Below the pieces are notes generated by a model. It was not told where the DNA came from. It ran no database searches and saw only the letters and a list, made by a program, of their open reading frames with translations. This document shows, piece by piece, positions 1 to 64,000 of a DNA stretch of 64,000 nucleotides. How positions within the stretch are numbered: position 1 is the stretch's first letter; every line of letters begins with the position of its first letter. The stretch comes from an uncultured Clostridia bacterium. Its GTDB lineage: Bacteria > Bacillota > Clostridia > Christensenellales > UBA1242. The DNA is taken from the NCBI GenBank assembly GCA_949949035.1, contig CATLHJ010000001.1, positions 6,116 to 70,115 of the forward strand. The letters are read 5' to 3'. A program made the position numbers and the translations under genes.

Positions 1-370
1 GGCGGGCAACCTTGATGCTGTCGCCGTCATGAGCGTATTGTTTAATCCATCCGTTAACCATTTTTTGTGTGCGTTCAGCCGGTGCGTTTATAATCTGTTC
101 CCGCGCCCGGGCAAACGCGGTAGCTAATACTTGTTGTTGGGCGTCAGCGCGCCGCTTAATTAAAGTTACTGCGTTGGCACGACTTTGTTCGGTTTGCTGT
201 TGGGCTTGCCTAGCCTTGGCGTCCGTCAGTGCCTGTTCCTTGCGTACGGAGGCTTGTTGGGTGGCGTCCGCCAGTTGGGTGCGGGCTTGGCTTTCTGCCG
301 CCGCTACCAAAGCCGCCGCCTGTTGCTTGGCGTTTTTGATAATCTGGTTGGTTAGTTGTTGTTCGGTCAT
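1..370 (-). CDS. ntpE: V-type ATP synthase subunit E (N-terminal 123 codons; the gene continues past the left edge)
   Basis: Absent from the ORF track because it runs off the edge. My minus-strand translation from ATG 370 reads MTEQQLTNQIIKNAKQQAAALVAAAESQARTQLADATQQASVRKEQ..., with no stop before position 1. The A/Q-rich coiled-coil N-terminus and the position after ntpK fit subunit E. SD AAGGAG lies 6 nt upstream. Confidence 0.65.
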   Translation of the reverse strand, partial: MTEQQLTNQIIKNAKQQAAALVAAAESQARTQLADATQQASVRKEQALTDAKARQAQQQTEQSRANAVTLIKRRADAQQQVLATAFARAREQIINAPAERTQKMVNGWIKQYAHDGDSIKVAR

Positions 371-380
371 GGTTTACTCC

Positions 381-851
381 TTACGCTCCGGCGGGGATTA
401 ACAACACGCACAAAATTGAAATGATTAAACCGAACAAGGCGAACAATTCGCTGAAAACCGACATCGTAATCGCCCGACCTAACGCGTCGTCCCGTTTACC
501 GACCATCACGGTCGCGGCGGCACAAACTTTGCCTTGGGCAATCGCTGCGGTACAGCCCGCAATTGCTACGGCCAAACAACCACCCATCACCATCAGCCCT
601 TGGTTCAAGGTGTATGACGCGCTATTATTCAAAACTACTTTGGTTAAAACCAAGAACGCTACAATGAAGCCGTACAGCGCACTGGACGACGGAATCAGTT
701 GCAGTACCAAAGTTTTACTGTACTTTTCGGGTTTTTCGGCAATAACCCCACAGCTGGCTTTTTGCACCGCCAACATGCCAAAGGCCGATCCTGTACAGCA
801 TAAGCCGACGGCTAACGCGGCACCGATTAAAGCAAAAGCATTTCCTCCCAT
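381..851 (-). CDS. ntpK: V-type ATP synthase subunit K (proteolipid c-ring subunit)
   Basis: 156 aa with four Gly/Ala-rich hydrophobic helices. It has the AQGK motif and a conserved carboxylate in the last helix (SVFSELFALFG). Strong SD AAAGGAGG upstream. Confidence 0.9.
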   Translation of the reverse strand: MGGNAFALIGAALAVGLCCTGSAFGMLAVQKASCGVIAEKPEKYSKTLVLQLIPSSSALYGFIVAFLVLTKVVLNNSASYTLNQGLMVMGGCLAVAIAGCTAAIAQGKVCAAATVMVGKRDDALGRAITMSVFSELFALFGLIISILCVLLIPAGA

Positions 852-870
852 AATTCTTTCCTCCTTTTAT

Positions 871-2820
871 TTATATCACACCTTGACCTTGCAGGCGGAT
901 ATAGCGTAATTGACTGCCGAGCGGGGTAAACGCGACCCCGTCGCCGACGTAGAACTTACCGAAGAACTCAACGAATTGCAGGCGGGCGTTGTGAATGTAG
1001 GTTGACAGCAGTCCCAACGCAATGTTTAACGCGTGGAAAATAACCGCGACTACCGCGCCCAAGATGTAGCCGAACCACCCGATTCCCGTGAACATCCCGA
1101 ACAGGTAGTTAGCAACATAGGCGATGACGCAGCCGACCAAGCCCACCCCGAACAAACGGGCGTAAGACAAAATGTCACTGAAATAATTAATCACTTTGTA
1201 CGCCCCCGTGAACATACCGACCAAATAACCACTGATTTTTTTACCAACGCCGTTCAGTAAAACCAAGCCCGCGAAACCAACCGCCAAGGTAATCACGCCC
1301 GGCAACATTAACGGTTGAAACCACGCCATAAACGGGTAGTCCAAAGTGATAATTAAACTGATTAAAGTTGGGAACGCCAAGGTCAAGCCGACAAAAAACA
1401 CAAGCGGCGGGAGACCACGACACAGACCGTCCAGCCACTGTTTTTGGCGCAGTAAGTTGATGACGTTCAGTAACGCACCGACCGTTAACTGCATCACGCC
1501 CAAATACAGCGACAGGGCGAAAAATAAAATGGCGTCGTTGCCGATGGGACTGATGATGGTGCGGGGCATCATGATACTGGGTAATTGCAGGCCAAACCAA
1601 CTGTTAAAGACTAAACCCCACAACGCAGCGGAAAAGCCGCCCATTAAAAATAAGGCCAGCATTTGGCGCATACCACCCCGTGGACGCTTAAAAATTAAAA
1701 TACCTGCTGTTACCAACGACAATAAAATGCCGTATGCTACGTCACCAAACATCATGCCAAAAAATAAGAAGTAGAACAATGCCACGAACGGGTTGGGGTC
1801 TAGGTCGGTACGTCCCGGTAGACCATACATGGCGGTAATGCTTTGATACGGCGCCACAAGGGGCGTATTTCTCATTAACGCGGGTGGGTTATCGGTAGCG
1901 GTGGCGTCTTTTAATTCTACCACGACGTGGCGGTCGGTATGGTGCAGTAGTTCGGTAAAAGTGGTTGCCATCTTGGCCGGTAACCAACCGTGTACGACAA
2001 AACAGGTTTTGGTTTGAATGGTAGCGGTTAAAATGGACAAAGTATCCAATTCATTCAGCAGGTAATCGTGGTAAGTTTTTAGCAAATTGATTTGTGTGGT
2101 GGTGGGTTGGTTTTTGGTTTGTAAAGTCTTAATTTGCTCTGCCAGTTCTTGCTGGATTCGGGTCAGTTGGGCAATTTGGGCGGCGGGAGTGCGGTTAAAA
2201 GTGTACTGTTCGGGGAAAGGAGTCCAACCGTAATCGTAAATGGCGGTGGCCAAAGGTAAGTTGGTTTGCTCACCCGTTAACACCACCAGTAATTTTTTGT
2301 GGCGGGTTGGGTAAGTTTCACACAAGAAGTCATTTGTGCCAAGGTCATTTTGGAAACGGATAAAATCGGTCGGCGCCATACTGCCGGCTAACACAAATGC
2401 ACTGCGCGTATGGTGCAAAAGTGATGCCGCAATCGGTAGTTCAGCAAATGGTTGCAGTTGTTCAATAGTAGTTTGTGCGCTTTGAACTTGATGGTTAAGG
2501 TCCGCCACCGCGTTTTTGGTCGCGGTAAGTTTGGTGATTAACTGGTCAATTTTCTTTTGTTGCTTGGTCACCCGTTGCAATTCGGCGTAGGTCATTGTTA
2601 GCGGTTTGGTGTCGGCTTTCAGGTAAGTCAGCAGGCCACTGACCGTGTTCAAATCTTGGGTCAGTTGGGTTTTGCGGATGGCTTCGTCGGGGGGTAATTG
2701 ATTGCCGGTTGACTTGTAAAAGGTAATTTGGAAATTACCGGTAGCCTTTAAGGCATTAATAACCTTTTTCAAGTTGGTGCGTTCGCCGACCAAAGTAACT
2801 TTTTGCATTTTGGCAAGCAT
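871..2820 (-). CDS. ntpI: V-type ATP synthase subunit I (a-type stator/proton channel)
   Basis: 649 aa. The N-terminal half is soluble coiled coil and the C-terminal half is multi-TM with the conserved Arg helix (ILSYARLFGVGLVG). It lies between the small stalk gene and ntpK. Confidence 0.9.
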   Translation of the reverse strand: MLAKMQKVTLVGERTNLKKVINALKATGNFQITFYKSTGNQLPPDEAIRKTQLTQDLNTVSGLLTYLKADTKPLTMTYAELQRVTKQQKKIDQLITKLTATKNAVADLNHQVQSAQTTIEQLQPFAELPIAASLLHHTRSAFVLAGSMAPTDFIRFQNDLGTNDFLCETYPTRHKKLLVVLTGEQTNLPLATAIYDYGWTPFPEQYTFNRTPAAQIAQLTRIQQELAEQIKTLQTKNQPTTTQINLLKTYHDYLLNELDTLSILTATIQTKTCFVVHGWLPAKMATTFTELLHHTDRHVVVELKDATATDNPPALMRNTPLVAPYQSITAMYGLPGRTDLDPNPFVALFYFLFFGMMFGDVAYGILLSLVTAGILIFKRPRGGMRQMLALFLMGGFSAALWGLVFNSWFGLQLPSIMMPRTIISPIGNDAILFFALSLYLGVMQLTVGALLNVINLLRQKQWLDGLCRGLPPLVFFVGLTLAFPTLISLIITLDYPFMAWFQPLMLPGVITLAVGFAGLVLLNGVGKKISGYLVGMFTGAYKVINYFSDILSYARLFGVGLVGCVIAYVANYLFGMFTGIGWFGYILGAVVAVIFHALNIALGLLSTYIHNARLQFVEFFGKFYVGDGVAFTPLGSQLRYIRLQGQGVI

Positions 2821-2825
2821 AGTGG

Positions 2826-3098
2826 TCAGTCTCCGTAAAACGCCTGAACAATGCTTGCTACGACTGTGGCCATGGTCTGTTCGGGTACATTATATTCGAC
2901 CGCGGGCACGGGCTCGGGGGGTGGGCTGGGTAAGTTAGCAATCGCGGTGGCAATCGCTTGTTCGGTTTGGGCGTGCAAAGTCTCAATCTGTTGGTAAGTA
3001 CGTTGTTCAATTTCTTGGGCGGTTTGGTTAGCCTTGGCGATTAAATTATCCGCCTTGGTTTCGGCCTGATTGATTAACTGCAAAGTATCCGCCAACAT
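2826..3098 (-). CDS. small coiled-coil V-ATPase stalk protein (subunit G/H-like), first gene of the operon
   Basis: 90 aa. The helical Q/A/E-rich N-terminus (LINQAETKADNLIAKANQTAQEIEQRTYQQIE) resembles peripheral-stalk G/H subunits. It sits 5 nt upstream of ntpI. Confidence 0.5.
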   Translation of the reverse strand: MLADTLQLINQAETKADNLIAKANQTAQEIEQRTYQQIETLHAQTEQAIATAIANLPSPPPEPVPAVEYNVPEQTMATVVASIVQAFYGD

Positions 3099-3105
3099 CT
3101 ATTTA

Positions 3106-3134
3106 AGGATAGCGTGGGGTACCGCGATTTGCAA
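3106..3134 (-). promoter_or_regulatory. putative sigma-70-type promoter of the V-ATPase operon, leaderless geometry
   Basis: On the minus strand: TTGCAA (3134..3129), 17 nt, TATCCT (3111..3106), 7 nt, ATG at 3098. No SD in between. Confidence 0.45.
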
Positions 3135-3169
3135 GCAAATTTTGCCCGCCGTCCTTATATATATAGTTT

Positions 3170-5659
3170 ATGCCTGACCTTACTGGACTTAATGCGCGGG
3201 AAGTGGACGCTGCCCGTCGGCAGTACGGACGTAATGTTTTAACGCCCCCGAAGTCGCGTAGTTTTTGGACGATTTTACTTGGTAATCTTGGTGATCCGAT
3301 TATGAAAATTCTTATGTTCGTCACCGCGATTAACTTGGCGTTTTTGTTTTATTCGCGCAATTTTTTGGAAACCTTCGGCATCGTGGTGTCCATTGTGATT
3401 GCCGTAACTGTCAGTACGTTAAGCGAACTGGGTAGCGAAAGTGCGTTTAAGAAACTGGAAAAAATGACCGCCACCCTGCAGTCGCGGGTTAAGCGAACTG
3501 GGCAGACGGTATTGGTGCCCGCGGTGGATTTGGTCGTCGGCGATTTAGTGTTACTCGGCAGTGGGGACAAGGTACCGGCCGACGGGGTCATGGTCAGTGG
3601 CGAAATTACCATTGACCAAAGTATCTTAAATGGCGAGAGTGCGGAATGTCACAAGCGGGCGGGTGGTGCTGTTCCCGATCATGCCGACTTTTTGTCGCCC
3701 GTGCAAGTTTTTTCGGGGACCATTGTTACGGGGGGCAATGGCCTGTTCCGCGTCACGGCGGTGGGTGACCAAACCGAATACGGAAAAATTGCCAAAGGTT
3801 TAACCGAAGAGGCCCCGACCAGTCCGTTAAAGGTCAAGTTATCCAAGTTGGCCGGCTTGGTGTCCTTAATCGGTTACCTTGGTGCGTTTATCGCGGCCAT
3901 TACTTATTTAATCAGTGTTGGTCGCGACGGGTTCACTTTTAACGAAATTTTGAACGCGGTAACTTTGGTGGTGTCCGTTATCGTAATGGCGGTGCCCGAA
4001 GGTTTACCCATGATGATTACCGTGGTGTTGTCGTCCAACATGCGAGCAATGATGAAAGATAATCTGTTGGTACGTAAATTAAGCGCCGTGGAAACAGCGG
4101 GTAGCCTTAACATTTTATTTACCGATAAGACGGGGACGATCACGGCGGGGCAGTTATCCGTGTGTGGGGTGTTGTTGCCGAACGGGCAATATGTGACCGA
4201 TCACTTTACCCAGCAGTTGGGTGGTTTCGGGCAACTGTTAGGTACCGCGTTAGTGGTGAACAACGAAGCCGAACACACGGCTCATGGTTTTATTGGGGGC
4301 AATATTACCGATCGGGTACTGGCAGAATTCGGTTACAAGTTACTTGGCGGAGTAGTACCTACGGTAACCAAGGTGAACAGTGTGCCTTTTTCTTCCGCAA
4401 CTAAATACATGGCTACGGAAACCGCGGATGGTTCCTTATATTACAAAGGAGCCACCGAAGTGTTGTTGCCGCGTTGCCAATTAACCCCCGATGAGCGGAT
4501 TAAACTGCAACAGCAAGTGGTGGCCTTGAACGAACAAGCCATTCGCGTAATTTGCGTGACCGAAGGTGACGTATTACTTGGCTTTATCGCCTTGCGCGAC
4601 GCGGTACGGCCGGAAGCCAAAGCCAGTATTGATACTTTGCATACCGCCCAAATGCAAGTGGTCTTGGTAACGGGTGACGCCCGTGAAACGGCGGTGGCAG
4701 TTGCCAAAGAAGTGGGCATTTTGGACACTGACGGCGTGGTGCTAACCAGTGATGAACTTAACCAACTGGACGATAAGGCGTTGGCGGCGGTGTTGCCACG
4801 TTTACGGGTAGTGTCGCGGGCGTACCCGCAAGATAAAAGCCGTCTGGTTAAGGTAGCGCAGTCGCTTAATCTGGTGGTGGGTATGACGGGTGACGGGGTT
4901 AACGATGCTCCTGCCTTGAAACGTGCCGAATTGGGTTTTGCTATGGGCAGTGGTACCGAAGTAGCCAAAGCCGCGGGCGATATTATTATTGTTGACGATA
5001 ATATCAAGTCGATTACCAAAGCAGTTTCTTTTGGGCGTACCTTATTTGAAAGTATCCGTAAATTCTTGGTTTTCAAACTGACGATTAACTTTGTAGCGAT
5101 GGCAATTTGTATTATGGCGCCGTTGTTCGGTATCGCGTCGCCGATTACCGTTATGCAAATGCTATGGATTAACTTGGTGATGGATACTTTGGCGGGGTTG
5201 GCGTTTGGCGGTGAAAAACCGCGTGCCAAGTACCTGCGCCAACCACCCAAGCGGCGGGACGAAAGTTTAATTACGCGGGCGATGTGGGGGCAGATTATTT
5301 GGGGCAGTATCTTTGGCACACTGATTTGTTTGTGGTTCCTGTTATCGCCTTACGTGCAACGCATTGTTGGCGACCAAGCCACTTTCGCGACCGTGTTCTT
5401 TACTTTCTTTATGTTCCTTAATCTTTGTAACGCGTTCAATGCGCGGGCGGACGGGGTTAATATTTTCGCGGGGTTATTCAAAAACAAAGCGTTTATCATT
5501 ATCATGGGGTTAATCGTGGTGGCCCAGTTTGCGATTATCTATTGGGGTGGGGGAGTATTCCGTACCATACCACTGGACTTTATTTATATTGCTTTTGCGG
5601 GGGTACTGGCCCTGTCCATGGTGCCGGCTGAACTATTCCGCAAAGCGGTGTTCAAATAA
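3170..5659 (+). CDS. P-type cation-transporting ATPase, Ca2+ (PMCA/SERCA-like, YloB-type)
   Basis: 829 aa. Motifs present: phosphorylation site LFTDKTGTIT, PEGLP (VPEGLPMMITVVLS), and hinge TGDGVNDAPAL. The N-terminus LNAREVDAARRQYGRN is typical of P2 ATPases. TATATA (3158-3163) ends 6 nt before the ATG. Confidence 0.88.
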   Translation: MPDLTGLNAREVDAARRQYGRNVLTPPKSRSFWTILLGNLGDPIMKILMFVTAINLAFLFYSRNFLETFGIVVSIVIAVTVSTLSELGSESAFKKLEKMTATLQSRVKRTGQTVLVPAVDLVVGDLVLLGSGDKVPADGVMVSGEITIDQSILNGESAECHKRAGGAVPDHADFLSPVQVFSGTIVTGGNGLFRVTAVGDQTEYGKIAKGLTEEAPTSPLKVKLSKLAGLVSLIGYLGAFIAAITYLISVGRDGFTFNEILNAVTLVVSVIVMAVPEGLPMMITVVLSSNMRAMMKDNLLVRKLSAVETAGSLNILFTDKTGTITAGQLSVCGVLLPNGQYVTDHFTQQLGGFGQLLGTALVVNNEAEHTAHGFIGGNITDRVLAEFGYKLLGGVVPTVTKVNSVPFSSATKYMATETADGSLYYKGATEVLLPRCQLTPDERIKLQQQVVALNEQAIRVICVTEGDVLLGFIALRDAVRPEAKASIDTLHTAQMQVVLVTGDARETAVAVAKEVGILDTDGVVLTSDELNQLDDKALAAVLPRLRVVSRAYPQDKSRLVKVAQSLNLVVGMTGDGVNDAPALKRAELGFAMGSGTEVAKAAGDIIIVDDNIKSITKAVSFGRTLFESIRKFLVFKLTINFVAMAICIMAPLFGIASPITVMQMLWINLVMDTLAGLAFGGEKPRAKYLRQPPKRRDESLITRAMWGQIIWGSIFGTLICLWFLLSPYVQRIVGDQATFATVFFTFFMFLNLCNAFNARADGVNIFAGLFKNKAFIIIMGLIVVAQFAIIYWGGGVFRTIPLDFIYIAFAGVLALSMVPAELFRKAVFK

Positions 5660-6362
5660 TTTGGTTTTTGCGAACCAATCGCCAATCGCCAACCGCCAAG
5701 TTGCCCAGTCGTAACTTGCCTTCCGCGACGCGGGTAAGAGTGAGTACGTTCAGGTTTTGGGTGGCAAACATTTTACGGATTTGGCGGTTACGGCCTTCGT
5801 GAATGGTTACTTGAATACGAGTGCGTTCGTGGTTAAGGTAACTAAATTGGGCAGGCGCCGTCCTAACGCCGTCAATGTTGACCCCGCGGGACAGGGTGAC
5901 CAGCTCCTGTTGGGTAACGGGGCGGTCGACGGTCGCCCAATAAACCTTGTCGACATGAGTGGACGGGTGGGTTAACTTTTTAGTTAAAGCACCATCGTTG
6001 GTTAGTAATAACAGTCCCGTGGTATGGTAATCTAACCGCCCCACGGGGTATAAACGCAGTCGGTTAATTAAGTTACCATATTGCTTGGGGTTGTCGCGCA
6101 ACACGTCTAACACCGTGCGCCGGCCTTGCGGATCGGCGGTGGTGGAAACCACGCCGTCGGGTTTGTTTAGTAAAATGTACACTAGGTCGGTTGGTGGGGT
6201 TACCGGACGATCATCCACCATCACGGTAGTGTCGGGGGTAACCGTGGTCGCCAGGTTAGTGATGACTTGGCCGTTGATTTTGACCCGACCGGTCACCACC
6301 AAGTTTTCTACATGACGGCGACTGCCGAGTCCGCATTGGGCAAGATATTTGTTTACTCGCAT
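5652..6362 (-). CDS. rluB: pseudouridine synthase, RsuA/RluB family
   Basis: S4-domain N-terminus MRVNKYLAQCGLGSRR and catalytic GRLDYHTTGLLLLTNDG. I trimmed the track ORF (start 6551) to the internal ATG at 6362, which aligns with the family N-terminus. Confidence 0.85.
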   Translation of the reverse strand: MRVNKYLAQCGLGSRRHVENLVVTGRVKINGQVITNLATTVTPDTTVMVDDRPVTPPTDLVYILLNKPDGVVSTTADPQGRRTVLDVLRDNPKQYGNLINRLRLYPVGRLDYHTTGLLLLTNDGALTKKLTHPSTHVDKVYWATVDRPVTQQELVTLSRGVNIDGVRTAPAQFSYLNHERTRIQVTIHEGRNRQIRKMFATQNLNVLTLTRVAEGKLRLGNLAVGDWRLVRKNQII

Positions 6363-6384
6363 ACGAAAAAAGTATATCATAGAA
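6363..6384. promoter_or_regulatory. 22-bp divergent intergenic region with overlapping opposite-strand -10 boxes (rluB / SurE-like 1)
   Basis: Sequence ACGAAAAAAGTATATCATAGAA. Minus strand: TGaTATACT (6379..6371), then 8 nt to ATG 6362. Plus strand: TATATC (6373-6378), then 6 nt to ATG 6385. No room for leaders or SDs. Confidence 0.5.
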
Positions 6385-7188
6385 ATGATGAATATCCTAA
6401 TTGCTAACGTACGTAATTTGGAAGCCCCCGAAACGCGGGTGTTGGCGGGGGAACTGGCCAAGAAGCACCGCGTGACGGTTTGCTCCATGGATTTGCCCAG
6501 TCGGCAAAAGGGTAACGCTTTTTCGTACAGCGGTTTTCCCATTAAGTTCAAACAGCTTAGTAGTTACCAAATTAACGGGGAAAAAATTCCCGCCTATAAA
6601 TTCCAAGGCACACCCGCGGACATGATGTCGATTATGCTGGGTAACATCATGCGTCACCGTCAACCGCAAATTGTCATCTGCGGGATCAGTAATGGTATTT
6701 CTTTGGGCACCGATGTATTTTGTTCGTCAAACGTAGGAATGGCGATGCAGGCCGCGTTTGCTAACGTACCGTGTATTGCGGTAGGCATGCCGATGCGGGT
6801 CGGGGGACACAGCGAAGCCGAGTTGTTGCCGGTGGCGCAATTTATTGCGAAAAACATTGAGAAACTGGCCAAAATGCAATTACCGACCGATACTTTCTTA
6901 AACATTTCTTTCCCGTTGGTTAAAAAATACGAAGACTACCAAGGGGTGGGTATCTCGTCCATGGATAACTTAACCAAGATGACCCGTTATGTGGAAAAGG
7001 TCGACTGCAAGGGTAACACCTACTACTGGGCGGAAATGGTGACCCGCGAAAGTGCGGAGAACGCACCATTGTCACCGACCGCCGGTATGTCGTATTTCCA
7101 AAAGCATTACATCATTATGTCGCCGTTAACCTATGATTGTACCGATTACACCCGTTTATCCGCGTTACAAAAGGGGGAAAGGCTATGA
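6385..7188 (+). CDS. SurE-like protein, divergent paralog 1 (N-terminal metal-binding motif absent)
   Basis: 267 aa with SurE-family blocks: QGTPADMMSIMLG, ICGISNGISLGTDVFCSSNVGMAMQAA, LNISFP, and a C-terminal SPLTYDCTDY. The N-terminus MMNILIANVRNLEAP lacks the canonical NDDG. Confidence 0.65.
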   Translation: MMNILIANVRNLEAPETRVLAGELAKKHRVTVCSMDLPSRQKGNAFSYSGFPIKFKQLSSYQINGEKIPAYKFQGTPADMMSIMLGNIMRHRQPQIVICGISNGISLGTDVFCSSNVGMAMQAAFANVPCIAVGMPMRVGGHSEAELLPVAQFIAKNIEKLAKMQLPTDTFLNISFPLVKKYEDYQGVGISSMDNLTKMTRYVEKVDCKGNTYYWAEMVTRESAENAPLSPTAGMSYFQKHYIIMSPLTYDCTDYTRLSALQKGERL

Positions 7189-7955
7189 AAATTTTGCTTA
7201 CTAACGAAGCGGGCTGTTTTCACCCCGGCATTGTCGCGTTAGCCAAAGAATTAAGTAAGGACCATCGAGTTTGCGTGGTGGCACCGTTAAACCGGTTAAG
7301 CGGAGCGGGGCACGCGTTAACTACCGACCAACGACCGTTGCACGCGCAACAGTGGTTCGTGTTGGACAGTGTTAAAATGTGGTCAGTAGACGGCACGCCT
7401 TGCGACTGTGTGGCGTTGGCGTTAGACAAATTATTGTTGGATAAACCCGACTTAATTATCGCGGGGATTGATCCGGTTAATAATCGTGGTAATATGATTT
7501 ACACCAGCGGAGTGGTCTCGGCCGCTTTGGAAGGTGCAATTCAGGGCATTAAAAGCATTGCCATCAGTGCTCCTATTGCCGACGACAAAAAAGAAAAGTT
7601 GTACCGTCCGGTGGCAAAATGGGTGGCACGTAAATTACGCTACTTAGTAAATTGTACGCCGGATTTCGGGGCGTTAAACGTAAACTTTCCAACAAAATTT
7701 AAACCCCAAAAAATTATGCCTACGCAATTAACGGATGGTTTATTGGATAACGATTACGAGATTGAAGTTAACCCGTTTGGTTCGACTTACGCGTGGCTAA
7801 AAAGTCCGTTAAGGGAATTTGGTTTGGAGGCTTATGGGCAACAAGGGGATTTGTACTGGTTAAAGCAGGGTTACATTACGGTAACGCCATTAAAGTTAGA
7901 CTTATTAAAGGGCGAAGCGGTAACGGCCTTGCAGAAAGCGGGGATTAAGTTATGA
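7185..7955 (+). CDS. surE: SurE-like 5'/3'-nucleotidase family protein, paralog 2
   Basis: 256 aa. It starts MKILLTNEAGCFHPGIVALAKELSKDHRVCVVAPLNRLSGAGHALT and carries DGTPCDCVALAL, YTSGVVSAALEG and LNVNFP. ATGA start/stop overlap with paralog 1. SD AGGGGGA upstream. Confidence 0.75.
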   Translation: MKILLTNEAGCFHPGIVALAKELSKDHRVCVVAPLNRLSGAGHALTTDQRPLHAQQWFVLDSVKMWSVDGTPCDCVALALDKLLLDKPDLIIAGIDPVNNRGNMIYTSGVVSAALEGAIQGIKSIAISAPIADDKKEKLYRPVAKWVARKLRYLVNCTPDFGALNVNFPTKFKPQKIMPTQLTDGLLDNDYEIEVNPFGSTYAWLKSPLREFGLEAYGQQGDLYWLKQGYITVTPLKLDLLKGEAVTALQKAGIKL

Positions 7956-8620
7956 GTGAATTTATCAACATTGCGATTGATGGACCTGTGGCCAGTGGCA
8001 AAGGGACGGTCACCAAGGCTTTGTCGGCGCGTTTAGGCATCCCCGCGTTGGATACGGGGGCAATGTATCGGGCGGTAACGGTGGATCTGTTAGACCGTAA
8101 CGTGGATATTCACGACGAAAAAGCGGTCCTGTTCGCGTTAAATAAGACTGATTTACGGGTGTTTATGTCTGACAACAGTATTATGCGTGTGTTCGTGCGT
8201 AACCACGACGTATCGGCCCGCCTGCGCGATAACGCTATCAGTTTGGCGACGCCCACGGTCGCGGCCTACTCGGGCGTGCGCGATTACGTTAACCGCCAAA
8301 TTGCGGTGGTGGCCAGTACGGGAAACTACATTTTGGAAGGGCGGGACATTGGTACCACAGTTTTACCCCACGCCCAGTATAAGTTTTTCCTTACCGCCGA
8401 CTTGGTTGAACGGGCTAAACGCCGGAAGTTAGACTTGGCGCGCAAGGGGGAGGATGTGCCGTTATTGGAAGTGATGGCGCAAGTTAAACAACGTGACGAA
8501 GCCGACGCCAACCGTGTAGTAGCGCCGTTGAAACAGGCCGACGACGCGATTCTGATTGATAACACGGGGTTGACCTTGGAACAAACCATTGACAGTATGT
8601 TAAAATATATTAAACTATAA
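7952..8620 (+). CDS. cmk: cytidylate kinase
   Basis: 222 aa with P-loop IAIDGPVASGKGTV and a family-typical LDTGAMYRA block. ATGA overlap with the upstream gene. Confidence 0.9.
   Translation: MSEFINIAIDGPVASGKGTVTKALSARLGIPALDTGAMYRAVTVDLLDRNVDIHDEKAVLFALNKTDLRVFMSDNSIMRVFVRNHDVSARLRDNAISLATPTVAAYSGVRDYVNRQIAVVASTGNYILEGRDIGTTVLPHAQYKFFLTADLVERAKRRKLDLARKGEDVPLLEVMAQVKQRDEADANRVVAPLKQADDAILIDNTGLTLEQTIDSMLKYIKL
8589..8616 (+). promoter_or_regulatory. putative internal promoter for the asp23-nusB-xseAB-recN unit, embedded in the cmk 3' end
   Basis: TTGACA (8589-8594), 16 nt, TAAACT (8611-8616), 7 nt, ATG 8624. No SD before 8624. Confidence 0.4.
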
Positions 8621-8623
8621 CTA

Positions 8624-8965
8624 ATGGATACAATTGTGCATATTGAAGACGGAAAATATTTAGGACAAACTAAATTTGCCCCCAGTTTGTTAGAAGAATC
8701 TTTGGCTCTGGGCGTGCGCGAAGTGCGAGGCGTGGCCAACCTTGATCACAAAAAAGGTATTCAAATTCACCGTTGTAAAGATAGCAAGGACTTGATTATC
8801 GATATTGGTTTGGTGGTCTTGAATGGGTACGCGGTGCCGGATGTAGCCTACCGAGTGCAAGAAGCCGTGATCAACAGTGCCGCCCAACTGACGACTAACA
8901 AAATTGACCGCGTTAATGTTTACGTGCGGGGGGCAAAATATGGGGCAAGCGTTAAGCAGAAGTGA
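8624..8965 (+). CDS. Asp23/Gls24 family (alkaline shock) protein
   Basis: 113 aa. The sequence has the Asp23 pattern (LALGVREVRGVANL ... VPDVAYRVQEAVINSA ... VNVYVRG). It sits directly upstream of nusB, as yqhY does in Bacillus. Confidence 0.75.
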   Translation: MDTIVHIEDGKYLGQTKFAPSLLEESLALGVREVRGVANLDHKKGIQIHRCKDSKDLIIDIGLVVLNGYAVPDVAYRVQEAVINSAAQLTTNKIDRVNVYVRGAKYGASVKQK

Positions 8966-9329
8966 AGCCCGCGAAGTCGCTTACCGTTTAATTTTTGCGG
9001 GCGAAAGTGGCGACGATGCGTTGGTGTTAGCCTTGGGTGGTAAAGTAGCGCCCGCGCCGGAACTGAATTACCTATTGGGGGTAGTGAAAGCCGTCCAACA
9101 GAATTTGGTGGTCATTGATCAACAAATTAGTGCCCATTTACAGGGGTGGACCATGGACCGTTTACGTCGTACTGACTTGGCCGCGTTACGTTTGGCGTTG
9201 GGGGAAATCACGCAAGGTACGGTCCCGTTGCCGGTCATCATTAACGAAGCGGTACAGTTAGCAAAAAAATACGGCGACCAAAGCAGTGGTGCATTCGTTA
9301 ACGGGATTTTAGCGAAAATTACGGAGTAA
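8940..9329 (+). CDS. nusB: transcription antitermination factor NusB
   Basis: 129 aa from ATG 8940 (MGQALSRSEAREVAYRLIF...), with the C-terminal block INEAVQLAKKYGDQSSGAFVNGILAKI. The start overlaps the Asp23 gene by 26 nt. The track start at 8904 adds a non-homologous extension. Confidence 0.85.
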   Translation: MGQALSRSEAREVAYRLIFAGESGDDALVLALGGKVAPAPELNYLLGVVKAVQQNLVVIDQQISAHLQGWTMDRLRRTDLAALRLALGEITQGTVPLPVIINEAVQLAKKYGDQSSGAFVNGILAKITE

Positions 9330-9331
9330 CG

Positions 9332-10330
9332 ATGGAACTGTCGGTAACGCAATTAAATAACTACATTAAGTCGGTGTTTGGCGCGGAAGAAATGTTGCAC
9401 AACGTGTTATTGACCGGCGAAGTTACGGGCGTAGCGGTACGCGGCAACGGCGTGTGGTTTACCATGCGGGACCGTGATGCAGCAGTGCCGTGTGTCTGTT
9501 GGGAGGCAGCGCGTTGCCCCGTTAAGGATGGTGAACAAGTAACGGTACGGGGTTCGGTCGATTATTGGCAGAAAGCAGGCAAACTGAACTTTAATGTTCA
9601 CGCTTTGGTGAAAACGGGTGCGGGCGATTTGTTAGCCGAATTAAAGGCGTTAACCGAGAAATTGAAAGCGGAAGGTCTTTTTGACCGCAAGCGAGCCCTG
9701 CCGAGCAAAGTTAAACGGATTGGGGTGGTGTCTTCGCGCTACGGGGCGGTAATCCACGACATCATGACGGTTACTAAACGGCGTAATCCGACGGTCGACA
9801 TTGTGCTGTATCCGGCGGCGGTGCAGGGGGAAAACGCGGCGCGGGAGTTGGTAGCGGGGTTAGACTATTTTAGTAACCAATCTACGGTCGATGTGGTGAT
9901 TTTGGCACGCGGCGGCGGTAGCAGTGAAGATTTATCCGTCTTTAACACCGAAAGTGTGGCGCGGGCAGTGGCAAGTTGTCGCTTACCCGTGGTAACGGCG
10001 GTGGGACACGAAACGGACGTTACTTTGGTGGACTACGTGGCCGATGTGCGGGCGGCTACCCCGTCGGCAGCGGCGGAATTGGTGGTGCCCGAATTAGTGT
10101 CGCGACAAGACCAAGTACGACAATTATGGTCACGCTTGCGCTACGTAATAACCAGTCGCTTGACGGCCGTGCGCAACTCTGCGCAAAACTTTCTACACAT
10201 TTTCCCCAAGGATTTCGTCGCGGTGGCCAAAAACGGGCAAGTGGTAAAAAGCGCTAAACAATTACACGCCAAGGATAAATTGCAAATTTGTTTCAGTGAT
10301 GGTAGAATAGGAGTAACCGTAGATGGATAA
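9332..10330 (+). CDS. xseA: exodeoxyribonuclease VII large subunit (short form)
   Basis: 332 aa. It has an N-terminal OB-fold region (LSVTQLNNYIKSVF ... VRGNGVWFTMRD) and a catalytic core (RIGVVSSRYGAVIHDI, ILARGGGSSEDL, GHETDVTLVDYVAD). It is followed by xseB. Confidence 0.88.
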   Translation: MELSVTQLNNYIKSVFGAEEMLHNVLLTGEVTGVAVRGNGVWFTMRDRDAAVPCVCWEAARCPVKDGEQVTVRGSVDYWQKAGKLNFNVHALVKTGAGDLLAELKALTEKLKAEGLFDRKRALPSKVKRIGVVSSRYGAVIHDIMTVTKRRNPTVDIVLYPAAVQGENAARELVAGLDYFSNQSTVDVVILARGGGSSEDLSVFNTESVARAVASCRLPVVTAVGHETDVTLVDYVADVRAATPSAAAELVVPELVSRQDQVRQLWSRLRYVITSRLTAVRNSAQNFLHIFPKDFVAVAKNGQVVKSAKQLHAKDKLQICFSDGRIGVTVDG

Positions 10331-10511
10331 CGAAATTAAACAGTTAGCAACTTTAACCCAAACGATCGAGCAGGAAAAGAACATTGACGTGGCGCTCGAC
10401 AATTTTATCAACGGTGCCCAACTGGTCAAAAAAATTTTAGGCGAATTGGACGAAAAGGAAGGGCAGGTGTACGAAGTCATCGACGGCGTCGAAAAACTGT
10501 GGGAGGAATAA
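10323..10511 (+). CDS. xseB: exodeoxyribonuclease VII small subunit
   Basis: 62 aa helical protein overlapping the xseA end by 8 nt. SD AGGAG upstream. Confidence 0.75.
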   Translation: MDNEIKQLATLTQTIEQEKNIDVALDNFINGAQLVKKILGELDEKEGQVYEVIDGVEKLWEE

Positions 10512-12080
10512 ATGCTATCAACCTTACGCATTCAAAACATGGCGTTAATTCCCGCGGTGGAAATCAATTTTGGTCCGGCGTTTAACGTGTTGACCGGGGA
10601 AACCGGTGCGGGAAAGTCGATTATTATTGGTAGTTTGAACTTTATTTTTGGTGATAAACTGTCCACCAATGTGATTCGCGACGGCGCCGATTTCGCGCGG
10701 GTAACGGCCGTGTTTGACGAGACCATTATTACGCGCACGCTACACGTGGACGGCAAAAGTGAAATTCGGGTTAACGACGAACCACTGACCATAAAGGGCT
10801 TGCGAGCGGTGGCCAGTGAACTGTTGGCTATTCACGGGCAACACGATACGGAAAAGTTATTGACGCCGAAAAATCACTTGGCGATTTTGGATAGTTTCGG
10901 ACATACCGACTTAACCGCTTACCAAGCCGAGTATCATCAATTACAAACTTTACAAAAAACGTTAGCCAGTTACGGTGACAATCCCGCCGAACGTGAGCGA
11001 TTGTTGGATTTGTACCAATACCAAATTAACGAAATTACGAACGCTCATTTAAGTGTTGACGAAGAGGACGAACTGAACAATAAAGCCGTGGTGTTGCGTA
11101 ACGCAGAAAAACTGACCACAGGCTTGGACGAAATTATTGAACAGTTGGATACCGCGGATACGGCGGCGGGGCGGGCGGTTAAGAAATTGCTGGGCTTGGT
11201 GAACTGTGACGCACAGTTAAAGCCATTGGCTGATCGTTTGAGTGGGGTTAGCAGTGAACTGACCGACATCTTGTTGGAATTGCGGGACTATGTCGACCGT
11301 GCCGATTTTAGCGCGAGTAGTTTGGAAACCATTTACGATCGGTTAGACCTAATTAAGAACCTGAAACGCAAGTACGGGGCTACGGTGGCGGACATTTTGG
11401 ACTTCTTGGCCAAAACTCAAAGCGAATACCAACGTCTATTGAACGCAGGTGATACGATTGCCCAACTTAACGCACAAATTACCGCCCAAACCGAACGGGT
11501 TAAACAAGCGGCGGCCCAAGTGACCGCCAGTCGCCACGTGGCAGCGCAAGCATTGACTGCGCAACTTGGCAAACACTTGGCGGATTTAGGGATGCCCCAC
11601 GCGCAATTTGACGTACATTTTACCACGGTGACCCCGAACACCCACGGTGCTGACGACGTCGAATTTTATTTCTCGGCCAACTTGGGCGAAGCGTTACGCC
11701 CCTTGGCGCAAATCATTTCGGGCGGGGAAATGAGTCGCGTGATGTTGGCCATCAAGACGGTAGCCAATACCGAACTGGGCAAAACTTTGATTTTTGACGA
11801 AATTGATACGGGACTGTCGGGGAACATGGGCTTGGCAGTGGCGGACAAGTTAACCGCACTGGCACAGCATTCCCAAATTATCGTGGTAACGCACCTGGCG
11901 GCGATTGCGGCCGCGGCCGATCAGCATTTTTTGATTCAAAAAAACATTGCTCATGACAAGACCGTGACCAACGTTTATCCGTTAAGTGCGGCTGACCGTA
12001 TCCAAGAAATTGCGCGCATTATCGGTGGCGGCATCACGGCGGTGGCACATGCGACAGCGTTGCTGAATGGCCGTCAATAA
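10512..12080 (+). CDS. recN: DNA repair protein RecN
   Basis: 522 aa. Walker A is LTGETGAGKS, a central coiled coil follows, the signature is ISGGEMSRVMLA, and Walker B is LIFDEIDTGLSG. Confidence 0.9.
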   Translation: MLSTLRIQNMALIPAVEINFGPAFNVLTGETGAGKSIIIGSLNFIFGDKLSTNVIRDGADFARVTAVFDETIITRTLHVDGKSEIRVNDEPLTIKGLRAVASELLAIHGQHDTEKLLTPKNHLAILDSFGHTDLTAYQAEYHQLQTLQKTLASYGDNPAERERLLDLYQYQINEITNAHLSVDEEDELNNKAVVLRNAEKLTTGLDEIIEQLDTADTAAGRAVKKLLGLVNCDAQLKPLADRLSGVSSELTDILLELRDYVDRADFSASSLETIYDRLDLIKNLKRKYGATVADILDFLAKTQSEYQRLLNAGDTIAQLNAQITAQTERVKQAAAQVTASRHVAAQALTAQLGKHLADLGMPHAQFDVHFTTVTPNTHGADDVEFYFSANLGEALRPLAQIISGGEMSRVMLAIKTVANTELGKTLIFDEIDTGLSGNMGLAVADKLTALAQHSQIIVVTHLAAIAAAADQHFLIQKNIAHDKTVTNVYPLSAADRIQEIARIIGGGITAVAHATALLNGRQ

Positions 12081-12082
12081 AG

Positions 12083-13096
12083 TTACTTGTGTTTGCGCCG
12101 TTTAGGCTTTTTTTGGTTGCAGTACTTACGGTGGCTGGGGACTAACCACAGCAGAACTAAAACACAAACCACCACGATGATGGCGCAAATGACAATAAAC
12201 GACCAAAAACCACCCATACGCGCCAAGGGTAGATTATCTAAATTCATGCCGTAAATACCGGCAATCAAGGTTGGGATGGCCAAGATGATGGTGACAATGG
12301 TTAAAAAACGCATGCGCTCGGCTAAACGATTATTAACGATATTGGCGTAAGTGTCCATGGTTTCGTTCATCAATTCGCGCTGCAGAGTACAGGTAGCAAA
12401 CGCTTGTTTAATTTCCACTTGAATATTTTCCAAGGTTTCAATGTCGTCTTCGGTTAGATTCGTGCGTTGCGCCAACAACTTGTCCACGACTAAAATGTTT
12501 TGCCGCAAAGACGAGGCAAAATAAATCAATGCATTTTTCAGTTTCATAAATTCAACCAAGATGTTGTCCGTATTGCTGTTGCGTAACAGTTTACTTTCAA
12601 TGTTGGTACTGGCCTTGTCAATCGCCCGCAAATAAATCTCGTAAAGACTGTGGAAGGCTAATAAAAATTGGTACAAAATTTTCGGGCTGTCCAACAAAAC
12701 GTTTGAGCGTAGCGTGCCGTGCTTAATATCGTTAAATTTACTGCTGTCATTTAAGCAGACAGAAACGGTTAAATTTCCCTTTTGAATAATGGATAAAGGC
12801 ATGGTGGTGTAGGGAGCGTCGCTATCTTCGGTTTGGCTCTGGGTAACGGGTATGTCAAAAACAATTAAGCGGTAGCCGGTATCGTCGTCCAAATCTAAAC
12901 GCGGGCCTTCTTCGTCGTCCAACGCCGAACGCACAAAGTCTTCGGGAATACTTAATTCGTCAATGACCCGTTTGACTTCAATTTCGTTGGGGTTGGTCAG
13001 TTGCACCCAAACGCGTTGGTCAGTTGGCAAATGCAACAGACTTAAACTGTCATCTTTGACGTACTTACCATCACGTTGCAACAATACGTTGGTCAT
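12083..13096 (-). CDS. corA: CorA-family magnesium/cobalt transporter
   Basis: 337 aa from ATG 13096, with the YGMN motif (GIYGMNLDNLP) between two C-terminal TM helices. The track's TTG start at 13132 coincides with the -35 hexamer, so I used the ATG. Confidence 0.85.
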   Translation of the reverse strand: MTNVLLQRDGKYVKDDSLSLLHLPTDQRVWVQLTNPNEIEVKRVIDELSIPEDFVRSALDDEEGPRLDLDDDTGYRLIVFDIPVTQSQTEDSDAPYTTMPLSIIQKGNLTVSVCLNDSSKFNDIKHGTLRSNVLLDSPKILYQFLLAFHSLYEIYLRAIDKASTNIESKLLRNSNTDNILVEFMKLKNALIYFASSLRQNILVVDKLLAQRTNLTEDDIETLENIQVEIKQAFATCTLQRELMNETMDTYANIVNNRLAERMRFLTIVTIILAIPTLIAGIYGMNLDNLPLARMGGFWSFIVICAIIVVVCVLVLLWLVPSHRKYCNQKKPKRRKHK

Positions 13097-13102
13097 ACCT
13101 TG

Positions 13103-13132
13103 ATGGTACACCCGTTTAGTAAATAAAGTCAA
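13103..13132 (-). promoter_or_regulatory. putative corA promoter, leaderless geometry
   Basis: Minus strand: TTGACT (13132..13127), 18 nt, TACCAT (13108..13103), 6 nt, ATG 13096. Confidence 0.45.
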
Positions 13133-13156
13133 TCACTGTGACAAATAATATATTTA

Positions 13157-13185
13157 TTGCCAAGTTCAAAAATTGGCTTTATAAT
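13157..13185 (+). promoter_or_regulatory. putative promoter of the large surface-protein gene
   Basis: TTGCCA (13157-13162), 17 nt, TATAAT (13180-13185), 8 nt, ATG 13194. No SD. Confidence 0.5.
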
Positions 13186-13193
13186 AAGACATT

Positions 13194-16100
13194 ATGAATA
13201 AGTTCAAGAGCAAATTTCTTAGTTTATTAACGCCATTGGCCGTGTTGTCTTTGGCCGTGGTGATGATGATTGCCGCTCCGATGACATCTTTAATGGGGGC
13301 TCTGCGTGTTAACGCAGCCAGTGTCAGCAGCGATAATTTTACCATTACTAATTTACCGGCGCGTTATGCCGAAGTCGGTGACGAAATCCAACAACCCGCA
13401 CTGACTGCGGGGACCGTGGTCCTGTGGCACGCCAACCGCGAAATGACCGTTAACAATGGTGATCAATACCGCGAAGCGGGGCAGTACGAATGGCGGTTCT
13501 ATACTGACGCCACCAAAAAACAACTGATTACCACCCACACTGTTTACGTAACACAACCCGAATACGTGATTACGATGCCCAGTGTGGTACCGACCGTGGC
13601 ACCGAAAGATTTAACGGACGGCAAGTTGGCATTACCGTTGCCGGAAAAATTGACCAAGGATGATGAGGAAATAACCTTGGGTGATGATTATAAGTTAGTA
13701 GTTAAGGCGTTCAAAGGCATTATCGATTTGTCGGACAAAGTAACCGTTAATAACACCGACGACCAAAAGAATGTGGTGGTTGATTTGTCCGGTTTATCTA
13801 CCGACGAACGTTTTGGTACCCTGAAAGTAACTTATATCTTGCGCGATACCCATGGCCAAGATTTGACCGCCAAAGTCTTGACCGATATTGAAATTAAAGA
13901 CTGCAATAAAGATCAGGTTACGTTCAGCAGTAACCCCGCGGCGCCCAGCGTTCAAAGTTTGGCCTTATGGCAAGAAATTACTTTAACGGCGCCGACCGCC
14001 AGCAGTGCCAAATACGATAATACCACCTTTAATGTGGAAGCCACGACGAAAATTATCGGTTACAAGTTCTATAACGGTGCTACGCAGCCCAGTAATTGGG
14101 ATAAAATCGGTACGGTTAACTGTGCCAGCGGTTATATTGATGATGACGCGGTGAAAATTGATGGTTTGCAAGTTACTACTAAACAGTTGGGTTGGTACAA
14201 ATTCTTGTTCCGCACCGATACTTTGTTTGGCAATAAATCGGACAACGAAAACGAAACGGATGGCGAATATTGGAGTGATGCCGTCAATATCAAGAGCGAC
14301 AGCCGTAGTCCCGAATTTAAATTTGTTGACGCCTATGGTACAGACGACGTTAGTGTGGCCGACAAAACTTTGAAGGAGGTAGCCTTCGCCGACTTGGTGG
14401 ACGAATACAGTGACCGCTATCCTTTTAGTAGCAGCAGTTCCGAACCGGCCAGTGACGCACAGAAAATTTTGGTTGACCAAAAAACAACTTTGACCTTACC
14501 GGCGATTTTCGCCGTGGATAATAATACCGCCCTTGACCAATTAAAAATGACGGTAACCGTGGCGCAAGTCAAGGACGTTGACGGTAATAAGGTTACCGAC
14601 CCTAATACCGCAGCCGTTTATTATAATAACGCTTACCATGATGATACTTATAACCCCGGTAAGGTATTGAAAATCGATTTCGCCAACAGTACTGCGACCA
14701 GTGGTGATAATTTTATCCACTTAACTAACGATGCCGGGTTGTATTTAATTACGTTGAACATTGAAGATACAGCACCTAAATATGGTAATGGCGACGCGAC
14801 CAGCAGCAACAGCCCGCGTCGTGCACAAAAGTATTTATATTTCCAATTAGGTAAAAACACCTTGGATATGAGTGCTGACAGTTATTCGCCAACGATTGAT
14901 GCATTCCAAGTTAGTGACGTTTACTTATGGGAAGGTAAAACTTTTGATTTCGCGGTGCCGACGTACAGTGATCTTTACACGCCGACCGCCAACATCGCCA
15001 TGGATTACTATTTGGTAAATAAAAAAAGCAAACAAGTTTTCCGTTTGGACAACGATGACATTTCGGCAGGACGTATGCATGTTGACTTAATGGACCTAAT
15101 GGACGATGGGGAATGGGCTGCGTTTAAGAACGATACTTCGGACGTCAGCATTTACGCGGTAGCGCGTAACTTTACCTACCTGCAATACGAATGGAACGAA
15201 GCGGTTACGGCTAACAAATACGCCGATCTTACGCTTTACCAAGGTGATAAAATCGGCGACTTACCAACGGCCGGCAAATTGGGCAATGGTTTAACGGTAG
15301 CCCAAGTTCCCTTTACCATGCACTCCGTGGCGACCAGTACTGCCGGCACCTTGTCGGTAGCGGTGGATAATGGTACTGACAGCAATACGACTTTCAAGGC
15401 GGGCGAGGCAGTGCGCATTAAAAACGCCAGTGTTAATTGGAGTTCCGAAATTGACGGCCGAATCAGCGTGGCGGCTTACCAATTAAAAGACGACGGCAGT
15501 CGCGTGGCGGTTAGCGTGGTCGACGATAACCAAAAAGATGCGAACCAAAACGAAAATGTGTCCGCAGTGGCTTTCCGTCGTAGCAGTTACGCTATCGAAA
15601 ATTGGTACTTTACACCGCGCAACGCGGGAACTTATCAAGTTGTGGTTACCGCCAAAAATAACGCCAGCAACGTGGTGATTGCCAATGTGCAAACTTTGAC
15701 CGTGGACCCCAACGGCGAGTGGGTACCGTTACCGACGGCAATGAGTACAACTTCGGGTGCGCCCGACGCCACTTTGACGATGGGTACCGCGGGGCGGGTG
15801 GTTGTGCCGAACTTGGGTAAAAATGGTGCCACGACGCCAACCTATCGTGCCAAGGACCGTAAACTATACGGTGCGGATGGTAACGTCAATGGCGACTATA
15901 CGATTACCGTGCAGGGTGTTAATGACCCGAATTGCTTAACTGGTGAACGCTTTGTGCCGAACCAAGCCGGAACCTATACTTTTGCGATTGACTACTATGA
16001 CAGTAGTAAAAATTGGTTGAGTACCGTCAATTACGTGGTTGAAGTCACCGCCGATGGTAACAACACCACCAGTGCTATTAAATTGGATACGGCTTACGGT

Positions 16101-17282
16101 GATTTGCAATTTACTAACGATGACGGTAAAGTAGTAAAGGGTATTAAAAACGATAGTGGCGCCGGTACTGCCGATTCGCCGAAGTACGCGATTACCTTGT
16201 CACAATTTATGACCGCCAACTTGGGTGGCACTACCGACTTTATCGTAGATCGGGAAACCTTGCGTCAAAATTTGGAAACAATTGCGGATGCGGGCGACGA
16301 TGCTACTTACCAATACCTGTATCCTGCTATCGCTATCCCGATGCCTAACTTAATCAGTAACGGCACCGCCGAAGATTTTGAAATCACCGTGCAGAAATCT
16401 GGTTACAGTGATCTGTTGGTTTCCAGCAAGAAAACTTTGCCCAATGGCAAAAACAGTGTTATCCCCATGATGGGCGATTACTTTGTGTTCCGCCCTGAAG
16501 GTAAATTCAAAAATAACGATGCCGACTTCTTGGTCAATGCCGGTGACAGCGCCAGTGCCGTTTACGTAATTACTTACAAAACGCCTTCGACCAGTTTGAC
16601 CTTTAACGTTACGATCGGTGATCCGGTCAAGGGTAAATTAACCTTTGACGATGGTTTCCTGACTTATGACAATGGCAAAAAGACCATTGACCGTGGTACG
16701 ACTCCCGTTATCGACAAAGATAGTGACGGTAAGCGTTACGTAACCATTAACTTGCAAAAATTAAAATACTTGGGTAACAATACTTTATTGCAAGCCATGG
16801 CCAAAGGGCCGGACGCTGGGGATAACGAAATTGTGGACGAAGACCAAACGGCGGCCTACCTGTGGCGCAACGTTAATGTCAGTGTTACTTACGAAGGCGT
16901 AACTTTGGTCAGCACCGGCGATTGGGATGATAAAAAGGACAATGACGCCATGACCTACCGTTTCAATTTAAGCGACAGTGGTACCTACACCGTTAACGTC
17001 AGTCTGTTTAATCCGTACGTTAACCAGATGGTGACGGAATCGTTTGATTTTACCATCGACGTAACCGCGACCAACAAGAACGTTAATTTAAGTACGGTTT
17101 GGGGCATTATTTTGGTAATCTTGTCGGTAGGCTTGTTAGCGGGGGTTATTTTCTACTTCGTTAAGACCGCGCGTGAGACCCGTTTCTTGGATAATCCGAA
17201 GGCTCCGAAAGCAAAAAAAGACAAAAAAACAAAGCCGAGTAATCAGGAACCAGTAAAGGACCAAAAAGAAGATGTTAAATAA
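13194..17282 (+). CDS. large secreted, C-terminally membrane-anchored surface protein (probable multi Ig-like-domain adhesin)
   Basis: 1362 aa. The N-terminal signal peptide is KFLSLLTPLAVLSLAVVMMIAAPMTSLMGALRVNAAS. The single C-terminal TM helix (VWGIILVILSVGLLAGVIFYFV) is followed by a Lys-rich tail. A recurring beta-sandwich-like end motif appears several times (AGTYQVVVTAKN, AGTYTFAIDYYD, SGTYTVNVSLFN, AGLYLITLNIED). No LPXTG. Confidence 0.6.
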   Translation: MNKFKSKFLSLLTPLAVLSLAVVMMIAAPMTSLMGALRVNAASVSSDNFTITNLPARYAEVGDEIQQPALTAGTVVLWHANREMTVNNGDQYREAGQYEWRFYTDATKKQLITTHTVYVTQPEYVITMPSVVPTVAPKDLTDGKLALPLPEKLTKDDEEITLGDDYKLVVKAFKGIIDLSDKVTVNNTDDQKNVVVDLSGLSTDERFGTLKVTYILRDTHGQDLTAKVLTDIEIKDCNKDQVTFSSNPAAPSVQSLALWQEITLTAPTASSAKYDNTTFNVEATTKIIGYKFYNGATQPSNWDKIGTVNCASGYIDDDAVKIDGLQVTTKQLGWYKFLFRTDTLFGNKSDNENETDGEYWSDAVNIKSDSRSPEFKFVDAYGTDDVSVADKTLKEVAFADLVDEYSDRYPFSSSSSEPASDAQKILVDQKTTLTLPAIFAVDNNTALDQLKMTVTVAQVKDVDGNKVTDPNTAAVYYNNAYHDDTYNPGKVLKIDFANSTATSGDNFIHLTNDAGLYLITLNIEDTAPKYGNGDATSSNSPRRAQKYLYFQLGKNTLDMSADSYSPTIDAFQVSDVYLWEGKTFDFAVPTYSDLYTPTANIAMDYYLVNKKSKQVFRLDNDDISAGRMHVDLMDLMDDGEWAAFKNDTSDVSIYAVARNFTYLQYEWNEAVTANKYADLTLYQGDKIGDLPTAGKLGNGLTVAQVPFTMHSVATSTAGTLSVAVDNGTDSNTTFKAGEAVRIKNASVNWSSEIDGRISVAAYQLKDDGSRVAVSVVDDNQKDANQNENVSAVAFRRSSYAIENWYFTPRNAGTYQVVVTAKNNASNVVIANVQTLTVDPNGEWVPLPTAMSTTSGAPDATLTMGTAGRVVVPNLGKNGATTPTYRAKDRKLYGADGNVNGDYTITVQGVNDPNCLTGERFVPNQAGTYTFAIDYYDSSKNWLSTVNYVVEVTADGNNTTSAIKLDTAYGDLQFTNDDGKVVKGIKNDSGAGTADSPKYAITLSQFMTANLGGTTDFIVDRETLRQNLETIADAGDDATYQYLYPAIAIPMPNLISNGTAEDFEITVQKSGYSDLLVSSKKTLPNGKNSVIPMMGDYFVFRPEGKFKNNDADFLVNAGDSASAVYVITYKTPSTSLTFNVTIGDPVKGKLTFDDGFLTYDNGKKTIDRGTTPVIDKDSDGKRYVTINLQKLKYLGNNTLLQAMAKGPDAGDNEIVDEDQTAAYLWRNVNVSVTYEGVTLVSTGDWDDKKDNDAMTYRFNLSDSGTYTVNVSLFNPYVNQMVTESFDFTIDVTATNKNVNLSTVWGIILVILSVGLLAGVIFYFVKTARETRFLDNPKAPKAKKDKKTKPSNQEPVKDQKEDVK

Positions 17283-17646
17283 GACCGAAACCAAAGTGAT
17301 GTCTTACATTTTTACGAAGTGCAAAGGCGAAGGCAAAGTGTTGTTGACCCCCAAGGAATTGCTGACCTCGTTAATGCCGAAAATCGAAATTACCGCCAAA
17401 CAATTAGATGTAATTATGAGTAATTTAGTCTTGGACGACTACATTGAGATGGAAAAGGGCGACAAGGACGGCAAAGTATACTTTGTGGTGTCCTTAACGA
17501 TGCGTGGTGCGGCCTTTGACCGCGAACGTCAATCACAAAAAAAATCGCGGCTGCAATCGGTTTTGTGGAAAGTGGCGTTAACCGTCGGCGGGGCAGTGTT
17601 GGCCTTTTTAATTGGCTTGATGTTGAATCGTTTAGTCGGTAAATAA
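17272..17646 (+). CDS. small membrane-tethered protein with a possible N-terminal winged-helix domain
   Basis: 124 aa, overlapping the upstream stop by 11 nt. The N-terminal roughly 75 aa has a wHTH-like pattern (LTPKELLTSL ... LVLDDYIEMEKGDKDGKVYFVVSLTMRG). A C-terminal TM helix follows (VLWKVALTVGGAVLAFLIGLML). Confidence 0.4.
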   Translation: MLNKTETKVMSYIFTKCKGEGKVLLTPKELLTSLMPKIEITAKQLDVIMSNLVLDDYIEMEKGDKDGKVYFVVSLTMRGAAFDRERQSQKKSRLQSVLWKVALTVGGAVLAFLIGLMLNRLVGK

Positions 17647-17653
17647 TTAAACT

Positions 17654-19597
17654 ATGGAATTTAAGTTAGTAGCACCTTACCAACCTACGGGCGACCAACC
17701 GGCCGCGATTGAACGCCTGACCCAAGGCATTAAAGACGGGCGTCGCCACCAAGTATTGTTGGGCGTTACGGGCAGTGGTAAAACCTTTACCATGGCGAAC
17801 GTGATTAAAAACGTGGGGCGTCCAACCTTGGTAATTGCCCACAACAAAACGTTGGCGGCGCAATTGTGTAACGAGTTTCGGGAATTTTTCCCCGAAAATC
17901 GTGTAGAATACTTTGTCAGTTATTACGATTATTACCAACCCGAAGCCTACTTGCCGGCGACCGATACCTACATCGAAAAAGACATGGCAATTAACGACGA
18001 AATTGATAAATTACGTCACTCGGCGACTTCGTCGTTGTGCGAGCGTAATGACACCATTATTGTGGCGTCGGTATCCTGCATCTATGGTTTGGGTGAACCC
18101 AAAGAGTACGCCAGTATGGCAATTTCTTTACGCCCGGGCATGGCACTTAAACGGCGCGATTTGGTAACCCGTTTGGTAGACAGTCAATACAAACGGGCGG
18201 AAGTCGACTTTGTGCGGGGCAGTTTTCGCGTTAACGGGGACGTGGTCGATATTATTCCGTCTTACGCGTCTAACGTGGCGGTGCGGGTGCAGTTTTGGGG
18301 CGACGAAGTAGAAGGCATTTTTGAAATCGACGCTTTAACGGGGGCTAAATTGTCCTCCTTGGCCCACATCGCCATCTTTCCGGCGTCACACTTCGCGGTG
18401 GGTTCGGCACGCTTACAGGAAGCCATTGCCAAAATTCGGGCGGATTTGGCGGTACAAAAAAAATTCTTTGACGACCACAACATGATTATCGAAAGCCATC
18501 GTATTACTCAACGCACCAATTACGATTTAGAAATGTTGGCGGAACTGGGCTTTGTCAAGGGCATCGAAAATTATTCGCGTTACTTTGATGGTCGGCAGCC
18601 GGGCGAGCCACCTTATACTTTAATGTCGTATTTTCCGAAGGACTACTTAGTTTTTATTGACGAATCCCACATTACGGTACCGCAGATTCGCGGTATGTAT
18701 AATGGTGACCGCGCACGCAAAAAAGTGTTGGTTGATTTTGGTTTCCGTTTGCCGTCAGCCTACGATAACCGCCCCTTGAACTTCGCCGAATTTAACCAAC
18801 GGTTGGGGCAGTGCATTTACGTGTCGGCCACGCCCGAACAATATGAATTGGAAAAAGCGGGTGGGCAGGTTGTGGAACAAATTATCCGCCCTACCGGATT
18901 GCTGGACCCCGAGGTCATCGTGCGGGGCAAAGACCACCAAGTACCCGATGTGCTTAACGAAATTCGGCAAGTGGTTGCGGGGAAGGGGAAAATCTTGATT
19001 ACCACGCTAACCAAAAAAATGGCGGAAGATTTGACGGCGTTTCTCACCGAAAACAACGTGCGGGTGCGCTACTTGCACAGCGAAATTGATACTTTGGAAC
19101 GCACCGAAATTTTGACCGCTTTTCGCCAAGACGTGTTTGACGTCATCGTCGGAATTAACTTACTGCGCGAAGGTTTGGATTTGCCCGAAGTGGAATTGGT
19201 GGCAATTTTGGATGCGGATAAGGAAGGCTTGTTCCGTTCGACTCGTTCGTTGATCCAAACTATTGGGCGGGCTGCGCGTAACGCCAAAGCCCGAGTAATT
19301 TTGTACGCCAACACCATCACGCCCAGTATGCGGGCGGCGATGGACGAAACCGCGCGTCGGCGTCAGATCCAATTGCAGTACAATCAAGAACACCACATTA
19401 CGCCACGTACAGTGTACAGTGCGATTAAGAACTCGTTGTACATTACGCAAAAAGCCAAACCTGACACTAAAGATGCCGACTTGTCGGTGGCGGAATTGAC
19501 CGAATTGATGAACGCCGCCAGTCAACAGTTGAATTTTGAATTGGCCATCCAATATCGGGAACGAATCAACAAAAAAAATAGTAGACAAAAACGCTAA
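17654..19597 (+). CDS. uvrB: excinuclease ABC subunit B
   Basis: 647 aa with Walker A GVTGSGKTFTMA, helicase motifs (FIDESHITVPQ, QTIGRAARN) and a C-terminal UVR domain (QLNFELAIQYRERI). Confidence 0.95.
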   Translation: MEFKLVAPYQPTGDQPAAIERLTQGIKDGRRHQVLLGVTGSGKTFTMANVIKNVGRPTLVIAHNKTLAAQLCNEFREFFPENRVEYFVSYYDYYQPEAYLPATDTYIEKDMAINDEIDKLRHSATSSLCERNDTIIVASVSCIYGLGEPKEYASMAISLRPGMALKRRDLVTRLVDSQYKRAEVDFVRGSFRVNGDVVDIIPSYASNVAVRVQFWGDEVEGIFEIDALTGAKLSSLAHIAIFPASHFAVGSARLQEAIAKIRADLAVQKKFFDDHNMIIESHRITQRTNYDLEMLAELGFVKGIENYSRYFDGRQPGEPPYTLMSYFPKDYLVFIDESHITVPQIRGMYNGDRARKKVLVDFGFRLPSAYDNRPLNFAEFNQRLGQCIYVSATPEQYELEKAGGQVVEQIIRPTGLLDPEVIVRGKDHQVPDVLNEIRQVVAGKGKILITTLTKKMAEDLTAFLTENNVRVRYLHSEIDTLERTEILTAFRQDVFDVIVGINLLREGLDLPEVELVAILDADKEGLFRSTRSLIQTIGRAARNAKARVILYANTITPSMRAAMDETARRRQIQLQYNQEHHITPRTVYSAIKNSLYITQKAKPDTKDADLSVAELTELMNAASQQLNFELAIQYRERINKKNSRQKR

Positions 19598-19618
19598 AGA
19601 ACATATATATTATGTATG

Positions 19619-20044
19619 ATGCAAACGACGATGATTATTGTTTGGGCGGTGTTGGTGGCCGCAACTTTATTATTCGAATTTTTAACCACTGACTTCTTTG
19701 CTTGCTGTTTTTCGTTAGGTGGTATTGTGGCGTTAATCTTGGCGGCATGTGGCGCCAACTTATACTGGCAAATACCGGTCTTTATTGTGATTACTTTGGT
19801 GGCGTTGTTCGGGGCACGTCCGTTCTTGAAAAAGTTTTTCTTAAAGAAAACCATACCTACCAATTTTGACCAATACCTGGGGACGACAACGAAATTGTTG
19901 TCGGACGTGGTCGATGGTAAGTCAACCGTGAAAATTAACGATGTGGTTTGGACGGCGGTGTGCGAAGAAAACTTGAAAACGGGCGACACCGTAACGATTG
20001 AAAAACCAGTCGGTAATAAACTGGTCGTAAAAGGAGCAAAATAA
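19619..20044 (+). CDS. NfeD-family membrane protein
   Basis: About 141 aa, with N-terminal TM helices and a C-terminal OB-like soluble domain (VVDGKSTVKINDVVWTAVCEENLKTGDTVTIEK). It lies directly upstream of an SPFH gene, the classic pairing. TATATT (19606-19611) ends 7 nt before ATG 19619; ATG 19616 is also possible. Confidence 0.75.
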   Translation: MQTTMIIVWAVLVAATLLFEFLTTDFFACCFSLGGIVALILAACGANLYWQIPVFIVITLVALFGARPFLKKFFLKKTIPTNFDQYLGTTTKLLSDVVDGKSTVKINDVVWTAVCEENLKTGDTVTIEKPVGNKLVVKGAK

Positions 20045-20047
20045 AAT

Positions 20048-20947
20048 ATGGTACCGTGGTTAATTGCAGTAATTGTTATTGGCGTAGTGGTTTTATTAAT
20101 CGTTGCGTTATCGATTCGCATCGTTAAACAGGGAACGGCTGTTATCGTTGAACGTTTGGGTAAGTATCACAAGACTTTGGATACGGGTTTGAAATTCATT
20201 ATTCCGTTGTTGGATCGGGCTTTGCCAGCCATCAGTTTGAAAGAACAAGTGGCGGACTTCAAACCGCAACCGGTTATCACCAAGGATAACGTCACGATGC
20301 AAATTGATAGCGTGGTCTTCTTCCAAATTTTGGATCCGAAACTGTACACCTATGGTATTGAACGCCCGTTATCGGCGATTGAAAATTTAACTGCTACTAC
20401 TTTGCGTAACATTGTCGGTGAATTGGAATTAGACGAAACGTTAAGCAGCCGTGATACGGTAAACAGTAAAATGCGCGAAATTATTGATTCGGCTACTGAC
20501 CCGTGGGGGATTAAAGTTAACCGTGTAGAATTGAAAAACATTTTACCGCCGGCCGCGATTCAGGAAAGTATGGAAAAGCAAATGCGTGCGGAACGTGAAC
20601 GTCGCGAAAACATCTTATTGGCCGAAGGTGAAAAACGTAGTAAAATTTTGGTCGCGGAAGGGGAAAAGGAAGCCGAAATTTTGCAGGCCGAAGCCAAAAA
20701 GATGGCTTTGTTGACCGAAGCCGAAGGGCAAGCCCAAGCGATTCAAAAAATTATGGCGGCTAAACCCGACGCCGCGTATTTAACCTTGCAAGGTTACGAA
20801 GCCTTGAAAGCCATGGCGAATGGTAATGCCACCAAATTGATTGTACCGAATGATTTGGCAAACGTGGCGACTTTGTTTAGCGCGATGAAAGAAACTTTGG
20901 CTGGGGAGAAACCAGTTAAAGGAAAAAACACCACAGCCCAAAAATAA
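20048..20947 (+). CDS. SPFH/band-7 (stomatin/prohibitin-like) protein
   Basis: 299 aa with an N-terminal TM, an SPFH core (VERLGKYHKTLDTGLKFIIPLLD ... DNVTMQIDSVVFFQI) and an E/A-rich coiled coil. SD AAAGGAG upstream. Confidence 0.9.
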   Translation: MVPWLIAVIVIGVVVLLIVALSIRIVKQGTAVIVERLGKYHKTLDTGLKFIIPLLDRALPAISLKEQVADFKPQPVITKDNVTMQIDSVVFFQILDPKLYTYGIERPLSAIENLTATTLRNIVGELELDETLSSRDTVNSKMREIIDSATDPWGIKVNRVELKNILPPAAIQESMEKQMRAERERRENILLAEGEKRSKILVAEGEKEAEILQAEAKKMALLTEAEGQAQAIQKIMAAKPDAAYLTLQGYEALKAMANGNATKLIVPNDLANVATLFSAMKETLAGEKPVKGKNTTAQK

Positions 20948-20975
20948 AAGTGGTTACCAGTAGCAGTAATTAAAA

Positions 20976-21000
20976 GCGGACGTGGATTAGCGTCCGTTTT
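20976..21000. terminator. candidate bidirectional intrinsic terminator between convergent genes
   Basis: The stem is CGGACG (20977-20982) paired with CGTCCG (20991-20996), with an 8-nt loop. AAAA flanks it on the left and TTTT on the right. It overlaps the stop codon of the 76-aa minus-strand ORF. Confidence 0.45.
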
Positions 21001-21217
21001 CGCTTTGTTTGGCTTTTAACTTGGTAATCTGTTCGTCAACCCATGGTTGCAATGCTTCAAGGCAATCCAAGGCTTCTTTTAGTACGGCAGTGTTGGTGGT
21101 GTCAATTGCCAATACGCCCAATTTTTCAGCGCGTTGTGCTTCGTGGTTCAATTCGGCAGGTGCGGTCTCGGCGCGCAAGTAGGCTTCTTGTTCGGGAGTT
21201 AAAATTTCATGGTTCAT
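20987..21217 (-). CDS. hypothetical small helical protein (76 aa)
   Basis: Intact ORF with no recognisable motif. On the minus strand TATACT (21228..21223) ends 5 nt before ATG 21217. Confidence 0.4.
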   Translation of the reverse strand: MNHEILTPEQEAYLRAETAPAELNHEAQRAEKLGVLAIDTTNTAVLKEALDCLEALQPWVDEQITKLKAKQSENGR

Positions 21218-21254
21218 AATTTAGTATACGCGGTAATGCATAAAAAACTACCTC

Positions 21255-21282
21255 TTGACAAATTCCGTCAAAAGTTCATAAT
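21255..21282 (+). promoter_or_regulatory. putative promoter of the RND transporter gene
   Basis: TTGACA (21255-21260), 16 nt, CATAAT (21277-21282), 10 nt, ATG 21293. No SD. Confidence 0.5.
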
Positions 21283-21292
21283 AAAGTTTATT

Positions 21293-24200
21293 ATGACTAA
21301 CGAACAGGAACAGTTGGACCAAAATATTAAAGAAAGTTGGTTTTCGCGAATTGGTGTGCAAAAGCCGTACACGGTTTTTGTGTGTATTGTTGCGATAATT
21401 ATTTTGGGCGTGTTTGCTTTTTCGTCAATGCAGGTTGACTTGTTTCCGTCAATGAATATGCCTTACGCGATGGTGGTGGTTAACCCGAATACCAGTTACT
21501 TGACCAAATATATGCAAGATAATTTTAGCGACAAAATGATTGATTTGGCGATAAGTGACGCCAAGGGTGTGGACGGGTATGATTTAACAAGGTTGTCAGA
21601 TGATGAAGCCGCTTTACGCGAAGCCTTGAAAAAGCCACAGGCAGAACTTAAAGACGTTTTAACGAACGAAGCCAATAAGGGAAATCAAGTTGTTATTAGT
21701 TATATGCCTTTAATGCAGGCGATGATGACTGATGCTGACGGTAAATTATTAAATCCGGCCGCCGCGCAAGCGTTGCAACAACGCGTGTTGTTTGCTTGTT
21801 TGCCGACGCGCGCGCAAATGGAAACCTTAACCGATACCATTTTGTCATCGTTATCGCGGGTGAGTGGTATTAACCGCACCCAGAGTGTGACCATGTTGTC
21901 TTCGGGTTTGGTAATGATTACTTTGGAATACAACAGTGACGCGACGGTGGACCGCGCCGATTTGCTGATGGCCATGGATGCGGTAGGTCTCGACAATGCG
22001 GTAGCGTACGGCTTGCAATTTGATAAGACGATTATGCAAATTGACCCGTCTTTGTTGCCGATTATGAGTGTCACTGTATCGTATGCGGGTAAAGACGATG
22101 ATTGGTTTAATAAAAACGTAGTGTCAAAAATTCAAACTACGGTGGGGGTTGGCTCGGTATCGACCAATATCGCGTCTTCCGACACCGATACCAACCGCGA
22201 CCAAGCGTGGGAAAGCAACAAAGGGTCGTTGGTCGAAACGTACAGTCTGTCCATTCAAAAAAATAGCAACGCGGTTACGACCGATGTGGCGGCGAACGTT
22301 ATTAAAACCTTGGAAAAAATTAAGCAAGATAACTTGTCGGCGGATGGTCAGGTGCAATTTGATTACCACGTTACCAGCAGTCAAGCCGAATACATTAACG
22401 AAAGTATTGGCTCGGTTGGTGAGAACTTAATTATCGGTGGCTTGCTGGCGTTAGTTATTTTGTTTTTGTTCTTGCGTTCGGTGAGGATGACTTTGGCGAT
22501 TGGTATTTCGATTCCGTTAGCCCTGGTTGGTACTTTTGTCATTATGTACTTTATGGGTATCGGTTTGAACATTATTTCGATGTCGGGGTTGGCCTTGGCG
22601 GTCGGGATGTTGGTTGATAACTCGGTCGTAGTTTTGGAAAATATTTACCGTTTACGCAGCAAGGGCTTGCCCATTAAGGCCGCGTGCATCAAGGGGGCTT
22701 CGCAGATTATGTTGGCGATGTTGGCGTCATCGTTAACCACCATCTGCGTGTTTTTCCCGATGTTTTTCTTGGAAGGCATGATTATGGAAGTCTTTACCGA
22801 TTTAGTATGGGTAGTAATTTTGTCGTTGCTGTGTTCGTTTGTCGTGGCGGTAATGTTTTTGCCCGCGATTGTGGCGACTTTCAAAATTGACGCGAAAAAG
22901 CCCAAGGCTGTCGCCGCCAACCAAAAGCCAACGTGGTGGCAACGCTTTACGGCGGGGGCTAATCGTGTTTTTGACCAAACTTTGCGGTTCTGTATTAACA
23001 AAAAATGGCTGACGGTGACTTTGGCGTTGGTGTTGTTTGTCGGTTCAGCCTGTTTGTTGTTGGTGAACGGTTTCATTATTTTACCGGCTACCGACGCGGG
23101 GAATTTTACCATAACTGCTACTTTGGATAGTGCGGGCATCGCGGTTGCTGATAGTAACAAAAAAACTGTTTTGGCGGAGCCATTATACAACGCTATTGCC
23201 GAATTGTTGGGTGATGATTTTGACCAATGTGTGGTTTCTTATAATTCAGGTACAGGGGCAATGGCCATGTTTACCGGTACGGGGGAGGCCATTGAAGTCG
23301 AAGTTCAATTAAAGGACCAACGTAAATTATCGACGGCCGAGGCGGCGGATAAGGTTTACAAGGCTCTGCTTGATTACCAAAAACGTACTACCGATAAGGA
23401 TGGTAACCCTTATTATGCCGACATGGAGGTGGCGTCATCCTCGATGACCCAAGGTTTGGTGGCCAGTGATGTTTCGGTTTCCTTAACCATCGGCGAAGAA
23501 GATTCCGCCGTGGCGGGTAAGGTGTTGGACGATTTTGGCGTGGCTTTGACCGCCAAGTTCGATGACGCTTTGCGTGATGAACTGAAAATTAAGAGTATTA
23601 TTTTTGAACAAAACGCAGGGCAAAAAATTGTTAAATACAACAACAAATTCACTATGGACTTCACAATTAAGGCCTTTGCCGACGCGGACACCAATAAAAT
23701 TCAAAGTAAATTGGACGCGTTGGTAGACGAATTATTGCATAGTGACGAATTTAAGGACCAAGACCTGGCAATTTTGGATAGCGGTTTAGCGCAACAAATG
23801 AATGACACATATACCTCGATGGGCATCGCTTTAATTGTTGGCTTCTTGTTAATCTATTTGGTAATGGTGGCGATTTTCCAATCGTTCTTGATGCCGTTTA
23901 TTATCTTAATTTGCGTACCCTTGGGTTTCACTGGTGCGTTCCTACTGTTGGCCATGTGCGGTATGCCACTGTCCATGCCCGCGTTAATCGGTTTCTTAAT
24001 TTTGATGGGGGTTGTTATCAACAACGGTATTTTGGCGGTAGATTACACTAACCAAGCCCGTCGCGATGGTTTGAGCGTTAAGGAAGCCTTGGTGGCTGCG
24101 ATGCACACCCGTATGCGTCCGATTTTTATGACCGCCTTGACGACCGTGTTGGCTATGGTGCCCATGGCGTTTGGTTGGTCGATCTTTAACACCAGTAGCA

Positions 24201-24505
24201 GTGCGGCGTTGATGCAACCGTTAGCGGTGGTTTCCATCGGTGGTTTGTTGTTCGGTACAGTAACGACCCTGTTGGTAGTACCGGCTTTCTACGCCATTTT
24301 CTGCCACGATAAAAAGAATAAAACCACTCCCGCTACCGTGCAAGGGGACCTGGTGCCTACGACGGCGACGCCGGTAACGGAAACGGTTGCGGCACCGATT
24401 GACACCACACCGGTTGACCAAGCGGGAACAACGCATGGCGATACACCAAAACCTAAGACCAAGAAAATGGTTAACAGTAAAAAAACAAATTTAACTACTA
24501 AATAA
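21293..24505 (+). CDS. RND-superfamily efflux transporter permease (AcrB/SwrC-like)
   Basis: About 1070 aa from ATG 21293 (MTNEQEQLDQNIKESWFSRIGVQKPYTVFV...). Topology is 12 TM with two large extracytoplasmic loops. AcrB-type blocks include MSGLALAVGMLVDNSVVVLENI and GFLILMGVVINNGILAVDY. It has a T/P/K-rich C-terminal tail and no adjacent membrane-fusion protein. Confidence 0.85.
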   Translation: MTNEQEQLDQNIKESWFSRIGVQKPYTVFVCIVAIIILGVFAFSSMQVDLFPSMNMPYAMVVVNPNTSYLTKYMQDNFSDKMIDLAISDAKGVDGYDLTRLSDDEAALREALKKPQAELKDVLTNEANKGNQVVISYMPLMQAMMTDADGKLLNPAAAQALQQRVLFACLPTRAQMETLTDTILSSLSRVSGINRTQSVTMLSSGLVMITLEYNSDATVDRADLLMAMDAVGLDNAVAYGLQFDKTIMQIDPSLLPIMSVTVSYAGKDDDWFNKNVVSKIQTTVGVGSVSTNIASSDTDTNRDQAWESNKGSLVETYSLSIQKNSNAVTTDVAANVIKTLEKIKQDNLSADGQVQFDYHVTSSQAEYINESIGSVGENLIIGGLLALVILFLFLRSVRMTLAIGISIPLALVGTFVIMYFMGIGLNIISMSGLALAVGMLVDNSVVVLENIYRLRSKGLPIKAACIKGASQIMLAMLASSLTTICVFFPMFFLEGMIMEVFTDLVWVVILSLLCSFVVAVMFLPAIVATFKIDAKKPKAVAANQKPTWWQRFTAGANRVFDQTLRFCINKKWLTVTLALVLFVGSACLLLVNGFIILPATDAGNFTITATLDSAGIAVADSNKKTVLAEPLYNAIAELLGDDFDQCVVSYNSGTGAMAMFTGTGEAIEVEVQLKDQRKLSTAEAADKVYKALLDYQKRTTDKDGNPYYADMEVASSSMTQGLVASDVSVSLTIGEEDSAVAGKVLDDFGVALTAKFDDALRDELKIKSIIFEQNAGQKIVKYNNKFTMDFTIKAFADADTNKIQSKLDALVDELLHSDEFKDQDLAILDSGLAQQMNDTYTSMGIALIVGFLLIYLVMVAIFQSFLMPFIILICVPLGFTGAFLLLAMCGMPLSMPALIGFLILMGVVINNGILAVDYTNQARRDGLSVKEALVAAMHTRMRPIFMTALTTVLAMVPMAFGWSIFNTSSSAALMQPLAVVSIGGLLFGTVTTLLVVPAFYAIFCHDKKNKTTPATVQGDLVPTTATPVTETVAAPIDTTPVDQAGTTHGDTPKPKTKKMVNSKKTNLTTK

Positions 24506-24511
24506 TTTAAG

Positions 24512-24540
24512 TTGCCAAAAAATTGGTTTCGGGTTATGGT
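24512..24540 (+). promoter_or_regulatory. putative promoter, leaderless geometry (162-aa membrane protein gene)
   Basis: TTGCCA (24512-24517), 17 nt, TATGGT (24535-24540), 8 nt, ATG 24549. Confidence 0.4.
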
Positions 24541-24548
24541 AATGATGT

Positions 24549-25037
24549 ATGGAATGGGTGTGGTTATTGGTATCCCTGTTGGGGTTGGGGGCGTTATGGC
24601 TACTGATCCGCAGTATTGAAAAATTAGTGACCAATATCAAAAACCGTGATGACGAACGACGAATCGCCAGCCAAGCCTTGGCGGAACGGATTGCCGGCGA
24701 AGAAGAAAATTTTGAACGCAAACAGGCCGCCAAAGAATTTTTGCTGACGCCGCGTTCGCCGCGGGCTGATGGCCAAGTTCCTCCCGAATTTAAGGAAGCG
24801 ATGTCGGTTTTGAATTCTGCTGAGTTGTTAGAAACAATGGTGGCAAAGGTTTTTGGTGATCCCAAAGATACAGAAATGATTACCGCGGAGCAATCGGCTT
24901 TTGCCCAGCCGGTGACCACGAAAGCGGTGGCCAAGGGTAATGGTGTATTACCCGTTAAGACGAAAACGGCCACCGACAAAACGGGGCTTTCCAAGGCTGA
25001 ACAAAAAATGTTAAAGAAAATTAAGCGGGAGTCTTGA
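24549..25037 (+). CDS. hypothetical N-terminally membrane-anchored protein
   Basis: 162 aa, with a single N-terminal TM (WVWLLVSLLGLGALWLLI) followed by a charged helical region. No recognisable domain. Confidence 0.45.
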   Translation: MEWVWLLVSLLGLGALWLLIRSIEKLVTNIKNRDDERRIASQALAERIAGEEENFERKQAAKEFLLTPRSPRADGQVPPEFKEAMSVLNSAELLETMVAKVFGDPKDTEMITAEQSAFAQPVTTKAVAKGNGVLPVKTKTATDKTGLSKAEQKMLKKIKRES

Positions 25038-25062
25038 CTTTTTGCGGTAAATAGGCTAACAT
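25034..25062 (+). promoter_or_regulatory. putative promoter with a conventional leader (gene at 25111)
   Basis: TTGACT (25034-25039), 17 nt, TAACAT (25057-25062). The roughly 40-nt leader contains a GCGAC...GTCGC inverted repeat (25077-25096) and SD GAGGGGAG (25098-25105). Confidence 0.4.
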
Positions 25063-25110
25063 AATACTCGAAAAAAGCGACACAATAAATTGGTCGCGAG
25101 GGGAGTATTT

Positions 25111-26211
25111 ATGAAAAAAGGAAATTTATTTTTGACTTTGGTCTTTGTCGCCTTGGCCGTGATGGTCGCGGTCGGCAGTATGTTCACCACTTTTGTCCAA
25201 GCCCAAGATTTGGCGCTAGCGGTGGCGGCGACCGATGGTGCAACTAAACTGTTTGACGACAAGGGCAACTTTGCGGTCGAACGCAACACCTTGAACAACA
25301 GCAAAGGACAAGTGTTTAATTTCTTTGGTCAGGACTGGTACTTGGTCAACGTTAACGACGAAAGCGAAGTAGCGACTTTCTGGATGGTAGAACCGTACGG
25401 CAACCAAACTTATATTTTTGACCGTCCGGCCGAATCGGGTAAAACCGAAGGCGAACTGTTTGAAAGCGGGGCGACCATTTGGCGTAACGGTTACACGAAC
25501 ACGGTTTGGAACAACAAGAATTTAGGCGAAAGTCAATTACGGGCTTCGTTGCGCGAAATTGCCAAGCAAATTATTGATGGTGCCAGTTATAAAAATTATA
25601 AAGACCGAGTAGTCAGTGGCATGGTTAGTGGCTCTAACGCCAACGGCGATGCGGACGGCAGTTTTGCCGACGGCAAAAACACCATTGCTAATGTTTACTG
25701 TGCCAAGGAAAACCTGACTTCCCTTGATCGAATTACTACACCCAAGCAGAATATGATTGCGGAAGAAGCTTTGGGGGCCGACGATCGCTTGTGGGTACCT
25801 TCGGTTGCGGAAATTCGTGATGGTGGTTTATGGGGTTTAACCGATACACAACGTCATTGGGACAGAACCACAGTGGCAAAACTCGCTTGGTTGCGTACCC
25901 CCGATACGGCAGATAGTTACAAAGCCAGTTTGGTTGGTTATAGTGCGGCTATGGAAATAGAAGGAGTGACGGGTACACAATCGCTTTTCTCCGACGCGAT
26001 TAACCAAGCGCATGGTGTTCGTCCTGCAGTTCACTTGAATTTACGCAATTATAATGGTGACGAAGGCAACAAAGGTGGTTGGTTTACTGATGACATGATG
26101 AAAGTGTTCTTTATCATTATCTGTGTCTTGGGCGTCATCGGGGTAATCTTGGTTATCATTGCGGTGGTCGCCAAAGCCCGTCGCGATAAAAAAGAACAAT
26201 CAAACGCGTAA
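25111..26211 (+). CDS. secreted, C-terminally membrane-anchored protein with a WLRTP...GVRPA motif pair
   Basis: 366 aa from ATG 25111, with a signal peptide (MKKGNLFLTLVFVALAVMVAVGS) and a C-terminal TM (VFFIIICVLGVIGVILVIIAVV). The motifs LWVPSVAEI, AWLRTPDTADSY and AHGVRPAVHLNL recall a domain of unknown function common in Firmicute surface proteins; the family name was not verified. Confidence 0.5.
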   Translation: MKKGNLFLTLVFVALAVMVAVGSMFTTFVQAQDLALAVAATDGATKLFDDKGNFAVERNTLNNSKGQVFNFFGQDWYLVNVNDESEVATFWMVEPYGNQTYIFDRPAESGKTEGELFESGATIWRNGYTNTVWNNKNLGESQLRASLREIAKQIIDGASYKNYKDRVVSGMVSGSNANGDADGSFADGKNTIANVYCAKENLTSLDRITTPKQNMIAEEALGADDRLWVPSVAEIRDGGLWGLTDTQRHWDRTTVAKLAWLRTPDTADSYKASLVGYSAAMEIEGVTGTQSLFSDAINQAHGVRPAVHLNLRNYNGDEGNKGGWFTDDMMKVFFIIICVLGVIGVILVIIAVVAKARRDKKEQSNA

Positions 26212-26256
26212 TTAAAGTTTGGTGTTGACAATAACCAATGGTACAATATAACCATT

Positions 26257-27801
26257 ATGTTACAAGTCGTTAACGTTTCCTTACAATTTGGTAAAAGAGT
26301 TTTGTTCAAAGACGTGAACTTGAAGTTCCTGCCGAACGAATGCTATGGCATTATCGGCGCCAACGGAGCGGGCAAGTCCACGTTTTTGAAAATTTTAGCG
26401 GGGGAAATTACCCCCAACAAAGGCGAAGTCATTGTCGGTAAAAACGAGCGCATTTCTACTTTGGCACAGAACCAAAATGCCTTTGATGACCTAACCGCTA
26501 TTAACACTGTTATCGGTGGACACCAACGTTTAGCGGAGATTATGGCATTGAAGGAAAAATATTACGCGTTGCCGGAACTAACCGAACAACAAGGCAACGA
26601 GTTAGGTGATTTGGAAGCCGAGTTCGCCGAGTTAGACGGCTGGGACGCCGACAGTAACGCCCGCATTATGTTGGCCGGATTGGGTGTAGATGAAGTTTAC
26701 CACGATCAACTGATGCGGGACTTGGACGCCAAAATTAAAGTTAAGGTATTGTTGGCGCGGGCGTTGTTTGGCAATCCCGACATCTTAATTTTGGACGAAC
26801 CGACCAATAATTTGGATTTGGCGGGTACCCGTTGGTTAGAAGAATTTTTATTAAACTTCAAAAATATTACCATCATCGTATCGCACAATCGCCATTTTTT
26901 GAACCAAGTCTGTACCCACATTTGCGACGTCGATTATAATCAAATTAACATGTTTGTCGGCAATTATGATTTCTGGTACGAAACCAGCCAGTTGCTGTTA
27001 AAGCAACAAAAAGAAGCCAACAAAAAAGCGGAAGCCCGCGCCCAAGAACTGAAAGACTTTATTGCACGCTTCTCGGCCAATGCCAGTAAATCCCGTCAAG
27101 CCACCAGTCGTAAAAAAGAATTAGAAAAACTGACCATTGAAGACTTGAAACCATCGTCGCGCAAATACCCGTACATCAATTTTGAATGCGCCCGTGAACC
27201 GGGCAACGAAATTTTGGCCGTAGAAAATTTGACGGTTAAAGGCTATTTTGCCAATGTTTCTTTCCGCGTGAACAAAGGGGAAAAAATTGCGTTTTTAACC
27301 GATAAAAGCGTGCGCATTGATAAGTTGTTTAACGTGATTATGGGATTGGAAAAAGCGGACAACGGACAGGTACAAATGGGCAAGACCATTACGCCGTCTT
27401 ATCTGCCGGCCGACTACCGCACCTATTTTGAAGGGGTAGATTTGAACTTGTTAGATTGGCTGAAACAATATGCAACCGACACCAACGAAACGTTTATTCG
27501 CAGTTGGTTGGGGCGGATGTTGTTTTCCGGCGAAGAAGCTTTGAAAAAAGCCAGCGTGCTGTCCGGTGGCGAACGGGTGCGTTGTATGTTCGCCAAAACA
27601 ATGTTAGAGCAAGGTAACCTGTTAATCTTGAACGAACCAACCAACCATCTTGATTTGGAAAGCATTACGGCCCTTAACCAGGGCATGATTAAGAGCAAAG
27701 CCGTAATGCTGTTTTATACCAGCGATGAAGAAATTATCAATACGGTGGCGACGCGCATTATTGATCTTCGTGAGCACAGTATGACCGACAAGTTTATTTG
27801 A
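26257..27801 (+). CDS. ABC-F family ATPase (two NBDs, no TMD) with one degenerate ATP site
   Basis: 514 aa. NBD1 has Walker A GANGAGKST and Walker B ILILDEPTNNLD. A K/E-rich linker follows (KQQKEANKKAEARAQELKDFI). NBD2 has signature LSGGERVR, but its Walker A is replaced by FLTDKSVRIDKL and its Walker B Asp is Asn (LLILNEPTNHLD). Confidence 0.85.
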   Translation: MLQVVNVSLQFGKRVLFKDVNLKFLPNECYGIIGANGAGKSTFLKILAGEITPNKGEVIVGKNERISTLAQNQNAFDDLTAINTVIGGHQRLAEIMALKEKYYALPELTEQQGNELGDLEAEFAELDGWDADSNARIMLAGLGVDEVYHDQLMRDLDAKIKVKVLLARALFGNPDILILDEPTNNLDLAGTRWLEEFLLNFKNITIIVSHNRHFLNQVCTHICDVDYNQINMFVGNYDFWYETSQLLLKQQKEANKKAEARAQELKDFIARFSANASKSRQATSRKKELEKLTIEDLKPSSRKYPYINFECAREPGNEILAVENLTVKGYFANVSFRVNKGEKIAFLTDKSVRIDKLFNVIMGLEKADNGQVQMGKTITPSYLPADYRTYFEGVDLNLLDWLKQYATDTNETFIRSWLGRMLFSGEEALKKASVLSGGERVRCMFAKTMLEQGNLLILNEPTNHLDLESITALNQGMIKSKAVMLFYTSDEEIINTVATRIIDLREHSMTDKFI

Positions 27802-27804
27802 TAA

Positions 27805-28476
27805 TTACCAAAAGCGAGCGTGACGCCCACTGGGCACACGGGGCAACGGTGTGGCTTCGTCGGTGTTGGGCGTATTTAAGCGCTGTTGCTGCGTTAAGGG
27901 AGCGGGATGTTCATCAGGCTGGTCGGTTGGCGCGGCGACCATGGTGGTCGGTTCGGCCATCACGGGCGGGTTAAGCGTCGGGTCGGCACGGTCACGACCG
28001 GCAACAGGGGCCGTCGTGTTCTGTTCGGTCGTTGGCGGACAGTCTGGACAGTCGGTTGCGCGGTCATTAACCGTTAAGTTGGGACGAATGGTAGTAGGGT
28101 TATCTCTGGTAAAGGTCGGCACGAAATCGCCTTGATCAATAATGCGGGTGGCGGGACGGTCGTAATAGGACGCCGTGGGGATTTCGTCAGGCGTTGCGGG
28201 GGTGTCCGCCGCTGACATTTCGGTCAGTTGGCGGTTAAGCGTTTGGTTTTGGGTGGTTAACTCACCTAATTGACCTTTTAATTGTTGGTTATGTGCCACA
28301 GTGGACCCCAGTATACTGCCGGTGACGACAATACCCAAAGCCATTGCGGAAATAATTACGCCGTTAACCAAGTTACGATTACGTTGTTTTTCCCGTAAGT
28401 TGGCAATGGTTTTGCCGGGGTTTTCGACCACTGTGGAATGATTACGTGGGTGTTCTTGCGTTGTAAAGTTTTGCAT
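27805..28476 (-). CDS. hypothetical single-pass membrane protein with a coiled coil and a Pro/Thr-rich ectodomain
   Basis: 223 aa with one TM (LVNGVIISAMALGIVVTGSILGS), then a Q/L coiled coil, then a P/T/D-rich region containing CPDCPP. Strong SD AGGAGG lies 5 nt upstream. Confidence 0.45.
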   Translation of the reverse strand: MQNFTTQEHPRNHSTVVENPGKTIANLREKQRNRNLVNGVIISAMALGIVVTGSILGSTVAHNQQLKGQLGELTTQNQTLNRQLTEMSAADTPATPDEIPTASYYDRPATRIIDQGDFVPTFTRDNPTTIRPNLTVNDRATDCPDCPPTTEQNTTAPVAGRDRADPTLNPPVMAEPTTMVAAPTDQPDEHPAPLTQQQRLNTPNTDEATPLPRVPSGRHARFW

Positions 28477-28533
28477 GTTTGCCTCCTAACGAACGTATTA
28501 TGCGTGGGTTAGTGGCAAAATATACCAGTTGCC

Positions 28534-28809
28534 TTACTTAATTTCGCAAGTTTGGCAGCCACACGGACGTTCCGGTTTATCGCAGTTGTCAGGTTTTTTA
28601 TCTTCCGACATGCGGCAAACACATTCAAAACGTTGTTCGCAGCGTGGTTCAGGCTTGTGATCGCAAGGGCGTTCGCACTTGGGTTCACACTTTGGTTCGC
28701 ATTTAGGTTCGCACTTTGGTTCGCATTTGCGTTCGCAACGTGGTTCGCAGTGGAAACAATTTAAGAAAGCACAGAACACATCGCCGATGGTTGGACATTT
28801 GTTACACAT
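28534..28809 (-). CDS. small cysteine-rich repeat protein (19 Cys in 91 aa; (K/R/H)CE(P/R) tetrapeptide repeats)
   Basis: Sequence: MCNKCPTIGDVFCAFLNCFHCEPRCERKCEPKCEPKCEPKCEPKCERPCDHKPEPRCEQRFECVCRMSEDKKPDNCDKPERPCGCQTCEIK. SD GGGAGG lies 9 nt upstream. The start lies 49 nt inside the amidase 3' end, in another frame. Confidence 0.55.
   Translation of the reverse strand: MCNKCPTIGDVFCAFLNCFHCEPRCERKCEPKCEPKCEPKCEPKCERPCDHKPEPRCEQRFECVCRMSEDKKPDNCDKPERPCGCQTCEIK
28669..28752 (-). repeat. seven tandem in-frame 12-bp repeats (plus-strand unit NGGTTCGCAYTT)
   Basis: Units, plus strand: gcgttcgcactt, gggttcacactt, tggttcgcattt, aggttcgcactt, tggttcgcattt, gcgttcgcaacg, tggttcgcagtg. On the coding strand each encodes K/R/H-C-E-P/R. 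Confidence 0.9.
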
Positions 28810-29480
28810 CTTTCGTTACCTCCCTGTTTCATCATACGCACCACCGCGGTAGAAATGTGAAAAGCCAAAACTTGTTGGTAAGCGGACGTTTGCAACAACT
28901 TGCGTTCGCGGGGGTTGGTTAAGAAGCCGCACTCAATTAAGACGGCAGGGCAGGGCGAATGTTCGACCAAGTTAAAGTCGGTTGGTTTAACCGTTTTGTA
29001 CATTGGTAACCCGCTGTGGTTAAATTGGTCTTGGATGGCGGTGGCGTATTCGCGACTGCCCGCGGTCTCGTTGGCGTAGAAACATTGCAGGCCACTGACC
29101 GAAGTTAGTGGGTAAGTATTTTGGTGGATGGCGATGACCAAGTCGGGGTCAAGTTCACGAATTTTGGCACGGCGTTTGTTCATGTCGTCCACTTTTTTAT
29201 TGCTGGCGTACGGTGAATTAAGACTTTCTTCGTCGACCCGAGTAAAGGAAACTTTAATTCCTTGGGCGGTTAGTTCCCGTGCCAATACTTTAACAATTTG
29301 CAGGTTAATTTGGGCTTCACTGACGCCCGCGACAGTGGCTCCGTTATCGTGTCCGCCGTGTCCCGCGTCCAACACGACGTGGAATTGGGTCGGTGCGGTA
29401 ACGGCTGGTGTGGCGTTAAAATCGCAAAAAATCGCTAAACTGACCGCCAATAAACACAAACTAATTGCCAAATAGCGCAT
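28761..29480 (-). CDS. N-acetylmuramoyl-L-alanine amidase (Amidase_3; CwlD-like size and architecture)
   Basis: 239 aa from ATG 29480, with an N-terminal signal/TM (MRYLAISLCLLAVSLAIF). Motifs include VVLDAGHGGHDNGA, AIHQN and ECGFLTNPRE. Length and layout resemble the sporulation amidase CwlD. Confidence 0.8.
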   Translation of the reverse strand: MRYLAISLCLLAVSLAIFCDFNATPAVTAPTQFHVVLDAGHGGHDNGATVAGVSEAQINLQIVKVLARELTAQGIKVSFTRVDEESLNSPYASNKKVDDMNKRRAKIRELDPDLVIAIHQNTYPLTSVSGLQCFYANETAGSREYATAIQDQFNHSGLPMYKTVKPTDFNLVEHSPCPAVLIECGFLTNPRERKLLQTSAYQQVLAFHISTAVVRMMKQGGNERCVTNVQPSAMCSVLS

Positions 29481-29501
29481 TGCTATGTATATTAAAATTG
29501 C
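29481..29501. promoter_or_regulatory. 21-bp divergent intergenic region with one symmetric -10 core serving both strands (amidase / ABC exporter)
   Basis: Sequence TGCTATGTATATTAAAATTGC. Plus strand: TATATT (29488-29493), then 8 nt to ATG 29502. Minus strand: TAATAT (29494..29489), then 8 nt to ATG 29480. Confidence 0.5.
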
Positions 29502-31247
29502 ATGCGTAAGATACGTAATTACAATTTTCATCGTGGGCTGGGTAAGGCATTTGCCGTGGCGGTTATCTTTTTTGCGCTGCAAGAAATTTTGTCGATTGTG
29601 TATCCGTTGGTCTTAAAAAACACAACCGATATGATCCAAAACGATAATGGTACCTTGCCGTCCATGAGCCAATTTTTAATCAGTGCGGGCATTGTGTTAT
29701 TGTTTCTGTTAGTAATGTTTTTTGTGTCACTGTTCGCGCGTAATCGGGTCAGTGTTTTCGGTGCGGGGTGTCGCGCCAACGCTCGTGACTGTTTGTACCA
29801 AAAAATGAACCATGTGCCGACTAACGTATTGTACGAGTTCGGTACCGGTAAATTTCTGTCTATTATGTCCACGGATACGACTTTGGTCAAGTACCGTAAC
29901 GAACAATACTTGCGGGCGGGCGTCTATTTTGTGGTTACGGTCTTGGGTAGTTGCGTAATGATTATGACGTTGTCGCCGATTTACGTACTGTTCATTTTGG
30001 GGGCAGTAATTATTGAAATTGGTATTTTGGCGTTATATTACCGCCACGTTTACCGCAAAATGTCGGTGGCGGTGGACGCTTTGGATAAATCGTTCATGTC
30101 CACACGGGAAAGCATCGCGGGGGCGCGCGACATTCGAATTTTAGGGAAATTATCAGAGCGTACTACGGCGGCCGCCAAACAAAACCCGTTGCTGACCGAG
30201 GAGGTATTCGCAATTGACCACGCCAAGCATTCGTTTGAAACCGTCAATAATATGGTGTTTGCGGTGGTAACTTTCGGCGTAGTGTTATTTGCCGCCTTGG
30301 TGCTAGATAATAACCATCTCGCCGAGCAGTTAGTTATTATCAATACGATCATCCAATACATTACCTTGGTTACCAAGGCACTGACCGATATTTTCAAAGA
30401 TATTATCAACCCGCTGACGCGCGGGAAAGTGGCGTACGCGCGTATTGACGAATTCATGAACTTGCCGGAAGAAGATATGGACAGTGGCACCGACCACATC
30501 AACACCGATTTTGGATCGACGTTGGTTTTATACCGAGTTAACCACCGTTTTTGGAACGGCCGCAAAACCATTACCAATTTATCGCTAGAATTAACTCCCG
30601 GTAAAATTATTGCCGTTTGTGGGGAAGCGGGGGACGGCAAAACGACTTTGGTTAAAATGTTGTTGCGCTATATCGACCCAACGGAAGGGGTAATTTTATT
30701 AAACGGGGTCAACATTAAGGAAGTTAATAAACGTTATTACCGTTCGCAAATGGTGTCGTACTGCCCGACGTATCCCGAATTTGTCCCCGGCACGGTGCGG
30801 CAAAATATTAAGTTATTGAATCCCGATGTCACGGACGAACAAATTTTAGCCACCTTTAACGAGATTGGTGCGACTGCTATGGCGACGATGCCGTCTTTCT
30901 TGGATACGCCCGTTGCGGTGCGTTCCAAGATGCCACAATACATGAAGAACATGATTAACATTGTGCGTTGTCTTTTGAAACCCGCCCAGTTTTACATCTT
31001 TGACCGTAGTTTCTCGCAACTACCGAACGAGATTGTGCAAAACACCATCCAAAAGTTACGTCGCGATAACAAGTCGTGTATTTTTACTACCTTTAATGCC
31101 AAAGTTTGCGCGGGTAGTGACGAAGTATATTTTTCCAAAAACGACCATACTTACGAAAAAGGTACGCATGCGGAATTATTTGCCAATAACAAAGATTACG
31201 CGACATTCTTCATGAAAGCGGAACAAATGGAGGTGAAACAAGCGTGA
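29502..31247 (+). CDS. ABC exporter-type TMD-NBD half-transporter, subunit 1 (only the Walker A is conserved)
   Basis: 581 aa with a six-TM exporter domain and an NBD. Walker A is GEAGDGKTTL. The Q-loop Gln is absent (YCPTYPEF). The signature is replaced (SKMPQYMKNMINIVRCLL). Walker B is FYIFDRS with no catalytic Glu, and the H-loop is FTTFNAKV. Confidence 0.8.
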   Translation: MRKIRNYNFHRGLGKAFAVAVIFFALQEILSIVYPLVLKNTTDMIQNDNGTLPSMSQFLISAGIVLLFLLVMFFVSLFARNRVSVFGAGCRANARDCLYQKMNHVPTNVLYEFGTGKFLSIMSTDTTLVKYRNEQYLRAGVYFVVTVLGSCVMIMTLSPIYVLFILGAVIIEIGILALYYRHVYRKMSVAVDALDKSFMSTRESIAGARDIRILGKLSERTTAAAKQNPLLTEEVFAIDHAKHSFETVNNMVFAVVTFGVVLFAALVLDNNHLAEQLVIINTIIQYITLVTKALTDIFKDIINPLTRGKVAYARIDEFMNLPEEDMDSGTDHINTDFGSTLVLYRVNHRFWNGRKTITNLSLELTPGKIIAVCGEAGDGKTTLVKMLLRYIDPTEGVILLNGVNIKEVNKRYYRSQMVSYCPTYPEFVPGTVRQNIKLLNPDVTDEQILATFNEIGATAMATMPSFLDTPVAVRSKMPQYMKNMINIVRCLLKPAQFYIFDRSFSQLPNEIVQNTIQKLRRDNKSCIFTTFNAKVCAGSDEVYFSKNDHTYEKGTHAELFANNKDYATFFMKAEQMEVKQA

Positions 31248-32953
31248 AGAAGCAACCACGTAAACGTTCTATTTTCTTGCGCGTCATGGCCTACTTCAAA
31301 CCGTTGAAGTGGCGAATTTTGGTTTTAATGTTGTGCGGAATTGCTGGTATCGCGTTGTACTCGATTACCCCTAACTTTATCACCAGCAGTTTGAACGCGT
31401 TTCCCGACGTGGCCGCGTCAGGTATTGTTCCCGTCTTGAAGCCCATTTTGTTGTACTTGGCACTATGTGTTTTTGCGGAAGTATTTAATTTGATTTGTAA
31501 GACCTTGATTATCAATTACGAGGTTAAAGTTACCGTTGACATTTTGAACGCCGCCCGTCGCAAATTGGATGTCGTACCCTTATCTTTTATTGATAAATTG
31601 GAAATTGGTAAGACTACGCACCAATTGTCAGTCGGGCGAAAATTATTCCAACAGTGTTTGGCTATGTTTTACGATATTGCCCGTACGGTGTTCTTCTTCA
31701 TTCTGTGTACGGTAATGATGCTGTCGTTGAATGTAACCTTGGCGATCGTGGTAGTACTGTCATTGCCGGTAACCTTGATTATTGCGCGGGTGGTCATGAA
31801 ACGCACCCAGAAATATTACACCCGCAATGAAGATATTGAAGCGGCAATTTATAACTTTACCGAAGAGCGTTCAACCCTGCACGGTTTCTTTAACGAAAAT
31901 GGGTTAAAGGGTACCGACGAATTTAAGACAATTAACCAAACCAAAGGGGCGGTCGGCGTGGATACCGTGGTGGGGTTGAACGAAACTTACATTAACTTTA
32001 TTACTAACTTTATGTACTTGGCGGTCACCGTGGTGTTTGGAATCTTGGCGATTAACGATCCGGCGTCGGTGAATTTCGCGATTTTGCCGGCGTTCTTGCT
32101 GTACGCGAACCGTTTCTTAACTAACGCCAAAATCATTACGACTGCGACCAACATTATTCAGCCGACCGAAAGTTACGCCCAAGTGTTTTTTGGCATTTTG
32201 GATTGTCCCGATGACGTTACAGCGGACGAAGATACTACCGTTAAACGTCTGAATGGCGACATCGTGTTTGATAAAGTTGGTGATGACAAGGTTAAAGATG
32301 TGTCGTTTACCATTCCGTTCGGCAGTACCGTGGCGTTCTTGGAAGAAGAAAACGGCACGGGATCGGAAATTGTGGAACTGATGACGAAATTGGCCTTGCC
32401 ACAAAGTGGGCAAATTAAAATTAACAACCTAAACTTGGCGCGGATTCGTAGTAAAAGTTTTTACGAACGAGTGGGGGTCTGCTTCGACCGTCCGTTCTTA
32501 ATCGACGGCAGTATCGCCGAAAACATTATGTACGGGGTGGGTAAGACTTTGCCCGAAAACGTAATTGAAGTTACCAGTTTGTTCGGTTTTGATCACTTTA
32601 TTCGCACTTTGCCCGATAGTTACAACACGCGTGTGACCGAAAATACCGTCTACCTAACCAATTCGGAACAGCAGGCGGTTAATTTGTCACGGACCATTCT
32701 GCACGCACCTGATATTTTAATTTTGAATAACGCGTTGTCTAATTTTGATACTTTTTCGGAAAAGAAATATAACGACATCATCATTAAAAAATTGACGGGG
32801 CGCACTCGCATCTTGGTTACCAAGCAAATTATGACCATCCAAAACGTGGACAAAATTTATGTTTGTAAGGGCGGACGTATTGTCGAGTCGGGTACACACG
32901 CCGAATTGATGCGACAAAAAGGCGAATACTACGCACGTTACGTTAATCGTTAA
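31244..32953 (+). CDS. ABC exporter-type TMD-NBD half-transporter, subunit 2 (fully degenerate NBD)
   Basis: 569 aa. GTG start with a GTGA overlap and SD GGAGGTG. Walker A is replaced by LEEENGTGSEIV, the signature is LTNSEQQ, Walker B is ILILNNALSNFD, and there is no H-loop His (ILVTKQIM). Confidence 0.75.
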   Translation: MKKQPRKRSIFLRVMAYFKPLKWRILVLMLCGIAGIALYSITPNFITSSLNAFPDVAASGIVPVLKPILLYLALCVFAEVFNLICKTLIINYEVKVTVDILNAARRKLDVVPLSFIDKLEIGKTTHQLSVGRKLFQQCLAMFYDIARTVFFFILCTVMMLSLNVTLAIVVVLSLPVTLIIARVVMKRTQKYYTRNEDIEAAIYNFTEERSTLHGFFNENGLKGTDEFKTINQTKGAVGVDTVVGLNETYINFITNFMYLAVTVVFGILAINDPASVNFAILPAFLLYANRFLTNAKIITTATNIIQPTESYAQVFFGILDCPDDVTADEDTTVKRLNGDIVFDKVGDDKVKDVSFTIPFGSTVAFLEEENGTGSEIVELMTKLALPQSGQIKINNLNLARIRSKSFYERVGVCFDRPFLIDGSIAENIMYGVGKTLPENVIEVTSLFGFDHFIRTLPDSYNTRVTENTVYLTNSEQQAVNLSRTILHAPDILILNNALSNFDTFSEKKYNDIIIKKLTGRTRILVTKQIMTIQNVDKIYVCKGGRIVESGTHAELMRQKGEYYARYVNR

Positions 32954-32980
32954 TTAGCCACTATTCGATTAGGTTGTGGC

Positions 32981-35620
32981 TTAACTGATTTTGCCACAAC
33001 ATTGTTTGTATTTTTTGCCACTGCCACACGGGCAAGGGTCGTTGCGACCGACTTTTTTGAAGTTTGCGTTAGCCATGGTTGGGGCAGCGGGTTGGGGTTT
33101 GGCCACGGCTTGGCGTTCAATATGCACCTTGAATAAGAACAACGCGCTCTCATTGCCAATGCTCTCAATCATCTCGTTAAACATGCCGATGGCTTCGCGT
33201 CGGTACTCCGCCAACGGGTCTTTACCACTGTAACTCCGCAAACCAATACCATTACGTAAATTTACCATGGCATCAATATGTTCAACCCACTTCTTATCAA
33301 CTACTGACAACAACACATCGCGTTCAAAAGCGTCAAAATTAAAACCATCGTCGCGCAGTTTTTTTATTTTGGCTGCGTATTGTTCGTTAACCGCGTCTAA
33401 TACCATTTCGTAAACGTCGTTAAAGTTGGCTTTGTTGGTGTTTTCGGCATCCAAGTAGGCGGTATCCGTGCCGAACAATTTCTCGGACAAAATTTTATTG
33501 GCTTTGTCCAAGTCCCATTCGGAGTAGTGCTGACTTTGGTCGATGGCTTGGCTGACTACGCCATAAACCAAGTCGGGGAAAAATTTCAAAATTTGGTCGT
33601 GTACATTCTCGCCGTCAAGAATCTTGTTGCGTTCGCGATAAATCAATTCCCGTTGGTCGTTCAGAACGTTATCGAATTCAAAGGTGGCGCGACGGCTGTC
33701 AAAATAGTAACCTTCCACGCGTTTTTGCACCCGTTCAAATAATTTGGCGATGATCTTACTTTGCACGTCGTCCAGATTCAAGAAACGCATGGTATTGCCA
33801 ATAACGTCTTTCCCGAAACGTTTCATAATTTCGTCATCGCAAGAAATGTAGAAAATGGAACTGCCGGGGTCACCTTGTCGTCCCGCCCGCCCACGTAACT
33901 GGTTATCAATGCGACGACTGTCGTGGCGTTCGGTACCGATAATGTGCAAGCCCCCCAAAGCCAAGACCTGCTCTTTTTCGGCTTCGGTCTGCTTCTTAAA
34001 TTCATTTAAGTAGTCTTTGAACTTTTGACGGTTGGCCAAAATTTGGGGGTCGTCGGTTTCAAAATAAGCGGTGGCGTCGTAAATTTCTTCGGGGGTTAAG
34101 CCGTCTTTCTTTAATTGTTGGGTCGCCAAATGTTCGGGGTTACCGCCCAATAAAATATCCGTGCCGCGTCCGGCCATGTTAGTGGCGATGGTAACACTGC
34201 CCAATCGTCCCGCATCGGCGACAATTTCGGCTTCCTTTTCGTGGTTCTTGGCGTTTAATACGACGTGGGGAATTTTTTTCTTTTTTAGGTATTGGGAAAT
34301 CACTTCGCTGTGCTCAATGGTCGTGGTCCCAATCAACACCGGTTGCTTGCGTTCGTAGCGGTAGAGTACATCTTCGTAAATCGCCGCCAGTTTGTTTTCC
34401 GCATTGGGGAAAATTACGTCGATGGCGTCTTCCCGACGGACGGGGTTATTGGTTGGAATTGCCACTACGTCCACGCCGTAAATCTTTTTGAATTCGTCTT
34501 CTTCGGTTTTGGCGGTACCGGTCATCCCCGATAATTTACGGTACAGTTTGAACAAATTTTGAATGGTGATCGTGGCCACGGTTTTATCTTCGTTTTTAAT
34601 GGGCACGCCTTCTTTGGCTTCAATCGCTTGGTGCAAGCCATCACTGTAACGACGACCCACCATCGCTCGTCCCGTATTTTGGTCAATAATAATAATTTCG
34701 TTTTTTTGGTTAATGATGTAGTTATCATTGATAAAAAACAAGTAGTGTGCCTTTAACGCGTTATCCAAAAAGTGGTTTAATTCCATATTGTTGGCGTCAC
34801 TAATATTCTCGATATGAAACGCCCGTTCGGCCTTGGTAATTCCGCTTTCGGTCAAGCGAACGGCCCGTTCTTTCAGGTCGACTTCGTAATCGTCTTTGGT
34901 TAAGGTGCAGACAAATTTGTCAGCGACCTTGTATAATTCACTGTTGTCTTTGGTGGGAGCCGACATAATTAACGGGGTACGGCTTTCGTCAATTAAGATA
35001 CTGTCAATCTCGTCGATGATCGCGAAGTTAAGTCCGCGTAAAACCCGTTGTTCTTTATGGTGCGCAACGTTATCCCGCAGGTAATCGAAACCAACTTCGC
35101 TGCTGGTGACGTAAGTAATGTCTTGCGCGTAGGCGTCTTTTTTGGTGCCGGCGGGGGCGTGCGATAAACTTAAACCCACGGTTAAACCCAAGAAACGGTG
35201 AACTTTACCCATCCATTCGCTGTTACGTTTGGCCAAATATTCGTTGACTTCAATAATATGGACACCCTTGCCCGATAAGGCGTTCAGGTACGCCGGCATG
35301 GTGGATACCAAAGTTTTACCTTCGCCCGTTTTCATTTCGGCAATCCGTCCTTGATGTAACGCAATCGCACCCAATACTTGCACATAATACGCTTTCTGTC
35401 CCAACACACGGTAAGCGGCTTCCCGCACGGTGGCAAAGGCTTCGGGTAACAGGTCATCCAAAGTTTCGCCATCCACCAAACGTTGTTTGAACTCGGCGGT
35501 CTTCGCCACTAACTGTTGGTCAGTCAGGGCGGCGTAGTCTTCTTCTAACGCCATCACCATGTCGGCAATGCGTTGTAGTTTTTTTAAGGAGCGTGTGTTA
35601 TCACTGGCAAATAAACCCAT
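32981..35620 (-). CDS. secA: preprotein translocase ATPase SecA
   Basis: 879 aa from ATG 35620 (MGLFASDNTRSLKKLQRIAD...). It has motor motifs (MKTGEGKTLV, DEIDSILIDE, TNMAGRGTDI) and a C-terminal zinc motif CPCGSGKKYKQCCG. Confidence 0.95.
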   Translation of the reverse strand: MGLFASDNTRSLKKLQRIADMVMALEEDYAALTDQQLVAKTAEFKQRLVDGETLDDLLPEAFATVREAAYRVLGQKAYYVQVLGAIALHQGRIAEMKTGEGKTLVSTMPAYLNALSGKGVHIIEVNEYLAKRNSEWMGKVHRFLGLTVGLSLSHAPAGTKKDAYAQDITYVTSSEVGFDYLRDNVAHHKEQRVLRGLNFAIIDEIDSILIDESRTPLIMSAPTKDNSELYKVADKFVCTLTKDDYEVDLKERAVRLTESGITKAERAFHIENISDANNMELNHFLDNALKAHYLFFINDNYIINQKNEIIIIDQNTGRAMVGRRYSDGLHQAIEAKEGVPIKNEDKTVATITIQNLFKLYRKLSGMTGTAKTEEDEFKKIYGVDVVAIPTNNPVRREDAIDVIFPNAENKLAAIYEDVLYRYERKQPVLIGTTTIEHSEVISQYLKKKKIPHVVLNAKNHEKEAEIVADAGRLGSVTIATNMAGRGTDILLGGNPEHLATQQLKKDGLTPEEIYDATAYFETDDPQILANRQKFKDYLNEFKKQTEAEKEQVLALGGLHIIGTERHDSRRIDNQLRGRAGRQGDPGSSIFYISCDDEIMKRFGKDVIGNTMRFLNLDDVQSKIIAKLFERVQKRVEGYYFDSRRATFEFDNVLNDQRELIYRERNKILDGENVHDQILKFFPDLVYGVVSQAIDQSQHYSEWDLDKANKILSEKLFGTDTAYLDAENTNKANFNDVYEMVLDAVNEQYAAKIKKLRDDGFNFDAFERDVLLSVVDKKWVEHIDAMVNLRNGIGLRSYSGKDPLAEYRREAIGMFNEMIESIGNESALFLFKVHIERQAVAKPQPAAPTMANANFKKVGRNDPCPCGSGKKYKQCCGKIS

Positions 35621-35626
35621 AATCAC

Positions 35627-35655
35627 ATTATATACAAGATTACGGTAAAGAACAA
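35627..35655 (-). promoter_or_regulatory. putative secA promoter, leaderless geometry
   Basis: Minus strand: TTGTTC (35655..35650), 17 nt, TATAAT (35632..35627), 6 nt, ATG 35620. Confidence 0.5.
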
Positions 35656-35676
35656 TAAATATCTTGGGACGGGGTA

Positions 35677-35706
35677 TTGACTTTGGGTTGAGCAATTAGT
35701 TATAAT
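35677..35706 (+). promoter_or_regulatory. near-consensus sigma-70-type promoter with a conventional leader (orphan gene at 35730)
   Basis: TTGACT (35677-35682), 18 nt, TATAAT (35701-35706). A 23-nt leader carries SD AAGGAG (35719-35724), which ends 5 nt before the ATG. Confidence 0.6.
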
Positions 35707-35729
35707 GTCCCTTACAATAAGGAGAAAAT

Positions 35730-36635
35730 ATGACTAATTACGATGATAATTTGATCGCGAGTACTACTATCTTAACCATCCCCGCTTATGGCGATGTCGC
35801 TGGTTTGTCTTTGCCCGCTACGGATTACGCGGCGGATAACGGGATTGGGGGACACTACACCACCACAATCTACGACGCACAGGGTAACCCACACCAGCAC
35901 CTGTGCGCGGCTTGTTGGATCAATGGTGCGAACAGCGGTTATTTGGGAGCTGATATTTACCGCGGAACGCAACATGGTGCCGATTGGATGTATTGTTATC
36001 CCGAAAACCGAATGATTGGGGCGGCGTTTAGTTTGGCGCAAAACGCCACGGGTAAATTACAAGCCCGTACCACGGCTACGGGGGAGCGGTTCTTAACTAA
36101 TGAAGGACGGCCAGTTTTTTATCCGCAAACACGAGTAACCCCGCAATTAAAGGCTACTTTAACCGCAATGCGGCAGAAAGGTGGTTTTGAAAACTTGGTT
36201 TTGGCGGGTGCTTATCACCGTCCCGAACATTGTAATGCTCATGAACCGACCATGAAAACCGAGATCGATATGTGTTATGCTTACCAAGGTAACTGCTATG
36301 TTAACGTCCGTGACGAGCAACGTGATGACTGGTATTTAGTGGAACCAGTGCACTTAATTGCTAACGAAGTGACTAAACAATTAGTAACCAGTAACTTATT
36401 GATGAATGCTCCTTTGGCCAACGCGCGATACTTCGCAGAGATGGTGAAGAATGGTACTTTTGACGTGCAACGCACGGCACTGGGACATTACTTTAACCAT
36501 GTGCTGGCTAACGATTTACTGTTAAGTGCTAATTTAGCACAATACATGAAATTAACCCATACGAGTGTTGCGTTTGCGACCAGTGATCTGAAAAAAGAGC
36601 CCGTTGCGAACTGCGACCGACAAAATACGCTTTAA
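35730..36635 (+). CDS. hypothetical cytoplasmic protein (301 aa), no recognisable domain
   Basis: Intact ORF with strong promoter and SD. It has no signal peptide or TM. Scattered Cys/His clusters occur (HLCAACW, EHCNAHE, DMCYAYQGNCY). Confidence 0.5.
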   Translation: MTNYDDNLIASTTILTIPAYGDVAGLSLPATDYAADNGIGGHYTTTIYDAQGNPHQHLCAACWINGANSGYLGADIYRGTQHGADWMYCYPENRMIGAAFSLAQNATGKLQARTTATGERFLTNEGRPVFYPQTRVTPQLKATLTAMRQKGGFENLVLAGAYHRPEHCNAHEPTMKTEIDMCYAYQGNCYVNVRDEQRDDWYLVEPVHLIANEVTKQLVTSNLLMNAPLANARYFAEMVKNGTFDVQRTALGHYFNHVLANDLLLSANLAQYMKLTHTSVAFATSDLKKEPVANCDRQNTL

Positions 36636-36686
36636 TGCGACGACAATCGCCACGACGACAGCCAAATTTTTTGTCAAAATAACTTG

Positions 36687-38972
36687 ATGAAAAAAACATT
36701 GCTGTCGTTTTTCGTCTGTATTCTAATGGCGATGTTGGCTTACGCTAATTTGGCCGACGGCATTAGACCGTTTGCGGTAGCGTTTCTTTTCGCTTTGTCG
36801 GCGGCGCCAATTTGGCAACTGATGCCGGTGGGGGCATTGGTATTAGTTGAACTATGGCGTTGTCCGCAACAATTAAATATGTTGGGCACCTTGTGGGCGT
36901 GTGCTTTATTTTTGGTGGTCGCCACCGTACACCGCTTATGCAAGGGCAAAAAGCGTTGGTTTTACCCGTGCTTATGGTTGGGTTACCTTTTGGCCGAAGG
37001 GTTTAATGTGTATTTCGCTGGTCACCAATCGGGGCAACTGATTAAAGCGTTAATTGGCCTGATTGCGGGGGTAATTTTTTTAGGCGCGTGTTTAGTCTGC
37101 GTGCGAGCCATCACGCAAAAGCGGTTTATGTTCCCGTGGACGATTGACCAAATTGTTTGCCTGATGACGGTGGTTACGATCGCGGCCTTGGGGTGGTGTG
37201 GTTTTGCTAACCCCTATTTTGATGTGCATAAATTTTTAAGTCTGTTGTTTATTTTGTGGGGCGTGTATTATTTGAATTCCAAGTCGACTGTTTTGTTGGC
37301 AGCGGCGCTAGGTCTGGGGCGCGCCTTTGCTGCCACTGATTTGGTGTACGTGGGAATTATGGTGCTACTGTGCAGCGCGGTCGTGATTTTCAAAAGTAAG
37401 CACCGTGTGTTTAGTATAGTGGCGTTAATTTTAACGGATTTGGTGATTGGTATCTACTTTAACGCGTACGGTTACTATAACTGGTGGAGTTTGTTGCCTT
37501 TGGCGGCGGCCATTGCGGTATTTCTTTGTATTCCGCCCGCGGTGGCGCGTTATTTCACTTTCGGTAGTAACGGATTAGGTGGCTTTTTGGTGTCGAAAAA
37601 CACCATTAACCGCAATACGGCCGGCATCGCCATTCGCATGCGTTCCTTGGCGGCGGTGTTTAACGAAATGCAAAACACTTACCGCAGTTTGACGCGAGAA
37701 GCCTTACCACCGCAAGCCACGGCGACGTTACTGTGCACCGAGATCACAACCAATGTTTGTGGTAACTGTCCGCACAAGGGGCTTTGTCGTAAAACGACGA
37801 ACGCTACGCGTGACGTGGAAGAAGGTATTACTACTTTGGCGCGCACAGGTTTACAACACGGCACCGTAGGTTTGTTAGATGTACCTAACACTTTGGCGAT
37901 TAAGTGCACGCGGTTAAACACTTTGGTCGGGGCGATGAATAAATTGGTGGCAAATAATCAAAGTAAAGAACAGGTTCTGGCGGGGTTGGACAGTGGTAAA
38001 ATTTTGATGGCCAATCTGTTGGCAGGCATCTCGCAATTGTGCAGTAAATTTGCGGGCGACGTGTGTCGCAGTGTGGTTTTCGATAACACACGGGGCGAAT
38101 TGGTCAAGGAAGAACTGCTGTTTCGTAACATTTATGCGGAAGATTGCCTGATCACCAAAACCACCAGTAACGAATATGTTGTGTCAATTTTGGTACCACG
38201 GGCGGATGCCCACAACCAACGTATTGAAAAAGTGGTCAGTCGCGTTTGTGGGCACAAAATGATTGTTGACGAAATTGTGGATGCGGATACCAAAGGTTTT
38301 GCCATTGTGGCGGTACGTTCGGCACCCAAGTTTAACTTACTGTTTGGTACCGCGGGCGTGACCAAGGGTGTTAACCAAACCAGCGGCGACAATTATACCT
38401 TTTTGCGGGTAACCAATGAAAAGACGTTAATGGCGATATGCGACGGCATGGGGGCGGGCGAGCGGGCGGCCAAAGCCAGTACTTTGGCTTTGTCTTTAGT
38501 CGAAAATTTTTATAAGGCGGGTTTCCCCGATGAAATTATCATGCATTCGGTGAACCAGTTATTAACTTTTACGGGGCAAGATGTATTTTCGGCTTTGGAT
38601 ATGTGCGTGTTTGATTTGGCAACGGGGGATACGGACTTTATTAAGGTTGGGGCGGCGGATGGCTTCATCAAACGGACTCGTGAAGTTGAAGTAGTGGAAG
38701 CAGGCTCTTTGCCGTTGGGCATTCTGGACGAAATTGAGCCCAAAATCACTAAGGCTGTGTTGGCGGCGGACGAAATGGTAATTTTAATTAGTGACGGTGT
38801 ATTAGACGCTTTTGGTGGCGAGCGCATTGCTTTGGCCGGTTTTATTAACAACAGTAACGCCAATAACCCGCAACAGTTAGCCGACCAAATTATTAGCGAA
38901 GTCTTAAAACGTTCGGCAAAGTATCCGGCAGACGATTGTACGGTGACGGTGGCGAAACTGACCAAAATGTAA
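36687..38972 (+). CDS. spoIIE: stage II sporulation protein E (membrane PP2C phosphatase)
   Basis: About 761 aa. The N-terminal roughly 300 aa is polytopic membrane domain, followed by a central regulatory region. The C-terminal PP2C domain shows MAICDGMGAGERAAKAS and LISDGVLDAF. ATG 36687 is preferred over the adjacent TTG 36684. Confidence 0.8.
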   Translation: MKKTLLSFFVCILMAMLAYANLADGIRPFAVAFLFALSAAPIWQLMPVGALVLVELWRCPQQLNMLGTLWACALFLVVATVHRLCKGKKRWFYPCLWLGYLLAEGFNVYFAGHQSGQLIKALIGLIAGVIFLGACLVCVRAITQKRFMFPWTIDQIVCLMTVVTIAALGWCGFANPYFDVHKFLSLLFILWGVYYLNSKSTVLLAAALGLGRAFAATDLVYVGIMVLLCSAVVIFKSKHRVFSIVALILTDLVIGIYFNAYGYYNWWSLLPLAAAIAVFLCIPPAVARYFTFGSNGLGGFLVSKNTINRNTAGIAIRMRSLAAVFNEMQNTYRSLTREALPPQATATLLCTEITTNVCGNCPHKGLCRKTTNATRDVEEGITTLARTGLQHGTVGLLDVPNTLAIKCTRLNTLVGAMNKLVANNQSKEQVLAGLDSGKILMANLLAGISQLCSKFAGDVCRSVVFDNTRGELVKEELLFRNIYAEDCLITKTTSNEYVVSILVPRADAHNQRIEKVVSRVCGHKMIVDEIVDADTKGFAIVAVRSAPKFNLLFGTAGVTKGVNQTSGDNYTFLRVTNEKTLMAICDGMGAGERAAKASTLALSLVENFYKAGFPDEIIMHSVNQLLTFTGQDVFSALDMCVFDLATGDTDFIKVGAADGFIKRTREVEVVEAGSLPLGILDEIEPKITKAVLAADEMVILISDGVLDAFGGERIALAGFINNSNANNPQQLADQIISEVLKRSAKYPADDCTVTVAKLTKM

Positions 38973-38992
38973 TTTGCGGAAAACGGGTTTAA

Positions 38993-39001
38993 TGGTATAG
39001 T
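38993..39001 (+). promoter_or_regulatory. extended -10 promoter element for recR, leaderless geometry
   Basis: TGgTATAGT (38993-39001), then 5 nt to ATG 39007. No SD. Confidence 0.45.
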
Positions 39002-39006
39002 GAACT

Positions 39007-39597
39007 ATGCAAGATTTGGACTGTCTTAATGCACTGACCAACTGTTTTACCAAATTGCCGGGGGTGGGCTATAAAACCGCCGAGCGTTATGCTTACCGCG
39101 TGATTGAAATGTCACGTGAGGAAGTGGGGCAGTTCGCCAACGCGTTACTGACGGTCAAAGACCAAGTTAAATTTTGCCGGACGTGCGGTAACTTCACGAC
39201 GGGTGAACAATGCAACCTTTGTACCACGCGCACCGGTGACACCATTTGCGTGGTAGCCCAACCGAAAGAGATTACGGTTATTGAACGCTGCCACGCCTTT
39301 AATGGTACTTACCATGTGTTACACGGGGTGTTGTCACCCTTAAACAAAAAAGGCCCCGAGCAATTAAACATCAAATCGTTAATGACCCGTTTGGCTGGTG
39401 GACAAATTAAGGAAGTAATTTTGGCGTTGTCACCGGATGTAGAAGGGGAAGCCACTGCAAATTACTTGGCGGCCTTGATTAAACCCAGTGGAGTAAAGGT
39501 TTCCCGTTTGGCGACGGGGATTGCGATGGGTGTGGCTTTGGAGTACGCCGATGAATTGACGATTGGCACGGCGTTGCGCAATCGCACCGAGGTGTAA
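39007..39597 (+). CDS. recR: recombination protein RecR
   Basis: 196 aa with an HhH N-terminus (LPGVGYKTAERYAY), a C4 zinc finger (CRTCGNFTTGEQCNLC) and a Toprim domain (ICVVAQPKEITVIE ... EVILALSPDVEGEATA). Confidence 0.93.
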   Translation: MQDLDCLNALTNCFTKLPGVGYKTAERYAYRVIEMSREEVGQFANALLTVKDQVKFCRTCGNFTTGEQCNLCTTRTGDTICVVAQPKEITVIERCHAFNGTYHVLHGVLSPLNKKGPEQLNIKSLMTRLAGGQIKEVILALSPDVEGEATANYLAALIKPSGVKVSRLATGIAMGVALEYADELTIGTALRNRTEV

Positions 39598-39598
39598 A

Positions 39599-40576
39599 GT
39601 GGCCATCGCGGCAAAATTTTTACCCCAATTGTTAACTTACGAAGACGAAGAAGCCAAACGCATTATTCGTAATTTGAAAAAAGTTAAAATCAGTAACGAA
39701 TACAAGTTAGTTGATTTGGGGGTGACCGAGTACGTCAGCATCCCCAAACTGGACCAAAAGGCTTTCCGCTACGTTGAAAAGCACGGCAAACTGTATTTGC
39801 GGGAAAGTGTTTATTCGGTCGGTGGTTTAGTACAAGACAGCGTGCTAATTAACTTGGGTGATTTTACCTTGGGCGATGACGAAACGGGAGCGGGGTTGGC
39901 CTATCTGGCACGGGTCAAAGACGCCAAAGCCAAACAACGTGCTCGTCAATTACGAGAGTGCGAACGCATTGCGTTAAGCACGCTTAACCGCATCAATAAG
40001 CAAGTAAAGAACGCCGAATTGTTGCAAAAATGGCAAGAGGAAGTGAAGGCGGCTAAAATGTTTGTGCGTTTGGGCAAGGAAGATTATTACCAATCCCAAG
40101 TGGCAATGATCGCTAAATTTGCCAAGGAAGACGAAACCTTGGCCAAAATTATCGTGGATTACGATACCAAAATTAACGATAAAAACCAAAAGTGGTTAAC
40201 CCAACCGTTGAACTTGCCGAAAGTGAAAAACGCTGCGGCACGCATTGGTACGGCGTCGCGGGAAGGCATCGGTGAAATTGACCCGCAGCGGCGGGCAGCG
40301 TTTAATGAATACTATACGGAACGTTCCCCGCAAATGTCACCCTACTTGCATCAGGAAGAAACCGAAGTCACGGCGCCGTTGCCGGTGCCACCCATTATCG
40401 TGGACGATAAAAACCATACGGTGGCATCGCCCCTGACGCCCGTCCAACAACAACAAAAACTACACAACGCACAAGTCGCGGCTTCGGTAATGAAGTTGAA
40501 AAATGCTTTCCAAAAGACGGACACTACTGCCACTCCCGCATTAGTAACGACGGACGAAAACGAACGTAGCCAGTAA
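39599..40576 (+). CDS. hypothetical protein (about 325 aa), translationally coupled to recR
   Basis: A GTG at 39599 lies 1 nt after the recR stop, with SD GAGGTG 5 nt upstream. The track's 39563 start would overlap recR. The protein is charged and helical (K/E/Q-rich) with a P/T/Q-rich C-terminus. No recognisable domain. Confidence 0.45.
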   Translation: MAIAAKFLPQLLTYEDEEAKRIIRNLKKVKISNEYKLVDLGVTEYVSIPKLDQKAFRYVEKHGKLYLRESVYSVGGLVQDSVLINLGDFTLGDDETGAGLAYLARVKDAKAKQRARQLRECERIALSTLNRINKQVKNAELLQKWQEEVKAAKMFVRLGKEDYYQSQVAMIAKFAKEDETLAKIIVDYDTKINDKNQKWLTQPLNLPKVKNAAARIGTASREGIGEIDPQRRAAFNEYYTERSPQMSPYLHQEETEVTAPLPVPPIIVDDKNHTVASPLTPVQQQQKLHNAQVAASVMKLKNAFQKTDTTATPALVTTDENERSQ

Positions 40577-41740
40577 ATGAAACTGTGTAACTTCCGTCCG
40601 CTGTGTAGCCTGGCGCTGCTGGCCACACTAACGTGTGTAGCATGTTTTGTTTCGCCGTGGATTACCTTGGCGGTGGGGTTAGGCTTGGGGCTGCTTTTAA
40701 CTTTTGTTAAAACACCCCTTTCGTTTAAGGTGGTGGCTATTGCAATTTATGGCGCAGTGGTGATCAGTTTCTTGTTGCATACCGCTTTTAATCCGGAGCC
40801 CGTTTACCGGACTTATAACCCCAATGCGGGGTTGCGTGGCGTGGTGCTATCTTACGCCAACGGTGTGTTGCACGGTTATTTGTCCGACACTAATGCCGAG
40901 TTGTTGTACTCCATGTTGTTTGGTAATAAGTCAGGCTTGCCGTGGCTGTTACGGCAAGACTTTTCCGTTGCCGGTGTGGCGCATTTGCTGGCGGTTTCGG
41001 GTCTGCACGTGGGGCTGTTGGCCGGAGTTTTGACGTGGCTGTTAAAAATTGTGCACGTACCACGGCGGGCGCGCGTTTATTGTTTGACACCCGTATTGCT
41101 ATTTTACGCGTATTTATGTGGTTGGCAGTACGCGGTCTTACGCGCCATCATCATGTGTTTGGTTTACGAAATTACCCGCCGTCACCAACGGGTGGCGGAT
41201 CCGTTAACCGCTTTAAGTATTGCGGCCGTGATTATTTTAATTTTGTTTCCGTACTCAATACGGTCAGCGTCATTCATGTTGTCGTTTACTTGTGTACTGG
41301 GTATTATCTTGTTTTATCGTGGGTTATTAAAAGTGGTACGCTTCAAGTCATTGGCCATGTATTTGGCGGTAACCATCGGTAGTTTACCAGGTGTAATTTA
41401 TTATTTCGGTTACTTGGCGGTATACGGGATCGTGGCGAACTTGGTAATCTTACCATTGTTGGTTGGCGCGTTTTATGTGGGTATGTTGGCGGTCTGTACC
41501 TACGTTGCGGGCTGCTTGCTTTGGTTGGTCGACCCAATTTTGACTTTGTGCCGTCAAGTGGTCACCCGCCTTAGTTATTTACCCGGTGCGAGGTTAATGG
41601 TCAGTAGTTCGGCACCTGCTATCGTGTTGTATTTGGTGGCTTTGCTATTGCTGTCGCGCTTTATCTTTTTACCCAAGAAAGTGAAGTACCCGTTGGCGGG
41701 GTTGCTGTTCGCTTGTTATTTCTTACTAATTGTGCTTTAA
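40577..41740 (+). CDS. comEC: ComEC/Rec2-family membrane channel, core competence domain only
   Basis: 387 aa polytopic protein with the ComEC core block FSVAGVAHLLAVSGLHVGLLAGVL. It has no N-terminal OB domain and no C-terminal metallo-beta-lactamase domain. It is followed by holA, as in Bacillus. Confidence 0.75.
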   Translation: MKLCNFRPLCSLALLATLTCVACFVSPWITLAVGLGLGLLLTFVKTPLSFKVVAIAIYGAVVISFLLHTAFNPEPVYRTYNPNAGLRGVVLSYANGVLHGYLSDTNAELLYSMLFGNKSGLPWLLRQDFSVAGVAHLLAVSGLHVGLLAGVLTWLLKIVHVPRRARVYCLTPVLLFYAYLCGWQYAVLRAIIMCLVYEITRRHQRVADPLTALSIAAVIILILFPYSIRSASFMLSFTCVLGIILFYRGLLKVVRFKSLAMYLAVTIGSLPGVIYYFGYLAVYGIVANLVILPLLVGAFYVGMLAVCTYVAGCLLWLVDPILTLCRQVVTRLSYLPGARLMVSSSAPAIVLYLVALLLLSRFIFLPKKVKYPLAGLLFACYFLLIVL

Positions 41741-41747
41741 TAGAGTA

Positions 41748-42665
41748 ATGGATTTTGCCCAACTGAAAACCAGTTTGAAAACGAAAATTGAGCCCGCCTA
41801 TTTACTGTATGGTGCCGATTATTTTTTAATCAATAAGGCGGTAGCTTTGGTGCGTCAGGCGTTGCCCAACGTCGCGGTGGACAAATTCGACGCCACGATC
41901 CCCGCCGACGCCGTAATCACCGCTTTGACTACGGTGGGTTTTTTCAGTACGGGGCGGTTAGTAGTGTATACTTTGCCCGAAAAAGGTGACCTGACCGTGG
42001 TGCGCGAGTACTTGCGACATCCGTTGGCGGACAGTGTATTGTTATTGTTGGATTACCGTGAACAGACGACCGTTAAACTGTCGGGGGTAACACTCGTAAA
42101 TTGTAACCCGTTACCTGCGGAAATTTTGCGACCGTTGATTGCCAAGCAAATTGCGCCACACACGATTACGCCCGACGCCGCCCAGTATTTGGTTGACGCG
42201 ACGGGTGGTTACTACGGATTAATTGATAACGAACTGCAAAAATTCTTGGCGTTTTATCCTGACGTGAAAACTTTTACTACCGAACATTTAGCGCCGCACT
42301 TGGCCAAAACCATTGATTACCAAATTTACGAACTGGGTACCGCCATTTTGCAAAAGCAGGTGGACAAGGCTGCCCAAATTTGGGCTTTTTTGCAAAACAG
42401 TAATACGAATGAGTACCTAGTCTTTGGCGGTATCGTGTCGCAATTACGGCGTGCCTATTACGCGACCGCGACCACGGGCGACATCAATGTCGTGGGCAAG
42501 GTGTTAGGTTGCTCCCCTTACGCCATTAAGTATAGCCGTCGCGACTTCGGGTCTGACCCCGTGGGGGCACGCCGTTGCTATCAACATGCCTTAAATTTAG
42601 AGTGGCAAATCAAAACGGGACAGGTTACTGTGCCGCAGGCAGTGGCTTCCTTAATATATCGTTAG
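41748..42665 (+). CDS. holA: DNA polymerase III delta subunit
   Basis: 305 aa from ATG 41748 (MDFAQLKTSLKTKIEPAYLLYGADYFLINKAV). Family-typical N-terminus and synteny with comEC. Confidence 0.75.
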   Translation: MDFAQLKTSLKTKIEPAYLLYGADYFLINKAVALVRQALPNVAVDKFDATIPADAVITALTTVGFFSTGRLVVYTLPEKGDLTVVREYLRHPLADSVLLLLDYREQTTVKLSGVTLVNCNPLPAEILRPLIAKQIAPHTITPDAAQYLVDATGGYYGLIDNELQKFLAFYPDVKTFTTEHLAPHLAKTIDYQIYELGTAILQKQVDKAAQIWAFLQNSNTNEYLVFGGIVSQLRRAYYATATTGDINVVGKVLGCSPYAIKYSRRDFGSDPVGARRCYQHALNLEWQIKTGQVTVPQAVASLIYR

Positions 42666-43785
42666 GTTGTAACGGGAACGGGCAGGGTAACGCCACCACG
42701 CTTTCGGGAACGTTAGCGACGTCCGCCGTCCAGACAAAAGTCTGCCCGTCATAGGCGTGGGGCGATAAAATTTCCAAAGTATCGCCGGGGCAGATTTTAT
42801 TTTTGATAATCAGTTCGGTCGGCGACTTAACTAAACCGACAAAAGCGTAGGTGGGTAAGGACGCGGCACGGTCGGTGTACTGTTTACTGCTACCATCGTC
42901 AAAGGTGAAACCGGTAGTGTAGGGGCGGTGCGGTAACTTTAACAATTCGCGATGATAATCTTTGGCCACGCCGTCTAGCGCTTGGCGGTAGGCATGAACT
43001 ACCCCCGCCACGTAATATTCACTTTTCATGCGTCCTTCAATCTTCAGGCTGGTGACTCCCGCAGCGATTAACTCGGGCAGGTGGTCGATTAAGCACAAGT
43101 CGCGGCTGTTCATCAAGTAGGTACCATGTTGGTCTTCGGCAAGTGAGTACGCTTCGTTGGGACGGGTGACTTCGTGCAAAACATATTGATAGCGACACGG
43201 TTGGGCACAGTCACCGCGGTTGGCGTCGCGTCCCGTCAGGTGGTTGGAAAGCAAACAACGGCCACTGTAGGCCATGCACATCGCCCCGTGCACAAACACT
43301 TCAACTTCGGCTTGACCGCGCAGAGCGGTAGCAATTGTTTTAATGGCTTTGATGTCTAACTCACGCGCCAAAATAACCCGACTGGCTCCTTGTTTGACGT
43401 AGGCGAGCGCGGTACGGGCGTTGGTAATATTGGCTTGGGTGGAAACGTGAATGGGCAGGTGGGTGTATTCGCGGAAAATTTGGATGACGCCTAAATCGGC
43501 GACAATCACCGCGTCCACCCCAATTTGGTCCAGTTGTTGGGCGTACGTGGTTAAGCGCTTGAAATCATGGTCACGGGCAAATATGTTAACCGTGACGTAC
43601 ACTTTTTTGCCTTGGTCATGCGCCAGTTGTACTACTCGCCGCATTTCAGCGAGCGTGAAATTAACCGCTCGGGCTCGTAAACTGAAATCCTTGCCCGCCA
43701 AATAAATCGCGTCGGCGCCGTAATTAAAGGCGGTTAGGGCTCGCTGGTAATCGCCGGCGGGGGCCAACAATTCAACTTTGTTCAT
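42625..43785 (-). CDS. peptidase U32 family protein
   Basis: 386 aa from ATG 43785 (MNKVELLAPAGDYQRALTAFNYGADAIYLAG). U32 hallmarks are present: the ELLAPAG start, the EVEVFVHGAMCMAYSGRCLLS block and the DANRGDCAQPCR motif. Confidence 0.88.
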   Translation of the reverse strand: MNKVELLAPAGDYQRALTAFNYGADAIYLAGKDFSLRARAVNFTLAEMRRVVQLAHDQGKKVYVTVNIFARDHDFKRLTTYAQQLDQIGVDAVIVADLGVIQIFREYTHLPIHVSTQANITNARTALAYVKQGASRVILARELDIKAIKTIATALRGQAEVEVFVHGAMCMAYSGRCLLSNHLTGRDANRGDCAQPCRYQYVLHEVTRPNEAYSLAEDQHGTYLMNSRDLCLIDHLPELIAAGVTSLKIEGRMKSEYYVAGVVHAYRQALDGVAKDYHRELLKLPHRPYTTGFTFDDGSSKQYTDRAASLPTYAFVGLVKSPTELIIKNKICPGDTLEILSPHAYDGQTFVWTADVANVPESVVALPCPFPLQPNDILRKPLPAAQ

Positions 43786-43791
43786 CGGTTT

Positions 43792-43820
43792 AGTATACCG
43801 CACGCGTGGGGTGTTCGTCA
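43792..43820 (-). promoter_or_regulatory. putative U32 gene promoter, leaderless geometry
   Basis: Minus strand: TGACGA (43820..43815), 17 nt, TATACT (43797..43792), 6 nt, ATG 43785. Confidence 0.4.
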
Positions 43821-43827
43821 CTATCTT

Positions 43828-43856
43828 TTGCCGGTTTAGTGGTGGTATGTTATACT
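43828..43856 (+). promoter_or_regulatory. putative addBA promoter with extended -10, leaderless geometry
   Basis: TTGCCG (43828-43833), 17 nt counted to TATACT, TGtTATACT (43848-43856), 6 nt, GTG 43863. Confidence 0.5.
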
Positions 43857-43862
43857 GGGACA

Positions 43863-46397
43863 GTGAACGTAACGGTACAAAAGGGCACTAACTTCGTACA
43901 AACCAACGCGGCGGTACTGCGGCAGGCGGCAACTAAAACTGATTTGTCGCCGGTGTTGGTTTTGGTTCCCGACCGTTTTACGCTACAAGCCGAACAAATC
44001 ATGTTGCAATACCAGCCACAGTTATTGAATACGCGGGTTATTACTTTCTCAATGTTGTACCAAATTGTGGCGGAAGAATTGCACCACGGAGCACCGAGTG
44101 AACCAATCCTCGATAAAACGGCCGCAGTTTTGCATTTGTGGACGGCAATCAAACAGGTGCAAGGCGAACTGCAATGGTTCAAAAAAAGTGTTAACCATTA
44201 CGACTTTGCTGCCAAAATGTACAATACCTTAAACCAAATGCGGAGTTCGTGTGTTGATTTCGCCGCTTTGGCCGGTCAAGCCCAAACCGTAGTGGCTCGT
44301 AAAAAATACCACGATATTAACTTAATTTACCAACAGTATCGGCGTAATTTGGTCGAGCGTACGGATTCGTCAGGCATGTTGGAATACTTAATAGCCCACG
44401 TGCGCGAAAGTGCAGTTTTGAAAACTACTGCCGTCTACGTGTGTGGTTTTGCCAGTTTGTCGCCTGCTCGTTGTCAGGTGCTGAACGCGTTGTGTCACGT
44501 TGCCCACAGCGTCACCATTGCCGCCAGTGAAGCCGAACTGTTGCAACAGGTGGCCAAGTACCCACATCAATCTTTGACCACGACTCCTTTTAGCCCCCAA
44601 ATTTACACCGCCCGCACGCTGACCGAACGCGGGGAGGCGGAAGTCGTGGCCCAAAAAGTGGTGGCTTTATTGCAACAAGGCGTGGCACCGCAAGACATCG
44701 TGATTTTGTTAACCGAGTTTGAGACTTTGGCTCCCGTGTGGGCGGTGGTTAGCGAAAAGTACCAATTACCCGTTAATTTGGACGTGGGGCAAAAATTAAG
44801 TGCTACTGCTGACGCCAAATACCTGCGGGATTTATTGGAATTGGTAGCGAATGATAGTGCCGAAAATACGCTGGCGGTTATGTATAATCAAGCCAGTGGT
44901 TTAACTGCTGAATTGCCCGAACTGGAAAATAAAATCTTGCGCTATAACTTGCGGGCGCGCTACGTCCCCGAAGTTAAAAAATTAACCGCCACTAAAGACT
45001 GGGTGGCTTTGTGCCAAGAGTTGTCCACCTTTACCACGAACGAAAAATTGCAAGACCTGTTGGTCCGCATGGCGGGGTACCCTAATTTACCGGGGTTATC
45101 GTTGCGAGAAGTAATTACGCTGTTCTGGTCGTTATGTACGGCGACCAAGGTGTCGAATATCCCACAATACGTGAACCGAATTTTAATTGCCCCCGTTAAT
45201 GACTGGGTGCCCAGTCAAGTACGATACCTGTTTATTGCGAACTGTACCGCGGAGAACTTTCCCCAAGGACAGGCCGATGACGATATTTTGCAAGCCGCCG
45301 ATTTAGCCGGAACTGCCATTACTCCGACGCCGAAATTGCAACGTGAACGTAATTACCGCCACGCTCAATTACTAACCACGGTGGCGACCGATGGGGTAAT
45401 GCTATCGGGCACGTGCGAAGACTTTCAGCCGGCTACCGAACCCGCCGCTACCGCGTTAACGTTGGTCACCGATCCACAGCCGATTACGGTAGGCGCAACG
45501 TTATTTATGCCAGAGCGACGGGTTAAAACCACCATGGTAGAAAAATTTTACAGTTGTCCGCATTTGAATTTTCTGGAAAATGGCTTGCGCTTGCGACCAC
45601 GGGAACTTTACGAATTGCGTCCCAATCAGATCGGTTCAGCAATTCATAAGGCGTTAGAACTCTACTTTGGTGGCCAGACAGTTGAGCGGGCGATTGCCGC
45701 TGGGATTAAGGAATTAGCGTACGACAGTCCGCCACTGGTAGCCAGTTTAACCAAGGAAATGCGGTTTATCATTGATAATTTGTCAACGGCCTTTGCCGAT
45801 GGTCAGTTCCGCGTAGCGGCTTTAGAAAAAAAGATTACTGTACCGTTAGCGACGGGGTACACTTTGGTCGGTCGTGTTGACCGCGTAGACGTTGCCCCGA
45901 CCGCGGACGGGGGTAAGGCGGTGTTGGTGTTGGATTACAAAACGGGTAACCCACCGGGTAGTATTGCAAAAAGCATTTATCTAGGTCATAAATTACAATT
46001 ACCGCTTTACGCGGGAGCGTTACGGTCAATGGGCAACATTGCGGGCGCCGGTTATTTGCCGTTGGTCGGCGGGTATGCCCAAGCGGCTAAAAATCCCATG
46101 ATCAAGGGTTTTATTGCCCAAGATTACGTGGACTTGTTTGCACCACGGGTGCTGAATTTACAAGCCCGGCAATACGTTGACGCCACTACTATTGACCGTT
46201 TGTGCCAGCACGCCCGTAACTTGGTTGATCAAGCCGTTACGCGGTTATTGGCGGGAGAAGTGCAGGCTAATCCGGTTGACGAAAATGTTTGTACCTATTG
46301 TCCTGTGCGTTGGTTATGTACGCACGCGGGTAATCATTGCCGTGGCGAAGGAGTTAAGGTAACCTTCAAAGACTTTAACGGAGGTGAACATGCTTAA
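43863..46397 (+). CDS. addB: helicase-nuclease complex subunit AddB (RexB)
   Basis: About 844 aa from GTG 43863. It has the VLVLVPDRFTLQAEQ block and a C-terminal RecB-type nuclease (VLVLDYKTG). The Fe-S cluster cysteines are present (FYSCPHL ... CTYCPVRWLC). It is directly followed by addA. Confidence 0.85.
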   Translation: MNVTVQKGTNFVQTNAAVLRQAATKTDLSPVLVLVPDRFTLQAEQIMLQYQPQLLNTRVITFSMLYQIVAEELHHGAPSEPILDKTAAVLHLWTAIKQVQGELQWFKKSVNHYDFAAKMYNTLNQMRSSCVDFAALAGQAQTVVARKKYHDINLIYQQYRRNLVERTDSSGMLEYLIAHVRESAVLKTTAVYVCGFASLSPARCQVLNALCHVAHSVTIAASEAELLQQVAKYPHQSLTTTPFSPQIYTARTLTERGEAEVVAQKVVALLQQGVAPQDIVILLTEFETLAPVWAVVSEKYQLPVNLDVGQKLSATADAKYLRDLLELVANDSAENTLAVMYNQASGLTAELPELENKILRYNLRARYVPEVKKLTATKDWVALCQELSTFTTNEKLQDLLVRMAGYPNLPGLSLREVITLFWSLCTATKVSNIPQYVNRILIAPVNDWVPSQVRYLFIANCTAENFPQGQADDDILQAADLAGTAITPTPKLQRERNYRHAQLLTTVATDGVMLSGTCEDFQPATEPAATALTLVTDPQPITVGATLFMPERRVKTTMVEKFYSCPHLNFLENGLRLRPRELYELRPNQIGSAIHKALELYFGGQTVERAIAAGIKELAYDSPPLVASLTKEMRFIIDNLSTAFADGQFRVAALEKKITVPLATGYTLVGRVDRVDVAPTADGGKAVLVLDYKTGNPPGSIAKSIYLGHKLQLPLYAGALRSMGNIAGAGYLPLVGGYAQAAKNPMIKGFIAQDYVDLFAPRVLNLQARQYVDATTIDRLCQHARNLVDQAVTRLLAGEVQANPVDENVCTYCPVRWLCTHAGNHCRGEGVKVTFKDFNGGEHA

Positions 46398-49254
46398 ACA
46401 ACCAACTGCCGCCCAAAGTGCGGCGATTAACGCGGACGACCAAAAAATCGCCATTTCGGCCAGTGCCGGCAGTGGTAAAACCACAACAATGATTGAACGC
46501 ATCGCCCGTATTTTGCAGATGAAAGACGAACACGGACAACCGCGCACTACCATTGACCAGTTACTGGTGTTAACTTTTACCGAAGAGTCCGCCAAGGATA
46601 TGCGAAAGAAATTAAAAAAGCAACTGGGCGACCAATTATCGCCGGTGGCATTGCAAGCGGCAACGATTGGCACCTTTCACAGTTTTTGTGCTAATATTGT
46701 ACGGGCTTGGTTTACGGTAGCGGGGGTTAACCCCAGTTTTACGGTCATGGACGAAATGGCCAGTAACCAATTAAAAGCCCAAATTTTTGAGAAAGTTGTC
46801 TTGGATAATTACGGGGCCGCCACCGCGGCGATTGATTGGTTTGCCGCCACCCGCACCTTGCAGGGGTTACAGGACGTAATTTGCCAAATTAACGAATTTT
46901 TGAATACGCGGGCGGATGCTACGGCGTGGTTAAAAGATACGGCCTTGCGCTGCTACGAGCCGGATTTAGACCGCAACCCCGCGGTGCAAGCCTTGATTGA
47001 CCATTACCACCAACTGACCACCCGTTACCGGTCGGCCATCATTGACTTGGCTCATCCATCGCCCGAAGTTGATTTAGTGTTGGCGGCCTGCGAGCAGGTT
47101 TTATCGGCCAAGACTTACGTCGCTTTACACCGGTTGACCGGTTTGGCGTTACCCAAATTAAAGAAGGTAAGCGAGTGGTTAGACGACGATTACGCCCAGT
47201 TTAAGACGTTACGCAGTGGTTTCAGCGATGATGTGCTGAAAGCGATTGCCCAACAGTTTACCGCTACCACCAATCAAATTCAAGCCGCTTTGGTGGCCGA
47301 CCGACGGATCGTCGAACAACTGTTGTTTTTGGCGCAACAATTTGATGTGGCGTACAGTGCCAAGAAGGCCGAATTTAAGCAGTTAGACTTTGCTGATTTA
47401 GAAAAATACGCGTTAAAAGTTTTGGCGAATCCCGACGCGGTGGCGGGGATTCGCGGTCAGTTCAAATACATTTTTGTGGACGAAGGGCAGGATACCAATC
47501 CGGTACAATTCAAAATTATTGATTTGTTGCGGGGGGACGATAAGTTCTTTTACATCGTTGGTGACGTCAAGCAAAGCATTTATGGTTTTCGCGATTGTGA
47601 ACCGGAATTGTTCGCCAAGATGACCACGGAAGCGTCCATCAAGGCCTTGCACTTTAACCAAAATTTCCGCAGTAACGACCAAATTTTACGCTTTGTTAAT
47701 GACGTATTTACGCCGTTAATTCCTAATTACCAAAGTGAACACGCGTTCGTATTGGCGGAACAACGGGCGCATTTATCCACCGACGCCAGTGCGGTAACCA
47801 TCGAATTGGCACCAGATTTGAACGCCCAAATGGAATTGGTTTACCAACAGATTATTAACGCCCACCGTCCGTGGGGGGACATCGCGATTTTGTCGGAAAC
47901 CACACGCCATTTTACGGCGTTGCAAAAGTACTTGGCGGAACGGGGCGTCCCCAGTGTTATTGACCGCGCCAGTAATGCGGCCGAAGAACCCGCAGTGGTC
48001 TTATTAAATAATTTTTTGTTGGCGGCGATGAACCCCAGTAATGAGTTGCCTTATTATTTGACCCTGCAATACTTGTTCCATTGTAGTAATGACGACTTGG
48101 CGTTAATTCGGTTAGGTAAAAAAACAGTGCCAGCCATCGATGCCAAGTTGGCCGAATACCGAACTTGGGGGCGTACTTTGTCGACCTACGAAGTGATGAC
48201 GATGGCCGCGACCGAATTTAATTTATTGAATATTCCTGCGGTAACTGCTTTCTTATCCGCTATTCGGGGTGTTAGTGATTTTGATACGGTTGCCCGCTAT
48301 TTGTACTTGGTGGAACACCAGTTGGTTACCATTAACCTAAACGTTGGGGCGAACGTCACCGACGCAGTTAAAATTATGACCATTCATCACGCCAAAGGAT
48401 TAGAGTTCCCGATGGTTATCTTGTTCAACATGGGAGCATTATGGTCGCAACACCACGACGATACTAAAATTGCGTTAGACAAAAATTTAGGCTTGTGCGT
48501 GGTTTCGGTCGATACCGCCACGTACACCCAAAAAAGCCAAGTGCTACGTCTCGGTATTAAAAAACAACAACAAGCCATACAACTGACGGAAAAACAACGG
48601 TTGTTATACGTCGCATTGACCCGTCCCAAGGAATACCTGTACATTGTGGGTAGTTGGCAACCGAAAGTCTTCCGCTTACAACCAAATTGTATGTTGGACC
48701 TGATTAACCCGACCAACGTGGTGGTGCGGGACGACGTAACGCCATCGCCGGTTAAACCAACCACTGTCCAAACCGTTACTACGGAAAAAATTAAATTGTC
48801 ACCCGTTAAGCCTAGTATGGTTTTGGCTAAACAAAGCGTAACCGCATTGGCCACTAATGCCGAACCATTTGCCGATACCGTGGTGCCAGTTAAAATGGCT
48901 GTGCCGGCAGCAACAACGGGAGGTAAAGAATTTGGTACCGCGTTCCACAAGCAGGTGCAATACGGGGAACTGCCAGCGGCGGTGGCGGAGTTGGTGGCGG
49001 GGTATACCGTCTACCGCGAAATGCCGTTTCTGTACCGCCAAGACCAAACCATCGTGCAGGGGATTATGGACTTGGTAGCGGTTAAAGACCACGACGCCAT
49101 CATTGTCGATTACAAAACTACGCGGTTACCCGTTGACGCGTTGGTCACTAAGTACCGCGCGCAATTACAACTGTACGCCGCGGCGTTACCGCAATACCAA
49201 GTTAAAATGTACCTTTATTCTACTGTACACCAACGCTTAATTGTCGTATCATAG
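46390..49254 (+). CDS. addA: ATP-dependent helicase/nuclease subunit AddA
   Basis: 954 aa from ATG 46390; SD GGAGG ends 6 nt upstream. It has the UvrD-type Walker A ISASAGSGKTTT and the motifs YIFVDEGQDTNP and TIHHAKGLEF. A C-terminal nuclease is present (IMDLVAV ... IIVDYKT). Confidence 0.9.
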   Translation: MLKQPTAAQSAAINADDQKIAISASAGSGKTTTMIERIARILQMKDEHGQPRTTIDQLLVLTFTEESAKDMRKKLKKQLGDQLSPVALQAATIGTFHSFCANIVRAWFTVAGVNPSFTVMDEMASNQLKAQIFEKVVLDNYGAATAAIDWFAATRTLQGLQDVICQINEFLNTRADATAWLKDTALRCYEPDLDRNPAVQALIDHYHQLTTRYRSAIIDLAHPSPEVDLVLAACEQVLSAKTYVALHRLTGLALPKLKKVSEWLDDDYAQFKTLRSGFSDDVLKAIAQQFTATTNQIQAALVADRRIVEQLLFLAQQFDVAYSAKKAEFKQLDFADLEKYALKVLANPDAVAGIRGQFKYIFVDEGQDTNPVQFKIIDLLRGDDKFFYIVGDVKQSIYGFRDCEPELFAKMTTEASIKALHFNQNFRSNDQILRFVNDVFTPLIPNYQSEHAFVLAEQRAHLSTDASAVTIELAPDLNAQMELVYQQIINAHRPWGDIAILSETTRHFTALQKYLAERGVPSVIDRASNAAEEPAVVLLNNFLLAAMNPSNELPYYLTLQYLFHCSNDDLALIRLGKKTVPAIDAKLAEYRTWGRTLSTYEVMTMAATEFNLLNIPAVTAFLSAIRGVSDFDTVARYLYLVEHQLVTINLNVGANVTDAVKIMTIHHAKGLEFPMVILFNMGALWSQHHDDTKIALDKNLGLCVVSVDTATYTQKSQVLRLGIKKQQQAIQLTEKQRLLYVALTRPKEYLYIVGSWQPKVFRLQPNCMLDLINPTNVVVRDDVTPSPVKPTTVQTVTTEKIKLSPVKPSMVLAKQSVTALATNAEPFADTVVPVKMAVPAATTGGKEFGTAFHKQVQYGELPAAVAELVAGYTVYREMPFLYRQDQTIVQGIMDLVAVKDHDAIIVDYKTTRLPVDALVTKYRAQLQLYAAALPQYQVKMYLYSTVHQRLIVVS

Positions 49255-49257
49255 AGT

Positions 49258-49713
49258 ATGGCGGCTAAAAAATTTCGGATGTCAAACAAAGCCATTGTGC
49301 TGATAAAATTGATTTCGGCACTGGGTTTGTTCTTTTCGTGTTGCTTATTCTTTTTTTTGAATTTGGGTATTTTTAAGCGTGATCTAGGTTTTGATCCGGA
49401 TTATCCGCTAGGGTCGGCCGCTAACCCGTGGTACAACCTAGCCTTTTTGATTGTGTTTTTATTGGCGTTATGTTTTATTGTTTATTACATTACTAATTTG
49501 GTAATTCGTTTTGAAACCAAGCAGTTGTGGAAAGCCGACCGCTTGTTTATTGTGTACCAGATTGTCTTTACCGCTTTGTTAATTATTACCATTTGGCGTT
49601 GGTTCTTTATCAGTATTTCTAATGCGATGGTACCCAGTGTCATTATGATTTTGGCGGGCTTTATCAATTTAATTACGCCGCGGATTGTGGATAACAATAA
49701 TCGTGATTTTTAA
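49258..49713 (+). CDS. hypothetical four-TM membrane protein
   Basis: 151 aa with four hydrophobic helices. It starts 3 nt after the addA stop. No recognisable family. Confidence 0.45.
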   Translation: MAAKKFRMSNKAIVLIKLISALGLFFSCCLFFFLNLGIFKRDLGFDPDYPLGSAANPWYNLAFLIVFLLALCFIVYYITNLVIRFETKQLWKADRLFIVYQIVFTALLIITIWRWFFISISNAMVPSVIMILAGFINLITPRIVDNNNRDF

Positions 49714-50107
49714 GCAAGTCGTCAAGTGTGTGTTCGCCGTTAACCTTAGTGTTGGCACGTAAGTCTTGGTAATTATACAGGTCGTGTAAAATTGCCAAAT
49801 CGGGTTCGCCGACAAAGTCGATGGTGGTGCAGTGGGCTAACGAAACATTACTCAATATTTCGCGAATGTCGGTACCGTCAAAAGTTACGGTTTCGTATTC
49901 AATAGTGGTACCACCGGGGTTGGGTTTTAGTTGTTCGGCGGTCAGGTGTAGTGTGTCACCGACTTCAATGGTTAACGCGGTGATGACTTGTGTGTTACGC
50001 ACTTGCAGATCACGAGAAATAATATTGGGCAATAATAGCACCACCAAAACCAAGATTAACACCAAGGTCTTTTTACCCCACAAATAACGGAGTGTGCGTT
50101 TAATCAT
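49673..50107 (-). CDS. small GerAC-like (germinant receptor C subunit N-terminal-domain-like) protein
   Basis: 144 aa with an N-terminal TM/signal (TLVLILVLVVLLLPNII) but no lipobox Cys. The segment DLQVRNTQVITALTIEVGD resembles the start of GerAC proteins. ATGA overlap with the upstream permease gene. Confidence 0.4.
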   Translation of the reverse strand: MIKRTLRYLWGKKTLVLILVLVVLLLPNIISRDLQVRNTQVITALTIEVGDTLHLTAEQLKPNPGGTTIEYETVTFDGTDIREILSNVSLAHCTTIDFVGEPDLAILHDLYNYQDLRANTKVNGEHTLDDLLKNHDYCYPQSAA

Positions 50108-50970
50108 TTACGGTTAAGCCCCCTTTTAAGTAAAGTGACCATGGCCACCAGTTGCACGCCAAAACGCAAAATCAGCACCGATAATACGGCAATGGTGATC
50201 AGCCAATCTAAACTGCCCGTGGTGGTGAGAAACTGCGCGGCGGAAGTTAAGTCGATCACTCCCATTGGTTTATGTACCGTCATGGAGCCAAACAAAATAA
50301 TCAATAAAGTAACCAACGCTACGTAGCCTAAACCACACAGCAGGGCGGTTAAATTGATTTTACCTAGTTCGCGGTTGGACTTTTTGGTCTCGGAACCGAA
50401 CACCAACACGAAACTGGCCGATTCAAAGAATAGTAAGTGTCCCCCTGTAGTGCTAAAAACCGACCGCCAATCGCCTTGTACCAGTTGTGCCCAAGCCACG
50501 TGTAAATTGTACAGCGTGGGTACGATGGCAATGACCAAACCTAACGCGAATAGAATCCAGACAATTTCGCCCGCGCGAAAGACGGCACGTGGTTGGCGCG
50601 TGACAAAGAAAAAGCCCAATAGTAACAAAGTAATAACGAAAATAACCAAACTTAAATTGGTAAACAAGTCGGTGTACGCCAAATGGTAAATTTGCAGGCA
50701 GTTGATCCACAATTCGGCGCCGATACACGGAATCAGTAGCAAACACAGTACGCGGAAAAAGAGTTGATGGGGATTGGCACGGCGTAAAATTAAGGTGGCC
50801 AAGGCGACCGTCGCCACTTCAAACACCACCCCGAGCAGGGCACTTAACCACGCCCAACCGCCGGCACCCTGCGCCAAAGCGGCGGGTAAGGTTAAAATTT
50901 TAATACTGGTACTGTACAAAAAGTAACCAATACATAATTGTCGTAAACTGATACTTTGGTGGTTGTTCAT
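50104..50970 (-). CDS. spore germination protein, GerAB-type permease subunit (short)
   Basis: 288 aa polytopic protein. The N-terminus ISLRQLCIGYFLYSTSIKILTLPAALA matches the spore-permease family start. ATGA overlaps on both sides. Confidence 0.7.
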   Translation of the reverse strand: MNNHQSISLRQLCIGYFLYSTSIKILTLPAALAQGAGGWAWLSALLGVVFEVATVALATLILRRANPHQLFFRVLCLLLIPCIGAELWINCLQIYHLAYTDLFTNLSLVIFVITLLLLGFFFVTRQPRAVFRAGEIVWILFALGLVIAIVPTLYNLHVAWAQLVQGDWRSVFSTTGGHLLFFESASFVLVFGSETKKSNRELGKINLTALLCGLGYVALVTLLIILFGSMTVHKPMGVIDLTSAAQFLTTTGSLDWLITIAVLSVLILRFGVQLVAMVTLLKRGLNRK

Positions 50971-52088
50971 TTATCCTCCATGGGTACTTGCCGAATCGGG
51001 TTGCGGTTAGGAATACTTTGCGGGCGCTCTATCATTTCGGGGAAGGGTACCTTATTAATCGCGTCTTTTTGGTCGGAAGCAATGTACGGAGCGAACGGTG
51101 CCAAGTATGGTGAACCATAGTTATCAATGCCGGCGGTGTAAACCAATAACACCATAAAGGCGGCAACTAATCCATAAATGCCCAAGAACCCACCAATCAA
51201 GCAAAACGCGAAACGTAACACACTTAATTGGCTGATCATGTTGGGAATGATGTACATGGTAATCCCCGAAATCGCGACCACCAGCACCGTTGGGGCGGAA
51301 AGTAGACCGACCGAAGCGGCGACTTCGCCAACCACCAACACGGCAATAATACTGGTGGCTGAACCAAGGTGCTTGGGCATAATCAAAGTTGCTTCGTAAA
51401 TAATTTCAAATAAAATCAGGACGACTAACATTTCGACAATTGGCGGGAATAGGTTGTTGTTACTGCTGTTGGCAATTGATGCCAAAGTATTCAAGGGCAT
51501 GATGGGTAAATGGTACAGTGCCACCGCCAAAAAGAAGCCCGGCAGCAACACGGAAATAAATCCGCCAATTAAACGTAAAGCCCGTTTCAAAGTAACTCCT
51601 GTATTGCCCCCGTAGTAGTCGTTACTATTTTGAATGTTTTCTAAAAACAGGTGGGGTACCGCCAAGACCACGGGACTGCCGTCCACCACGACCGCTACGC
51701 GCCCCTCTAACAAGCGTGACGCTACGATGTCGGGTTTTTCTTCCGACGAAGCGGCTTTGTAAAGTGACAGTCGGTTAGGGTTTAGGCACTCACTGATGTA
51801 CGACGCGTCAATAATGCCATCGACCTTAATTTTATCCAGTCGTTCATGGACCTCTTTAACAACGGTGGGATCGGCAATGCTGCTTAAATAAACTACCACC
51901 ACTCGGGTTTGGGTGTATTGACCAATCGTTAGCGACTCACAACGCAAATCTTTGCTTTTGATGCGTTTTTTGATTAGTTGTAAATTTGTGTTGACATCTT
52001 CAACAAAGCCTTCGCGAGGCCCCAACAAAACTTGGCCGGTTGGCGGTTCGGTTAAGCTCCGTTGCGGAGGTGGGGTGGGTTTACTCAT
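50967..52088 (-). CDS. spore germination protein, GerAA-type subunit (short N-terminus)
   Basis: 373 aa with the GerA-family core (GPREGFVEDVNTNLQLIKKRIKS ... RVVVVYLSSIADP ... LLEGRVAVVVDGSPVVLAVP). C-terminal TM helices follow. Confidence 0.8.
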   Translation of the reverse strand: MSKPTPPPQRSLTEPPTGQVLLGPREGFVEDVNTNLQLIKKRIKSKDLRCESLTIGQYTQTRVVVVYLSSIADPTVVKEVHERLDKIKVDGIIDASYISECLNPNRLSLYKAASSEEKPDIVASRLLEGRVAVVVDGSPVVLAVPHLFLENIQNSNDYYGGNTGVTLKRALRLIGGFISVLLPGFFLAVALYHLPIMPLNTLASIANSSNNNLFPPIVEMLVVLILFEIIYEATLIMPKHLGSATSIIAVLVVGEVAASVGLLSAPTVLVVAISGITMYIIPNMISQLSVLRFAFCLIGGFLGIYGLVAAFMVLLVYTAGIDNYGSPYLAPFAPYIASDQKDAINKVPFPEMIERPQSIPNRNPIRQVPMEDK

Positions 52089-52099
52089 ACCGATATAAT

Positions 52100-52128
52100 T
52101 TGCAATTTAGCAAAAATAATTATATACT
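52100..52128 (+). promoter_or_regulatory. putative lysK promoter, leaderless geometry
   Basis: TTGCAA (52100-52105), 17 nt, TATACT (52123-52128), 6 nt, ATG 52135. No SD and no space for a T-box leader. Confidence 0.5.
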
Positions 52129-52134
52129 GGGCTT

Positions 52135-53703
52135 ATGCATTGGAGTTTTGAATTAGCCCACGAGATCTTGCGCCGTTATCCTGACCGTGAAGAATATGTC
52201 GTGGCCAGTGGTATCTCGCCGTCAGGTAGCGTACATATCGGTAATTACCGTGAATTTGTCACCCAGTATTACGTAGCGAAAGCACTGAAGAGTCTGGGTA
52301 AAAAGGTTCGCGAAATTTTTTCGTGGGATGAATTTGACCGTTTTCGCAAGGTGCCGAAAAATTTCCCCGCCGACTATGCCCAATACGTCGGTAAACCATA
52401 CGTTGATATTCCGTCACCGTATAGCCAAGGCGAGAGCAGCGCCAAGTACTTCGAACGCGAATTTGAAGGCGCATTACAAAAACTGGGGATGAACGAAATC
52501 CCCGTGCAAATGATTTACCAAGCCGATCAATACCGCAGTGGTCGCTATGGCCAGCAAATTGCGTTGGCCATCAAAAAGCGTAAACAGATTTACGACATCA
52601 TTATGTCGTTTAAGACCCAAGATGGGGACGAGGGGGCGCGCGAAAATTATTACCCAGTGAATATTTACTGTCCTGTTTGCGGTAAAGACACCACCACTGT
52701 GGTCGCATTTGACGAAAAAACTGACGTCATCAGTTATCGTTGTCAATGCGGGCACGAACACAGTGTGGACGTTAAGACGGCCAGCAATATTAAATTGGTG
52801 TGGAAAGTGGATTGGCCGATGCGTTGGCAAGCCGAAAACGTGTGCTTTGAGGCGGCGGGAATTGACCACCACAGTGAAGGAGGCAGTTTTGATGTTTGTT
52901 CCCGTATTGCTCGTGAAATCTTCGGTATTGAACCACCCGTATCGACTTGTTACGCGTGGGTGGGCATTCGTGGTATTGGTAATATGCACAGCAGTACCGG
53001 CATTAACTTGACCCCTAACCAATTATTGAAGGTCTACGAACCCGAAATTCTGCGCTACTTGTACGCGAAGTACCCCGTAGGTGACGCGTTTGATTTTGGT
53101 TTTGATGATACGATTATTCGCCACTATGCCGAATTTGACCGTAACTTGGCACGTTATTTGGCCAAGGATCCAACCTTGGACGAATACGACCGCGTGGTTT
53201 ACGATTTGTGTTTAATGCCACAAAGTCAGGGTGAACGGGTTAGTTTCGGGACTTTGGCGACCGTTGCACCGTTGGCGGGTTTTAGCCGAGAATTGACCCA
53301 AAGAATGTTGGCACGGGCGAACGTAACGGCGTTAGGTAACTTCGACGAGCGTTTGGCCAAAGTTCAGTTTTGGTTGGAAAATTATCAACCCGACCGTATT
53401 TACCAGTTATTGCCGTGCTTTAATGTGACCTACTACCAAACTTTGACCACCGAACAAAAGGATGTAGTGACGCGCTTGGCCGATTTCTTGGCCACTCCGC
53501 GTGATGAAAAGGCTATCCAAGAATTTTTGTACCAAATTATTAACGACCCGAACCTGACCAAAAAAGAGAACCAAAAGCGACAACAAACGTATTTTAAGAT
53601 TTTTTATAACTTGCTGTTCGGTCGTGATGATGGACCGCGTTTATACCTGTATTTGGCGGTGGCTGACCCCAAAAGTTACGTTAAACTCTTGTCAGAAAAA
53701 TAA
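52135..53703 (+). CDS. lysK: lysyl-tRNA synthetase, class I
   Basis: 522 aa with a class I HIGH-type motif (SGSVHIGNYREF) and a KMSKS-like loop (GIGNMHSSTG). A zinc-type Cys cluster is present (CPVCGKD ... CQCGH). The architecture is unlike class II LysS. Confidence 0.85.
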   Translation: MHWSFELAHEILRRYPDREEYVVASGISPSGSVHIGNYREFVTQYYVAKALKSLGKKVREIFSWDEFDRFRKVPKNFPADYAQYVGKPYVDIPSPYSQGESSAKYFEREFEGALQKLGMNEIPVQMIYQADQYRSGRYGQQIALAIKKRKQIYDIIMSFKTQDGDEGARENYYPVNIYCPVCGKDTTTVVAFDEKTDVISYRCQCGHEHSVDVKTASNIKLVWKVDWPMRWQAENVCFEAAGIDHHSEGGSFDVCSRIAREIFGIEPPVSTCYAWVGIRGIGNMHSSTGINLTPNQLLKVYEPEILRYLYAKYPVGDAFDFGFDDTIIRHYAEFDRNLARYLAKDPTLDEYDRVVYDLCLMPQSQGERVSFGTLATVAPLAGFSRELTQRMLARANVTALGNFDERLAKVQFWLENYQPDRIYQLLPCFNVTYYQTLTTEQKDVVTRLADFLATPRDEKAIQEFLYQIINDPNLTKKENQKRQQTYFKIFYNLLFGRDDGPRLYLYLAVADPKSYVKLLSEK

Positions 53704-53717
53704 TTTGGGCTTATAAT
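53690..53717 (+). promoter_or_regulatory. putative promoter overlapping the lysK 3' end, leaderless geometry
   Basis: TTGTCA (53690-53695), 16 nt, TATAAT (53712-53717), 6 nt, ATG 53724. Confidence 0.5.
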
Positions 53718-53723
53718 AAAGCA

Positions 53724-54269
53724 ATGAACAATAAAGAATTAAGGAAGTACGATTTATTGGTGCAAATTGGCAACCAAGGCGGGGCCAACGCGTTGCGTGA
53801 ATTGGCGGGACTGGACTTTGACGTCGCTGTCGAGATGTGGGAATACAAAATGACCAAAGATATTAACACCTTTAACGGGGAAGACATCTTTGGTATTTTG
53901 GCGGGAGTTTCCGAAACTAAATTGCGTTCGGCAGTATTGGACAATACTGCGTTATTAAAATTGATTTACGGGGCGAGTGCGGAAAGTTGTACGGGGGCTA
54001 ATTTGACCTTCTTGGCCGGTTTAATTGTGAACTCAAAAATTACCGAAGCGGAAGAAATCTTAAAGATGGTTAAGAACAACGGTTCTGGTGATTTTAACGA
54101 ACGCATGAACGCGGTGGTCGACGCCGTGTTCACTTTGTCCATGGGTAAAACCGGCACCAAAAAAGCCACCTTAAACCACAAGCAAACCATTTTGTTATTT
54201 GATTTCGTTTCCAAAATGAAAGCGGGTACCACTAAGAATGTTTTGACCCAACGCTTAAAAGAATTATAA
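53724..54269 (+). CDS. hypothetical helical protein (181 aa)
   Basis: Intact ORF with no TM and no recognisable motif. Its stop codon directly abuts the mnmG stop on the opposite strand. Confidence 0.45.
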   Translation: MNNKELRKYDLLVQIGNQGGANALRELAGLDFDVAVEMWEYKMTKDINTFNGEDIFGILAGVSETKLRSAVLDNTALLKLIYGASAESCTGANLTFLAGLIVNSKITEAEEILKMVKNNGSGDFNERMNAVVDAVFTLSMGKTGTKKATLNHKQTILLFDFVSKMKAGTTKNVLTQRLKEL

Positions 54270-56030
54270 TTATTTTTTACGTAAATGTATTAACAGTACG
54301 GTAATGTCCGCCGGTGTTACACCAGAAATGCGGGAGGCTTGGCCAACATTTAATGGCTTAATGTGGTTTAATTTAATTTGTGATTCGCGACGCAAGCCTT
54401 TGACCGTGTCGTAATTCAGGTCGGGCGACAAGGGAGTAGCCTCTTGGCGACGAATTTCGGCAATAGCGGCTTGTTCGCGGGCAATATAACCGGCGTACTT
54501 AATTTCGGTAGTAATTTGGTCCAGTAAAGCGGGGGATTGGTCGGGGAAAAATTCCCGCAAAGTATGGTCCTGCTTGGCGACTTCGGCGCGTATCTTCGGG
54601 GTAATCAGTGCCCGTAGTGTGGATAACTGTTGTTGCTTGGCTTGAAAAACTGCCCAGCGGTGGTCGTCGACCAAACCAATTTCCCGACCTAACGGCGTTA
54701 AACGTTCGTCGGCGTTGTCTTGGCGTAACGATAAACGGTATTCGGCACGGGCGGTAAACATGCGGTACGGTTCGTTAGTGCCTAAGGTAGTGAGGTCATC
54801 AATTAAGACCCCCAAGTAGGAATTCGTACGTGATAAAGTAATAGCGGGCTTGCCTTGCAAAAAACGACTGGCGTTAATCCCCGCCAACAGGCCTTGTCCC
54901 GCGGCTTCTTCGTAACCACTGGTGCCGTTAATCTGCCCCGCGCAATAAAGACCAGTGTATTGTTTGTGTTGCAAGGTGGGTAACAAAGTCAAGGGGTCAA
55001 GACAGCCGTATTCAATCGCGTAACCCGGTCGTAAAATTTGGCAATGAGTTAACCCTTTAATCGTGTGAATAAAGCGGTCTTGTACGTCGGCGGGTAGGGA
55101 ACTGGACATGCCCTGCAAATAAATTTCACGACCATGTTCGGTTTCGGGTTCCAAAAAGGCTTGGTGGCGGGTACGGTCAGCAAAACGGGTAACTTTATCT
55201 TCGATACTGGGACAGTAACGTGGCCCCACGCCAACGATTAAACCGCTGTACATTGCGGATTTGGTAATGTTATCACGAATAATTTGGTGGGTTTGCTCGT
55301 TGGTGTAGGTCAGGTAGCACGGGCAGACGTTTTTAATGGGGTGGGTCGAAATAAAGGAAAACGGGCGGATATTATCGTCACCATTTTGCATTTCGGTTGC
55401 CGCATAATCAATGGTGGCTTGGTCAATGCGGGCAGGGGTACCGGTTTTGAAACGACGCAGTTTAATACCCATCGCGGTTAAAGAGTCGCCCAAGTGCGGT
55501 GCGTTCGGTAACCCCATCGGGCCTTCGTTTTTGACTACGGAGCCGACAAAAGTTTTACTGCTTAAATAGGTACCCGTACAAACGATTACCGCGCGACAGG
55601 CAATGGGTTCGCCGTCAATGACAACGCCCGTAATTTGGCGACCTTGCCATTGCAAAGCCTGTACTTCACCAATTTGTAAGGTTAAGTTGGGGGTGCTCTT
55701 CAATAGCGCCAACATCGCGTCGTGGTAACGGGCTTTGTCGATTTGGGCACGCAAACTGCGCACGGCAGGACCTTTGGCGGCGTTAAGCATGCGTACCTGT
55801 AACGCAGTTTGGTCGGCCAAGCGGCCCATCACGCCACCCAAAGCGTCAATTTCACAAACTAAATGCCCTTTCGCAGTACCACCGATTGACGGGTTGCAGG
55901 GCAACAGGCCAATGCTACGTTCGTGTAAGGTAGTGATTAACACTTTTTGTCCCAACTTCGCGGCGGCAATGGCGGCTTCGCAACCCGCATGTCCCGCACC
56001 AATAACCACAATATCGTACGCTGTTTTCAT
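54270..56030 (-). CDS. mnmG: tRNA uridine 5-carboxymethylaminomethyl modification enzyme MnmG (GidA)
   Basis: 586 aa from ATG 56030, starting MKTAYDIVVIGAGHAGCEAA (FAD fold), with GGTAKGHLVCEIDALGG and GQINGTSGYEEAAGQG. It begins 2 nt after the mnmE stop. Confidence 0.95.
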   Translation of the reverse strand: MKTAYDIVVIGAGHAGCEAAIAAAKLGQKVLITTLHERSIGLLPCNPSIGGTAKGHLVCEIDALGGVMGRLADQTALQVRMLNAAKGPAVRSLRAQIDKARYHDAMLALLKSTPNLTLQIGEVQALQWQGRQITGVVIDGEPIACRAVIVCTGTYLSSKTFVGSVVKNEGPMGLPNAPHLGDSLTAMGIKLRRFKTGTPARIDQATIDYAATEMQNGDDNIRPFSFISTHPIKNVCPCYLTYTNEQTHQIIRDNITKSAMYSGLIVGVGPRYCPSIEDKVTRFADRTRHQAFLEPETEHGREIYLQGMSSSLPADVQDRFIHTIKGLTHCQILRPGYAIEYGCLDPLTLLPTLQHKQYTGLYCAGQINGTSGYEEAAGQGLLAGINASRFLQGKPAITLSRTNSYLGVLIDDLTTLGTNEPYRMFTARAEYRLSLRQDNADERLTPLGREIGLVDDHRWAVFQAKQQQLSTLRALITPKIRAEVAKQDHTLREFFPDQSPALLDQITTEIKYAGYIAREQAAIAEIRRQEATPLSPDLNYDTVKGLRRESQIKLNHIKPLNVGQASRISGVTPADITVLLIHLRKK

Positions 56031-56032
56031 GC

Positions 56033-57328
56033 TTATTTCCCCAGACAAAATTTGCTGAAAATTTCGTCTAATGTCTTTTCGTCAACGTTACTGCCCGTCA
56101 CTTTACCCACGTGCGCCAATGCTAAAGTCAGGTTGGCGGCAATTTTGTCTAACGCTTCATCAGGTTTAATGGCGGTCAAAATTTGGTCGGCAGTACGCAG
56201 TTCGTTAATTTGGCGGGCGTTAGTTAAGTTTAAGACCCCGTTAGCGGCAGGGTTTTGGGTCGTCATTTGCACAATGGTATGCAGTAAACGGGTAAGGTTA
56301 TGTCCCGTTTTGGCGGATACTGCCAGTCCGTCGCTGGGTACGTTGGGGCACAGGTCGCATTTATTGTACACGATTATATGCTTTTTAGTACGCGGAAAAT
56401 CCACCAGTACGCGGGTTGTGGCGTCTACCACGATTACCAACAGGTCGGCGTGCTTAATGGCGGCTTGCGCCCGAGCAATACCTTGTCGCTCGATGGGGGA
56501 TAAGTCGCCGTCGCGCAGGCCCGCGGTGTCAATAAAGTTAATTTTTATGCCGTGGTAAGTAATGGTTTGGCTGATGGTGTCGGTGGTGGTCCCCGCGATG
56601 TCGGTGACGATACTGCGGTTGTTTTGTACCAAGGCGTTGAACAAACTGCTTTTGCCAGCGTTGGGGCAACCGACCAAACACACGTTAACGCCGTTAGTCA
56701 TAATTTGCCCATCGTGGGTGGTGACCAGTAACTGCTTAATGGTGCTTTGTACTTGTTGAATTTTCGCCCAAGGTACAGTGGGACTGTCTAAATCTTCGGG
56801 GTAGTCCAAATACGCGTCGATTTCGGCGCGGGCGGAAACCAAGTCGTTTTCAATTTGGGTCAGTATGGTTTGCAGTTCACCCGCCTGCAAACGGGACGCG
56901 TTTTGTAATTCTAAATCGGATTCGGCGTTGATTAGGTCGATCGTGCTTTCGGCTTGGGTCAAGGTCATCTTGCCGTTTAAGACCGCGTTGCGGGTGAATT
57001 CGCCGGGTTCGGCCGGAATGGCGCCGTGTTTAACCGCGGTTTGCATAATGCGGTTTAGCAAATGCCAACCGCCGTGGGCTTGGATTTCTACGACGTCGTC
57101 ACCGGTAAAACTGTGCGGGGCGGGGAAATAAATGGCCAAGGCCGTATCAGTAAAATGGTCACCCGTTACCTGACCCAGCGTAGCGTGGCGGGGTTTTAAC
57201 GGTCGCGAAAACATTCTTTGGGCAATAATTAAGGCTTGCTTCCCCGATAAACGAACAATGCCAACTCCGCCGAAGCCCATCGGCGTAGCAATACCAACAA
57301 TCGTTTTTTCATTTGGTTGTGTCATCAT
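56033..57328 (-). CDS. mnmE: tRNA modification GTPase MnmE (TrmE)
   Basis: 431 aa from ATG 57328. It has the N-terminal block TIVGIATPMGFGGVGIVRLSG, a G domain (GCPNAGKSSLFNAL, DTAGLR, NKCD) and the C-terminal CLGK motif. TAATG stop/start overlap with the upstream ORF. SD GGAG upstream. Confidence 0.93.
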   Translation of the reverse strand: MMTQPNEKTIVGIATPMGFGGVGIVRLSGKQALIIAQRMFSRPLKPRHATLGQVTGDHFTDTALAIYFPAPHSFTGDDVVEIQAHGGWHLLNRIMQTAVKHGAIPAEPGEFTRNAVLNGKMTLTQAESTIDLINAESDLELQNASRLQAGELQTILTQIENDLVSARAEIDAYLDYPEDLDSPTVPWAKIQQVQSTIKQLLVTTHDGQIMTNGVNVCLVGCPNAGKSSLFNALVQNNRSIVTDIAGTTTDTISQTITYHGIKINFIDTAGLRDGDLSPIERQGIARAQAAIKHADLLVIVVDATTRVLVDFPRTKKHIIVYNKCDLCPNVPSDGLAVSAKTGHNLTRLLHTIVQMTTQNPAANGVLNLTNARQINELRTADQILTAIKPDEALDKIAANLTLALAHVGKVTGSNVDEKTLDEIFSKFCLGK

Positions 57329-57579
57329 TATTTCTCCACTAATGCGTTCAATTCTAGACAATCAAACGGTACCTTTTCCAAAAAGTCACGGGGCTTCAAT
57401 TTCAAAATATTGAACGCCAAAAAATTGTCAATTTGGGACTGGGTCACAATTGGGGTGGGAATTTTTAAGGCTGTCGCCATCGCTACCAAACCGTGGTAAA
57501 AGTCGGTCGGGTCAATCGCCACTACCGCGCTTTGTTTAACCTTATGGTCAATGATGATCTTGGCCCAAACTTTGGTCAT
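57328..57579 (-). CDS. hypothetical 83-aa protein, first gene of the mnmE-mnmG unit
   Basis: MTKVWAKIIIDHKVKQSAVVAIDPTDFYHGLVAMATALKIPTPIVTQSQIDNFLAFNILKLKPRDFLEKVPFDCLELNALVEK. The start lies 32 nt inside the fba 3' end. Confidence 0.5.
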   Translation of the reverse strand: MTKVWAKIIIDHKVKQSAVVAIDPTDFYHGLVAMATALKIPTPIVTQSQIDNFLAFNILKLKPRDFLEKVPFDCLELNALVEK

Positions 57580-58489
57580 TACGCAGAGTATAATACTTTA
57601 ATTTGCGTTCGGCAACTGCTGTGACCGTTTTCATGGCTTCTTTTAAGTAAGAACGTGGGTCGAAAACTGCGGGCTGGTCGTGGAAATATTGGCGGATAGT
57701 AGCCGTAATCGCCAAACGCAGATCGCTGTCGATATTGATTTTGCGAACGCCGTCGTCAATGGCACGGGCCAGTTCGCGTTCGTGAATGCCCACCGCGTCC
57801 TTGATTTGTCCGCCAAACTGGTTAATGGTGGTCACGTATTCGGGGATTACCGATGAAGCGCCGTGTAACACTAACGGCGTATCGGGGATGGCGGCGTGGA
57901 TTTGTTTTAGAATATCGTAACGCAGAGCAGGGGTCGACCCGACCGCGTACTTGTACGCCCCGTGTGCCGTACCAATCGACACGGCCAAGGAATCAACACC
58001 AGTTTTTTGGACAAACTCGCGGGCTTTGGCGGGGTCGGTGTACTTACTGTGCGCAACGTTGACGGCGTCTTCAATACCACAAATTTCGCCCAGTTCGCCT
58101 TCCACCCAAACGTCATGAGCGTGGGCGTAGTCAACCACTTTTTTGGTTAAAGCGACGTTTTCGGCAAAGGGCAGGTGACTGCCGTCAATCATTACCGAGT
58201 CAAAACCGTGATCAATACAGTCTTTGCATAGTTCAAAACTGTCACCGTGATCTAGATGTAAAACCAAGGTTGTTTGGGTATTGGCTTGTGCGGTATTAAA
58301 TAAGGCTCGTAAATAATCGGAACCTGTGTAACGTCGTGCCCCCGCGGATACTTGTAAAATGGCGGGGCATTGTAAATTATTTAAGGCGGCGGTAATGCCT
58401 TTCATTACTTCCATATTGGAAATATTAAACGCGACAATAGCACAGTTTTTTTGCTGTGCCCAATTAAATAAAGTTTGCATTTTGTTCAT
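57548..58489 (-). CDS. fba: fructose-1,6-bisphosphate aldolase, class II
   Basis: 313 aa with the family blocks AIVAFNISNMEV, LHLDHGDSFE, MIDGSHLPFAENV, SIGTAHGAYK and LVLHGASS. Confidence 0.92.
   Translation of the reverse strand: MNKMQTLFNWAQQKNCAIVAFNISNMEVMKGITAALNNLQCPAILQVSAGARRYTGSDYLRALFNTAQANTQTTLVLHLDHGDSFELCKDCIDHGFDSVMIDGSHLPFAENVALTKKVVDYAHAHDVWVEGELGEICGIEDAVNVAHSKYTDPAKAREFVQKTGVDSLAVSIGTAHGAYKYAVGSTPALRYDILKQIHAAIPDTPLVLHGASSVIPEYVTTINQFGGQIKDAVGIHERELARAIDDGVRKINIDSDLRLAITATIRQYFHDQPAVFDPRSYLKEAMKTVTAVAERKLKYYTLRNDQSLGQDHH
57587..57615 (-). promoter_or_regulatory. putative promoter inside the fba 3' coding region driving the 83-aa ORF, mnmE and mnmG
   Basis: Minus strand: TTGCCG (57615..57610), 17 nt, TATACT (57592..57587), 7 nt, ATG 57579. 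Confidence 0.5.
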
Positions 58490-58495
58490 AATTTC

Positions 58496-58524
58496 ATTAT
58501 AGACGATGGTGCGCGGTGTGTAAA
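58496..58524 (-). promoter_or_regulatory. putative fba promoter, leaderless geometry
   Basis: Minus strand: TTTACA (58524..58519), 17 nt, TATAAT (58501..58496), 6 nt, ATG 58489. Confidence 0.55.
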
Positions 58525-58530
58525 AACAAT

Positions 58531-58559
58531 TTGCGTTAAAATGGCTTAAAAGTTATCAT
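58531..58559 (+). promoter_or_regulatory. putative GT2-gap promoter, leaderless geometry
   Basis: TTGCGT (58531-58536), 17 nt, TATCAT (58554-58559), 6 nt, ATG 58566. Confidence 0.5.
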
Positions 58560-58565
58560 ATAAGT

Positions 58566-59504
58566 ATGGGGAAAATTTCATTGGTCTTGCCGGTTTATAA
58601 CGAACAGATTATTCTACGTGATGTATTAAATAAGTACTTGGCCGATTTAGAAAATATTCGTACGCAAATGGACTACGCTTGGGAAGTAGTAGCGGTCGAT
58701 GATTGTAGTAGCGACGAATCAAAATTGATTTTAATGGATTTCGCCAAAAAGTACCGTAACTTTAAGGTTGTTTCGTTGGCGAATCGTTCGGGCAAGCACG
58801 CGGCGGTCAGCGCGGGTTTTGCCGTTAGTACGGGGTCAATCGTCTTGACCGCAGAAATTGATTTGCAAAACCCGCTGGGTTTGTTTACCGAAATGTTGAA
58901 GGAACATTTGACCAGTGGAGTACCGATTATTTACGGGTACCAAGAATTTGTTGGTTGGAAAAAGCGTAAGGCTTTTATGACTGACCGTTTGACCCGCTTT
59001 GCCTGCCGTTTGTTCTTGATTGATGGATATTTCACCGGTATTGTCAACGCCGAATTATACGCGGCTGACGTGGTAGATGTGTTACGCCAAAATCCGGTAA
59101 AGAACAAATATATGCGTACCATGAATAATTGGGTCGGTTGGGAAAGCCGTGAATTTTGGTACGCTCGTGAATATACCGATGAAGAAGCCAAGGTTAAGCA
59201 GGAACAATTAAGGGCGCGCAGTCGCCATTATCAAGGCTATAAAAAACGCGGCCACGAAAATTCGGCCACTAAATGGTGGGCGATATTGTGTCTTTGCTTG
59301 GCGGCGGTGGCGTTTGGCACCGCAATTTATTTGGTGCCCCGTGTTGATGCCGTGTTAACGGGGTTGATGTTTACTTTGGGCTTTGCTATGTTGGCGCTGA
59401 TGTTGATGTTTTGGTTCCGGTCGCTGTTGTTGACGCGCATTGGCAAATTGAATTTCCGTGATGGTGAAATAATTTACGAAATCAAGTCAATACTAAATAA
59501 ATAA
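58566..59504 (+). CDS. family 2 glycosyltransferase (polyprenyl-phosphate glycosyltransferase-like) with C-terminal TM helices
   Basis: 312 aa. The GT-A N-terminus reads [11 protein letters not shown] with a [11 protein letters not shown] acidic motif. Two C-terminal TM helices are present ([40 protein letters not shown]). Confidence 0.8.
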
Positions 59505-59524
59505 AAAAGGAGTACAAAAGTAAA

Positions 59525-60532
59525 ATGGTAAAAATTGGTATCAACGGCTTTGGGCGCATTGGGCGTTTAATTTTGCGTAACACTTTGCAACGTAAGGACG
59601 CGGTGGTTACGGCGGTTAATGACCCGTTTGTGACTTTGGATCATGCCGCGTATATGTTAACCTACGATACGGTACACGGTAAGTTGGACGCCGAGGTCAA
59701 GGTTGACACCGCTCATAACGCGTTGGTAATTGCGGGGCACAGTGTTAAATTCTACGCCGAAAAGGAACCGATTAACGTGCCATGGGGACAAAACGATGTC
59801 GATGTGGTCATGGAAGCCACCGGTGTGTTTACGACTACGGAAAAGTGCCAAGCCCACCTGCAAGCGGGAGCCAAGAAAGTAATTATTACCGCACCCGCGA
59901 AAGACACGGTTACCCCAACTTATGTCATGGGCGTTAACGAAAAGACTTACCAACCCGACCAAAACATTATTTCCAATGCGTCGTGTACGTCGAACTGTAT
60001 TGCTCCGTTGTGCAAAGTTATTCACGAAAATTTTGGTATTGTCGAAGGCTTGATGACCACCGTACATGCGGTAACCGCCAGCCAAAAGACGGTGGACGGT
60101 GCCAGTGCTAAAAATTGGCGTTTAGGTCGTGCCGCGTACGATAACATGATTCCATCAACCACGGGTGCCGCCAAAGCGGTGGGCTTGGTGATTCCCGACT
60201 TGCGAGGTAAACTAACGGGTACCAGTTTACGTGTCCCCGTGGCCAACGTATCTTTGGTGGATTTAACTTGCCGTTTGGCGAAACCTGCCAGCGAAGCCGA
60301 AATCTGCGCCGTGATTAAGAAGGCCTGCGACCACGAAATGAAAGGCATTATGGAGTACACCGAAGTCCCGGTCGTTTCCAGTGACATTATCGGTAATCCG
60401 CACACCGCGGTGTTCGACGCTAAAGCCAGCGTCTATTTGAACAATAACTTCGTCAAATTATTCGCTTGGTACGATAACGAGTGGGGTTACAGTGTCAAGA
60501 CAGTAGACCTTGCCTTACATATTAGCAAGTAA
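59525..60532 (+). CDS. gap: glyceraldehyde-3-phosphate dehydrogenase
   Basis: 335 aa with the NAD fold INGFGRIGR, the catalytic [13 protein letters not shown] block and the [10 protein letters not shown]-terminal block. SD AAGGAG upstream. Confidence 0.95.
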
Positions 60533-60586
60533 CGTGCCCTGAAATTAGTTAGCCAAGCGGTGGACATTTGGTAGGGCTGGGCGTAG

Positions 60587-61846
60587 CTATTTGGTACGGG
60601 GCGTGTTTTCGGCAGCATTGTCCGCAGTAGCCTGTGGTCGGCGGAATAAAATACAGTACAAAATTAGTGTCAAGATGGTGATTGCAGTGGCGCTGAGAAA
60701 AATCATACGGTAGACCAAGGCATTGTCTTGTTGGTTGATGCCAAAAATTGATAGCAGCGTGATCACGATGCTGGAAAGACCGACAAAGAATTTGCAAACG
60801 GAAACGTACATGGTTTTATTGTCGGTGGAAGCGTATTCGTAAATTCCGTTAGACTCAAAAAGGGCGAAGCCCGCGCGCCCAAAACCAAAAAAGCAGTAGA
60901 TTAACGGCAAAAGATAAATTAAGGTCTGCTTGAAAACCGCTAAACTAAACGTGAGAATAATCAGGGCGATAAAACTGCACAAACCGCAAAGTTTATAATT
61001 ATTGTGTTTAAGTGCAATTTTACTAAATACCCAGCCACCCAAAATGTTGGCTGAATAATTGATTAAAGTTAGCACCGTAATGTAGGTAAAACTTAAACCA
61101 AGGTAACTAAGTAAATACAAACTTAAAAAGCAGGTTCCCAAATTATAGGCAAAATTATAAAGGGTTGTTACCACAATTATTTTGGCAAAAGCTTTGTCTT
61201 TAAGTGGGGTTGTGAGTGTCGCTTTTAAGGAAATTCGCTCTTGTTCTAACACGGGTGGTTTGTCTAATTTAATCCGTAAGATAACGTCCAGACTGGTGAT
61301 AGCAAAAATACAAACAAAAATCAAAAGGTAAACGTAGTAAGAGTGGTAGTAGTCTAAGATGAAACTTAACAAAAATTGGATTAGTGTCGCCATAATCACG
61401 ACCAAAGTGTTCTTTTGCCAATAGAATTTTTTCGCGTCGTCTGAGCGCAAGGTTTGCATACGCCAATTCACAAACGGAGCATAGGTAATTTGTGCACAAA
61501 GGGAATTGATCGTAATTAGGGTTAAAAATAAGGCGGTTTTGGCAACCGGGTTAGGGATTAAGCACAGTAGTATTAAGCAAAAGAAAGTAATGCGGGAAAA
61601 GTAGTAAATGGCAAGAACGGTCTTTTTGGATTGCTTGATACGCGAAAAAAGTGGGGCACTGAAAATTTGCACAATACAAAATAAGACCCTTAACGACAGA
61701 AACAGCGAGATAAGTTTTTCGTTTAAGCCTAAATAAATGGCGTAACCCGTAATTAGTGCCGAACAACTTAATTCATTGGCGATGTTGTCCAGCGATACTG
61801 CTAAATACAATCTCCGGTAATTCTTTCGGTAGGAGTGTTCTGCCAT
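60587..61846 (-). CDS. MFS-type 12-TM transporter, substrate unknown
   Basis: 419 aa from ATG 61846 (MAEHSYRKNYRRLYLAVSLDN...). It has about 12 hydrophobic helices in two halves separated by a central loop. SD GAAAGGA lies 6 nt upstream. The track's longer N-terminus overlaps the RNHCP gene. Confidence 0.65.
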   Translation of the reverse strand: MAEHSYRKNYRRLYLAVSLDNIANELSCSALITGYAIYLGLNEKLISLFLSLRVLFCIVQIFSAPLFSRIKQSKKTVLAIYYFSRITFFCLILLCLIPNPVAKTALFLTLITINSLCAQITYAPFVNWRMQTLRSDDAKKFYWQKNTLVVIMATLIQFLLSFILDYYHSYYVYLLIFVCIFAITSLDVILRIKLDKPPVLEQERISLKATLTTPLKDKAFAKIIVVTTLYNFAYNLGTCFLSLYLLSYLGLSFTYITVLTLINYSANILGGWVFSKIALKHNNYKLCGLCSFIALIILTFSLAVFKQTLIYLLPLIYCFFGFGRAGFALFESNGIYEYASTDNKTMYVSVCKFFVGLSSIVITLLSIFGINQQDNALVYRMIFLSATAITILTLILYCILFRRPQATADNAAENTPRTK

Positions 61847-61864
61847 CAATAATCCTTTCTCTTT

Positions 61865-61893
61865 AGTGTAAATAAATTTTTCAGTTTGGTCAA
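61865..61893 (-). promoter_or_regulatory. putative promoter with a conventional leader (MFS gene)
   Basis: Minus strand: TTGACC (61893..61888), 17 nt, TACACT (61870..61865), then an 18-nt leader containing the SD. Confidence 0.4.
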
Positions 61894-61917
61894 GGTCAGG
61901 TAATTCCGTATTGGTTT

Positions 61918-62253
61918 TTAATGTTTGCGTGGGTACAGGTAGGTCAACGGGTTGGCCGATAATTCCAAGATGGTGTCGTAGTCGTCGTCGGGGGCGGCCT
62001 TGTTGTTGTGGTAAGCACCACAAAGGTCACAATGGTACTTAATGATTAGACCTTTTTTACTGTTTTGCTCAATGCCAATCGGCACCAGTTCGCCGTGGCA
62101 ATCGTTGGCGCGATCGCCCGGATTGATGTCTACGTGCAACGAATACAGGCAACGGGGACAATGGTCCCGCGAAGTAGTTAACAACGGCGGTACCACGCAT
62201 CCACAATGCACACAGACAAAGCCAGCGTCATTTTTGACGAAGGTTTTACTCAT
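61918..62253 (-). CDS. RNHCP-domain zinc-ribbon protein
   Basis: 111 aa from ATG 62253 (MSKTFVKNDAGFVCVHCGCVVPPLLTTSRDHCPRCLYSLHVD ... YHCDLCG). It has the characteristic (R/S)(N/D)HCP motif and paired CxxC motifs. The start overlaps the ftsH stop by 8 nt. Confidence 0.7.
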   Translation of the reverse strand: MSKTFVKNDAGFVCVHCGCVVPPLLTTSRDHCPRCLYSLHVDINPGDRANDCHGELVPIGIEQNSKKGLIIKYHCDLCGAYHNNKAAPDDDYDTILELSANPLTYLYPRKH

Positions 62254-64000
62254 GGTCGTGCGGTTTTCGATTCTTGTCAGTTTCGGGTTGCTTAGTCGCA
62301 TGGGGCGAGTTCCTTTTGTCGGTTGCTTTAGCGTCATTTTTGGTCTTGGTTGCCGGTGTCTTGGTGTTCGTGGTGGTCTTACTCGTGGCGGGCTTTGCCG
62401 TGGTTTTGGAATTCTTTTCGTCTGCGGTACCCGTCGGGGTTGTGGTGCTGATTACCAGTGGGGTATCGGTAACCACGGGTTTGCCGGCGGCCGCTGCCAG
62501 TTGACTGGTATACTTATCCAAGGACACAAAGTCAATTGTGGGAATGGGTGGCATTTTTTGGTTTTTACGTACGAAATCACGCGCTAGGTCACAATGTTGT
62601 TTTAATTGCTTAATGTGTTCTTCGGTCACCAATTTTTGTTCTAAATGTAGTTGGGCAATTTCCAAGGCGCGGGTCAGCAGTGGCTCTAACTGTTCCAACA
62701 AAGCGTTAATCTTTTCGTCGGTGGTGGCTTTGGCTTGCTGTTCGCGACGGGTGGTAATGGCCTGTCCAATTTCTTTAACTGTTTTACCGGCCATGACCAT
62801 GTTGATGTCATCGCCGTAAATGGTTTCGTTATTCAGCAGTAATTCCGCCATCACTTTAACCTTATCGGCGTTGTCGCGCAGTAATTTTTGGCATTGCGTC
62901 ATCGCGTTGGTGATTAAGGCTTTGATTTCGGCATCAATGGTGGATTGCAACGATTCGCTGACCTGCTTGTGGTTGTACACGCGTAAGGCCACTTCGTCTT
63001 CTTTGCCGTAGAACAGGGGGCCTAGTTTCTCGCTCATCCCCCATTTCGTGACCATGTCGGTGGCTAATTCGGTGGCTACCTTAATGTCATTGGACGCTCC
63101 CGTGCAAATGTCGCCAATAAAGATTTGTTCGGCACAGCGACCACCCAGCAACATGACTAAACGATTTTTCAACATCGTTAGGCTTTGGTGGTTGTGTTCG
63201 TCTTGGTTATTGGTTAGGGTATAGCCGGCGGCCATTCCGCGGGGAATAATGGAAACTTCCTGTACCACTTGGTCAGGCATTAAAACTTTAGACACAATCG
63301 CGTGTCCAGATTCGTGGAAAGCGGTAATTTTTTGGTCTTCTTTGGTAATAATGCGCGATTTTTTTTGCGGGCCAATGACAACCTTGTTAATCCCTTCGGT
63401 AATGTCTTGCATAGTAATTTTGTGGCGGTTGGCTTTGGCGGCAATAATCGCACTTTCGTTCAGCAGGTTTTCCAAATCCGCACCAGTAAAACCACTGGTA
63501 ATTTTGGCTACTCGTTGTAAATCGACGTCGCCCATCGGTTTATTCTTGGCGTGGACTTGCAAAATCTTTTCACGGCCTTCAACGTCTGGTACTTGCACCA
63601 CAATTTGGCGGTCAAAACGCCCTGGGCGTAAAATCGCGGGGTCCAAAACGTCGGGGCGGTTGGTCGCCGCCAAGACAATTACGCCTTCCGATTTTGAGAA
63701 ACCGTCCATTTGCACCAACAATTGGTTCAAGGTCTGTTCGTTCTCTTCGGCCACTCCGGAAGCCCCCACGCCGCGCATACGGGCAATCGAGTCTAATTCG
63801 TCCAAGAAAATAATCGCGGGCGCATGGGCTTTCGCTTGCTCAAACAAGTCACGCATGCGCGCGGGGCCAACGCCGACCAGCATCTCGGAGAAGTCACTGC
63901 CTGACAACGAAAAGAAGGGAACTCCGGCTTCACCGGCAATCGCTTTGGCCAACAAGGTTTTACCGGTACCCGGTTGCCCAATCAGCAGTACTCCTTTGGG
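62246..64000 (-). CDS. ftsH: ATP-dependent zinc metalloprotease FtsH (C-terminal part; N-terminus beyond the right edge)
   Basis: Reading continues upstream of the track's Met to the window edge (PKGVLLIGQPGTGKTLLAKAIAGEAGVPFF). Walker B is IIFLDELD, the SRH region is ATNRPDVLDPAILRPGRFDR, and the protease site is HESGHAIV. A roughly 180-aa C-terminal extension follows. Confidence 0.93.
   Translation of the reverse strand, partial: PKGVLLIGQPGTGKTLLAKAIAGEAGVPFFSLSGSDFSEMLVGVGPARMRDLFEQAKAHAPAIIFLDELDSIARMRGVGASGVAEENEQTLNQLLVQMDGFSKSEGVIVLAATNRPDVLDPAILRPGRFDRQIVVQVPDVEGREKILQVHAKNKPMGDVDLQRVAKITSGFTGADLENLLNESAIIAAKANRHKITMQDITEGINKVVIGPQKKSRIITKEDQKITAFHESGHAIVSKVLMPDQVVQEVSIIPRGMAAGYTLTNNQDEHNHQSLTMLKNRLVMLLGGRCAEQIFIGDICTGASNDIKVATELATDMVTKWGMSEKLGPLFYGKEDEVALRVYNHKQVSESLQSTIDAEIKALITNAMTQCQKLLRDNADKVKVMAELLLNNETIYGDDINMVMAGKTVKEIGQAITTRREQQAKATTDEKINALLEQLEPLLTRALEIAQLHLEQKLVTEEHIKQLKQHCDLARDFVRKNQKMPPIPTIDFVSLDKYTSQLAAAAGKPVVTDTPLVISTTTPTGTADEKNSKTTAKPATSKTTTNTKTPATKTKNDAKATDKRNSPHATKQPETDKNRKPHDHE

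Follow-up and report, generated by a model that had tools for sequence, protein, structure and literature searches.

Promoters placed as for leaderless mRNAs at operon-first genes in an uncultured clade of Clostridia

Firmicutes are the textbook example of strong dependence on the Shine-Dalgarno (SD) sequence. Among the genome groups of GeneMarkS-2, group C is defined by a Pribnow box 6–8 nt from the start, and its members show frequent leaderless transcription, predicted for 25–50% or more of operons; it comprises 90% of Actinobacteria, 97% of Deinococcus-Thermus and 3.4% of Firmicutes (36 of 1064 genomes), and its code-11 genomes are nearly all high-GC (Lomsadze et al, 2018, PMC6028130). With those 36 genomes, the leaderless type already had examples among Firmicutes. 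By prediction, on average 4.2% of the genes in Firmicutes are leaderless (maximum 16.6%), most of them in the Lactobacillales and in Mycoplasma (Zheng et al, 2011, PMC3160421). The leaderless transcriptomes of Mycobacterium and Deinococcus have been mapped by dRNA-seq, as cited in PMC6028130 and PMC9045289. Mapped Clostridia have 2–4% leaderless transcripts and a 5'UTR peak at ~32 nt (C. phytofermentans, PMC5171806; solventogenic clostridia, PMC9045289). In these papers the remark made with the original prediction, that high leaderless fractions are not established for spore-forming Firmicutes, holds. A layout of this kind has precedents in Actinobacteria and Deinococcus; in Clostridia it was not expected, and we found no literature report of it for Clostridia or spore-formers.

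We analysed a 64-kb stretch of DNA (the window) from an uncultured gut spore-former of the Clostridia. Using a -35/-10 weight matrix, which consists of textbook E. coli hexamer frequencies and was applied with thresholds set for this analysis, we found 21 genes preceded by a sigma-A-type promoter, with its -10 box ending 4–10 nt (mode 6) 5' of the start codon. These leaderless-type genes, 20 starting with ATG and one with GTG, account for about two thirds of the ~31 transcription units and ~40% of the genes in the window. There is no SD between promoter and start; at 19 of the genes pairing with the anti-SD is weaker than -4 kcal/mol, and the remaining two, corA and addB, show modest SD-like pairing (-6.3 kcal/mol). 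Both the promoter geometry and the absence of the SD are established from the sequence. Some of the -10 boxes are weak (TATCCT, TACCAT, TATGGT), and gaps of 4 or 10 nt are a poorer fit to exact initiation at the A.

Table 1. Promoter sites and start codons in the window, with three leadered lead genes for contrast.
Gene	Position	Strand	Promoter and start
ntp (V-ATPase) operon lead gene, 90 aa	3096..3134	-	TTGCAA-17-TATCCT-7-ATG3098; score 8.1; SD dG +1.9; ATG is the ORF's first start codon
P-type ATPase	3133..3172	+	AT-rich TATATATATAG adjoins start ATG3170; TATATA-6 or TATAGT-2; no SD; ambiguous
rluB	6360..6400	-	TTAGGA-18-TGaTATACT-8-ATG6362, extended -10; Pfam S4 domain from residue 1
surE1	6352..6387	+	TTTACT-17-TATCAT-4 or TATATC-6, ATG6385; score 9.3
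asp23	8589..8626	+	TTGACA-16-TAAACT-7-ATG8624; promoter within cmk 3' end; score 10.7
corA	13094..13132	-	TTGACT-18-TACCAT-6-ATG13096; score 8.8
Surface protein, 1362 aa	13157..13196	+	TTGCCA-17-TATAAT-8-ATG13194; score 13.9
nfeD	19582..19621	+	TAGACA-18-TATATT-7-ATG19619 (4 nt if ATG19616); promoter in uvrB 3' end; score 9.2
AcrB-family transporter (acrB)	21255..21295	+	TTGACA-16-CATAAT-10-ATG21293; implied leader ~3 nt; score 11.5
162-aa gene	24512..24551	+	TTGCCA-17-TATGGT-8-ATG24549; L055 counterpart TTGTCA-17-TAAGTT-6
abcF	26225..26259	+	TTGACA-16-TATAAC-4 or TGgTACAAT-9, ATG26257; L055 TGgTATAAT-7, L058 TATAAT-8
abcB1, ABC exporter	29465..29504	+	TTGCCA-17-TATATT-8-ATG29502; score 11.9; kept in L055 and L058
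Amidase gene, divergent from abcB1	ATG 29480	-	TAATAT-8
secA	35618..35655	-	TTGTTC-17-TATAAT-6-ATG35620; TATAAT at gap 5–8 in five relatives
recR	38973..39009	+	TTTGCG-17-TGgTATAGT-5-ATG39007; score 8.1
U32 peptidase	43783..43821	-	GTGACG-18-TATACT-6-ATG43785; score 8.8
addB	43828..43865	+	TTGCCG-17-TGtTATACT-6-GTG43863; score 10.6; start is ATG in L058
151-aa gene g49258, 3' of addA	49224..49260	+	TGTACA-17-TATCAT-5-ATG49258; score 7.9; kept in L001
lysK (class I LysRS)	52100..52137	+	TTGCAA-17-TATACT-6-ATG52135; 1-nt indel within gap in L001
181-aa gene	53689..53726	+	TTGTCA-17-TATAAT-6-ATG53724; promoter in lysK 3' end; score 13.6; gap 8 in L002
83-aa ORF heading mnmE-mnmG	57577..57615	-	TTGCCG-17-TATACT-7-ATG57579; promoter within fba 3' end; score 10.6; kept in L001, L005
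fba	58487..58524	-	TTTACA-17-TATAAT-6-ATG58489; score 13.1
GT2 glycosyltransferase, then gap (with SD)	58531..58568	+	TTGCGT-17-TATCAT-6-ATG58566; score 8.2; kept in L001, L005
Contrast: leadered lead gene	25034..25113	+	TTGACT-17-TAACAT, ~40 nt leader with SD GGGGAG, ATG25111; SD dG -11.7
Contrast: leadered lead gene	35677..35732	+	TTGACT-18-TATAAT, 23 nt with SD AAGGAG, ATG35730; SD dG -8.2
Contrast: MFS transporter	61844..61893	-	TTGACC-17-TACACT, 18 nt with AAAGGA, ATG61846; SD dG -10.2

All 17 sites on which the original prediction of leaderless mRNAs was built are present exactly as quoted, and 16 of them have -35-like and -10-like hexamers with a spacer of 16–18 nt and a gap of 5–8 nt. 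The P-type ATPase gene, with two candidate hexamers and no usable -35, is ambiguous, its start being fixed by the adjoining upstream in-frame stop and the Pfam N-terminal domain. The cases had been said to follow divergent or convergent neighbours, which does not apply to asp23, nfeD, recR, the genes at 24549 and 53724 and the 83-aa ORF, where the upstream neighbour is on the same strand and the promoter lies in or against its 3' end. The list also lacked six leaderless-type sites, including those of surE1, acrB (start assigned to 21293, not 21209), abcF, abcB1 and g49258, and weaker sites are present at orf78 (21217) and the amidase gene. The -10 box of surE1 overlaps that of rluB on the opposite strand, with the start codons 22 nt apart, and the same is true of abcB1 and the amidase gene, at 21 nt. 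The SDs described for the operon-internal genes ntpK, addA, recN and gap were confirmed, as was the leader plus SD at the lead genes 25111, 28476, 28809, 35730 and 61846; the duplex energies range from -8 to -14 kcal/mol.

The layout at these genes is far beyond chance. When promoters were searched 0–45 nt from the start, the best one was at a gap of 4–8 nt for 20 of 27 lead genes against 2–3 of 20 internal genes. Counting both strands there are 34 strong promoter-like matches, 13 of which are placed ahead of ORFs of 80 aa or more, 4–10 nt from the start, where ~0.1 would be expected (Poisson P ~1e-23). A leaderless-type promoter context is found at just 1.4% of the window's 1533 ATGs and at no start in a set of 45 annotated ones from E. 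coli K-12. Promoter-like sites as such are not above shuffles (32 vs 26.6 ± 5.1), and the non-randomness resides in the placement of the promoters, not in their number. Two classes of gene can be told apart, one promoter-proximal with a weak SD, the other with an SD at least as strong as -6.5 kcal/mol and no promoter nearby; no gene falls into both, and about one third of in-clade genes belong to neither. Compared with SD-led genes, leaderless-type genes show neither less structure nor greater A-richness at their 5' coding ends.

The organism is a member of a discrete, Christensenellales-related clade known from metagenomes only, for which we found no cultured relative. It comprises ~66 protein clusters at ≥64% SecA identity, separated by a gap from the next relatives at 57%, and has a GC content of 35–47%. 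Besides the window, the analysis covered ~150 kb of clade loci. The layout is conserved across 64–92% SecA identity, and the -10-to-start gap varies by no more than 5 to 9 nt; five relatives (L001, L002, L005, L055 and L058) retain it, and non-syntenic genes (such as valS, glyS, pgk and frr) have it in L056, L057, L059 and L062. At loci with 64–100% SecA identity 60 of 163 genes are leaderless-type, versus 4 of 66 at 54–57% (Fisher P = 6e-7); these nearest outgroup loci, from neighbouring Firmicutes, are SD-led, and other phyla have 0–2 such genes per locus. Among the 60 in-clade cases the gap is 4 nt in 3, 5 nt in 13, 6 nt in 23, 7 nt in 10, 8 nt in 10 and 10 nt in one. Over the 64 kb and the clade loci, the gap peaks at 6, the SD is weak or absent at the leaderless-type genes only, and operon-internal genes have strong SDs; of these 60 genes, 53 lead a transcription unit and 7 are internal, compared with 20 and 31 of the SD genes. 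The TG extension, which is outside the scoring matrix, is enriched (T in 31 and G in 30 of the 60), and there is a pyrimidine at -1 in 42 of 60 leaderless-type and 27 of 51 SD-led genes. Conservation and clade boundary are both established across these loci, and the layout is a heritable trait of the clade.

Each promoter combines a TTGnnn -35, a spacer of 16–18 nt, often a TGn extension and a TATAAT-like -10. The A (once the G) of the start codon follows the -10 box at a distance of 5–9 nt, 7 nt being the commonest, which is where RNA polymerase normally starts. As the gap peaks at 6, the A of the ATG is at the modal initiation position and, with the start codon at the normal initiation point, the transcript is predicted to begin at or within 1–3 nt of the AUG, without an SD. 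Such a message would be translated as a leaderless mRNA, with ribosomes and initiator tRNA binding straight to the 5'-terminal AUG. Downstream operon genes and a minority of lead genes use canonical GGAGG-type SDs or stop/start coupling, which suggests that the anti-SD system is intact. From this spacing we infer both the position of the transcription start and leaderless translation, and we put at roughly 80% the probability that these are ordinary sigma-A (sigma-70-type) promoters sited for transcripts that start at the start codon. Every prediction that this makes at the level of the sequence holds.

If the starts were misassigned and the real ones lay down- or upstream, the promoters would stand ahead of ordinary leaders. 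Public gene callers do differ on starts in the clade, SecA being 11–36 aa longer in ~13 of 22 close homologues, and the original prediction had picked an internal start for 6 of its 17 genes. The SecA extensions are, however, unconserved and a mere translation of the -10 box (VYNV = GTATATAATGTG), and the N-terminus MGLF is found in 28 of 28 homologues examined. In 14 genes an in-frame stop adjoins the start on its upstream side, making the ATG the first possible start, and the proposed starts match both homologue N-termini and Pfam domains, which begin at residues 1–8 (for lysK, residues 1–358 match profile positions 1–356). Across 17 orthologue pairs, substitutions in the first 29 codons number 103/48/254 by codon position, a coding-type pattern from codon 2, and frame-breaking indels of 1–2 nt between orthologues occur in the gap just 5' of the start. 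On these stops, N-termini, substitutions and indels the start codons are secure, and misassignment is very unlikely.

Loose promoter matches are frequent by chance, and AT-rich hexamers might simply have met start codons in AT-rich intergenic DNA; the placement test, the conservation over 64–92% SecA identity and the controls (no case among 45 E. coli starts, 4 among 66 genes of neighbouring Firmicutes, 0–2 per locus in other phyla) lead us to reject this, leaving it a negligible probability. Somewhat more credible, but still improbable, is that the promoters are real, the main transcripts start further upstream and the AT-rich hexamer is not a -10 box but a non-SD translation signal, unstructured or S1-type, as in Bacteroidetes-type genomes. 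The P-type ATPase gene, with its AT-rich run alone, would agree with this, as would promoter-like sites being no commoner than in shuffles and the same-strand cases, where, with no space for a terminator, transcription probably reads through from the gene upstream. A general non-SD signal would, however, precede all genes, whereas the hexamer is found at lead genes only and internal genes have GGAGG. It is accompanied by -35 hexamers at 16–18 nt and by the TGn extension, alternative promoters 11–60 nt upstream score low at leaderless-type genes, and the divergent pairs with start codons 21–22 nt apart leave no intergenic room for leaders. Identity with group B, the Bacteroidetes-type genomes with a non-SD AT-rich RBS, was rejected on the internal SDs (-8 to -14 kcal/mol) and the confinement of hexamer plus -35 to lead genes.

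Judged on the 64 kb and the ~150 kb of clade loci, the layout resembles that of group C, with a promoter motif near operon-first starts and an SD at other genes, but at 35–47% GC, in contrast to the code-11 members of group C, which are nearly all high-GC, and with full TTGnnn-17-TATAAT promoters and a TGn extension in place of the bare TANNNT of Actinobacteria. As in Mycobacterium and Deinococcus, many transcription units would start at the A or G of an ATG or GTG start codon without an SD; there the starts are experimental, here they are predicted from sequence, and the clade, as spore-forming Clostridia, belongs to another phylum with a different cell biology. The low-GC Firmicutes share a TAtAAT-type signal with a TG peak (PMC3160421), but here ~37–40% of genes are concerned, in a clade of Clostridia. 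With the mapped Clostridia the clade has in common its class, sigma-A promoters and SD-led internal genes.

The odds seem to us slightly in favour of a broader view, undescribed as such, in which most transcription units of this discrete, uncultured and Christensenellales-related clade, spore-forming Clostridia of gut and rumen, have gone over to leaderless mRNAs, as an independent origin within Bacillota with SD-led sisters, and in which the clade has apparently lost 5'-UTR regulation such as the T-box leaders of aminoacyl-tRNA synthetase genes. Standard gene callers mis-set starts in the clade, as seen in SecA, which is extended in more than half of close homologues. Riboswitches, T-boxes and sRNA sites in the 5'-UTR would be unusable by leaderless lead genes, and expression of operon-first genes in these gut organisms should be designed without reliance on an RBS. 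The sharp boundary between SD-led and leaderless relatives would provide a natural comparison for finding what allows leaderless initiation to be tolerated, or favoured, by ribosome and genome.

Each of the 17 sites on which the original prediction rested, namely that most lead genes (the first of a transcription unit) start just after a -10 box with no Shine-Dalgarno sequence (SD), was found letter for letter. Promoters were scored with a log-odds matrix for the two hexamers (-35 and -10), any spacer from 16 to 18 nt being allowed; the matrix frequencies are those of the textbook E. coli hexamers. The best promoter within 0-45 nt before the start has a gap of 4-8 nt in 20 of 27 lead genes, compared with two or three of 20 operon-internal genes. 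Once some of the starts had been refined, 21 genes showed a clear promoter with a gap of 4-10 nt and weak anti-SD pairing, this being weaker than -4 kcal/mol in 19 of the 21 genes of this leaderless type. The SDs claimed for operon-internal genes and for the lead genes at 25111, 28476, 28809, 35730 and 61846 are also present (-8 to -14 kcal/mol, no promoter close by). Comparing -10-to-start distance and anti-SD energy between lead and internal genes, as had been proposed, gives gaps of 4-8 nt at most of the former and SDs at the latter in the window, and no gene belongs to both classes. Six further leaderless-type sites had been overlooked (table below). The P-type ATPase is ambiguous: its start is firm and lacks an SD, but the sole -10-like hexamer is TATATA or TATAGT, and a -35 is missing. 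Roughly 21 of the 31 transcription units in the window (~68%), or up to 25 of 31 with weak cases included, are of the leaderless type.

Features of the window and of related loci (L055-L062), with start codons or extents.
Feature	Locus	Coordinates	Strand	Remark
surE1	window	ATG 6385		overlooked leaderless-type site; replaces annotated TTG 6349
acrB	window	ATG 21293		overlooked leaderless-type site; replaces annotated 21209
abcF	window	26257		overlooked leaderless-type site
abcB1 (ABC exporter)	window	29502		overlooked leaderless-type site
g49258	window	49258		overlooked leaderless-type site
amidase	window	29480		overlooked leaderless-type site, weaker
orf78 (78 aa)	window	20987-21217, ATG 21217	minus	TATACT-5-ATG, poor -35; weaker leaderless-type site, not in original prediction
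mnmE	window	about 57316		replaces annotated TTG 57361
addA	window	46390		replaces annotated GTG 46384
rluB/surE1	window	6360-6387		divergent pair
amidase/abcB1	window	29478-29504		divergent pair
amidase/abcB1	L055	16137-16159		spacing kept
asp23 promoter	window	8589-8626		in or against cmk 3' end, same strand
nfeD promoter	window	19582-19621		in or against uvrB 3' end, same strand
g53724 promoter	window	53689-53726		in or against lysK 3' end, same strand
orf83 promoter	window	57577-57615		orf83 overlaps same-strand fba by 32 nt
recR promoter	window	38973-39009		after spoIIE, same strand
Aminoacyl-tRNA synthetase	window	52135
Aminoacyl-tRNA synthetases	L056	6317-8833, 16349-18043, 19392-20744
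Aminoacyl-tRNA synthetase	L059	18966-19919
Aminoacyl-tRNA synthetase	L062	6164-8464
GerA-family gene	window	50967-52088	minus	373 aa
TTTGTCA(A/T)A motif	window	36665-36689		overlaps weak spoIIE -10
Hairpin	window	20975-21000		between convergent band-7 and orf78

The number of promoter-like sites is not itself evidence, since an independent consensus scan found 32 against 26.6 +/- 5.1 in shuffles, which is no excess; placement alone carries the signal. Of the 34 strong promoter-like matches on both strands, 13 are followed 4-10 nt later by the start of an ORF of 80 aa or longer, where ~0.1 would be expected (Poisson P ~1e-23). The window has 1533 ATGs; only 1.4% of them have a leaderless-type context, and gene starts make up most of these. 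At the same cut-offs not one of 45 annotated E. coli K-12 starts passes, and loci from other phyla contain 0-2 qualifying ORFs each. Nor is the trait explained by base composition, as GC ranges from 0.35 to 0.47 within the clade. The 5' coding ends of leaderless-type and SD-led genes are alike in structure and A content (Mann-Whitney P = 0.91).

Several lines of evidence bear out the start codons. In 14 genes no start codon lies between an in-frame stop and the ATG, which makes an upstream extension impossible, and in lysK, fba, GT2, secA, rluB and recR the Pfam domain begins at residues 1-8. Over the first 29 codons of 17 orthologue pairs, differences at codon positions 1/2/3 number 103/48/254. 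When orthologues are compared, the stretch between the -10 and the ATG shows indels of 1-2 nt, as in lysK, fba and g53724, which rules out coding there. SecA begins MGLF in 28 of 28 homologues read (54 to 92% identity). Of the 22 close homologues of full length (among SecA proteins P0001-P0025), about 13 nonetheless have public gene calls that are 5-36 aa too long, six of these extensions having been checked by sequence and the remainder inferred from length; the extension is the -10 box translated (VYNV = GTATATAATGTG). This points to systematic misannotation of starts in the clade.

The best reading of the layout is leaderless transcription, for which both the sequence and the comparison with relatives speak; from this we infer the 5' ends and the mode of translation. 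When gaps of 4-10 nt were searched evenly, the 60 clade cases were distributed as 4:3, 5:13, 6:23, 7:10, 8:10 and 10:1. With the peak gap of 6 the A of the ATG is the seventh base past the -10, which is the modal start for sigma-70-type initiation (range ~6-9). The TG extension before the -10 is enriched though unscored (T in 31 and G in 30 of 60), indicating real Gram-positive-type promoters. The base just before the start codon is a pyrimidine in 42 of 60 leaderless-type genes versus 27 of 51 SD-led genes, in agreement with the preference of initiation for pyrimidine(-1)/purine(+1).

In the divergent pairs rluB/surE1 and amidase/abcB1 the start codons are only 21-22 nt apart, leaving no intergenic space for leaders. 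Their opposite-strand -10 boxes overlap (AGTATATCA and TATATTA), and the -35 of each gene falls within the coding part of the other, so the paired promoters should compete for RNA polymerase. At the embedded same-strand promoters of asp23, nfeD, g53724, orf83 and recR a terminator would not fit, and on read-through transcripts these genes would be without an SD.

No cis-regulatory RNA was found by Rfam in any locus scanned, and no T-box or other riboswitch reached the gathering score in ~195 kb of clade DNA; the leadered genes are thus unexplained by such an RNA and the leaderless ones uncontradicted. T-box leaders are usual on aminoacyl-tRNA synthetase genes in most Firmicutes. Here these genes (lysK, valS, metS-like, glyS, trpS/tyrS and leuS) have short upstream gaps and mostly leaderless-type promoters.

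The window holds ~52 genes at 46-50% GC. Pfam identities include V-ATPase genes, P-type ATPase, rluB, two surE, cmk, asp23, nusB, xseA/B, recN, corA, uvrB, nfeD/band-7, an AcrB-type transporter, abcF, amidase, two ABC exporters, secA, spoIIE, recR, comEC, holA, U32 peptidase, addBA, a gerA operon, class I lysK, mnmEG, fba, GT2 transferase, gap, an MFS transporter and ftsH. SpoIIE and GerA confirm the spore-former gene content. The GerA-family protein is N-terminally short, its Pfam match beginning at profile position 114 of 466; its gene starts 46 nt from divergent lysK and the scored hexamers gave no sigma-A-type promoter near this start. For spoIIE the only match is a weak CAAAAT-6; the TTTGTCA(A/T)A motif, conserved upstream of spoIIE in L055 and L058, presumably resembles a Spo0A box. 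The GC-rich hairpin aaaagcggacgtggattagcgtccgtttt probably terminates transcription from both sides.

The closest genome is MGBC126721 (CAPRTS01; labelled uncultured Eubacteriales), a MAG from mouse gut, with MnmG 92% identical and a syntenic locus at 79-88% nucleotide identity. By identity to SecA the homologues form tiers: one of 76-92%, one of 64-71% in which some carry the label Christensenellaceae bacterium, and, below a gap, one of at most 57% with a member labelled Christensenellales bacterium. Loci around SecA were taken from each tier and their called gene starts classified with fixed thresholds.

Gene starts by class in SecA loci.
Locus	SecA identity	Leaderless-type	SD	Neither
window	100%	20	17	14
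L055	84%	6	5	5
L058	79%	5	6	5
L056	71%	8	4	7
L057	67%	6	10	5
L059	67%	7	5	9
L062	64%	8	4	7
L063	57%	1	3	7
L060	55%	0	11	5
L064	55%	1	10	9
L061	54%	2	12	5

In the clade loci 60 of 163 genes are of the leaderless type, but in the lower tier only 4 of 66 are (Fisher P = 6e-7). The clade cases include the non-syntenic valS, glyS, metS-like, trpS/tyrS, pgk, frr, obg and rubrerythrin genes. In five relatives secA has TATAAT 5-8 nt before the ATG, whereas the 54-55% homologues are SD-led. Every clade member at SecA identity of at least 64% comes from metagenomes or MAGs, and a second SecA search with a 67% relative as query turned up neither a cultured nor a named species within it. A metagenome scan with FBA gave distant loci only (<=56% identity), of Bacteroidales type and from low-GC Clostridia, the latter by contrast with TATAAT, a 23-nt leader and the SD AAGGAAGG. 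Clade sequences, namely contig CAZXAV010000099.1 (L002) and protein P0005, are also filed under MAGs named Prevotella sp., which looks like binning contamination.

The clade layout agrees with the group C definition of GeneMarkS-2, a group to which 90% of Actinobacteria and 97% of Deinococcus-Thermus belong, but of 1064 Firmicutes only 36 (PMC6028130). Code-11 group C genomes are high-GC nearly throughout. Among human-gut species models 717 of 4930 are in group C, taxonomy not given (PMC8153819). Leaderless genes average 4.2% in Firmicutes, chiefly in Lactobacillales and Mycoplasma (Zheng et al., PMC3160421), and leaderless transcripts are 2-4% in mapped Clostridia (PMC9045289, PMC5171806). 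The statement that such a layout is not established for spore-former-type bacteria stands, as our literature search on Christensenella/Christensenellales, Clostridiales and spore-forming Clostridia found neither pervasive leaderless transcription nor a relevant start-site report. The layout itself is already known from group C, and the novelty is the lineage that carries it: an unexpected one, uncultured and with a sharp phylogenetic boundary.

Follow-up and report, generated by a model that had tools for sequence, protein, structure and literature searches.

A 25-bp spacer between divergent pseudouridine synthase and SurE-like genes as a probable bidirectional promoter core for two putatively leaderless genes

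A divergent gene pair and its start codons

We analysed a divergent pair of housekeeping genes from an uncultured Clostridia/Eubacteriales lineage of gut and rumen, within a 64-kb stretch of DNA (64,000 nucleotides, hereafter the window). The minus-strand gene (5652 to 6362) encodes a 236-residue protein that starts at ATG 6362 with MRVNKYLAQCG and combines an S4 domain (residues 1-46) with a PseudoU_synth_2 domain (Pfam). The initial annotation named it rluB. Domain architecture and the generic TIGR00093 model bear out the family, but not RluB itself. The protein scores 111.3 against the RluB model NF007976 (equivalog cut-off 290), 126.6 against the RsuA model (cut-off 275) and 123.3 against the RluF model (cut-off 318), all below threshold; TIGR00093 is the sole NCBIfam cut-off that it passes (154.7 versus 109.3). 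On these scores the gene is best called an RsuA/RluB/RluF-family pseudouridine synthase.

The plus-strand gene (6388 to 7188; SurE-like paralogue 1) encodes 266 residues and leads the gene string SurE-like / SurE / cmk / Asp23 / nusB / xseA. Its product carries a SurE domain (Pfam PF01975, E = 1.8e-24) and matches SurE structures in the PDB down to E = 6.6e-21. An N-D-D-G near the N-terminus of SurE is a metal-binding motif; in an alignment with PDB SurE 5ksq, the SurE-like protein has N-V-R-N opposite it. The protein also falls below the TIGR00087 equivalog cut-off (88.9 versus 135.1). Of what marks a SurE 5'/3'-nucleotidase it thus has the fold and the domain, and neither the motif nor the equivalog score. 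No Rfam family was found anywhere within the window.

The initial annotation read the interval 6363 to 6384 as ACGAAAAAAGTATATCATAGAA, which the sequence confirms, and took it as a 22-bp gap before a SurE-like start at ATG 6385. ATG 6385 and ATG 6388 are both present on the plus strand, and homologue N-termini together with related genomes select the second. We compared 18 species, namely the window and 17 relatives, whose synthase proteins are 64-82% identical. Homologues of the SurE-like protein start MNILIAN, each of the 18 homologues retrieved has MNIL, MNIV, MHIL or VNIL at its N-terminus, and M1 of the SurE-like protein pairs with M1 of 5ksq. The triplet at 6385-87 is not conserved as a start: it is ATG, GTG, TTG, CTA, TTA or TAG across the 17 related species. 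The upstream frame holds no alternative start before an in-frame stop in seven relatives, and in L016 a stop lies directly 5' of the SurE-like start. On the other strand, a TAG directly 5' of the synthase ATG in 13 of 17 relatives fixes the start at 6362. Since the SurE-like start is ATG 6388, the gap is 25 bp rather than 22.

Mis-assigned start codons, with a true intergenic region that is larger or smaller and nothing special about it, are hardly credible as an explanation. The window frames are indeed open upstream (TTG 6551 on the minus strand; TTG 6349 and ATG 6385 on the plus strand), but relatives have stops directly upstream, the S4 domain starts with the first residue of the synthase, as the SurE fold does in the SurE-like protein, and homologue N-termini agree. 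We rejected this explanation except for the choice between 6385 and 6388, which was settled for 6388. Comparison with relatives fixes the start codon of each gene, and the initial annotation's own caveat, that another start codon might leave a much larger intergenic region, came down in the relatives to the step from 22 to 25 bp.

The complete spacer, ACGAAAAAAGTATATCATAGAAATG (6363 to 6387), has the same length in all 18 species. The initial annotation had argued that 22 bp leave no room for two leaders with ribosome-binding sites. The sequences upstream of the two starts, TTTTTTCGT and CATAGAAATG, lack a Shine-Dalgarno sequence, and none lies upstream of either gene in any of the 18 species compared.

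Overlapping -10 elements and frozen codons

On the minus strand, the extended -10 element TGaTATACT runs from 6379 to 6371 (TGATATACT) and is followed by 8 nt and then ATG 6362, exactly as first described; it is invariant in 18 species. On the plus strand, both hexamers originally proposed, TATATC (6373-78) and TATCAT (6375 to 6380), are present, but the order of preference is reversed. TATCAT is the better -10, for the less likely TATATC lacks the important T in the sixth position. It lies 7 nt before ATG 6388 and is likewise invariant in 18 species. The overlap of the two hexamers had been given as 6371-6378; TATCAT and TATACT (6376-71) share instead a 2-bp TA at 6375-76. This TA is palindromic and supplies positions 1-2 of both hexamers, and the TG extension of the minus-strand element falls within TATCAT. 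The -10 elements lie on opposite strands with key positions coinciding by symmetry, as in the published bidirectional promoters. An alternative minus-strand hexamer, TATGAT (6381 to 6376), would form TAnnnTA of the 18-bp class with TATCAT. We rate it below TGaTATACT, since ATG 6362 is 13 nt away and conservation of position 6381 is incomplete (G in relative L010).

The plus-strand promoter has a putative -35 element, TTTACT (6352 to 6357), within synthase codons 2-4, at a 17-bp spacer and with 9/12 matches. Some relatives read TTTACG, and 6352-6356 are invariant. In a promoter scan, TTTACT/TATCAT was the sole promoter-like match around the intergenic gap; a single other match between 5400 and 7400, on either strand, lies on the plus strand at 5477-5505, at the far end of a convergent ATPase gene. 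Candidates for a minus-strand -35 are TAGGAT (6399-6394) or TTAGGA (6400-6395), both weak, with 3/6 matches at best.

Among random 25-mers, 1.3-4.4% carry TAnnnT at a distance of 5-8 nt from each of the two starts, so this single sequence is only modest evidence; conservation and recurrence lift the double motif above chance. The 10-bp core AGTATATCAT (6371-6380) and both core-to-ATG spacings are invariant in 18/18 species, while 6363-65, 6370, 6381-82 and 6384-87 vary. Invariance also extends into the two genes. A block at 6343 to 6356, invariant in 18 species, holds frozen synonymous sites of synthase codons 3-6 (GTA AAC AAA TAT); the first 110 codons of that gene include 55 degenerate ones whose amino acid is invariant, and these four alone are spelled identically in all species. 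A second block at 6388 to 6399, also invariant in 18 species, holds frozen synonymous sites of SurE-like codons 2-4 (AAT ATC CTA), which account for three of the five frozen codons among 57 in that gene, and covers the weak minus-strand -35 region. Past synthase codon 6 and SurE-like codon 4, only the isolated N10 and F45 are frozen.

The frozen stretches coincide with the overlap of each gene on its partner's -35 region. We attribute the synonymous freezing of the first 4-6 codons of both genes to the upstream halves of the promoters, which fall within the opposing gene's first codons. Constraints at the 5' ends of the mRNAs could account for part of it.

Recurrence of the -10-to-ATG signature in the window

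Many operon-first genes of the window likewise have a -10-like motif close to the start codon. TAnnnT lies 4-8 nt upstream in 12 of 32 ATG genes, compared with 9.7% of 1533 background ATGs in the 64-kb window (binomial p = 2.5e-5), and the secA, corA-like and U32 peptidase genes also fit once their starts are corrected. GGAGG-type Shine-Dalgarno sequences stand before internal operon genes, for example at 7185, 10512, 28476 (minus strand), 35730 and 59525. Three traits of leaderless genomes of group C are seen: promoter-to-start distances of 7 and 8 nt at the divergent pair, no Shine-Dalgarno sequence there although such sequences occur elsewhere and, within the 64-kb window, enrichment of the motif at operon-first genes. 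Separately, the longest-ORF starts of secA, the corA-like gene and the U32 peptidase gene are misplaced, and so is a 255-aa amidase call in relative L036.

This recurrence bears on whether the invariant block could serve chiefly to bind a regulator, as an operator, or could be some other DNA-level signal, with its likeness to -10 elements incidental. The core does contain a TAT-N3-ATA dyad, and the frozen blocks carry an inverted 6-mer, GATATT (6345-50) and AATATC (6391-96). The dyad, however, is exactly what two overlapping -10 hexamers yield, and the 6-mer repeat lies at unequal distances from the two promoters and is statistically weak. Moreover, unrelated genes whose sequences differ show the same -10-to-ATG arrangement, and no regulator gene adjoins the divergent pair. 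We regard an operator as very improbable.

A second pair in the window is a candidate for a shared -10 core. An amidase_3 gene (minus strand, ATG 29480) and an ABC transporter gene (plus strand, ATG 29502) are separated by 21 bp. The plus-strand -10 is TATATT (29488-93) and the minus-strand -10 is TAATAT (29494-89), each 8 nt from its ATG; they pair at positions 2 and 6, the 18-bp class. The start that gives 239 aa is also the one annotated in a homologue of 99% identity. In five related genomes the gap is 21-22 bp, the TAATATA core is conserved and the starts are bounded by stops. A metagenome scan with the ABC transporter as query returned only ABC proteins of 22-23% identity.

Three further divergent pairs were rejected as shared cores. 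At 43785/43806, the plus-strand gene most likely starts at GTG 43863, leaving a 77-bp gap; the U32 peptidase gene (minus strand, ATG 43785) has TATACT followed by 6 nt, and the plus-strand gene has its own TGtTATACT, also followed by 6 nt. At 13132/13194, the minus-strand corA-like gene starts further in, at ATG 13096, giving a gap of about 97 bp with separate -10 boxes. At 35695/35730, secA, likewise on the minus strand, starts at ATG 35620, and separate -10 boxes lie in a gap of about 109 bp.

Predicted transcription starts, known systems and implications

The initial annotation had offered two readings of the spacer: that both genes are leaderless and fire from one symmetric -10 core, or that each promoter lies inside the other gene. 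We favour the first. With a probability of roughly 0.7, the 25-bp spacer is one bidirectional sigma-A (sigma-70-type) promoter core for two leaderless genes. The fixed starts, the invariant core and spacings, the lack of deeper signals, the signature recurring in the window and the published geometry all point this way.

On the plus strand, transcription is predicted to start at 6387, which follows TATCAT by 7 nt, or at 6388, the first base of ATG. On the minus strand, it is predicted to start at 6364 to 6362; 6364 follows TATACT by 7 nt and would leave a leader of 2 nt, whereas 6362 is the first base of ATG. Base composition at this optimal distance of 7 nt is consistent with a pyrimidine at -1 and a purine at +1: 6386 is T in 17/18 species and 6387 a purine in 18/18, and the minus strand has a pyrimidine at 6365 in 18/18 and a purine at 6364 in 16/18. 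At 8 nt (minus) and 7 nt (plus), the hexamer-to-ATG distances rank among the longest in the window, where 6 nt is the commonest value, so the starts may sit 1-2 nt upstream of the AUGs. RNA folding of four predicted 5' ends gave no significant signal (z -1.35 to +0.64).

We propose that the invariant AGTATATCAT block can be bound by RNA polymerase facing either way. On the top strand, TATCAT with the -35 TTTACT would direct initiation at 6387/6388 and transcription of the SurE-like / SurE / cmk / Asp23 / nusB string. On the bottom strand, the extended -10 TGaTATACT, with little need of a -35, would direct initiation at 6364-6362 and transcription of the pseudouridine synthase gene. Each mRNA would begin at its AUG or 1-2 nt before it and carry no Shine-Dalgarno sequence; such mRNAs would require leaderless translation, in which ribosomes attach straight to the AUG at the 5' end. 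Polymerase bound in one orientation should prevent binding in the other, because the hexamers share the TA at 6375-76 and the upstream halves of the promoters lie in the partner's codons. The start sites, leaderless translation and mutual exclusion are all predictions from sequence.

A competing explanation is that one or neither direction fires from the core, the other promoter lying inside the opposing gene, with antisense-overlapping 5' regions and a longer leader that lacks a Shine-Dalgarno sequence and is translated by an A/U-rich, S1-type route. The minus-strand -35 is weak, start sites cannot be placed from sequence alone, and bidirectional promoters are often unequal in strength (Warman et al., bioRxiv 10.1101/2020.01.31.928960); in the csoR-cueA pair (PMC5057107), one side is leaderless and the other has a leader of 42 nt. 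Against an internal promoter, the match at plus 5477-5505 is the only further one within 5400-7400, no synonymous sites deeper in the genes are frozen apart from the isolated N10 and F45, a Shine-Dalgarno sequence that might serve a longer leader is missing throughout the 18 species, and the strict core-to-ATG spacings would be needless for a distant promoter. We consider it unlikely, though the most serious rival to a shared core.

The geometry agrees with the symmetric bidirectional promoters, described in E. coli and other bacteria, to which the locus was first likened. Divergent start sites 18, 23 or 10 bp apart, arising from overlapping -10 elements, are common and functionally tested in E. 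coli (Warman, Forrest, Wade & Grainger, bioRxiv 10.1101/2020.01.31.928960; NAR 2026, PMC12825309). The spacer has the same opposite-strand overlap through TAnnnT symmetry; with the shared TA, its predicted optimal starts, 6387 and 6364, are 23 bp apart, as in the published 23-bp class and a preferred spacing, inside the span of 7-25 bp that separates divergent starts at such promoters. The second pair (29480/29502), in which position 2 of one hexamer pairs with position 6 of the other, has the 18-bp geometry that is commonest. In E. coli, however, the transcripts have normal leaders or are non-coding, whereas here the predicted starts lie within 0-2 nt of the start codons, so that the promoter core and two discriminators would fill the entire gap between the genes, with the -35 regions inside coding sequence. 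Divergent promoters with a leaderless regulator mRNA on one side include those of lambda cI (from PRM) and Tn1721 tetR; there the promoters overlap in part at most, the mRNA of one partner has a leader, and the genes serve regulatory switches rather than housekeeping.

In the csoR-cueA divergon of Bradyrhizobium liaoningense, the -10 elements partly overlap and the csoR start has been mapped experimentally to the A of its ATG, making it leaderless (PMC5057107). Only that side is leaderless, cueA having the 42-nt leader, and a CsoR operator overlaps the core, whereas at our locus neither gene seems to have a leader and there is no sign of an operator or a regulator. A literature search for a divergent pair leaderless on both sides with a shared -10 found none, and only csoR-cueA as a one-sided case.

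In leaderless genomes a Pribnow box precedes the start codon by 6-8 nt, and no more than 3.4% of Firmicutes were placed in group C (GeneMarkS-2, PMC6028130). Leaderless-rich bacteria of the group C type include Mycobacterium tuberculosis and Deinococcus deserti (PMC4007540). Like those genomes, the window mixes leaderless signatures with Shine-Dalgarno sequences kept for internal genes, but its host is a member of the Clostridia/Eubacteriales, neither an actinobacterium nor a Deinococcus.

The locus is best read as a new instance of two known principles, compactly joined, in a lineage where leaderless genes are unusual. It points to a Firmicutes lineage with pervasive leaderless genes, which would matter practically because gene callers misplace starts there. 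More tentatively, these uncultured gut and rumen Clostridia may use leaderless initiation by default for operon-first genes and may repeatedly squeeze divergent pairs onto a symmetric -10 core of about 10 bp, with gaps of 21-25 bp. If such a 'minimal divergon' grammar holds, the choice of polymerase orientation alone would apportion expression, and the opening codons of each gene would also act as promoter for its partner; it would also be a lineage-specific adaptation of translation initiation in a phylum otherwise almost wholly Shine-Dalgarno-dependent. The locus offers a test bed for whether polymerase orientations compete at bidirectional promoters, for how much 5' extension leaderless translation tolerates and for synonymous freezing by promoter/coding overlap. 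If the start sites are confirmed, it would be a natural and evolutionarily stable smallest two-gene control region, with a core of about 10 bp and no untranslated regions.

Start codons and spacer of the synthase and SurE-like genes

The synthase gene (5652-6362, minus strand) and the SurE-like gene (6388-7188, plus strand) are divergent neighbours. The synthase ORF reads MRVNKYLAQCG from an in-frame ATG at 6362, with a Pfam S4 domain beginning at residue 1, followed by PseudoU_synth_2. Its initial name, rluB, lacks support at equivalog level, as scores fall well short of the cut-offs of the RsuA, RluF and RluB models and only a generic pseudouridine synthase subfamily passes. The exact protein occurs on 24 contigs (NCBI assembly GCA_948533085.1 among them), where gene callers choose the same two starts. 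A one-genome-per-species scan yielded 17 close relatives with the same head-to-head arrangement (identity 71-93% for the SurE-like protein and 64-82% for the synthase). The start at 6362 is borne out by these relatives, 13 of 17 having a TAG immediately 5' of the synthase ATG.

The SurE-like ORF has ATGs at both 6385 and 6388, which the initial annotation had left as alternatives, and its Pfam SurE match begins at residues coded from 6394. Four observations place the start at 6388: (i) retrieved homologues begin MNIL, MNIV, MHIL or VNIL, most with a length of 266 aa; (ii) the triplet at 6385-87 is ATG, GTG, TTG, CTA, TTA or TAG across the 17 relatives and is thus not kept as a start; (iii) in seven relatives an in-frame stop is reached before any alternative start, and in one retrieved locus, L016, the stop abuts the ATG on its upstream side; and (iv) M1 aligns with M1 of the PDB SurE structure 5ksq. 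The sequence initially given for 6363-6384, ACGAAAAAAGTATATCATAGAA, is correct, but with starts at 6388 and 6362 the gap is 25 bp (6363-6387) rather than 22 bp. Its length is identical in 18/18 species (the window organism and the 17 relatives).

The proposed shared -10 core and frozen codons

In an ungapped alignment of the 18 species, the core at 6371-6380 (AGTATATCAT) shows no variation. Positions 6366-6369 and 6383 are also invariant, and 6363-65, 6370, 6381-82 and 6384-87 vary. The minus strand carries an extended -10, TGATATACT (TGaTATACT, 6379 to 6371), 8 nt from the ATG at 6362, and the plus strand carries TATCAT (6375-80), 7 nt from the ATG at 6388; both spacings are fixed in all 18 species. 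A consensus scan found TTTACT (6352-57), 17 bp and TATCAT (6375-80), on the plus strand, as the sole promoter-like site in the region. The proposal of overlapping divergent hexamers stands, with the geometry corrected to TATCAT/TGaTATACT; TATATC (6373-78, plus) can also be read from the sequence. The two hexamers have positions 1-2 in common, so that optimal 7-nt start sites would lie 23 bp apart, by arithmetic from hexamer positions. TATCATA contains TAnnnTA, and a partner of the 18-bp class, TATGAT, therefore exists; as a minus-strand -10 it is less likely, being 13 nt from the ATG and less conserved.

The base 7 nt past each hexamer lies in a pyrimidine(-1)/purine(+1) context. On the plus side, position 6386 is T in 17/18 species and 6387 a purine in 18/18; on the minus side, in minus-strand bases, 6365 is a pyrimidine in 18/18 and 6364 a purine in 16/18. 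The predicted start sites are 6387 (or 6388) on the plus strand and 6364 (or 6362) on the minus strand, with predicted leaders of 0-1 nt and 0-2 nt, respectively. In trials with random 25-mers, 1.3-4.4% had TAnnnT at 5-8 nt from each of the two starts, so a single sequence is weak evidence, and the weight of the argument rests on conservation, frozen codons and recurrence.

We scored amino-acid-invariant, degenerate codons within the first 110 codons across the 18 species. The synthase uses a single codon in all species at only 4/55, namely codons 3-6, and the SurE-like gene at 5/57, three of which are codons 2-4. The opposite promoter must have its -35 region in these frozen stretches, 6343-6356 and 6388-6399: the plus-promoter -35, TTTAC(T/G), at 6352-57 and a weak minus-promoter -35, TAGGAT/TTAGGA, at 6394-6400. 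The TG extension of the minus -10 could make up for this weak -35. Promoters buried further within the partner's coding sequence are argued against, because no comparable constraint was seen deeper in either gene within the 110 codons. Part of the constraint could act on the mRNA 5' ends rather than on the partner's promoter. The two frozen blocks also hold an exact inverted 6-mer, GATATT (6345-6350)/AATATC (6391-6396), which puts AAUAUC near the 5' end of both mRNAs (+14 and +4) and may be a coincidence.

Recurrence and predicted leaderless starts across the window

A second pair shares this architecture. The amidase_3 gene (ATG 29480, minus; a homologue with 99% identity is annotated from the same start, giving 239 aa) lies 21 bp from the ABC transporter gene (ATG 29502, plus), with TATATT (29488-93, plus) and TAATAT (29494-89, minus) each 8 nt from its ATG. 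Their 5-bp overlap pairs positions 2 and 6, the geometry of the commonest (18-bp) bidirectional class of Warman et al. Five related genomes retain the TAATATA core in a gap of 21-22 bp, with starts bounded by in-frame stops, so the architecture is recurrent in the lineage. In one relative, L039:1480-1500 (JAMPCO010000003.1), ATC replaces the amidase ATG and the gene caller picked a GTG further downstream; either loss of a leaderless start or a variant in the assembly could account for this. In two other divergent pairs of the window, 52089-52134 (46-bp gap) and 58490-58565 (76-bp gap), both genes look leaderless and the -10 boxes are separate.

Genes are very tightly packed in the window. The same -10-to-ATG signature precedes many of those that stand first in their operon. 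TAnnnT occurs 4-8 nt 5' of the ATG in 12/32 ATG-start genes of the 64-kb window versus 149/1533 background ATGs (9.7%; binomial p = 2.5e-5), at a modal distance of 6 nt. Three more genes fit after start correction from N-terminal sequences: secA (ATG 35620, minus; TATAAT, 6 nt), a corA-like gene (ATG 13096; TTGACT, 18 nt, TACCAT, 6 nt) and a U32 peptidase gene (ATG 43785, minus; TATACT, 6 nt). TATAAT-like boxes 5-8 nt before the start, without a Shine-Dalgarno sequence, mark the majority of operon-first genes, such as 13194, 26257, 35620(-), 39007, 43785(-), 43863, 49258, 52135, 53724, 58489(-) and 58566; internal operon genes are preceded by GGAGG-type Shine-Dalgarno sites. An Rfam scan of the window gave no match, and RNA folding yielded no informative signal for the predicted 5' ends. 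Longest-ORF or gene-caller starts extend upstream across the shared promoter at L036:1501-1548 (a 255-aa amidase call in another retrieved locus) and at 13132, 35695 and 43821 in the window (where TTG or GTG codons extend the corA-like gene, secA and the U32 peptidase gene), which suggests that annotation misplaces starts systematically in this leaderless lineage.

This pattern is of the leaderless-rich "group C" type. The GeneMarkS-2 study describes group C as such a mixture, with the Pribnow box and the start separated by 6-8 nt, and assigned it to only 3.4% of Firmicutes (PMC6028130); here the same mixture appears in an uncultured Clostridia/Eubacteriales bacterium, whose relatives are represented by rumen and gut MAGs.

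Origin of the arrangement and known bidirectional promoters

Distant relatives do not share the tight arrangement. The synthase gene is divergent yet ~540 bp away in retrieved locus L018, where the SurE-like gene has a TATAAT and a Shine-Dalgarno leader, and is co-directional in L020 and L024; in several termite-gut Bacillota the SurE-like gene has TATAAT or TACAAT, 6 nt, ATG. The tight pair is therefore derived in one clade of a broader group already using leaderless starts. Syntenic relatives deposited as "Prevotella sp." MAGs (L010, L016 and L022) are probably mis-binned or mislabelled contigs. The tandem SurE paralogues (6388-7188 and 7185-7955), kept as a pair throughout the clade, both lack the metal-binding motif N-D-D-G at the N-terminus, having N-V-R-N and N-E-A-G in its place, and the first scores under every SurE equivalog cut-off; they may be non-catalytic or of changed function. 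The P-type ATPase gene (3170-5659, plus) converges on the synthase gene with an 8-bp overlap (5652-5659), leaving no space for terminators.

Warman et al. reported that divergent pairs 7-25 bp apart make up 19% of start sites in E. coli and arise from -10 elements that overlap via their own symmetry, that 18 bp is the commonest spacing, with 29, 23, 12, 10 and 7 bp also enriched, that shared-element mutations reduced both transcripts, and that firmicutes have the same range of configurations (10.1101/2020.01.31.928960). The 23 bp predicted for the synthase/SurE-like core is among these enriched spacings. A 2026 follow-up gives 18, 10 and 23 bp as common spacings and notes that one polymerase binding event precludes the other (PMC12825309). 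The experimentally mapped csoR-cueA pair of Bradyrhizobium has overlapping -10 elements and one leaderless side, the cueA leader being 42 nt (PMC5057107), whereas both sides are predicted leaderless here. Our literature search found no description of a shared -10 core with both sides leaderless; in our judgement, unremarked pairs of this kind plausibly exist in leaderless-rich actinobacteria.

The reading preferred initially, that both genes are leaderless and fire from one symmetric core, is supported by conservation, frozen codons and recurrence, and all available computational evidence is in its favour. We infer the positions of the start sites, leaderless translation of both mRNAs and competition between polymerases at the core. 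The pair combines two known principles, as a new instance in an unusual lineage.
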